DNA of 32,000 nt, taken from Mucisphaera calidilacus. GTDB lineage: Bacteria; Planctomycetota; Phycisphaerae; Phycisphaerales; Phycisphaeraceae. A program made the translations under genes and the position numbers. Below are positions 1 through 32,000 of this stretch, one piece after another (position 1 is the stretch's first letter; each line of letters begins with the position of its first letter). The stretch is from contig NZ_CP036280.1 in the NCBI RefSeq assembly GCF_007748075.1, positions 720,001 to 752,000 of the forward strand. Direction: 5' to 3'. The notes beneath the pieces are model-generated. The model worked only from the letters and a program-made list of their open reading frames with translations, was not told where the DNA came from and made no database searches.

Positions 1-128
1 CCGTCGGGTTGATCATGCTCACGATGCTCTCGGGGTTCCGCCGCGGGGCCTGAACGCCCGCCACTCTGCTACACTCTCGTGCTGCGCTAAGAGCGCACGG
101 GAAGTTCGCAACCAGCAGGAAATATGCC

Positions 129-1274
129 GTGAAGCAGAAGACCGAGGCGATCCACGCCGGCGTTTATCAGGACAAGACATGGGGCTCCGTGACGACGCCC
201 ATCTACCCGTCGTCCACCTTCACGTTTCCCAAACTCGGCGAACACCCGGTCTTCGACTACACCCGCTCCGGCAACCCGACCCGTGCCGGCCTCGAAGAGA
301 GCCTCGCGGCACTCGAGGGCGGCAAGGTCGCTCTCGCTACCTCGACCGGCATGTCGGCCATCACGACGACGCTCTTCCTCTTCCAGTCGGGCGATCACGT
401 CATCGCGGGCAACGACATCTACGGCGGAACCTACCGGCTCTTCGACGCCATCATGCCGAAGATGGGCATCAATTTCACCTTCGTCGACATGCGCGATCCC
501 GATGCTGTCCGTGCCGCGATCCGACCCGAGACCAAGGGGCTCTGGATCGAGACGCCCAGCAACCCGCTGCTCAACATCACCGACGTCAAGGCCATGACCG
601 CGATCGCCAGAGAGCACAAGCTGCTGACCATCGCCGACAACACCTTCCTCTCCCCCGTGTTCCAGCGGCCGCTCGACCTGGGTGTTGACATCGTGCTGCA
701 CTCGACGACCAAGTACATCAACGGTCACAGCGACGTCGTCGGCGGGGCGGTGATCGCCGCTGATCCCGAGATCGGCCAGCGGGTGCGCGACGCCGGCAAC
801 GCCATCGGCACGGCCTGTTCACCCTTCGACGCCTTCCTCGTGCTGCGTGGCATCAAGACCCTGCCCGTGCGCATGGCCGAGCACGCACGCAACGCTCAGG
901 TCATCGCAGCCTGGCTCGAGAAACACCCAAGGGTCCAACGCGTCTATTACCCCGGCCTCGACAGCCACCCTCAGAAGGCTCTGATCGATCAGCAGATGCT
1001 CGGGCCGGGCGGCATGCTCAGCTTCGACCTGGACGCCGACGAACAGCAGATCCCCGCCTTCTACGGCGCACTCGAACTCTTCCTGCTGGCCGAATCCCTC
1101 GGCGGGGTCGAGTCGCTCGTCGAACAGCCCTGGTCCATGAGCCACGCCTCGATGGGGCCCGACGGGCTTGCCGCATCCGGCATCACCCCGCAGACGGTGC
1201 GTGTCAGCGTCGGCCTTGAGGCGACCGAAGACCTCATCGCCGACCTCGAACGCGGGTTCGCCGCGATCGGATAA
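129..1274 (+). CDS. Cys/Met-metabolism PLP-dependent enzyme (cystathionine gamma-synthase / beta-lyase / methionine gamma-lyase family)
   Basis: 381-aa ORF with GTG start at 129. Family signatures 'YTRSGNPTR' near the N-terminus and the PLP-lysine motif 'HSTTKYINGHSD'. Length is typical of MetB/MetC-type enzymes. The exact reaction cannot be assigned from sequence alone. Confidence 0.85.
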   Translation: MKQKTEAIHAGVYQDKTWGSVTTPIYPSSTFTFPKLGEHPVFDYTRSGNPTRAGLEESLAALEGGKVALATSTGMSAITTTLFLFQSGDHVIAGNDIYGGTYRLFDAIMPKMGINFTFVDMRDPDAVRAAIRPETKGLWIETPSNPLLNITDVKAMTAIAREHKLLTIADNTFLSPVFQRPLDLGVDIVLHSTTKYINGHSDVVGGAVIAADPEIGQRVRDAGNAIGTACSPFDAFLVLRGIKTLPVRMAEHARNAQVIAAWLEKHPRVQRVYYPGLDSHPQKALIDQQMLGPGGMLSFDLDADEQQIPAFYGALELFLLAESLGGVESLVEQPWSMSHASMGPDGLAASGITPQTVRVSVGLEATEDLIADLERGFAAIG

Positions 1275-1437
1275 GCCCTGACAGACCGCCACGCGTTTCC
1301 CGGGGATCGTGAGCAAAGCCAACAGTCCGCCAACGCATAAGGCGATGACGACCTGTTAGTCTGATGACAGCGATCAGCCAGCTGATCGGGTTCAGTCCCG
1401 GGTCGCGGTCCGTTGTGTGCCCCCCCAGAATCGAGGC

Positions 1438-4400
1438 ATGCCGGTGGAAGCTCTCATCGTCGTCGTCGTACTGATCACGGTGATATCGGTGCCGCTGTGC
1501 GTGATCTACCTGCTCATCGCCAACGCAAGTGCCCGCCGCCGACTCGACGAACTGGAGCACGAGCTCAGGCTGGTACGCGCCCGAATGAATCAAGCGCTGC
1601 CACCGCCAACACCCCCGACCCCGGAATCGATCAGCAGTCAGCCGGTCGCCGAGACATCACCATCGCGCACCGAGCGGCTCCACGAAGTCCTTGCCGAAAG
1701 GCGAGCGCAGGCGACGGCCGAATCACAATCAGTCGCCGAGACACCTATATCACCCCCTGAAAGCCAGACCGCTGAGGGAAGCCCGCCGGAGGCAGCGGAA
1801 ACAACGAGCCCGATCGCGGACGACCTCGATGAGTCCGTAATTGTCACGAGCGATGAATCTGAGGACGACGACACTCCCGGCGAGCGTCCGTCGCCTGAAT
1901 CGCTTGAGGATGTGCTGGGTTCACGGATCTTCGTCTGGATCGGCGGGATCGCAATCGCTCTGGGTGGCGCGTTTCTCGTGAAGTATTCCTGGGACAACGA
2001 CCTGCTCTCGGCGCAGGTCAGGCTGAGCATCGGCGCCCTGATCGCTCTGATGTGCACCGGCGTGGGATACTGGATGAAGCCGCGTGCCGAGCGTGTCGCG
2101 GCGGCTCTTGTCGGAGCGGGCATCGCCATCGCTTACGGCGTGACCTTCGCCGCGACCAGCGTCTACCACTTCCTCGGTCCGACTTCCGGCTTCATACTCA
2201 TGGGGCTGATCACAGCAGCCGCCGTCATGCTCTCGCTGAGACACGGGATGTACGTCGCGATGCTCGCGCTGCTCGGCGGCTTTGTCACGCCCGTGCTGGT
2301 GGGCGATTCCGACGGCTCGATGGCCGGTCTCTTTGCCTACCTCATCGTCCTGCAGACCGGGCTGGTCGTGGTCACGCGTCGACGCGGCTGGATCGGTATT
2401 TCGGGGCTGACACTCGTGGGGTCGATCGTCTGGTCGGTGGTGATGGCCTTGACCGGGCTTGGCGGACCCGACGGAACCTTCTGGGGCGGGCTCCTGCTCG
2501 TTGCTTCCTGTGTGGTCTATGTGCTGCACGCGGCGCGCGCCGAGGCATCGACGCAACAGCAGTCCCTGCTCACGCCGCTCCGGCTGGCCATGGGAGCCAT
2601 CGGGGCCTCGGCCGCACTGCTCGGCATCCTGCTCGCCTCATCGGGTTATGACCCGTCCACGCTCATCATGCTCGCGGTCCTCTCCGCCGGCAGCCTCGCG
2701 CTCGCGCACTTCGACGCACGCTACCGAGCCATACCCTGGCTGACGCTGGTCATCGCCTGGTTGATGCTCCTGGGCGTGAATCACGATCTCGACGCGGACA
2801 GCCTGCGCCGCATCGCGCTTCTGTTCGGCGGTCTCTTCTCCTCGGGTGCCTGCCTGAGCCTGCTGCTGGGTCGGCACCGAAGAGAACTCATCCTCATGAG
2901 CTGCGTCGGGCTGATGCTCTTTGTCGCGCTGGTGGCATTGATACGCCCTGTTGAGGAGCAGGCGCCGCTGCTGCTCTGGTGGGTGATGACGATCATCGCG
3001 GGGGCCTACGCGTTGCTCGCGTGGGTCATGCGTGGCCGATATCGCGAGGCCGCCGGCGGACTCGCCCTGACGGTCGTCGCCTGGCTGACGTGGGCCGCTT
3101 CCAGAGGTATCGAGCTTCCCTGGACCGTCCTGGCCTGGTCCTTGCTTGCTGTGGCCGCCTGCATGCTCGCGCCTCGGCTGCGCATGATGCGCTACCTGCG
3201 ATGGTCACTGGCCTGGCTGCTCCCGCTCATCGGATCCTTCCTGCTCGTCGCCATCACCAGGCAGTCATGGGCTACGCCCGGCACCACCAGCATGATCTAC
3301 TACGTCCCCTCCCTGCTGATCGGACTTGCAGCCTTGCAGATGCATCGCAGACGCCAGATGTTCGCACGTGACGTGCTCTCGGTCATGGCCGTTCTCCTGT
3401 CGCTGATCGGCTCTCTACGGCTGGTGCATCAGGTCTTCCATGGCAAGATGACCGAGCAGCCGCCCGAAGGGCTTACCGAGTGGGGGTGCTACGTGCTCCT
3501 GCTGCTCGTTTATCCGACGGCCATGCTCCTGATCGATCGCTGGCGTTCACTCACGAGCACACTCACCCAACTCGCGAAGATCCTGAGCGGACTTGCCGCG
3601 GCCACCACGCTCGCGGCGCTCGCCCTCTTCGCCAACCCGATCATCCTCGATGTCGATCTCGCAGGCGGGATCATCTTCAACGAAGCCACGCTCTTCTACG
3701 GCCTCGCTGCGGCGCTGCTGCTCTGGCTCTCCCAGGAACGCATCATGCGCACTGAGGCGGGGGCTATCTGGCTCGGCATCATCGGCTTGTCACTCATCGG
3801 ATGGCTGGGCGTGGTGCTGATCCGCGACGGTTTCGCCGGTGAGAACAGCCTGGTCTGGACGCCCCTCTCGGCGTCCGAGTGGACAACGCACACGCTCTGG
3901 TTCATCGCTCTGGCGTTCATCGCTCAACGCCAACGATTCGCCGATCACATCCCGGCCTTGAATCGAATGCTGCCGGTCTACCTTCTGATCGGACTCGCAG
4001 CCGGCGCCGGCTGCCTGTCGTTCGGCAACCCGCTCTGGCTTGATCAGGCCAACGGATCATGGCCCGTCCTCAACGCTGTGCTCTACGCCTACGGCACGCC
4101 TGTGGTTGCCTTCGCATTCGCCACGCGTTACTTCAACAGCATCACAAGGCCTGTGCCTTTCGGCCCGACGTTCGCCGTCTCGTCGCTCGTGATGCTTTTC
4201 GTACTGGTCACCCTGCAGGTCCGGCACGCCTTCACAGGGGGAGCGATGCTCATCGAGAACGACCTGATCAACCGCACCGAGTGGTACGCCTACTCGGTCG
4301 CCTGGCTGGCGCTCGGCGCGGCATTGCTGACCACCGGCCTCCTCGTTCACAGCCGTGCTCTGCGTTTCGGATCGCTCATCGTGGTGCTCCTCGCCGTCGG

Positions 4401-4536
4401 CAAGGTCTTCCTGCTCGACACGACGCAACTCGACGGCCTCTACCGTGTAGCGAGCTTCTTCGGGCTCGGCCTCAGTCTCCTGGCCGTCGGCTACGTCTAC
4501 CAGCGCTTCGTTTTCGGAAGACCCGTCAGTTCCTGA
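1438..4536 (+). CDS. large polytopic membrane protein, DUF2339-like
   Basis: The ORF opens at 1417 (GTG), but the in-frame ATG at 1438 (MPVEALIVVVV...) is the likelier start. It has an N-terminal TM helix, a short coiled-coil-like 'RRRLDELEHELRLVRARM' and a P/E/S/T-rich linker, followed by more than 20 hydrophobic segments. The first conserved block 'IGGIAIALGGAFLVKYSWDN' and the C-terminal 'GKVFLLDTTQLDGLYRVASFFGLGLSLLAVGYVYQRF' match my recollection of the DUF2339 family. Confidence 0.75.
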   Translation: MPVEALIVVVVLITVISVPLCVIYLLIANASARRRLDELEHELRLVRARMNQALPPPTPPTPESISSQPVAETSPSRTERLHEVLAERRAQATAESQSVAETPISPPESQTAEGSPPEAAETTSPIADDLDESVIVTSDESEDDDTPGERPSPESLEDVLGSRIFVWIGGIAIALGGAFLVKYSWDNDLLSAQVRLSIGALIALMCTGVGYWMKPRAERVAAALVGAGIAIAYGVTFAATSVYHFLGPTSGFILMGLITAAAVMLSLRHGMYVAMLALLGGFVTPVLVGDSDGSMAGLFAYLIVLQTGLVVVTRRRGWIGISGLTLVGSIVWSVVMALTGLGGPDGTFWGGLLLVASCVVYVLHAARAEASTQQQSLLTPLRLAMGAIGASAALLGILLASSGYDPSTLIMLAVLSAGSLALAHFDARYRAIPWLTLVIAWLMLLGVNHDLDADSLRRIALLFGGLFSSGACLSLLLGRHRRELILMSCVGLMLFVALVALIRPVEEQAPLLLWWVMTIIAGAYALLAWVMRGRYREAAGGLALTVVAWLTWAASRGIELPWTVLAWSLLAVAACMLAPRLRMMRYLRWSLAWLLPLIGSFLLVAITRQSWATPGTTSMIYYVPSLLIGLAALQMHRRRQMFARDVLSVMAVLLSLIGSLRLVHQVFHGKMTEQPPEGLTEWGCYVLLLLVYPTAMLLIDRWRSLTSTLTQLAKILSGLAAATTLAALALFANPIILDVDLAGGIIFNEATLFYGLAAALLLWLSQERIMRTEAGAIWLGIIGLSLIGWLGVVLIRDGFAGENSLVWTPLSASEWTTHTLWFIALAFIAQRQRFADHIPALNRMLPVYLLIGLAAGAGCLSFGNPLWLDQANGSWPVLNAVLYAYGTPVVAFAFATRYFNSITRPVPFGPTFAVSSLVMLFVLVTLQVRHAFTGGAMLIENDLINRTEWYAYSVAWLALGAALLTTGLLVHSRALRFGSLIVVLLAVGKVFLLDTTQLDGLYRVASFFGLGLSLLAVGYVYQRFVFGRPVSS

Positions 4537-4643
4537 TGTCGGCGATTTCACTTTTTCTTCCCTTTCCGGACGCGCTCGGTCCCGTCGCCTAACGTTCTGT
4601 GCATCAAAGTGACGAATCCATTACCCGAACGAAAGGAAACACG

Positions 4644-5195
4644 ATGCGTGCGATCACGACCGGAACTCTGGCTCTCACCGCGGCCTCCATGCTTGCCTTT
4701 GCCGCAACTCCAGTCATGGCATGCAGTAGCTGCGGATGCTCCTCGAGCGATGGCCACGACAAGAAGAAGGCCGACATCGTCGATACCGCGGTCTCAGCCG
4801 GCAAGTTCAAGACGCTCGTCGCGGCAGTGACCACAGCCGAATTGGTCAGCGTTCTCAAGAGTGACGGGCCCTTCACAGTGCTCGCTCCCACCGACGCCGC
4901 CTTCGACAAGTTGCCCCACGGCACCGTCGACTCGCTGCTCAAGCCGGAGAACCGCGAGCAACTCGTATCGATCCTGACCTACCACGTCATCGCCGGTGAG
5001 ATCGAAGCCTCCGCAGCCATCAAGGCCGGCGAAGCGACGACACTCCAGGGCGGCGAGCTTGAGTTCTCAGTCGAGAGCGCCGACGGCAAACTCATGGCCA
5101 TGGTCAACGACATCAACATTGTCTACACCGACATCGAGACCTCCAACGGCATCATCCATGTCATCGATGAGGTCCTGATCCCCGAAGCCGAGTAA
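4644..5195 (+). CDS. fasciclin (FAS1) domain protein, probable lipoprotein
   Basis: ATG at 4644 preceded by 'gaaaggaaac' (SD-like). Signal peptide ends in a lipobox-like 'VMAC'. FAS1 motifs 'FTVLAPTDAAF', 'LTYHVI' and 'NGIIHVIDEVL'. The upstream extension to 4599 is unlikely to be translated. Confidence 0.85.
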   Translation: MRAITTGTLALTAASMLAFAATPVMACSSCGCSSSDGHDKKKADIVDTAVSAGKFKTLVAAVTTAELVSVLKSDGPFTVLAPTDAAFDKLPHGTVDSLLKPENREQLVSILTYHVIAGEIEASAAIKAGEATTLQGGELEFSVESADGKLMAMVNDINIVYTDIETSNGIIHVIDEVLIPEAE

Positions 5196-5224
5196 GCACG
5201 GCTACAACAACGCCCCCTTTTCAG

Positions 5225-5263
5225 GGCTCTGCCTCTCGCGCGAGGGGCGGGGCCTTTTTGTTT
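5225..5263 (+). terminator. intrinsic terminator after the fasciclin gene
   Basis: 13-bp stem 5225-5237 / 5242-5254 (ggctctgcctctc / gaggggcggggcc) with three G-U pairs that only form in the plus-strand RNA. Loop is gcgc, followed by TTTTTgTTT. Confidence 0.6.
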
Positions 5264-5272
5264 GCCTCCGGA

Positions 5273-6517
5273 CTACGGTCGTGACAGCCCGCCATCGGGG
5301 TAACGAGCCTGTGTCCACTGCACGACAGCGGGATCACAAGGGAATCGTTCCGCCAGTTTCTCGTCCAGGTCAACGCCAAAGCCCGGCGCGTTATTCGGAT
5401 AGAGATAGCCGTCTCTGAATTCGGGGCAACCCGGGAAGACCTCACGCGTCGTGTCGGTGAACGGCTGCAACTCCTGCACGCCGAAGTTGGGCAGCGTCAG
5501 ATTCAGGTGCAGGTTCGCCATGTGTCCCACGGGAGACAGATCACCCGGTCCGTGCCAGGCAGCACGCACGCCAAACGCCTCCGCCACCGTCGCCGCCTTG
5601 CGTGCCGGCGTCAGGCCGCCGAGCTGACTGATGTGCATGCGGATGAAGTCGATCCACCGGTTCGACACCAGCGGTAGCCACTCGTTGGGGTTGTTGAACA
5701 ACTCGCCCACAGCCTGCGGGGTGGTCGTTGCCCCACGCATCCGCTCGTACCACCCGATGTCCTCAGGCGGCAGCGCGTCCTCAAGAAAGAAGAGCCGGAA
5801 CCGCTCCATCTCCCTGGCGAACGCGATCGCCTCAGCCGGCGCCAGTCGACCGTGTACGTCGTGCAGCAGCTCGACCTGATCGCCGAAGGTGCTGCGCACG
5901 TGATCGAACGCAGTGATCGTCGAACGCGTGTACTGCACCGGGTCAAAGTAAGCACCGTCCAGCGCGCCATCCGGCTTGTGGATCGGCCGTTCAGCAGCGC
6001 CGCCATACGCCATCCCGCCCGCCTCGCCCGAGTTGCGTGTCTCAGCCGAACCCCCGCCGAAGCGGATCCGCACGTGTGACATCCCCTGATCCAGCTGCGC
6101 CCGGACGTGTTCGGTCAACTCATCTAGGCTGCGCCCGTCGGCGTGCTGATAGACCGCCGCCGCCTCGCGCATCTTCCCGCCGAACAGCTCGTAGATCGGC
6201 AGCCCCGCCACCTTGCCCTTGATATCCCACAACGCCATGTCGATCGCCGAGACCGCGTTGTTCAGCACCGGCCCGTGACGCCAGTAGCTGTTGACCATCA
6301 TCAGCCGCCACAGCTCCTCGATCCGAGCCGCCTCACGCCCGAGCAGCAGCGGACGCAGGTAATCCACGATCGCGCTGCGCACCGGCAGGTAACGCTGGGT
6401 GAACGTCCCGCAGCCCAGGCCGTACAACTCGGGCTCGGAGGTGTCGACGCGCGCGACCAGCAGGTTGCGACCCATCGGTGCCGTGAGGATGACGCGGATG
6501 TCCCGGATCGTGATCAC
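5273..6517 (-). CDS. enolase-superfamily sugar-acid dehydratase, D-mannonate dehydratase (ManD) / galactonate dehydratase-like
   Basis: Recognisable from 'VITIRDIRVILTAPMGRNLLVARVDTSEPELYGLGCGTFTQR', 'AVSAIDMALWDIKGKVAGLPIYELFGG' and 'LFFLEDALPPED', typical of the ManD/RspA subgroup. GTG start at 6517 sits 1 nt after the upstream TAG (6521-6519). The track ORF extension to 6751 overlaps the upstream gene and is R/S-rich noise. Confidence 0.8.
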   Translation of the reverse strand: MITIRDIRVILTAPMGRNLLVARVDTSEPELYGLGCGTFTQRYLPVRSAIVDYLRPLLLGREAARIEELWRLMMVNSYWRHGPVLNNAVSAIDMALWDIKGKVAGLPIYELFGGKMREAAAVYQHADGRSLDELTEHVRAQLDQGMSHVRIRFGGGSAETRNSGEAGGMAYGGAAERPIHKPDGALDGAYFDPVQYTRSTITAFDHVRSTFGDQVELLHDVHGRLAPAEAIAFAREMERFRLFFLEDALPPEDIGWYERMRGATTTPQAVGELFNNPNEWLPLVSNRWIDFIRMHISQLGGLTPARKAATVAEAFGVRAAWHGPGDLSPVGHMANLHLNLTLPNFGVQELQPFTDTTREVFPGCPEFRDGYLYPNNAPGFGVDLDEKLAERFPCDPAVVQWTQARYPDGGLSRP

Positions 6518-6518
6518 G

Positions 6519-7424
6519 CTATGACTCCGGTTGCGGGGCTTCGGTTCGGCACAGCGTATCGAGGACAGCTCTTGCGGTCTGAGCAACCGCCAGCTCCGGG
6601 TCGGTACTGGCCCAGCGAGGGTGACTCGGCTCTGCCGTGACCGGTCCCGTGTAACCAATCGTGCGCAACGCCTCGATGAAGCCCGCGTTGTCGTACACCC
6701 CCGTCGCACCCGGCAACTCACGCTCATGGACGGTCTGCGCCTCGATCGCACGCCCCCGGATCCCGTCGCAGACGTGCACCACGACCACCTGATCCGCCTC
6801 CAGCGCCTCGATGTCCTCCACGGATTCTCCCGCCGTCGCCCAGTGCAGCGTGTCGAGCATCAAGCCGACGTTCGGCTGCCCGGCATCGTGGAGCAACCTC
6901 AGCGTCCCGCGCATGTTGTGAATAAAGGGATGCGGATGCCCACGCCGCCGGGTGACCGGCGCGACATACTCCACGCCAAGGCGGATGTCGTGATCCGCGA
7001 GCACCGGAGCAACCTGCCTGATGCGAACGACGTGCCGGCGATGATTCGCCGCCGTGTCGCGCTCATCATCAAACGGCAGCATCACCACACCCGCTCGCGT
7101 GTACCCCAGCCGCTGAGCCGTCTTCGCCCGCTCGGGCAGCAGACGCATCATCTCCGCCCACTCACCATCGGAAGCCGACAGGGTGCGCGTCGTGATCGAG
7201 ACGTAGCCCGGCCGAATCCCACGCTCCTCCAACAGGTCGGCGAAGCGTTCAACACCAAACGTGTCGAGAAAATCCGCGTACGCGTTGAGTCGGAGGTCCA
7301 GGCCCGGAAAACCATGACGCGCGGCCAGGTAGGCACCAACATCGGGCGTCATACGCGCACCCACCATGTCGGTCATCAGCGACGCGTACATCTCGGGTTG
7401 GGTGGCTTGTGTCACCGTTGGCAT
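6519..7424 (-). CDS. sugar phosphate isomerase/epimerase (xylose isomerase-like TIM barrel)
   Basis: ATG at 7424 (MPTVTQ...). Motifs 'GLMLDTLHW', 'VVVVHVCD' and 'GYTGPVTAEPS' are typical of the AP_endonuc_2 / xylose-isomerase-like fold. Confidence 0.75.
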   Translation of the reverse strand: MPTVTQATQPEMYASLMTDMVGARMTPDVGAYLAARHGFPGLDLRLNAYADFLDTFGVERFADLLEERGIRPGYVSITTRTLSASDGEWAEMMRLLPERAKTAQRLGYTRAGVVMLPFDDERDTAANHRRHVVRIRQVAPVLADHDIRLGVEYVAPVTRRRGHPHPFIHNMRGTLRLLHDAGQPNVGLMLDTLHWATAGESVEDIEALEADQVVVVHVCDGIRGRAIEAQTVHERELPGATGVYDNAGFIEALRTIGYTGPVTAEPSHPRWASTDPELAVAQTARAVLDTLCRTEAPQPES

Positions 7425-7456
7425 ACTCGGAGATAACCCTCTCGCAGGGCGGTGGC

Positions 7457-8536
7457 TCAGCAGGCCATCTGCGCGTGGCACTGATCGAGCACGGCCATCT
7501 GTCGGCGGACACTCTCAGGCGTCACCGTCAAAGTGCCCCGGCCACGCAGCACGTCCAGCAGGTTCCGGTAGAACAGCACCGCGGTGATCGGCTCGTCCTT
7601 GGGATCCTCCCACGACGCCGACTGCCATTCGTACGCCTCGTGCTGATAAGCACGACCCTCCGCGGGCCCCTCGTCAGCATGACGCTCGGGCATCGTGTTC
7701 CAGTCCACCCAGCGCCACTCCAGGCGATCCGTCGTGCCGCGCAGACCACCAGCGGTCCCCCAGACGTGCCAGCGATCCTCGGGAAAGACGCAGCAACTCG
7801 ACGACTCGATATCAATCGTGGGATGCCCCTCGCCACGCAGGATCACCTTGACGTGATCCTCCGCGTCACCCATCGACAACGCGTGCTGCATGTCGACAAA
7901 CACCTCGGGGTCACCCTCGCCGAACAACTCGAGCGCGTGATCGAGCAGGTGGGCGCCGTGGTTGTGCAGCGACCCGCCACCCTGCGAACGCAGCGTCTGC
8001 CAGTCCCACCGGCGTGTGAAGAAACTCCACTCGATCCGGATCTGAACGATCCGCCCGAGAATCCCCGACCCCAACACCTCACGCACCTTGCGGAAATGCG
8101 GCTCGAATCGGCGATTCTGGAACGGTGCCAGCACACGGCCCGTCTCCTCAGCGCAGGCGATCATCCGGTCCGCGCCCTGCGTCGACAACGCCAGCGGCTT
8201 CTCCACCACAACGTGACGCCCCGCCTGCATCGCTGAACAGGCCTGTTCCTCGTGCATCAGGTTCGGCGAAGCAACCACCACCACGTCAAGCGACCCGTCG
8301 TGAATCAGGTCATCGACGCTGTTGTGCACCTGCGCACCAAACGTCTGGCGTGCCTCCTGACAGCGATGGCGATCCGGGTCGGCGACCGCGGCCACCGCGA
8401 AGTGCTCGGGCAGCGTCGACAGCCACTTGCAGTGAATGTTGAAGCCGCTCCGGCCAAGCCCGATGACGCCCACACGAAGCGGGGATAAACCCGACGATGA
8501 ATCCTGCTGCTGAATCACGACACACACCTCAGGCAC
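7457..8536 (-). CDS. Gfo/Idh/MocA family NAD(P)-dependent oxidoreductase
   Basis: Rossmann motif 'LRVGVIGLGRSGFNIH' and 'HVVVEKPLALS' (the EKP motif). Start is uncertain: GTG at 8536, 8527 or 8518. The last has a GAGG about 9 nt upstream. Confidence 0.85.
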   Translation of the reverse strand: MPEVCVVIQQQDSSSGLSPLRVGVIGLGRSGFNIHCKWLSTLPEHFAVAAVADPDRHRCQEARQTFGAQVHNSVDDLIHDGSLDVVVVASPNLMHEEQACSAMQAGRHVVVEKPLALSTQGADRMIACAEETGRVLAPFQNRRFEPHFRKVREVLGSGILGRIVQIRIEWSFFTRRWDWQTLRSQGGGSLHNHGAHLLDHALELFGEGDPEVFVDMQHALSMGDAEDHVKVILRGEGHPTIDIESSSCCVFPEDRWHVWGTAGGLRGTTDRLEWRWVDWNTMPERHADEGPAEGRAYQHEAYEWQSASWEDPKDEPITAVLFYRNLLDVLRGRGTLTVTPESVRRQMAVLDQCHAQMAC

Positions 8537-8542
8537 CAGCCG

Positions 8543-9535
8543 TTAACGAATCCGCGACTCGGTCTGCCACACGTCCATGTTCGGCCCCAGAATCTGTTTG
8601 ACCGATTCAGTGATCGACGAGAGCTCGTCCAGGTCTTGCTGCGACAGCTTCACGTCCGCAGCAGCGGCATTACGCTTCACCTGCTCCGGCATGCTCGCGC
8701 CCACCAGGACACTCGTCACCGTCGGCTGGGCCAGCAGCCAGGCGATCGAGACGTCCGCCATGCTCTGGCCGACACGCTCAGCAACAGCCCGGACACCCGC
8801 GATGGCCTCGAACGCCTCCGTCTCGCAGCCCGGCTCCGAGTGACGCGCCTGCGGCCGTGTGCTCGCGAAAATACGCGTCCGCGCACGCTCGTCGGGCACC
8901 TCGTCCGCGTTGCTGAACTTGCCCGCAAGCAGGCCCTGAGCGATCGGCGAGTAGCACAGCATCCCCATGTTGTGTTTGAGCATGATCTCCACCACCTCGA
9001 ACTCCGGGGCACGGTTCAGAAGGTTGTAAGCGATCTGATTGCTCACCAGCGAACAAACGCCCAGCGCCTCGGTCAGGTCCACCGGACCGAAATTACTCAC
9101 GCCCAGCGAACGCACCCTGCCCGACGTCACCAGGTTCTCCATCGCGCGCAGCGTCTCCTCCACCGGCACCACGTTCTTCGGCCAGTGAATCTGGTAGAGA
9201 TCGATGTAGTCCGTGTTCAAACGCTCGCACGCCAACGCGAACTCGGTCTCGACGTCCTGCGCCGTCAGGCTCGGCGTGTTGATCTTGTCGGCGACAATCA
9301 CCTTCTCACGCAGCCCGCCCGCCAACGCTCGGCCGAGGACCACCTCCGCCGCGCCGTTGCCGTAGCCGGGCGCCGTGTCAAAAAAATTGATCCCCGCGTC
9401 GTACGCGGTGTGAATCGCCTCGATCGCCTGTGTCTCTTCAACACCCGAGTAGGTCGGGTTGGCCACGATCGACATGCTGCCGAACGCGATACGCGACACC
9501 TTCAGGCCCGAATCACCAAGCTCCATGTACTGCAT
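8543..9535 (-). CDS. aldo/keto reductase
   Basis: 'MELGDSGLKVSRIAFGSM', 'INFFDTAPGYGNG', 'IDLYQIHWP' and 'VRSLGVSNF' are classic AKR blocks. A GGAG lies about 10 nt upstream of the ATG at 9535. Confidence 0.9.
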   Translation of the reverse strand: MQYMELGDSGLKVSRIAFGSMSIVANPTYSGVEETQAIEAIHTAYDAGINFFDTAPGYGNGAAEVVLGRALAGGLREKVIVADKINTPSLTAQDVETEFALACERLNTDYIDLYQIHWPKNVVPVEETLRAMENLVTSGRVRSLGVSNFGPVDLTEALGVCSLVSNQIAYNLLNRAPEFEVVEIMLKHNMGMLCYSPIAQGLLAGKFSNADEVPDERARTRIFASTRPQARHSEPGCETEAFEAIAGVRAVAERVGQSMADVSIAWLLAQPTVTSVLVGASMPEQVKRNAAAADVKLSQQDLDELSSITESVKQILGPNMDVWQTESRIR

Positions 9536-9573
9536 AGCATCAAATCTCCGTGCGGAACATCGTCATCACATGC

Positions 9574-10821
9574 TTACGGTTTCGGAAAATCTTCGGGGAG
9601 CGAGATGATCAGATCCAGATAGACCCGACCCGCTCCGGTCAGGTCACTCAGGGACGCAACCGTCTCCTCGTACACCGGATCGTTCGTCGCGATCGCCATC
9701 CTTCGCAGCGACTGCGCGTAGTAATCGTGCTTCGGGTCGCTGATCTGCTTGTACGGCCAGGGCTTCTCGCCCGACAGGTAAGGCATCAGGAACGCGTAAG
9801 CCCGCTCCAGGCTCCGCCCGTCCTCCGTCTCGAACGACCACAGGTCGATGCCCACACGCTCGGCGAGCACCGCCATCTCGGTGTGACCACGCAGGTTGAA
9901 TTCCGAATAGTCCATCGCACGCGTCCTCGCCAGCTCGTGCGGCTGACGCCCGTCCGGCTCGATCTGCGCCGCGATCCGGTCCGGGATCAGAGCTGCCATC
10001 TTGCGCACGAGCTCCTCGTCACCACCCGCCAGAGCGAAGTAGGCCGTCTGCGCCGTGCACCAGGTGCCGTGGTTGTTCGGGCCCTCGCGCTCGCCGACGC
10101 CGAACTCCGACGTGTCCAGCCAGCGGGCATAGTCAGCGAACCACTGCCGCGCACCCGCCAGGTCTTCCTCCGTCATCGCCTCCGACTCCGCCAGCAGGCT
10201 GATGGCATCGGGCACCCAGCGCAGCCGCAACGTCTCGATGATGCCGTACTTCCGACCCTCGTTGCGGCCCGGGATGAACTGCCCGTACTGAACACGCGGG
10301 TTCATCCGCGTCTCGGGGTCCAGCAGGAAATGACGCACACGCTTGACCGCCTCGCGGGCGTAACGCTCTTCACCCGTGAAGTAGTAAGCGAACCCCAGCC
10401 AGCGCACCGTCTCGCCGAACGTGCCGAGCTTGTCGACGTCGTATTCATAACGCTCAGGATTGATCTCGCCGTCGCGGCGGATGTAAGGCAGCCCGTCCGG
10501 CTTCGAGGGATCCGGCCACCAATAAGGCGACAGGCTCACGTAATCATTGAAATCCCCCGAGGGCGGTGCCTTGGGCTTTTCCACCACCGAGATCATCGGC
10601 TTGTCCATCGACGCCTCGGCCAGCAGGATCAACTCATCCATCGCCCGCTGCAGCGACGGATCACCCGCACGCACACGCTCACGCACCGCAGCCAGACGCG
10701 CCGGGTCCGTGATGTACACCTGAGGCAGGTCTTGGGCCATGACGGCTGGCGACACGAGCATCGCGTGGAGCAGGGCGGCAACGAGAACGAGCAGGGGGGT
10801 GAATCTGGGCATGGTGACCAT
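9574..10821 (-). CDS. secreted alginate-lyase-family protein (PL5 / Pfam Alginate_lyase-like)
   Basis: Signal peptide 'MPRFTPLLVLVAALLHAMLVSPAVMAQ'. 'WWPDPSKPDGLPYIRRDGEINP', 'FAYYFTGEERYA' and the catalytic-region motif 'NNHGTW' (compare NNHSYW of PL5 lyases). Start is ATG at 10821 or 10812. Confidence 0.75.
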   Translation of the reverse strand: MVTMPRFTPLLVLVAALLHAMLVSPAVMAQDLPQVYITDPARLAAVRERVRAGDPSLQRAMDELILLAEASMDKPMISVVEKPKAPPSGDFNDYVSLSPYWWPDPSKPDGLPYIRRDGEINPERYEYDVDKLGTFGETVRWLGFAYYFTGEERYAREAVKRVRHFLLDPETRMNPRVQYGQFIPGRNEGRKYGIIETLRLRWVPDAISLLAESEAMTEEDLAGARQWFADYARWLDTSEFGVGEREGPNNHGTWCTAQTAYFALAGGDEELVRKMAALIPDRIAAQIEPDGRQPHELARTRAMDYSEFNLRGHTEMAVLAERVGIDLWSFETEDGRSLERAYAFLMPYLSGEKPWPYKQISDPKHDYYAQSLRRMAIATNDPVYEETVASLSDLTGAGRVYLDLIISLPEDFPKP

Positions 10822-10893
10822 CTTTTAACAGTGAGGTGAGTCAGGTGAATGAGGCGGTTTCTGAACTGTTCACAGCGTACACCCAACCGGTGT

Positions 10894-10947
10894 ATTGTTC
10901 AAACAATTCATCCTCAAAATCACGTTAATTAACATGTTTAAAAACAT
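10894..10947. promoter_or_regulatory. three short palindromes, candidate operator sites
   Basis: ATTGTT-ca-AACAAT (10894-10907), perfect GTTAATTAAC (10924-10933) and ATGTTT-aa-AAACAT (10934-10947). All read directly from the sequence. Confidence 0.4.
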
Positions 10948-11011
10948 AAATATATATTTTGTAGTATATTACGATGTTTTTATGATGGCTTTATATTTGT
11001 GAAATAAGCCC

Positions 11012-11040
11012 TTGCCCCATCGCGGATCGCCCGTTATGCT
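11012..11040 (+). promoter_or_regulatory. candidate sigma70-like promoter giving a leaderless LacI-family mRNA
   Basis: TTGCCC (11012-11017), 17-nt spacer, TATGCT (11035-11040), then 6 nt to the ATG at 11047. No SD-like purine run precedes that ATG. The promoter consensus for this lineage is unknown to me. Confidence 0.2.
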
Positions 11041-11046
11041 TCGGGT

Positions 11047-12144
11047 ATGTCGATCGTGGACGTCGCCAAACTCGCAGGACTCTCACACACCACGGTGTCG
11101 CGGGTGATCAATCACCAGCCGGGCGTCTCCGCCTCCACCGTCAAGAAAGTCCAGCAGGCCATGCGGCAGCTCGGCTACACGCCGCCCGCCCGCCGCCGAG
11201 GCCCCCAGCCACGCCACCGCCGCAACATCCGCACCGGCAACATCGCCCTGCTCATGTTCGGCACCGACGCCGCGCCCATGATCGCACCCGTCGCCGCCGC
11301 GGTCACCCACTACCTCGAAGAGCACCTCGGCCGGCACGACCTCAACCTCAGCATCGGCCAGGTCAAGAGCGACGGACGCATCCCCTCCGCCGTCGCCAAC
11401 GGCCGCGTCGACGGCCTCATCCTTCACGGCAGGCCCCCAAGCCCCGAGGTCGCCGCCAAGCTCATGCGTTTCCCCTCCGTCTGGATCATGAGCCCACGGA
11501 GCCGCACCGGATACTGGGGCGACCGCGTCTGCCCGGACAACTCCGCCATCGGCCGCATCGCCGCCGAGTACCTCATCGGCCGCGGCCACGACCGCATCTC
11601 GATGCTCGAGATCGAAACGGCCCACCTCGGCTTCCGCGAACGCGCCATGGCCTTCTGCGAGACCGCCGAAGAACACAACGTCAGCACCGAACTCATCACC
11701 GTGCCCGATCAGGACGACTCTCAGGCCCAGGGCTCGCCCATGCGGCCCGCGATGATCAACGCCCTGATCGACCGCTTCGTCGCCCTCGAAGACCGGCCCA
11801 GCGGACTCTTCGTCCCGCTCGGTCAAGCCACCCTCGCCGTCTACGAAGCCCTCCGCATGCGTGGCATCGAGCCGGGCGGCCAGGTCACCGTCGTCGCCTG
11901 CGACAACGACCCGACCCTCGCCGGACTCAACCCCAGGCTCGCCACCGTTGACGTCCGCCCCGACCGCATCGGCCAGCTCGCCGTCGAGCAGCTCCTGCTG
12001 CGGATGGACAAGGCGTCGCCGCACGCGAGGACCCAGGTGCTCGTCGAGCCTTCGCTCGTCACACCCCCCGTCCCCGAAGAGCCCAGGATCCCTGCTTCTG
12101 AAATCACAACCAGCAACGGGGTGCGTACCCCGTCGTTTGCCTGA
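11047..12144 (+). CDS. LacI family transcriptional regulator
   Basis: N-terminal HTH 'MSIVDVAKLAGLSHTTVSRVINHQPGVSASTVKKVQQAMRQLGYTP' followed by a periplasmic-binding-protein-like sugar-sensing domain. Confidence 0.9.
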   Translation: MSIVDVAKLAGLSHTTVSRVINHQPGVSASTVKKVQQAMRQLGYTPPARRRGPQPRHRRNIRTGNIALLMFGTDAAPMIAPVAAAVTHYLEEHLGRHDLNLSIGQVKSDGRIPSAVANGRVDGLILHGRPPSPEVAAKLMRFPSVWIMSPRSRTGYWGDRVCPDNSAIGRIAAEYLIGRGHDRISMLEIETAHLGFRERAMAFCETAEEHNVSTELITVPDQDDSQAQGSPMRPAMINALIDRFVALEDRPSGLFVPLGQATLAVYEALRMRGIEPGGQVTVVACDNDPTLAGLNPRLATVDVRPDRIGQLAVEQLLLRMDKASPHARTQVLVEPSLVTPPVPEEPRIPASEITTSNGVRTPSFA

Positions 12145-12227
12145 TCGTTTCTCGTGTATCCCGGTGTTTCGTTTCTGACTGTTTCACATCCGAAGAATCC
12201 TGTCGACTCATCTAGGAGGAAGACGCA

Positions 12228-13616
12228 ATGACCACCCGCACCATCACAACCATGGCCGCACTCAGCACCTTCATGCTGGCATCCGCCGCCAGCGCCAACC
12301 TCGCCCTGCTCAACTTCGACGACGGCACCACCGGCCCGTTCTACAACGCCGGCGGCTTCACCAGCAGCGGCATCGGCGATCCCAAGCCCGTGCTCTCGGT
12401 CGCCGACGACACCGCCGGCCTCGGCTCAGGCAACGCACTCTTTGTCGAGTCCAAGGGTGCCGGCAGCGAGCTCTACGCCCTGCTCGACAACCCCGTAAGC
12501 CTCAACGACCTCGGCGACAAGATCGTCATCCAGCTCGACTGGCGCCTCGACACCACCACCAGCTCGCAGCCCGACTCCAGCTCCGCCGACTTCCGCTTCG
12601 GCATCTTTAACGACGATGACAACTCCATCGGCCAGGTCTTCGGCCAGAAGCCCGTCTTCGACGAGTTCGGCGACCCCGTCTTCGAAGGCGAAGACCAGCT
12701 TTTTGAAGACGCCATCTTCGGACAGACCGGCGGTGACTTCGACGGTGCCAACGGACCCATCGACCCCGATTTCGGCATTCACGTCCGCACCGCTTTCAAC
12801 AAGAACGTCGCGGACCCGAACACGCCCGACGCCCTGACCGACGTCCGCGTCCGCACCGAATCCTGGTTCGATCTCGGTGGCATCCTCTCAGGTTCCGGCA
12901 ACACCATCGTCACCGGCAACGACCTCGAAGAGGGCGGCACCAACTGGGGCGCACTCCGCGACGGTTCCGCCAACACCATCAAGCTCACCCTCGAACTCAC
13001 CAACGAGACGCTGCCCGACCAGACCGAGCCGGAGGACGCCTACCGCGCCACCCTCGAAGTCACCAACGCCCTCGGCACCTCGGTCTTCTCCAACCGCGAC
13101 CCGATCTCCCAGCTCGAGTTCAGCACCTTCCACTACATGGTCTTCGAAGACGCCAACGACGACTTCGACTACGTCATCGACAACCTCTCCGTCACCGCCA
13201 TCCCCGCCGGCAGCGGACTCACCGGCGACTTCAACTCCGACGGCGTCGTTGACGCGGCCGACGTCGACCTCCTCGCCGAGGCGATCCGTACCGGCTCCTC
13301 CGACCCGCAGTTCGACCTCGACGGGCAGAACGGCGTCGACAACGGCGACCTCACCGAGATGGTCACCGTCGTTCTCGGCACCAACTTCGGCGACGCCAAC
13401 CTCGACCTCAGCGTCGACCTGCTCGACCTCTCGGCCCTCGCCTCCAACTTCAACGCCGTCGCCGGCTGGGCGGGCGGCAACTTCAACACCGACACCGTCG
13501 TCGACCTGCTCGACCTCTCGGCCCTCGCCTCCAACTTCGAGACCGCCGCAGCGCCCGAACCCGCCGCGGCCGGACTCCTGGCCATCGGCGCGCTCGCACT
13601 GATCCGCCGCCGCTGA
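12228..13616 (+). CDS. secreted acidic protein: jelly-roll-like N-domain + dockerin-like repeats + PEP-CTERM anchor
   Basis: GGAGG lies 7 nt upstream of the ATG. Signal peptide '...FMLASAASA'. The N-domain of about 330 aa has unknown function and ends 'FDYVIDNLSV'. From 13224 come four Ca-loop/dockerin-like segments (GDFNSDGVVDAADVDLL; DLDGQNGVDNGDL; GDANLDLSVDLLDLSALASNF; GNFNTDTVVDLLDLSALASNF). PEP-CTERM tail 'PEPAAAGLLAIGALALIRRR' (13554-13613). Confidence 0.8.
   Translation: MTTRTITTMAALSTFMLASAASANLALLNFDDGTTGPFYNAGGFTSSGIGDPKPVLSVADDTAGLGSGNALFVESKGAGSELYALLDNPVSLNDLGDKIVIQLDWRLDTTTSSQPDSSSADFRFGIFNDDDNSIGQVFGQKPVFDEFGDPVFEGEDQLFEDAIFGQTGGDFDGANGPIDPDFGIHVRTAFNKNVADPNTPDALTDVRVRTESWFDLGGILSGSGNTIVTGNDLEEGGTNWGALRDGSANTIKLTLELTNETLPDQTEPEDAYRATLEVTNALGTSVFSNRDPISQLEFSTFHYMVFEDANDDFDYVIDNLSVTAIPAGSGLTGDFNSDGVVDAADVDLLAEAIRTGSSDPQFDLDGQNGVDNGDLTEMVTVVLGTNFGDANLDLSVDLLDLSALASNFNAVAGWAGGNFNTDTVVDLLDLSALASNFETAAAPEPAAAGLLAIGALALIRRR
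13412..13538 (+). repeat. perfect 40-bp direct repeat, 87-bp period, inside the CDS
   Basis: cgtcgacctgctcgacctctcggccctcgcctccaacttc occurs at 13412-13451 and again at 13499-13538 (checked base by base). It encodes VDLLDLSALASNF. Confidence 0.95.
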
Positions 13617-13632
13617 CCGACAACCCCCGCGT

Positions 13633-13656
13633 TCTGCCCGCTCAACGGCGGGCAGA
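13633..13656 (+). terminator. GC-rich stem-loop downstream of the PEP-CTERM gene (no U-tract)
   Basis: tctgcccgc / gcgggcaga form a perfect 9-bp stem with loop tcaacg. No T-run follows, so terminator function is uncertain. Confidence 0.4.
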
Positions 13657-13729
13657 CGCCTTACGGACCTGCGTCCGATCGTGTTAAGTGATTCACGCCC
13701 AAGACTCTTTGCAGAACAGGACGACCATC

Positions 13730-14623
13730 ATGCTGCGCACACGCCAAGGCTTCACACTCATCGAACTGCTGGTGGTGATCTCCATCATCGCCCTGCTGAT
13801 CGGCATCCTGCTCCCCGCTCTCGGTGCCGCACGCAGCACCGCCCGAACCATGTCGTGCAACAGCAATCTCCGACAGATCGGCATCGCACACCAGATCTAT
13901 GGCGTCAACAACAACGGCAACATCGTTCCCTACGCCAAGCTGCCCGACGACCTCAACCAATCTGATGTCTTGTGGTTCGAGATGCTCGCCGAGACCATGA
14001 TGGGTGCGAAACGCGACGCCGACGGCAACCGTGATCAATTCATGCGCGAAACCTTTGCCTGTCCCGCTTTTGATTTTTCCCGTGCAGAGGAATACCAGAT
14101 CGATTTCGGTGGCGGCACAAGCAAGATCGGCTTTGGCATGAACCTCGACCTGCACCGCGACAGCATCTACTGGCGCGAGGCAGGACTTGTCGGTGCCGAG
14201 AAATTCAAATACACCAGCGGTTACATCCCCGTGGCAACGAGACTCGAAAACGCGCAAGGTGATCCAAACTACCCCAGCGTCAATGGCTTCTGGAAGTACG
14301 AGAATATCCCCAGCCAGAGCAACTGGATCCTCAACGGCGACAGCTTCGAGCAACATCTCAAGGTACGCGGTGATGCGGGCGGCAGCAGTGGTACTGGCGA
14401 GATCTATTTTCAAAAGGCACAGGGCTCGGTTGATTATGAGCAACTCAAGCGATGGGAGTCAGGCGAGCCCGACCGCCACGGCTCCGGCGAAGGCAACCAG
14501 CGTGCCAACTATGTCTTTGCTGATGGACACGCCTCGACACTTGGTAAGGAAGAAGCTGCCTTTACTCTCGCCGATCCACTTAACAAGTACCAGCCTGTCT
14601 ATGACGAAGACGAGGGTGGCTGA
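13730..14623 (+). CDS. prepilin-type N-terminal cleavage/methylation domain protein (type IV pilin-like / pseudopilin, DUF1559 / H-X9-DG-related)
   Basis: ATG at 13730 gives the leader 'MLRTRQG|[32 protein letters not shown]'. C-terminal '[21 protein letters not shown]' resembles the H-X9-DG motif, but with a longer spacer. The track ORF start at 13688 is less likely. Confidence 0.85.
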
Positions 14624-14653
14624 GAGCGTTTTCGTATCCTGAACCACCGGGAT

Positions 14654-14687
14654 CGGGCGTCCCACACCTCCGGGACGCCCGTTTCTT
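14654..14687 (+). terminator. intrinsic terminator-like hairpin
   Basis: cgggcgtccc (14654-14663) pairs with gggacgcccg (14672-14681), a perfect 10-bp stem with an 8-nt loop, followed by tttctt. Confidence 0.55.
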
Positions 14688-14713
14688 AAAGCCCCTGACG
14701 GAACTGACCAGGC

Positions 14714-16531
14714 ATGATCGAGATCGCCGTTATCGCGGGTTACCTCCTGCTGCTCGTCACCATCGGTTTTGTCCTCCAGCGGCTCAACAGCGACGTCAGC
14801 GACTACTTCCGAAGCGGCTGCCGCGCCAAGTGGTGGATGGTCGGCTCCAGCGCCTTCATGACCGCCTTCTCCGCGTGGACCTTCACCGGCGGCGCCGGCG
14901 CCGCCTACACCGCCGGACTCTCCGTCACCGTCATCTTCTTCGCCAACGTCCTCGGCTTCCTCATCCAGGCCGCCTTCCTCGCCGGCTGGTTCCGACAACT
15001 CCGCGCCGTCACCTTCCCCGAAGTCCTCCGCGACCGCTTCGGGCACCTCACCCAGCAGTTCTACGCATGGATCACCGTCCCCCTCCAGCTCTGCTACGCC
15101 GCCGTCTGGCTCTGGGGCCTCGCCACCTTCATCTCTTCGGTCTTCGGCTACGACATCAACACCGTCATCCTCGTCACCGGGCTAGTCGTCCTCGTCTACT
15201 CGCTCTTCGGCGGGAGCTGGGCCGTCATGGCCACCGACTTCCTCCAGACCCTCATCCTGATGCCGATCACCATCCTCGTCACCGTGCTCTGCCTCATCGA
15301 GCTCGGCGGCATCACCGGACTCATCGACGGCATCCGCGATGCGGGACTCGCCTCCGACTACGCCATGGTCAACGCACCCGACCGATTCGACAACGAAGAC
15401 TACACGTGGTCATGGCTGTTTGCCGTCGTCGTCTACAAGATCATCAACCACTCCGCCCTTGAAGTCTCCCAGAAGTACTTCGCCGTCAAGGACGGTCGCG
15501 AGGCACGGCAGGCCGCGCTCCTCGCCGCCGTCATGTCATTCGTCGGCGTCTTTATCTGGTTCATCCCGCCCATGGCCGCCGCCATCCTCATCCCCGACCA
15601 GATCGAAGCCCTCTCGCTCAAGAACGCCGCCGAGGGCTCCTACGCCCTCATCAGCATGAACCTCCTCCCCGCGGGCCTCACCGGCGTCATGGTCGTCGCC
15701 ATGTTCTCCGCCACCATGAGCTCCATGGACTCCGGCCTCAACCGCAACGCCGCCATCTTCACCCGCGACATGTACCCCACCCTCAGCCGACTCGTCGGCA
15801 TGGAGCCCGCCGAGGGCAAGGCCCTCCTCCACATCGGGCAGCTCTTTTCCTGCGCCTTCGGCTTCGGCATCATCGCCCTCGCCTACTACTTCGCCCAGTC
15901 CGAGGGCAAGGGCGTCTTCCAGGTCATGCTCGACATCGGCGGCCTCCTCACCCTCCCGATGTTCATCCCGATGCTGCTGGCCATCTTCGTCCGCCACGTC
16001 CCGTGGTGGTCCGCCATCTTCGCCGTCCTCGCCGCCTTCGTGCCCTCCTCCATCGCCTTCCTCTCCGGCAAGTACCCCGAGTACATCGACTGGCTCACGC
16101 CCTACCTGCCCGAGTTCCTCGGCTACATGACCGACGGCAACTGGACCTACGCCCAGAAGATCTTCACCAACACCCTCGTCGGCTCCACCGCCTTCTTCAT
16201 CACCATGCCCTTCTGGCACGGGTCGACCGATGAATACCGCCAGCGTGCCGACGCCTTCTACAAGAAGATGCACACGCCCGTGAACTTCGAGGAAGAGGTC
16301 GGCGAGGCCAACGACGACCACCAGCGACTCGTCGTTGGCGTCTTCGCCGTCGTCATGGGCTCCTTCATCTGCCTGCTGCTCCTGCTGCCCAACGACATCA
16401 AGGGGCGACTCGGCATCCTCTTCGTCGGCGGCTTCGTCCTCACCGCAGGCATCTTCCTGCTCCGCTCCGCACAACGCGCAGCAACCGCTGAGGAACCCCT
16501 AGCGCCCTTCAGGGGAGAAGACAACCCATGA
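14714..16531 (+). CDS. sodium:solute symporter (SSS) family transporter
   Basis: 605 aa with about 13-14 hydrophobic helices. The N-terminus 'IAVIAGYLLLLVTIGFVLQR...DYFRSG' and 'GSWAVMATDFLQ' are typical SSS blocks. Confidence 0.85.
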   Translation: MIEIAVIAGYLLLLVTIGFVLQRLNSDVSDYFRSGCRAKWWMVGSSAFMTAFSAWTFTGGAGAAYTAGLSVTVIFFANVLGFLIQAAFLAGWFRQLRAVTFPEVLRDRFGHLTQQFYAWITVPLQLCYAAVWLWGLATFISSVFGYDINTVILVTGLVVLVYSLFGGSWAVMATDFLQTLILMPITILVTVLCLIELGGITGLIDGIRDAGLASDYAMVNAPDRFDNEDYTWSWLFAVVVYKIINHSALEVSQKYFAVKDGREARQAALLAAVMSFVGVFIWFIPPMAAAILIPDQIEALSLKNAAEGSYALISMNLLPAGLTGVMVVAMFSATMSSMDSGLNRNAAIFTRDMYPTLSRLVGMEPAEGKALLHIGQLFSCAFGFGIIALAYYFAQSEGKGVFQVMLDIGGLLTLPMFIPMLLAIFVRHVPWWSAIFAVLAAFVPSSIAFLSGKYPEYIDWLTPYLPEFLGYMTDGNWTYAQKIFTNTLVGSTAFFITMPFWHGSTDEYRQRADAFYKKMHTPVNFEEEVGEANDDHQRLVVGVFAVVMGSFICLLLLLPNDIKGRLGILFVGGFVLTAGIFLLRSAQRAATAEEPLAPFRGEDNP

Positions 16532-17970
16532 CCCTCCGCGCCCTGCTCATCCTGTGCGCATGCTGTGTGACAGCCACCGCCGAGATCACACTCCCCGCAC
16601 TCTTCGACGACCACATGGTCCTCCAGCAAGGCAAGCCCCTCGCCGTCTGGGGCCGAGCCGACCCGCGTGCCCAGGTCACGATCGAGATCGACACCCAACG
16701 CGTTACCGCGACCACCGCCGAAGACGGGACCTGGTCCGCCACGCTCGAGCCGCTCGAGGCTGGCAGCGGCTACATGCTCAGAGTCTCGGCCGACGGCCAG
16801 TCGGTTCTCTTTGAGGACGTACTCGTCGGCGAGGTCTGGCTCTGCTCCGGGCAGTCCAATATGGACATGCGGATGGACAAGATGGACCCGAGCGAGATCG
16901 AAGCCGCCGACCACCCCGAGATCCGGCTCTTTCGCGTCGAACGCTCCGCCGTCGTCAAGCCCGCCCGGGACGTCGACGCCGACTGGGAGGTCTGCACGCC
17001 CGAGAACGTCCGCGACTTCAGCGCCGCCGCCTACTACATGGGCCGAGAACTCCAGCAGCACCTCGACGTCCCCGTCGGCCTCATCCACACCGCCTACGGC
17101 GGGACCGCCGCCGAGGCATGGACACGACGCCAGGTCCTCGAGGCAAACCCCATCCTCGTGTCACTCGTCGAACGTTACGAACGGCTCAAGGCCGACCCCA
17201 ACGCCACACCGCCCGAGGCCCGACGCATACCCGGCGGCCTCTACAACGGCATGATCCACCCGCTCGTCCCCTACACCATCCGCGGCTTCGCCTGGTACCA
17301 GGGCGAGTCCAACACCTGGCGCGCCGCCCAGTACAAGACACTCCTGGAGGAGATGATCATCGACTGGCGCACGCAGTGGGGCGACCTCCGACTCCCCTTC
17401 GCCATCGTCCAGCTCCCCGGCTACGTCAACCCGCCACGCGTCCCCGCCGGCATCTACAGCTGGGAAGAACTCCGCGAAGCACAATCCCGCGTCGCCTACA
17501 CCCTCCCCAGCGCCGGGCTCATCGTCACCATCGACGTCGGCGACCCCACCGACATCCACCCCCTCGACAAGCACACGGTCGGCAAGCGCCTGGCAAACTG
17601 GGCGCTCCACACCCTCTACGAGAAAGAGATCTACGGCTTGTCTCCGCGATTCTGGGAGGCAGACTTCAGAAAAGACTCGAACGAGGTCCACCTCAAGTTC
17701 GAGAACGTCGGCACCGGCCTCACCACCCGTGACGGCGGGCCGGTTCGCGGCTTCGTCATCGCCGGCGACGACCGCCGATTCCGCTGGGCGAAAGCCCGCA
17801 TCGAGGGAGACGTTGTGATCGTCTCGGAAGCCAAGGTGAAACAGCCCCGCGCCGTGCGCTACGCCTGGAACGAAAACCCCGACTGGGCCAACCTCGTCAA
17901 CAACGAGGGCTTGCCCGCCTCACCCTTCCGCACCGATCGCTGGCCCGGCATCACCGACAAGGCTCGCTGA
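16528..17970 (+). CDS. sialate O-acetylesterase-like carbohydrate esterase (GQSNM / DUF303 family)
   Basis: Start overlaps the symporter stop (ATGA at 16528-16531). Signal peptide present. 'LPALFDDHMVLQQGKPLAVWG' and the catalytic 'VWLCSGQSNM' motif. Confidence 0.85.
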   Translation: MTLRALLILCACCVTATAEITLPALFDDHMVLQQGKPLAVWGRADPRAQVTIEIDTQRVTATTAEDGTWSATLEPLEAGSGYMLRVSADGQSVLFEDVLVGEVWLCSGQSNMDMRMDKMDPSEIEAADHPEIRLFRVERSAVVKPARDVDADWEVCTPENVRDFSAAAYYMGRELQQHLDVPVGLIHTAYGGTAAEAWTRRQVLEANPILVSLVERYERLKADPNATPPEARRIPGGLYNGMIHPLVPYTIRGFAWYQGESNTWRAAQYKTLLEEMIIDWRTQWGDLRLPFAIVQLPGYVNPPRVPAGIYSWEELREAQSRVAYTLPSAGLIVTIDVGDPTDIHPLDKHTVGKRLANWALHTLYEKEIYGLSPRFWEADFRKDSNEVHLKFENVGTGLTTRDGGPVRGFVIAGDDRRFRWAKARIEGDVVIVSEAKVKQPRAVRYAWNENPDWANLVNNEGLPASPFRTDRWPGITDKAR

Positions 17971-17990
17971 GACAACAGGAGAATCACACG

Positions 17991-20354
17991 ATGACACGAT
18001 GGTTGGTTCGAACATCCTGTATCTGCGTGATGGTGTCCGTCGCCTCCGCCGAGACCTTCTTCGTCTCCTCCGCCGCCCAGATCGAAGACGCCATGGACAA
18101 CGCAGCTCCGGGCGACACGCTCGTCATGACCGACGGCGTCTGGAACAACCAGAGCATCGACTTCGCCGGCCACGGCACCGCCGACAACCCCATCACCCTC
18201 CGCGCCCAGTCGGCAGGCGGTGTCATCCTCACCGGATCCTCCAACCTCAGCATCTCCGGCTCACACCTCGTCGTCGACGGACTCACCTTCAACGAAGGGC
18301 GTCCCAGCGGCAGCCACATCATCCGATTCACCGGCTCCCAGGGCGACGCCAACCACAGCCGACTCACCAACACCACCATCACCAACTACAACCCCGCCGA
18401 CATCAACGACCGCTACTTCTGGGTCTCCCTCTACGGGCAGGACAACCGCGTCGATCACTCGCGCTTCCAGGGACAGAACCACTCAGGCGTCACCCTCGTC
18501 GCATGGCTCGACGGCGACGAGGCGCGGCACCGGATCGACCACAACCACTTCGCCGACCGGCCCGAGGGCAACGGCAACGGCTTCGAGACCATCCGCATCG
18601 GCACCAGCGAGTTCGGCGACTCCAGCGCCAAAGTGATCGTCGAGAACAACCTCTTCGAACGCGTCGACGGCGAAGTCGAGATCATCTCCAACAAGTCCAA
18701 CGACAACATCTACCGCTACAACACCTTCGCCGAGTCCAAGGGAACCCTCACCCTCCGACACGGACACCGCGCCAACGTCGAGGGCAATTTCTTCCTCGGC
18801 AAGAACAAGGACGGCAGCGGGGGGGTCCGCGTCATCGGCGAAGACCACCAGATCATCAACAACTACTTCGCCGACCTCGACGACCGCATGGACGGCGTCA
18901 TCTCCATCACCGCCGGCATCGAGAACACGCAGCCCAGCGGCTACCAGCAGGTCAAGAACGCACTGATCGCCCACAACACCATCATCGACGCCGAGATGCC
19001 CGGCATCACCTTCGACTGGGGCCTTGGCGAGCGCGACCGAACCCTCCTCGCCGAAGACGTCATCATCACCGGCAACCTCATTCTCAGCTACGCCGACACC
19101 CTCTTCGAGGGCAACGAGGGCCCCGGCTGGACCTGGTCCGACAACCTCGTCTGGGGCGCCCCGACCGGCATCACCGCCCGCCCAGGCGTCACCGTCGCCG
19201 ACACCTTGTTGCAACTGGCACCCGACGGCCTCTGGCGACCCGCCGCCAACAGCCCCGCCATCGACGCCATCGCCCAGGCCAACCTCGTCACCCCCATCGA
19301 CATGGACGGCCAGCCACGCATCGGGCTTATCGACATCGGAGCCGATGAAGTCGCCGACGCCGCCATCGTCCGCAAACCCCTCACCAGCAACGACGTCGGA
19401 CCCGACTGGGACAACTACGAGCCCATCGACCCCGGCGGTCCGGGCGACCCCACCGACCCGCCCGCCGGCGCTCACATCGCCATCGAGGCCGAACAGTTCG
19501 CCTCCGTCATCGACCCCAACAGCGACGGCGACACGTGGACCGTCGTCGCCGCCCACGACGCCTTCGGCGGCTTGGCCATCGAAGCACCCCAGGGCGACCG
19601 CTACAACAGCGGGTCTGGCGCTCATGACGCCATCGTGACCTACGACCTCACCTTCGACGAGGCCGGCAACTACACCGCCTACTACCGCGCACGAGGCTTC
19701 AGCGGGTCCACCGACAGTTTCTATCACCCGGACGCGCTGGATCAGGACCCCGATCAGAACGAAACCACCTCCAGTAACGGCGGATGGCTCTGGGAGACCG
19801 GCGAAACCTTCACCATCACCGACAGCCACCTCGACGTCCCCCTCGAACTCCGCCTCGGCAAACGCGAACAAACCACCCAGATCGACGCCATCATCCTCCA
19901 CATCAACAACGGCCTCACACCCGGTGAACTCGACGCGTTGATGACACGCATCTACGAACCGCTCTCAGGTGACTTCAACAGCGACGGTGTTCTCGACGCC
20001 GCCGACCTCGAACTCGTTCAAATCGCTATCGGAACAACAGACACCACCTACGACCTCGACGACAACGGCATCGTCGACGCCGCCGACACCCACGCATGGC
20101 TCATCGACGCCTACGGCACCATCCTTGGCGACATCAACCTCGACCGCGTCGTCGACCTGCTCGACCTCTCGATCCTCGCTGCGAACTTCCAGACCACCGG
20201 TCTGGCCCTCTACACCCTCGGCGACATCACCGTCGATCAGACCGTTAACCTTCTCGATCTCTCGATCTTTGCCAGCAACTTCGGGTCCGCTGCGACCATC
20301 CCCTCCCCCTCCACCGGATTCTTCCTGCTCTGCACCGGGCTGCTCCGACGCTGA
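17991..20354 (+). CDS. multidomain polysaccharide lyase family 6 (alginate / poly-uronate lyase) + CBM6/35-like + dockerin-like repeats + IPSP C-terminal tail
   Basis: AGGAG lies 9 nt upstream of the ATG. Signal peptide present. The parallel beta-helix carries PL6 catalytic blocks 'GFETIRIG', 'VEIISNKSNDN' and 'GTLTLRHGH'. A P/D-rich linker 'DPGGPGDPTDPP' follows, then 'IAIEAEQF...GNYTAYYRARG' (CBM6/35-like). From 19968 come dockerin-like segments. The tail is 'IPSPSTGFFLLCTGLLRR' (20298-20351). Confidence 0.85.
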   Translation: MTRWLVRTSCICVMVSVASAETFFVSSAAQIEDAMDNAAPGDTLVMTDGVWNNQSIDFAGHGTADNPITLRAQSAGGVILTGSSNLSISGSHLVVDGLTFNEGRPSGSHIIRFTGSQGDANHSRLTNTTITNYNPADINDRYFWVSLYGQDNRVDHSRFQGQNHSGVTLVAWLDGDEARHRIDHNHFADRPEGNGNGFETIRIGTSEFGDSSAKVIVENNLFERVDGEVEIISNKSNDNIYRYNTFAESKGTLTLRHGHRANVEGNFFLGKNKDGSGGVRVIGEDHQIINNYFADLDDRMDGVISITAGIENTQPSGYQQVKNALIAHNTIIDAEMPGITFDWGLGERDRTLLAEDVIITGNLILSYADTLFEGNEGPGWTWSDNLVWGAPTGITARPGVTVADTLLQLAPDGLWRPAANSPAIDAIAQANLVTPIDMDGQPRIGLIDIGADEVADAAIVRKPLTSNDVGPDWDNYEPIDPGGPGDPTDPPAGAHIAIEAEQFASVIDPNSDGDTWTVVAAHDAFGGLAIEAPQGDRYNSGSGAHDAIVTYDLTFDEAGNYTAYYRARGFSGSTDSFYHPDALDQDPDQNETTSSNGGWLWETGETFTITDSHLDVPLELRLGKREQTTQIDAIILHINNGLTPGELDALMTRIYEPLSGDFNSDGVLDAADLELVQIAIGTTDTTYDLDDNGIVDAADTHAWLIDAYGTILGDINLDRVVDLLDLSILAANFQTTGLALYTLGDITVDQTVNLLDLSIFASNFGSAATIPSPSTGFFLLCTGLLRR

Positions 20355-21464
20355 TCAGCGCCAACGCGTCAGCAACAGCGTCATCAGCAGCGAAGCTGCG
20401 CTCGTCGGGCTCGGGATCCGCGTGCTGTTGAAGTTGCTCGCCAGCAGCGACAGGTCCAGTAGACCGACCACGCCGTCGCCATCGAAGTTCCCGTCATGCC
20501 ACGACCCCGGCTGCCCGAAGTTCGACGCCAGCGTCGACAGATCCGTCAGGTTGACCGCGTAATCCAGATTCGTGTCGCCCGGCAACGCCATCGGCCGCCA
20601 GTCGGTCGAAAGGACGAGGTTATCGAAGTAGAAATACTCTTCCTTCGTCGTCGCGAAGTTCATCGAACTTCCCCCGTAGAACGTCTCGAAACGGAACACG
20701 TCGATCTGCAAACCGGGCACGTCACGAAACCGGATGTCATCCACATAGAAAACCGGCTCGCCGTTCACCCACGCCTGCACAACCCCGTCGTGCTCGCCCG
20801 GCGTGTTCATCACCACGCGGTGCTGAATGTGATACCACGGACCCGACGTCACCTCGACCCACCGCCCGTCGTGCGTCTCGTCGTAGAAACGCGTGTCGCC
20901 ATACGTCTGCGGCTGGTCCGGGTGATAGAGGTACTGATTCAGGTTCGCCGACGTCGTCGGCACCTGCGACCCGTCCTTCCCGTTCGAACTCCAGGTCATC
21001 CGCGCACTGAACCCGTCGGTGCCGTCCGGCTTGTTCCCGCCGGTGTTCGCCTCACCACCCGCCAGCCCCGGCAGCTTGCCCGCACGCACAAACTCCGTCC
21101 CCGGACCGAAGTGCACCCAGTACGAGGCGTACAGCTCCTCGTACCCCCGGTCCAACTCCATGATCCACTTGCCCCCCAGCTTGATGTCCTCGCCCACGTG
21201 CATCACCCGAAGCGACCGACCCGAAAACGCCTCCGCATCGTCCACGACCGCAACGCGCCCCTCACTCACCCCGTCCTCCCACGGCGCATCAAAGTCCGCG
21301 GCGAGCATCTGCGTCGTATAAGCACCCGCGCTGTGCTGGTTGAAATCATTCGAATAGATCACCTCACCCGACGCGGCCGCCGTGCCAACCAAGAGGCTCA
21401 GACCCGCAACCGCAAACGACACGCCTTGGTACATCCAGAAGACTCCATCCACGAACGACATCAA
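20355..21464 (-). CDS. PL14-like polysaccharide lyase (Pfam Polysacc_lyase-type jelly roll) + dockerin-like repeats + IPSP C-terminal tail
   Basis: 'YASYWVHFGPGTEFVRAGKLPGLAGGE', 'GFSARMTW' and 'VQAWVNGEPV' match my recollection of the GKLPGL-motif lyase family (PL14 / heparin-lyase-I-like fold). C-terminus is 'GDTNLDYAVNLTDLSTLASNF...GNFDGDGVVGLLDLSLLASNFNSTRIPSPTSAASLLMTLLLTRWR'. Start is ambiguous (ATG at 21464, 21461 or 21434). Confidence 0.6.
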   Translation of the reverse strand: MMSFVDGVFWMYQGVSFAVAGLSLLVGTAAASGEVIYSNDFNQHSAGAYTTQMLAADFDAPWEDGVSEGRVAVVDDAEAFSGRSLRVMHVGEDIKLGGKWIMELDRGYEELYASYWVHFGPGTEFVRAGKLPGLAGGEANTGGNKPDGTDGFSARMTWSSNGKDGSQVPTTSANLNQYLYHPDQPQTYGDTRFYDETHDGRWVEVTSGPWYHIQHRVVMNTPGEHDGVVQAWVNGEPVFYVDDIRFRDVPGLQIDVFRFETFYGGSSMNFATTKEEYFYFDNLVLSTDWRPMALPGDTNLDYAVNLTDLSTLASNFGQPGSWHDGNFDGDGVVGLLDLSLLASNFNSTRIPSPTSAASLLMTLLLTRWR

Positions 21465-21472
21465 CCGCAGAC

Positions 21473-21508
21473 AAAAAAGGCCCGGCTCCTCCTCCGAGAA
21501 TCCGGGCC
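21473..21508 (-). terminator. intrinsic terminator after the PEP-CTERM gene (minus strand)
   Basis: Minus-strand RNA reads GGCCCGGAUUCUCGGAGGAGGAGCCGGGCC followed by UUUUUU. The outer 7 bp are perfect and the inner stem is interrupted. Confidence 0.7.
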
Positions 21509-21531
21509 CGTAGATTTCAGATCACGCCGAC

Positions 21532-22389
21532 TCAACGACGACGAAGCATCAGGGCACCCACACTCAGCAGGGCCAGGCTCGCCGGCTCGGGAACGATGTC
21601 ATCACCCGTACGCAGGATGATGTTGTCGAAGTAGACGTCCGGGTCCACGTCGCCGTTCGACGAACCGAGCAGGCCGAATCGCTGCAGACCCTCGGCAGGA
21701 TCATAATTGCCGCTCGCCTTGAGCAGCGTGAAGCCCAGGCCGTTCGCCTTCGAGGCGTCGTCGTTGAAGAGCACGCCATCAATGAACACGTCGTAGCTCT
21801 GAGCCGCAAGGCTGCGTGTCTCGCCGAACAGCGTGTAGTCGTAGTTGCCACTCACCGCCGCGTTACCGACGATCGTCACGTCCACCACGCCGTCCAGCGG
21901 CTCGGTGCTGTCGGTCTTGAATTCGTCATCGGTGTTCTCGTACTTCGCCGTGATCTCCTTGTCCGCCTGCCACGAAAGCGAGAACGCAACACGCGACTCG
22001 GACGTGATGCTGTCGCCCGCGTTGCCCATCCGGAAACGGATCGCCTTGCTCGTGCCGTTGGTGCTGGCGTTGAACGACTCGAAATCAACCCGGAACGGTC
22101 CGGTCAGCGGGTTGGCCAGTTCGCCCTGCAACTCCGGTTTGTCGCCGTTGTAGAAGTCCCACATCCGCATCGCGTTGCCGTCGTTGAAAGGCGAAGGCGG
22201 GCTGGTGATGGCATCAAGGATCTCGATGCCGTAATCGTTGACCCCATCCCCGGCATCCACGTTCTGATTGAAAACGTCTCCGAGTTCCGCAACCGTCGCC
22301 TCGGTGTACAGGGGGATCACGTCCGCCGCCGCAACCGAGAACGCACCAAACGTAACCATAGCGCCAATCAGGGTTTTCATTTGCTTCAT
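21532..22389 (-). CDS. secreted PEP-CTERM protein of unknown function (jelly-roll / LamG-like suspected)
   Basis: GGAGG is upstream of the ATG. Signal peptide 'MKQMKTLIGAMVTFGAFSVAAA'. Ends 'VYFDNIILRTGDDIVPEPASLALLSVGALMLRRR' (PEP-CTERM). Confidence 0.75.
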   Translation of the reverse strand: MKQMKTLIGAMVTFGAFSVAAADVIPLYTEATVAELGDVFNQNVDAGDGVNDYGIEILDAITSPPSPFNDGNAMRMWDFYNGDKPELQGELANPLTGPFRVDFESFNASTNGTSKAIRFRMGNAGDSITSESRVAFSLSWQADKEITAKYENTDDEFKTDSTEPLDGVVDVTIVGNAAVSGNYDYTLFGETRSLAAQSYDVFIDGVLFNDDASKANGLGFTLLKASGNYDPAEGLQRFGLLGSSNGDVDPDVYFDNIILRTGDDIVPEPASLALLSVGALMLRRR

Positions 22390-22433
22390 GAGTCTTCCTC
22401 CTCTGGGGGTGAATCAGACAGGTCGGTGTGAAA

Positions 22434-22513
22434 TGTTCACGCGATAAACAGTGATACCACCATATTTTGCCGTCCCCGGACAGCCCCCGCAACTGTTAAT
22501 TTAGCTGTTAATT
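22434..22513. promoter_or_regulatory. candidate regulatory repeats upstream of the 21532-22389 gene
   Basis: Direct repeat CTGTTAATT at 22493-22501 and 22505-22513 (12-bp spacing). Imperfect palindrome TGTTCACGCGATAAACA at 22434-22450. Locally lower G+C. Confidence 0.3.
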
Positions 22514-22534
22514 CGCCTTTTCAACACGACACGC

Positions 22535-25702
<3,168 letters not shown>

Positions 25703-25841
25703 TCACGTCTCTCAGGTCTGTAGCGCAAACGGAGGGTACGCGGCAATCATACTGGCATTGCCACGCTAACGCTGAATAGCAAAGAGCTTATGGAACGCCA
25801 TCGCCCGGACCGGCCCCCAGACCTCAGGAGCGAAGTCTGAC

Positions 25842-27062
25842 CTACCGCGTGAACGCAAGATCCATCCACACCAGACGGTGATCCGACGTCTCGATCAGAT
25901 CCTCAAGCGGATGAAGCGGCGCCGGCCAGAAAACACCCGCACGACGGATCTTCATCGCCTTCGACGGCAGCACGTAATCGACACGCAGGTTCCCCGGACC
26001 GCCGAAGTCCGCCGTGTCGTATCGAGCCTCACCCCGATGCCGCTCATTCGCACGACCCTCTCGCTCCGCATCCAGTTCCGCGCCTCGGCTGCTCGGCGTC
26101 ACCGACGTGTTCACACGCGGATGCTTCAGCAACTGATTCACCGCACCCTGCGTCGAGTCGCCGTCGAACGGGTCCGCATTCATATCACCCAGAATCACGA
26201 AGTTCGTCCCGTCCGCCAGCCCCCCGCGACGCCCCGCATCGTCACGGATGTACCCACTCTCCTGAAAGGAAAGATAGTCCGACCAGAAACGAATCTCGTC
26301 ATGGTTCCGCCGGCCGTTGCGATCCTCGCGCCCGTCAAACACAGGCGGCGTCGGATGACTCACCAGCAGGTGCACGATCCGCCCGTGAATCCACACCGGC
26401 AGATCCACGTGCGTCTTCGACGACAAGCGGAAGTGCTCCTGCACCTCCTCGCTGTAGTAATCACCCGGTGCTTCCGTCGAGGCGTCATCAGGCAGCAACG
26501 CCCCCGGCATGTCCTTCCACAGGAAGTTCTGGAACGTCCGCGCGTGCGTGATCCGCAATTCATGCCGCGACAGCACCACGAAACCGTAGTGACCCGGGAA
26601 ACGACCGTACCCGTAGGCGTCCTGCGGCAGCGTCCGCTTCCCATCGCCATTGATATCCACCTCAGCCAGACGCCCGGTATTGACCTCCGGCGCATAGCTG
26701 TACGGGTACTGGATCGGCTCCTGACCCGACTGAGGGCGGTGCAGGTAGAACTCCATGAAGATACGCAGGGCTTCGCCGCGTCGATCACGGTCAAACTCAT
26801 TGATCAGCACAACGTCCGGACGAACCCGCTGAAGGATCTCCGCAGCACGCCTCGCGCCCGGATCTTTGCCCGTCCGAAGATCGTCGAGCATCTGCCCCGA
26901 AGGCTCGCGACTCAGCGAAGCATTGAACGTTGCCACCCGGAAATGAGGCCGCTCACCCTCGCCCGACACCACCCCCGCAGGCCCTGGAACCGGCTGAGCG
27001 GAAGCCCAACTCGCCACGCTCAGGACCACGCAGACCACGGTAAATCTCATCAGCTTGCCCAT
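25842..27062 (-). CDS. secreted endonuclease/exonuclease/phosphatase (EEP) family protein
   Basis: The ATG at 27062 has GGGAGG 9 nt upstream, whereas the ATG at 27071 abuts that SD. Signal peptide 'MGKLMRFTVVCVVLSVASWASA'. EEP blocks 'FRVATFNASL', 'VVLINEFD', 'FVILGDMNADP' and 'SDHRLVWMDL'. Confidence 0.8.
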   Translation of the reverse strand: MGKLMRFTVVCVVLSVASWASAQPVPGPAGVVSGEGERPHFRVATFNASLSREPSGQMLDDLRTGKDPGARRAAEILQRVRPDVVLINEFDRDRRGEALRIFMEFYLHRPQSGQEPIQYPYSYAPEVNTGRLAEVDINGDGKRTLPQDAYGYGRFPGHYGFVVLSRHELRITHARTFQNFLWKDMPGALLPDDASTEAPGDYYSEEVQEHFRLSSKTHVDLPVWIHGRIVHLLVSHPTPPVFDGREDRNGRRNHDEIRFWSDYLSFQESGYIRDDAGRRGGLADGTNFVILGDMNADPFDGDSTQGAVNQLLKHPRVNTSVTPSSRGAELDAEREGRANERHRGEARYDTADFGGPGNLRVDYVLPSKAMKIRRAGVFWPAPLHPLEDLIETSDHRLVWMDLAFTR

Positions 27063-27367
27063 GTTATCCATCCTCCCAAAAAACTTCGGAACCGGGCCAA
27101 AAGACCATTTTAACTAGACTGGCCGTCGTAAGGGACACAAAACACAACATGTGGATACCAAGCCCATTGGCGCTACGTTAGCCTTGTGTTTGCTCACCGT
27201 TTCCTAACATAACGGGCACGATTTCTCTGGATTCACCCCTCAAATGGGTGTAGATTGCCCGTGCGGGAGCTCTTGTTTGCGCCCGCTCTGCACGGTCCCG
27301 ACCCGGAATTCAAGGAGAGTTCCGGGCCTGCCACATGTGTTCACCCAACTACGGAGGATTTGAGAAG

Positions 27368-28075
27368 ATGCGTACTTTTACCCTTGCCGCCGCCGCCTCG
27401 CTGGCTCTTGCCGGTGCTGCCTCGGCCGACCTGATCATCTCGGAAATCGTCGACGGCCCGCTCTCGGGCGGCACCCCGAAGTTCGTCGAACTGACCAACA
27501 CCGGCAACGCCCCCGTTGACCTCGCCAACTACAGCCTCGGCAACATCAACAACGGCGCCACCACCATGGGCTTCGACGCCCTGGTCCTCTCCGGCATCCT
27601 CGCCGCCGGCGACTCCTACGTCGTCTCCTACGAGAACAGCGACGCCCCGGGCGCCAGCGTCTTCTTCGACGTCTACAGCTTCGACGCCGACAACCTTGAG
27701 AACGGCTCGTTCATCAACGGCGACGACGTCCTCGTCCTCTTCTCCGGTGCCGGCCTCGCCGGTGACCCCGGCAACGGCGCGAACGTCGTCGACGTCTTCG
27801 GCGTCGTGGGCGTCAACGGCGACAACGAGCCCTGGGACTACACCGACAGCTACGCCGTCCGCGTCCCCACCTCCATCACCGCCAACGGTGGTGTCTTCAA
27901 CGTCGCCGACTTCGTCTACGGCGGCCGTGACGGACTCGAGGGCGCCGATGACGCCGCCGAGACCCTCAACCTCCAGATCTTCACCTCGCCCGGCACCCAC
28001 GCCTTCATCCCCGAGCCCGCCTCGCTCGCGATGATCGCTCTCGGCGGCCTGGCCCTCGTCCGCCGCTCGGCCTGA
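27368..28075 (+). CDS. lamin-tail-domain (LTD) protein with PEP-CTERM anchor
   Basis: GGAGG lies 9-10 nt upstream of the ATG at 27368. Signal peptide present. LTD-like 'LIISEIVDGPLSGGTPKFVELTNTGNAPVDLANYSL...GDSYVV...DVLVLF...VVDVFGV...WDYTDSYAVR'. Tail is 'IPEPASLAMIALGGLALVRRSA'. Confidence 0.7.
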   Translation: MRTFTLAAAASLALAGAASADLIISEIVDGPLSGGTPKFVELTNTGNAPVDLANYSLGNINNGATTMGFDALVLSGILAAGDSYVVSYENSDAPGASVFFDVYSFDADNLENGSFINGDDVLVLFSGAGLAGDPGNGANVVDVFGVVGVNGDNEPWDYTDSYAVRVPTSITANGGVFNVADFVYGGRDGLEGADDAAETLNLQIFTSPGTHAFIPEPASLAMIALGGLALVRRSA

Positions 28076-28125
28076 TACGGCAGACGCAGCCATCATTTGA
28101 ATGATGGGTAAATCTTGCTATACTC

Positions 28126-28157
28126 GAGGGTGAGCCTCAACGGGCTCACCCTCTTTT
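28126..28157 (+). terminator. intrinsic terminator after the LTD gene
   Basis: gagggtgagcc (28126-28136) pairs with ggctcaccctc (28143-28153), a perfect 11-bp stem with loop tcaacg, followed by TTTT. Confidence 0.75.
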
Positions 28158-28312
28158 ACCGGATGCTGCGTCCGGTCGCCGCCCGGTACGGATGCCGGAG
28201 GCCAACGCAGCGGCGTGTGAGACGCCAGCACCCACACGGTCTGGCAACTCGGCGTGGCAGGGGACAAGGCGCGTTCGCTACACTCCCCTGTACCCCTCAC
28301 GGAGACACTCCC

Positions 28313-29335
28313 TTGACCAACACCACCGACACACGACCCAGCCGGGCCGCCGGCTTCACCCTGATCGAACTCCTCGTCGTGATCTCGATCATCGCGCTGC
28401 TCATCGGCATCCTCCTCCCGGCACTCGGCGCGGCACGTGACACCGCGCGAACCGCCATCGATCTCGGCAACCTACGCTCAATTTCCCAAGGGATGTTCAG
28501 CTACAGCATCAGCAGCAAGAGTTTTCTACCCGGCCCCAACACCTCCGGTGCCCACATCACCGCCGGCTACAGCGACTGGCGACAGTCCAGCACCGAACCA
28601 ACCCAGAACATGGACTGGATCTCGCCGCTCTTCGGCCACGCGCTGGGCCTCTCCGAAGACCGGGGCGATCGTCTCGACGACATCTTCAACAACGAATTCC
28701 GCTGCCCCTCCAACACCGAAACCTACAACGGAGCCGTCTTCGACGCCGGGGGTGTGGGCGACGTCGACTACGAGAACTTCACCGTTTCCAGCTACTCCTC
28801 ACCGCTCGCCTTCCACCTCTGGGGCGACAACACCGGGGCCAACGTCCCGCTCAAGCACGGCACAGTCGCCAGCCGGGGTAACCCGCCGCCCGCAGCCGAG
28901 GCCATCTCGCTCGACCCGGGCTACAAGGGCACCGTCGATTCGGTCGGTTCCAACAGCGAAAAAGTCTTCGCGCTCGACGGCACACGTTACGTTGACGGCG
29001 ACGGAACCGTCACCTACAGCGGAACGCCTCGCGTCTTCCAGGGCGGCAACTTCATGGTCAGCGGACCCGCCTTCGCCGACCCCGGCGGCTCCCCCTACAA
29101 GTACAACGTCACCGGACCCGGCAAGACCGAACTGACCGACCTTGCCAAACGCTACGCCTACCGCCACGCCGGTCGACTCAACACCACCTTCTTCGATGGC
29201 CATGCCAAATCCATGGACAAGGAGACGGCCCAGACCGTCGACTACTTCCTGCCCACCGGCTCCGTCATCGTCAACCGCAGCGCCACACGCGACAGCCGCA
29301 CACCCTTCATCGAAAACGGATACGTCGTCAAGTGA
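28313..29335 (+). CDS. prepilin-type N-terminal cleavage/methylation domain protein with canonical H-X9-DG motif (DUF1559-like)
   Basis: No ATG is available. TTG at 28313 has GGAGA 8-12 nt upstream and gives 'MTNTTDTRPSRAAG|[32 protein letters not shown]'. The C-terminal 'RHAGRLNTTFFDGHAKSM' is exactly H-X9-DG. The track extension to 28115 crosses the terminator and is rejected. Confidence 0.8.
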   Translation: MTNTTDTRPSRAAGFTLIELLVVISIIALLIGILLPALGAARDTARTAIDLGNLRSISQGMFSYSISSKSFLPGPNTSGAHITAGYSDWRQSSTEPTQNMDWISPLFGHALGLSEDRGDRLDDIFNNEFRCPSNTETYNGAVFDAGGVGDVDYENFTVSSYSSPLAFHLWGDNTGANVPLKHGTVASRGNPPPAAEAISLDPGYKGTVDSVGSNSEKVFALDGTRYVDGDGTVTYSGTPRVFQGGNFMVSGPAFADPGGSPYKYNVTGPGKTELTDLAKRYAYRHAGRLNTTFFDGHAKSMDKETAQTVDYFLPTGSVIVNRSATRDSRTPFIENGYVVK

Positions 29336-29396
29336 CGACGTTTTTTGAATGTTTCGGTACCACGCCACTCACTCGATCCACACAGGAGAGAAGTTC

Positions 29397-31265
29397 ATGA
29401 AGACCGCACGCCTGCTTCAGGCCACCCTCGCCCTCACGGCCATCACCACGGCCGCCAACGCCGTCCAGTTGCCCACCGGCGGGTTTATCGCCGTGGGTGA
29501 CGTCGGCAACGCCACCGCGACCTCCGACACCGTCACCTTCTACAGCACCGACGACCTCAGCTCACGCCTCTTCTCGGTCGCGCTCCCCTTCGAGAGCGCC
29601 TCCAACAACGAGGACTTCGACGCCCTTACCGTCAACCCCTTCACAGGCGAGGTCTATGTCACCGCCGTTGACTCGGGCACCCCCGGCACCGTTGTCACCA
29701 CCACCGACCTGCAGACCAACGTCCAGGACACCGATGGCGACCTCGACCTCTACCGCATCGACTTCGCCGCCTTCTACAACGACTGGGTCAACAACCAGAA
29801 CATGGCCGACGTGACCTACCACGCCGAGCAGAATGACAGCTTCTTCGGCGACCCCGTCTTCTCCGGCGCCCCCAACCCCATTCAGGCCACCGGCGACCTC
29901 GGCACCAACGGCATCCAGAAGATCGGCGAGATCGCCCGGTCCCAGACCTTCCGCAGCAATACCAGTGATATCTTCAACAAGTCCCTCGCCTTCATCGACG
30001 ACGATACCCTCGTCTACCTTGATGAGGACACCGACACCTCCGGCAGCGTCGCTGCTGATCACGAGATCCGCCTCATCAAGCGCATCTCCGGACCCGCCAG
30101 CTACGACAGCAACACCAACGAGGGCGGCTTCAACAGCAACACCGCCGAGTCATGGACCTCCACCATCGTCGGCCGCGTCCTGCTCGATGGCGACACCAAC
30201 GCCTCCGAACCCCGCACCATCGCCGGATACAAGGACCCCCAGTCGGGCGTCACCGGCGTCTGGGTCCTCGAGGGTGACGGCGGCGGCGACGATATCGGCT
30301 TCTTCGAAATCGTCGATGAGTCCGGCGACGACAACGGCCCCGGCGGCTCCAACCTCAACGGCTACCGTCTCGCCACCACCGGCTTGCCCGTCTTCGCACT
30401 CGATAACGACCCCGCGAACGACCCCACCACCAACGACGGCTCCGGCGACCGCGTCCTGGTCAACCCCGTCACCGGTGACCTGATCATCATGGAGTCCGGC
30501 TTCTTCGACAGCCCCCAGCACGAGCCCTCCGTCATCCAGCGCGAGGTCGTCGACTACGACGCCTCCGGCGAAATCCTCTTCGGTGCATGGTCGCCCCTCC
30601 TGCAGATCGACGGCAACCAGCCCGGCGACGACGACACCCAGATCGTCGACGGACGCTACACCGCATACGACCACATCAACAACGTCCTCTACTACCACGA
30701 TCGTGATAACCCCTTCAGCGGCGGCGGCGGCAGCTACGACGGCGACTGGTGGTCCATCAATCTCACCACCGGCGAGACAAAGCTCGAAGCCACCGACGTC
30801 GGCAACTTCCAGATCTACGACAACGGCACCTTCCTCGGCTTCTTCTCCTTCGACCAGGTCGGCATCGAGGGCGACTACGACAACGACGGCGAACTGACCG
30901 ACGCCGACGTCGACCTCCTCGTCAACGCCATCCTCGCCGGCTCCACCGACCTCACCTACGACGCCAACAGCGACGGCGTGGTCGACGCCAACGATTACAT
31001 CCTCTGGCGCGATAGCCTCTACGGCACCACCGCCGGCGACGCCAACCTCGACTTCGTCGTCGACCTCCTCGACCTCTCCCTCCTCGCCTCCAACTTCGAC
31101 GGCCCCGGCCTCCACGGCGAAGGCGACTTCAACGCCGACGGACTGGTCGACCTCCTCGACCTCTCCCTCCTCGCCTCCAACTTCGACACCGGCAACGTCC
31201 CCGAGCCCGCAGGCCTCGCACTGCTCGGTCTCGGTGCCGCCGCCATGCTCCGCCGTCAGGCCTGA
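29397..31265 (+). CDS. large acidic secreted protein (possible beta-propeller) + dockerin-like repeats + PEP-CTERM anchor
   Basis: AGGAG lies 8 nt upstream of the ATG at 29397. Signal peptide 'MKTARLLQATLALTAITTAANA'. Recurring strand-like motifs 'VNPFTGEVYV', 'VNPVTGDLII' and 'INLTTGETKL'. From 30870 come four dockerin-like loops. Tail is 'VPEPAGLALLGLGAAAMLRRQA' (31200-31262). Confidence 0.75.
   Translation: MKTARLLQATLALTAITTAANAVQLPTGGFIAVGDVGNATATSDTVTFYSTDDLSSRLFSVALPFESASNNEDFDALTVNPFTGEVYVTAVDSGTPGTVVTTTDLQTNVQDTDGDLDLYRIDFAAFYNDWVNNQNMADVTYHAEQNDSFFGDPVFSGAPNPIQATGDLGTNGIQKIGEIARSQTFRSNTSDIFNKSLAFIDDDTLVYLDEDTDTSGSVAADHEIRLIKRISGPASYDSNTNEGGFNSNTAESWTSTIVGRVLLDGDTNASEPRTIAGYKDPQSGVTGVWVLEGDGGGDDIGFFEIVDESGDDNGPGGSNLNGYRLATTGLPVFALDNDPANDPTTNDGSGDRVLVNPVTGDLIIMESGFFDSPQHEPSVIQREVVDYDASGEILFGAWSPLLQIDGNQPGDDDTQIVDGRYTAYDHINNVLYYHDRDNPFSGGGGSYDGDWWSINLTTGETKLEATDVGNFQIYDNGTFLGFFSFDQVGIEGDYDNDGELTDADVDLLVNAILAGSTDLTYDANSDGVVDANDYILWRDSLYGTTAGDANLDFVVDLLDLSLLASNFDGPGLHGEGDFNADGLVDLLDLSLLASNFDTGNVPEPAGLALLGLGAAAMLRRQA
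31059..31187 (+). repeat. perfect 42-bp direct repeat, 87-bp period, inside the CDS
   Basis: gtcgacctcctcgacctctccctcctcgcctccaacttcgac occurs at 31059-31100 and 31146-31187 (checked base by base). It encodes VDLLDLSLLASNFD. Confidence 0.95.
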
Positions 31266-31290
31266 GCCTGAACCATCCTGATCAGTGACG

Positions 31291-31324
31291 AGGCCCCGTG
31301 GGTTCAACCCCGCGGGGCCTTTTC
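31291..31324 (+). terminator. intrinsic terminator after the PEP-CTERM gene
   Basis: aggccccgtggg (31291-31302) pairs with cccgcggggcct (31309-31320). The 12-bp stem has one G-U pair and loop ttcaac, followed by TTT. Confidence 0.7.
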
Positions 31325-31414
31325 GTTGGCCACAAGCCGTTTCTGTGGCATCCTTAAAGACTTGGCGATCCGTCCGGATTGCCCATATTCACACCACCTG
31401 ACACGGACCCCCCG

Positions 31415-32000
31415 ATGACCCGATCGATGAACATCCCCTGCGCCGCCGCCGCAACCCTCCTCCTTGCAGCCCTCGCGGCCCCCGCCCACGCTCAACTCCG
31501 CGTGGTCTCCTACAACACCGCAGGCGGACCCCGCAACGGTCTCGACGACATCCTTCAGGCCATCGGCGACGAGGTCACCAACGGCGTCGCCAAGCCCATC
31601 GACGTACTCTCCCTCCAGGAACAGAACAGCGCCAACTCCACCACGCAGGCCATCGTCAACCTGCTCAACGCCATCTACGGCCCCGGCACCTACGCACGCG
31701 GAACCATCACGCCCGCCAGCACCGGTGCAGGCTCCCCGGGCGTCATCTACAACACCAACACTGTCAGCCTGCTCGCCGAATCGACCGTCGGCACCACCAG
31801 CAGCAACGGAGCCGCACGACAGGGCATGCGCTATCAGTTCCGACCCGTTGGCTACGGTTCCGAAGCCGATTTCTACGTCTATGGAAATCACTTCAAGGCC
31901 AGCCAGGGATCAACCAACGAAAACCGCCGCGACGTCGAGGCCACCGCCATCCGTGCCAACGCCGACGCCCTCGGCGAAGGCTCCTCCATCATCTACACCG
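31415..32000 (+). CDS. secreted endonuclease/exonuclease/phosphatase (EEP) family protein, 3' end truncated by the window
   Basis: Not in the ORF track because no stop is reached. My hand translation from the ATG at 31415 is open to the window end: 'MTRSMNIPCAAAATLLLAALAAPAHAQLRVVSYNTAGGPRNGLDDILQAIGDEV...IDVLSLQEQ...'. It has a signal peptide plus EEP blocks (VVSYN, LSLQE). The antisense track ORF 31304-31891 is a shadow. Confidence 0.65.
   Translation, partial: MTRSMNIPCAAAATLLLAALAAPAHAQLRVVSYNTAGGPRNGLDDILQAIGDEVTNGVAKPIDVLSLQEQNSANSTTQAIVNLLNAIYGPGTYARGTITPASTGAGSPGVIYNTNTVSLLAESTVGTTSSNGAARQGMRYQFRPVGYGSEADFYVYGNHFKASQGSTNENRRDVEATAIRANADALGEGSSIIYT

Follow-up and report, generated by a model that had tools for sequence, protein, structure and literature searches.

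The window analysed here, a stretch of 32,000 nt from the marine planctomycete Mucisphaera calidilacus (Phycisphaerae), contains two unrelated loci rather than one system. Both follow a plan found in several Phycisphaerae loci, which combines a regulator, exported PEP-CTERM binding proteins and enzymes, one locus-specific pilin-like protein, and a sodium:solute symporter (SSF) and/or enzymes. From genomic context and structure prediction we tentatively infer that the two loci are substrate-specific versions of this plan, in which the pilin-like proteins may be subunits of a capture fibre that work alongside surface-sorted lectins and lyases. The arrangement may show polymer capture by these bacteria without the usual outer-membrane uptake genes, and it names candidate fibre subunits by genomic context in Phycisphaerae.

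Two loci in the window

We used codon-based gene calls, which gave the same coordinates as the gene models of the first-pass annotation, and scanned all 22 genes of the window against Pfam. The earlier annotation had placed the DNA in a PVC-like diderm, correctly given the host, and had treated 19 kb of it as a single system. The latter reading did not hold, because the genes at 25842-32000 form a separate cluster with its own synteny. Locus 1 (5273-21464, ~5.3-21.5 kb) serves alginate/polyuronate use under LacI control; locus 2, which runs from 25842 past position 32000, is a nuclease/phosphoesterase locus. A GH2 beta-galactosidase gene (22535-25699, minus strand; Pfam), whose product has no signal peptide, stands between them and is missing from the syntenic loci of both. 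Among the 22 genes the Pfam scan found no SusC/SusD-type protein and, as had been stated before, no cohesin or exosortase; pilus-assembly and secretin genes are likewise absent from the window.

Locus 1 is assigned to alginate or polyuronate by its PL6, PL14 and PF05426 lyases, acetylesterase, SSF symporter and uronate-type catabolic set. The catabolic genes, all on the minus strand and identified with Pfam, encode an enolase-superfamily dehydratase (5273-6517), a xylose-isomerase-like TIM barrel (6519-7391), a Gfo/Idh/MocA oxidoreductase (7457-8536) and an aldo/keto reductase (8543-9535); L001, L002, L003 and L006 have these four genes in the same arrangement. The exported PF05426 alginate lyase (9574-10821, minus strand; 277 bits), which is syntenic in orthologous loci, is divergent from the gene for a LacI-family regulator (11047-12144; Pfam LacI and Peripla_BP_3). 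The regulator gene opens the plus-strand unit, a position it keeps in orthologous loci, and is followed on that strand by the genes for protein X (g12228; 12228-13616), pilin-like protein 1 (13730-14623), the SSF symporter (14714-16531; 139 bits), a SASA-type carbohydrate esterase (16528-17970; 72.9 bits) that probably removes O-acetyl groups, and the PL6 lyase (17991-20354; Chondroitinase_B 297 bits). The PL14 lyase gene (20355-21464, minus strand; 112 bits) abuts the PL6 gene stop codon to stop codon.

Five other contigs (from Mucisphaera sp., Algisphaera agarilytica and three of metagenomic origin) repeat the gene order LacI, X, pilin-like, SSF, (PL7), SASA, PL6 and likewise have the catabolic genes on the divergent side; their pilin-like proteins, encoded in the same operon, are 41-51% identical to that of the window. 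The acidic polysaccharide that the first-pass annotation proposed as substrate fits the lyases and esterase of locus 1, as well as the PL7 of the orthologous loci. A GC-rich hairpin followed by a U-tract (14654-14681, plus strand) lies between pilin-like gene 1 and the symporter gene, where it may terminate transcription inside the operon or stabilise the RNA. L001, L004 and L006 have a hairpin at the equivalent position, with stems that differ in sequence in L004 and L006. In all, a GC-rich hairpin comes after the pilin-like gene in four orthologous loci, which would fit X and the pilin-like protein being made in larger amounts than the downstream enzymes.

All five genes of locus 2 have syntenic counterparts in Mucisphaera sp. 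(45-71% identity). An exported endonuclease/exonuclease/phosphatase (EEP; 25842-27071, minus strand; 94.9 bits), divergent from the rest of the locus, is 59% identical to its syntenic ortholog and is present also in L008 and L010. The plus strand carries the genes for a lamin-tail-domain (LTD) protein (27335/27368-28075; LTD 55.5 bits), which resembles the N-terminus of the extracellular nuclease ExeM (ExeM-like region, 1.6e-12), pilin-like protein 2 (28313-29335; 57% identity to its syntenic ortholog), a 622-aa protein (g29349/g29397; 29349/29397-31265), and the 5' portion of another EEP-like gene, likewise for an exported product (31427-32000; 71% identical to the syntenic gene across 175 residues). 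This last fragment had no match in the Pfam scan of the window and was called EEP-like from motifs seen by eye; its ortholog has 692 aa, the C-terminal part of which is ~49% identical to g29397 over 134 residues. The pairing with a pilin-like gene recurs: L008 and L009 have this gene directly upstream of the g29397 ortholog, L010 has it inside the cluster, and the orthologous clusters additionally contain Endonuclease_1 or alkaline phosphatase. Two EEP enzymes together with LTD, pilin-like and dockerin/PEP-CTERM proteins point to the scavenging of extracellular nucleic acid or phosphoesters.

Sorting tails and dockerin modules

Six exported proteins had been described as PEP-CTERM-type, and inspection agreed (Sec signal peptide by eye; C-terminal P-x-P, hydrophobic helix and basic cluster). 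An [AVI]PEP tail is present in X (12228-13616, plus strand), in the LTD protein (IPEP; 27335/27368-28075, plus strand), in g29349 (VPEP; 29349/29397-31265, plus strand) and in a 285-aa protein, g21532 (VPEP; 21532-22389, minus strand). PL6 and PL14 carry an IPSP variant that every PEP-CTERM HMM missed. Scores were borderline both for PF07589 (22.6, 19.6 and 16.8 bits; cut-off 20.7) and for TIGR02595 (18.6 for g21532, then 18.1, 15.5 and 14.5 bits; cut-off 16).

The LTD protein and g21532 are without dockerin. In the other four, the two to four dockerin-like segments reported before the tail were found again: four segments, as two modules, in X, PL6 and g29349, and two, as one divergent module, in PL14. 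Only PL6 passed the Pfam Dockerin_1 cut-off of 22.9 (24.0 bits; the others scored 19.7, 19.6 and 15.5). The best matches of a cassette profile against the PDB were solved dockerins (E=1.4e-6), which marks the modules as true dockerin homologs. A 135-residue double-dockerin cassette often precedes the tail in the Mucisphaera group.

Residues ~24-325 of X are predicted to form an L-type-lectin/ConA-like beta-sandwich (AF2 model; Foldseek top matches all lectins, E=2.5e-7), which supports the earlier claim that lyases and non-catalytic proteins of sugar-binding type share an exosortase-type tail. The tails may hold these proteins at the surface, covalently or in a membrane, as the first-pass annotation supposed, but some PEP-CTERM proteins, such as ZepA, end up in the medium instead of staying anchored (PMC10957091).

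Pilin-like proteins and a possible capture fibre

Two H-X9-DG pilin-like genes had been annotated. Both are of prepilin type, with a G|FTLIE signal (N_methyl 30 bits; TIGR02532 29 and 23 bits), but the H-X9-DG motif is exact only in protein 2, protein 1 having H-X14-DG at its C-terminus; both score under the TIGR04294 cut-off of 19 (13.1 and 14.9 bits). Protein 1 consists of a 50-residue alpha1 helix and a 240-residue alpha/beta head. In the AF2 model (pLDDT 87.7), residues 10-60 are helical and lead into the alpha/beta head, for which Foldseek against the PDB returned no solved relative and no recognisable carbohydrate-binding fold (best E=2.3). All 77 relatives share the F, T, L, I and E of the G|FTLIE site without exception. 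Orthologous heads align over their full length at 35-58% identity, and across genera the pilin-like gene keeps its place in its own locus; paralogous heads, including those of proteins 1 and 2, are unalignable beyond short motifs (E at best ~1e-3). By these alignments each locus has its own type of head domain.

In the explanation that we tentatively favour, prepilin peptidase would cut the pilin-like protein at G|F, and the product would join a shared type-IV-pilus-like fibre by way of the invariant, Glu5-bearing N-terminal helix, becoming a substrate-specific subunit. The head would bind polymer or pass it to the lectin-like PEP-CTERM protein, PEP-CTERM lyases at or near the surface would cleave it, and the SSF symporter would take up the products. 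The dockerin modules might serve as a Ca-stabilised spacer or bind some partner, rather than link to the pilin. On the crateriform structures of planctomycetes, pili-like fibres bind dextran (PMC5394234), and the 'fishing rod' hypothesis set out in a review includes pilin-like proteins dedicated to the task (PMC12078418).

Alternatively, though this seems doubtful, the pilin-like protein could be a cargo-specific pseudopilin, that is, a locus-own adaptor that brings the exported proteins encoded nearby to a type-II-secretion-like machine for passage across the outer membrane, with a head that reads cargo and not polymer. Locus-specific heads suit cargo recognition as well as polymer recognition, NCBI labels these proteins 'type II secretion system protein', and PEP-CTERM proteins have no established route across the outer membrane. 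The neighbours are also varied: PEP-CTERM proteins here, and small lipoproteins, sulfatases and TAT-signal oxidoreductases in other Planctomycetota, where they fit a secretion or periplasmic role equally well. Against this, the family profile is far closer to filament-forming type IV pilins than to GspG (1.9e-11 versus 0.049, the match being confined to the alpha1 helix), and locus 1 has one pilin-like gene for several tail-bearing proteins (X, PL6, PL14 and g21532). Dozens of cargo-specific pseudopilins would be needed, whereas characterised type II systems have one fixed pseudopilin set.

The helix could also be an inner-membrane anchor, and the head a periplasmic binding or scaffold protein that feeds oligosaccharides to the SSF like a solute-binding protein. 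In locus 1, in all four of its complete orthologous loci and in the paralogous module L135/Msp_1400159, an SSF gene comes directly 3' of the pilin-like gene; the Pfam family is, moreover, named SBP_bac_10. This reading is nevertheless unlikely: the AF2 model matched no periplasmic-binding protein or other structure in the PDB, and a transporter adjoins only two of 22 pilin-like genes in the sister genome and none in locus 2. Glu5 and the G|F cleavage site, both invariant, are tied to filament assembly in type IV pilins.

Pairing of pilin-like and PEP-CTERM genes

The adjacency of pilin-like and PEP-CTERM genes pointed out in the first-pass annotation exceeds chance by synteny and by permutation. 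For the latter we sampled 784 kb (24%) of the sister genome, with 587 genes from our own heuristic gene caller, and shuffled genes 20000 times within regions. In these regions, picked for the presence of cassette genes, 15 of 22 pilin-like genes adjoin a PEP-CTERM or dockerin gene (shuffle mean 8.0; 15 reached in 21/20000), and of 99 tail-bearing genes, 22 lie next to a pilin-like one (8.7 expected; reached in 0/20000). In metagenomes, a PEP-CTERM ORF was nearby in only 3/80 random DUF1559-type pilin loci. The link is lineage-specific. Within the lineage the module serves further substrates, as in L135 (GntR, dockerin/PEP-CTERM protein, pilin-like gene, SSF, Peptidase_M15, ROK), L136 (dockerin protein, pilin-like gene, trypsin-dockerin protein) and L134 (a GH94/GH16 cluster with a pilin-like gene).

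The first-pass annotation had envisaged Ca-dependent docking of dockerins on the pilin-like proteins, or on a hidden cohesin, giving a cellulosome-like assembly on a fibre. The homology of the modules to true dockerins agrees with this, as does the pairing with dockerin-bearing genes (13 of the 22 pilin-like genes, 5.8 expected), and for other Phycisphaerae a 'planctosome' of cohesins and dockerins has been put forward (PMC6461901). However, the number of dockerin segments in X orthologs is four, two or zero, while the PEP-CTERM tail and the pilin neighbour are always retained. PEP-CTERM proteins without dockerin, such as LTD and several of 216-274 aa, also have pilin-like gene partners, and none of the 22 window genes encodes a cohesin. 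Among paralogs the cassette is 50-70% identical, whereas the heads are unalignable, which makes it unlikely that one conserved dockerin binds all of these differing heads. On these sequence comparisons dockerin-to-pilin docking is an unlikely cause of the gene pairing, and the full assembly model is very unlikely.

Random adjacency of two abundant families (22 pilin-like and ~99 tail- or cassette-bearing genes in the sampled sister genome; more than 7900 relatives returned for the pilin-like query) is disfavoured to the point of being scarcely credible, given the shuffles and the synteny of orthologous pairs across genera at 35-58% identity.

Comparison with known systems

Like the polysaccharide utilization loci (PULs) of Bacteroidota, these are substrate-specific, regulator-controlled clusters with putative surface binding proteins and enzymes, an importer and downstream catabolism. 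In contrast to PULs, the window lacks a TonB-dependent SusC and SusD, the importer is an inner-membrane SSF symporter, the putative surface proteins have a PEP-CTERM tail in place of a lipoprotein anchor, and each locus has a pilin-like gene, which PULs lack. With PEP-CTERM/exosortase sorting (Haft et al. 2006, PMC1569441) they share the P-E-P, hydrophobic helix and basic cluster, the Sec signal peptide and the many paralogs per genome; here, however, the tail is on CAZymes and dockerin modules, the loci are catabolic rather than EPS loci, and two tails are PSP rather than PEP.

Cellulosomal type I dockerins and the proposed 'planctosome' of Nemodlikiaceae (PMC6461901) likewise have duplicated Ca-loop and helix segments, C-terminal on enzymes, and the 'planctosome' has an LTD protein in the same context. 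The window differs in having no cohesin or scaffoldin, in its fixed pair of a canonical and a divergent ('VDLLDLSxLASNF') dockerin fused directly to a membrane-sorting tail, and in a segment number that varies freely among orthologs. The DUF1559/H-X9-DG families of the PVC group (PF07596, TIGR04294) share the N-terminal G|FTLIE, the C-terminal His...Asp-Gly and many paralogs; the window proteins fall below the TIGR04294 cut-off, one has H-X14-DG, and their neighbours are PEP-CTERM proteins rather than the lipoproteins, sulfatases or oxidoreductases of other lineages.

The dextran-binding fibres and 'fishing rod' (PMC5394234; PMC12078418) also concern a planctomycetal lineage without SusC/D, surface polymer capture and a postulated pilin-like role. 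That work is on Planctomycetia, and its fibre subunits were never named, whereas the candidates here are from Phycisphaerae and are proposed from genomic context. Finally, marine alginate systems (PL6, PL7 and PL17-type lyases, transporter, DEH catabolism) resemble locus 1 in enzyme set, divergent catabolic genes and local repressor; in locus 1, in contrast, the lyases carry the dockerin/PEP-CTERM cassette, and a lectin-like protein and a pilin-like gene are added.

Gene content and syntenic loci

The window has a G+C content of 62-66%, and spurious ORFs are common in it. Genes were called with an in-house codon-based caller using two codon models, which were needed because the composition of wobble positions depends on the DNA strand. 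The 22 genes obtained agree in their coordinates with the first-pass annotation. The Pfam scan covered the whole set, and an NCBIfam scan covered ten of the genes. The strand asymmetry is very strong, with a GC skew of -0.05 to -0.25 over the whole window. C and G make up 0.66 and 0.21 of the wobble positions in plus-strand genes, and 0.31 and 0.48 in minus-strand genes; the plus DNA strand is thus C-rich whatever the gene direction. In the sister MAG (Mucisphaera sp.), the sign of the asymmetry flips many times between the sampled 20-kb regions, and there is no simple two-replichore pattern.

The tailed and pilin-like genes had been read as a single system of 19 kb. Instead, they fall into two separate loci, each with its own syntenic block; a GH2 gene between them lies outside both blocks. 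Locus 1 (5273-21464) carries on its minus strand genes for an enolase-superfamily enzyme, a sugar-isomerase-like TIM barrel, a Gfo/Idh/MocA oxidoreductase, an aldo/keto reductase, and an alginate lyase (PF05426). The plus strand encodes a LacI regulator, a lectin-fold dockerin/PEP-CTERM protein (12228-13616), pilin-like protein 1 (13730-14623), an SSF symporter, a SASA esterase, and a PL6 lyase (17991-20354; Chondroitinase_B, 296.7 bits in Pfam). At the far end, a PL14 lyase (20355-21464; Polysacc_lyase_14, 112.3 bits in Pfam) and a 285-aa PEP-CTERM protein are encoded on the opposite strand, converging on the plus-strand unit. The PL6 and PL14 genes meet without a spacer (20352-20357), their stop codons abutting at 20354/20355. 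The gene order of locus 1 is repeated in Mucisphaera sp., Algisphaera agarilytica, and three metagenomic contigs, where a PL7 gene is often added. By its predicted substrate, locus 1 is an alginate/polyuronate utilisation locus; the SASA esterase would fit an O-acetylated substrate.

Locus 2 (25842 to beyond 32000) opens with a minus-strand EEP gene, followed by a lamin-tail-domain protein with a PEP-CTERM tail (27368-28075, plus strand), pilin-like protein 2 (28313-29335, plus strand), a 622-aa dockerin/PEP-CTERM protein (29397-31265, plus strand), and a second EEP-like gene. Synteny with Mucisphaera sp. extends to all five (45-71% identity), and related clusters contain Endonuclease_1 or alkaline phosphatase. 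This content points to scavenging of extracellular nucleic acids or phosphoesters, not of polysaccharide. The proposal of an acidic polysaccharide as target therefore holds for locus 1, with its alginate/polyuronate genes, but not for locus 2, with its EEP and lamin-tail-domain genes.

Directly after pilin-like gene 1 lies a GC-rich hairpin with a U-tract (14654-14681), and a second hairpin follows the lectin-fold gene (about 13629-13659). Hairpins occur at the same place in three contigs with an orthologous locus 1: L001 (Mucisphaera sp., 10823-10929), L004 (3426-3527), and L006 (10856-10965). The stems in L001 are similar to those of the window, whereas the stems in L004 and L006 differ in sequence. 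These hairpins may end transcription within the operon or stabilise its RNA, and the lectin-fold and pilin-like transcripts would then be more abundant or more stable than those of the downstream enzymes. A search of the intergenic regions for LacI operators found no shared palindrome, and none upstream of the lectin-fold gene, the pilin-like gene, or the SSF gene; the sole palindromes seen were AT-rich, imperfect ones in the divergent promoter at 10918-10951.

Two further genes are unrelated to these loci: one for a 1039-aa polytopic DUF2339 membrane protein whose N-terminal region is long, acidic, and rich in Pro (1417-4536) and, after it, one for a small exported fasciclin-domain protein (4599-5195).

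Sorting tails and the double-dockerin cassette

The first-pass annotation listed six secreted proteins with a PEP-CTERM-type tail, and all six indeed have a Sec-type signal peptide and, at the C-terminus, P-x-P, a hydrophobic helix, and an Arg/Lys cluster. The motif is [AVI]PEP in four proteins and IPSP in the PL6 and PL14 lyases, whose tails match neither of the PEP-CTERM models TIGR02595 and PF07589. Scores against TIGR02595 (cut-off 16) were 18.6 and 18.1 bits, above the cut-off, and 15.5 and 14.5 bits, below it; against PF07589 (cut-off 20.7), one tail scored above (22.6 bits) and two below (19.6 and 16.8 bits). Anchoring of these proteins at the cell surface is putative, an assumption on our part; ZepA, a PEP-CTERM protein, is released from cells (PMC10957091). 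As had been noted, none of the 22 genes in the window encodes an exosortase in the Pfam scan. In the sampled regions of the sister MAG, 17 polytopic membrane proteins viewed by eye as exosortase candidates were ordinary transporters or lipid enzymes.

Dockerin-like segments were likewise found in four of the tailed proteins, with four each in the lectin-fold protein, the PL6 lyase, and the 622-aa protein, and two in the PL14 lyase. In each segment, a helix comes after an EF-hand-like Ca loop (DxNxDGxxDxxD), and the segments are duplicated. Against Pfam Dockerin_1 (PF00404, cut-off 22.9), the PL6 lyase scored above the cut-off at 24.0 bits, and the other three below it at 19.7, 19.6, and 15.5 bits. 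The Pfam scan of the 22 genes contained no Cohesin match, in agreement with the earlier reading.

Alignment of paralog tails revealed a fixed 135-residue cassette comprising a canonical dockerin (segments 1-2), a divergent dockerin (segments 3-4, with the motif GDANLDxxVDLLDLSxLASNF), and the PEP-CTERM tail. When the cassette profile was compared to the PDB, solved dockerins were the top matches: module A matched at 1.4e-6 to 5e-4, and module B matched scaffoldin dockerins weakly, at 0.02. The cassette is carried by at least 22 M. calidilacus proteins, with 50-70% identity among paralogs. Among 1.84 billion representative proteins, 207 match the whole cassette (E<=1e-30), in most cases at their very C-terminal end. 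Four very large proteins (P0227, P0232, P0258, and P0341; 2100-6600 aa) contain several or internal cassettes, with up to 16 matched stretches; the double-dockerin cassette is thus not always a C-terminal anchor. Our literature search returned no paper containing both "dockerin" and "PEP-CTERM" and no prior description of the fixed cassette. This narrow cassette marks the enzymes that the lineage exports, and it could be of use in enzyme discovery.

Pilin-like proteins

Both pilin-like proteins have a G|FTLIE prepilin signal, with N_methyl scores of 30.4 and 30.7 bits (cut-off 21.2) and TIGR02532 scores of 29.3 and 23.3 bits (cut-off 16.3) for proteins 1 and 2, respectively. In 77 relatives, the cleavage motif always has the same F, T, L, I, and E, as in a class III signal with Glu5. 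While the pilin-like character of the pair is upheld, their description as H-X9-DG proteins is only partly so: their TIGR04294 scores (13.1 and 14.9 bits) are below the cut-off of 19, and protein 2 has the exact H-X9-DG spacing, whereas protein 1 has H-X14-DG. On these sequence criteria, we place both as relatives of the TIGR04294 family, not as model-level members. No relevant paper in our literature search mentions H-X9-DG.

The AF2 model of pilin-like protein 1 (pLDDT 87.7) consists of a helix (residues 10-60) and a 240-residue mixed alpha/beta head, for which Foldseek found no match in the PDB (best E = 2.3). Pilin heads share 35-58% identity between orthologous loci of different genera; those of paralogs are unalignable. 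The AF2 model of the neighbouring lectin-fold protein has a pLDDT of 64 (70-90 in the core), and its N-terminal beta-sandwich matches L-type lectins, the lectin domains of SasG and SraP, and calreticulin (Foldseek, E = 2.5e-7 and weaker).

No pilus-assembly machinery or prepilin peptidase is encoded among the 22 genes of the window. Downstream of the orthologous alginate operon in contig L003 (14256-20816) are genes for an ECF-type sigma factor, a second DUF1559 pilin-like protein, a 164-aa protein, PilM, and PilN; pilus-assembly genes can thus lie near such loci.

Pairing of pilin-like and PEP-CTERM genes

Pilin-like genes had been reported to adjoin dockerin/PEP-CTERM genes, and synteny, shuffles of the sister genome, and separate gene contexts all place this pairing beyond chance. 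The closest relatives of pilin-like protein 1 that we examined in other genomes (41-51% identity) are encoded between the ortholog of the lectin-fold gene and the SSF symporter in all five contigs.

All 41 loci that matched in a scan with the cassette profile belonged to a single MAG of Mucisphaera sp.; with two loci from the same contig, the sample comprised 784 kb and 587 genes. The sampled 24% of this genome contains 91 tail-bearing genes. Fifteen of its 22 pilin-like genes are directly beside a tail- or cassette-bearing gene, compared to a mean of 8.0 in within-region shuffles (15 was reached in 21 of 20000). Conversely, 22 of 99 tail- or cassette-bearing genes touch a pilin-like gene versus 8.7 expected, a count reached in none of 20000 shuffles. 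This permutation test depends on our own gene caller, and it is conservative because the regions were picked for their richness in cassette genes. A same-strand triad recurs in this genome: a small PEP-CTERM protein (216-274 aa), a pilin-like gene, and a larger dockerin/PEP-CTERM protein.

The separate contexts come from another Phycisphaeraceae MAG and a metagenomic contig. The first, L135 (5001-11091), encodes GntR, a dockerin/PEP-CTERM protein, a pilin-like protein, SSF, Peptidase_M15, and ROK, beside Amidase_3, a beta-lactamase-like gene, and NAGPA. A paralogous module in Mucisphaera sp. (1400159-1420563) agrees with it in gene sizes. This module appears to be built for muropeptides or amino sugars. 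In L136, a pilin-like gene lies between genes for a dockerin protein and a trypsin-dockerin protein, and L134 is a GH94/GH16 cluster containing a pilin-like gene.

The co-occurrence suggested as a check on the pairing was found in the sister genome but not in 80 random metagenomic DUF1559-type pilin loci, where a PEP-CTERM ORF was nearby in three. We therefore rejected the pairing as a general family trait; the link is lineage-specific. Outside Phycisphaerae, a 120-170 aa lipoprotein with the motif G(K/T)V..DG(Q/K)P follows the pilin-like gene in 6-7 of 49 loci, and other downstream neighbours are sulfatases or TAT-signal Gfo/Idh/MocA oxidoreductases. The data suggest a general rule of a pilin-like gene with an exported partner, the type of which varies by lineage.

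Proposed function and alternatives

The substrate-specific, regulator-linked loci of this lineage combine several kinds of gene: those for exported lyases and lectin-like proteins that share one type of sorting tail, one for a prepilin-type protein particular to the locus, and one for an importer (in locus 1, the SSF symporter). The reading we favour, tentatively and at a little under an even chance, is that the pilin-like proteins are substrate-specific subunits of capture fibres that work with the tail-sorted lectins and lyases. The pilin-like protein would be cut between G and F and enter a shared type-IV-pilus-like fibre, where it would catch the polymer or hand it to the lectin-fold protein. 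Tail-sorted lyases would then cleave the polymer at or near the surface, and the SSF symporter would take up the products; the dockerin pair might be a Ca-stabilised spacer or bind another partner. This reading agrees with the fibres of Planctomycetes that bind dextran (PMC5394234) and with the "fishing rod" hypothesis of planctomycetal uptake (PMC12078418).

Alternatively, the pilin-like protein could be a cargo-specific pseudopilin for secretion of the proteins encoded beside it, which we consider unlikely though worth keeping in view. Compared to solved pilins, the family profile aligns over the helix only, and it matches filament-forming type IV pilins (1.9e-11) far better than GspG (0.049). 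Less probable again is a role in the periplasm, as a membrane-tethered binding protein that would supply the symporter encoded beside it. The 268-position DUF1559 model (PF07596, SBP_bac_10) matches protein 1 at 25.0 bits (cut-off 23.3), over profile positions 2-27 only, and does not match protein 2.

The first-pass annotation suggested that the dockerins might dock onto the pilin, and we find this improbable. The two kinds of gene are neighbours; however, orthologs of the lectin-fold protein all share its N-terminal domain and PEP-CTERM tail and are encoded beside a pilin-like gene, whether they contain four, two, or no dockerin segments, and PEP-CTERM proteins that contain no dockerin, such as the lamin-tail-domain protein, are also paired with pilin-like genes. 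Furthermore, cassette sequences are similar from one paralog to the next, whereas the heads of paralogous pilins cannot be aligned, so that a conserved dockerin is unlikely to recognise each distinct head. Chance adjacency of pilin-like and PEP-CTERM genes has very little probability in view of the shuffles.

Beyond the capture-fibre reading of these proteins, we put forward with more doubt a wider proposal: that the dozens of divergent pilin-like (DUF1559/H-X9-DG-type) paralogs of Phycisphaerae might be the substrate-recognition subunits of planctomycetal "fishing-rod" fibres. Each paralog would be encoded within the locus that handles its polymer, whether alginate, beta-glucan, muropeptide, DNA, or protein, and would share the regulation of that locus. 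Acting with an SSF symporter and with lectins and enzymes sorted by exosortase, these subunits would define a class of polymer utilisation locus that does without SusC/D. On present evidence, we would not yet call the finding surprising. It bears on planctomycetal polymer capture, on the composition of surface fibres, and on the role of very large pilin-like paralog families. Conserved, regulator-controlled operons connect particular pilin-like genes to particular substrates, and each such gene is given a defined partner. The long-standing question of planctomycetal polymer uptake thereby becomes directly testable with a few named proteins; for alginate, the candidates are the head of the 13730-14623 product, the lectin domain of the 12228-13616 product, and the PL6 and PL14 lyases.

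Comparison with known systems

Planctomycetota are major marine polysaccharide degraders and, to our knowledge, have no SusC/D uptake system. The parts described here are already known and annotated by NCBI: PL6 and PL14 lyases, PEP-CTERM tails, dockerins, and DUF1559-type prepilins. We found no prior description of a locus-specific pilin-like gene kept within catabolic operons of Phycisphaerae. The plan of both loci works like a polysaccharide utilisation locus (PUL) of the Bacteroidota type; however, the SusC-like TonB-dependent transporter and the SusD-like lipoprotein are absent from the window and from the syntenic loci in the Pfam scans. With the cellulosome and the "planctosome" (PMC6461901), the system in the window has only the dockerins in common.
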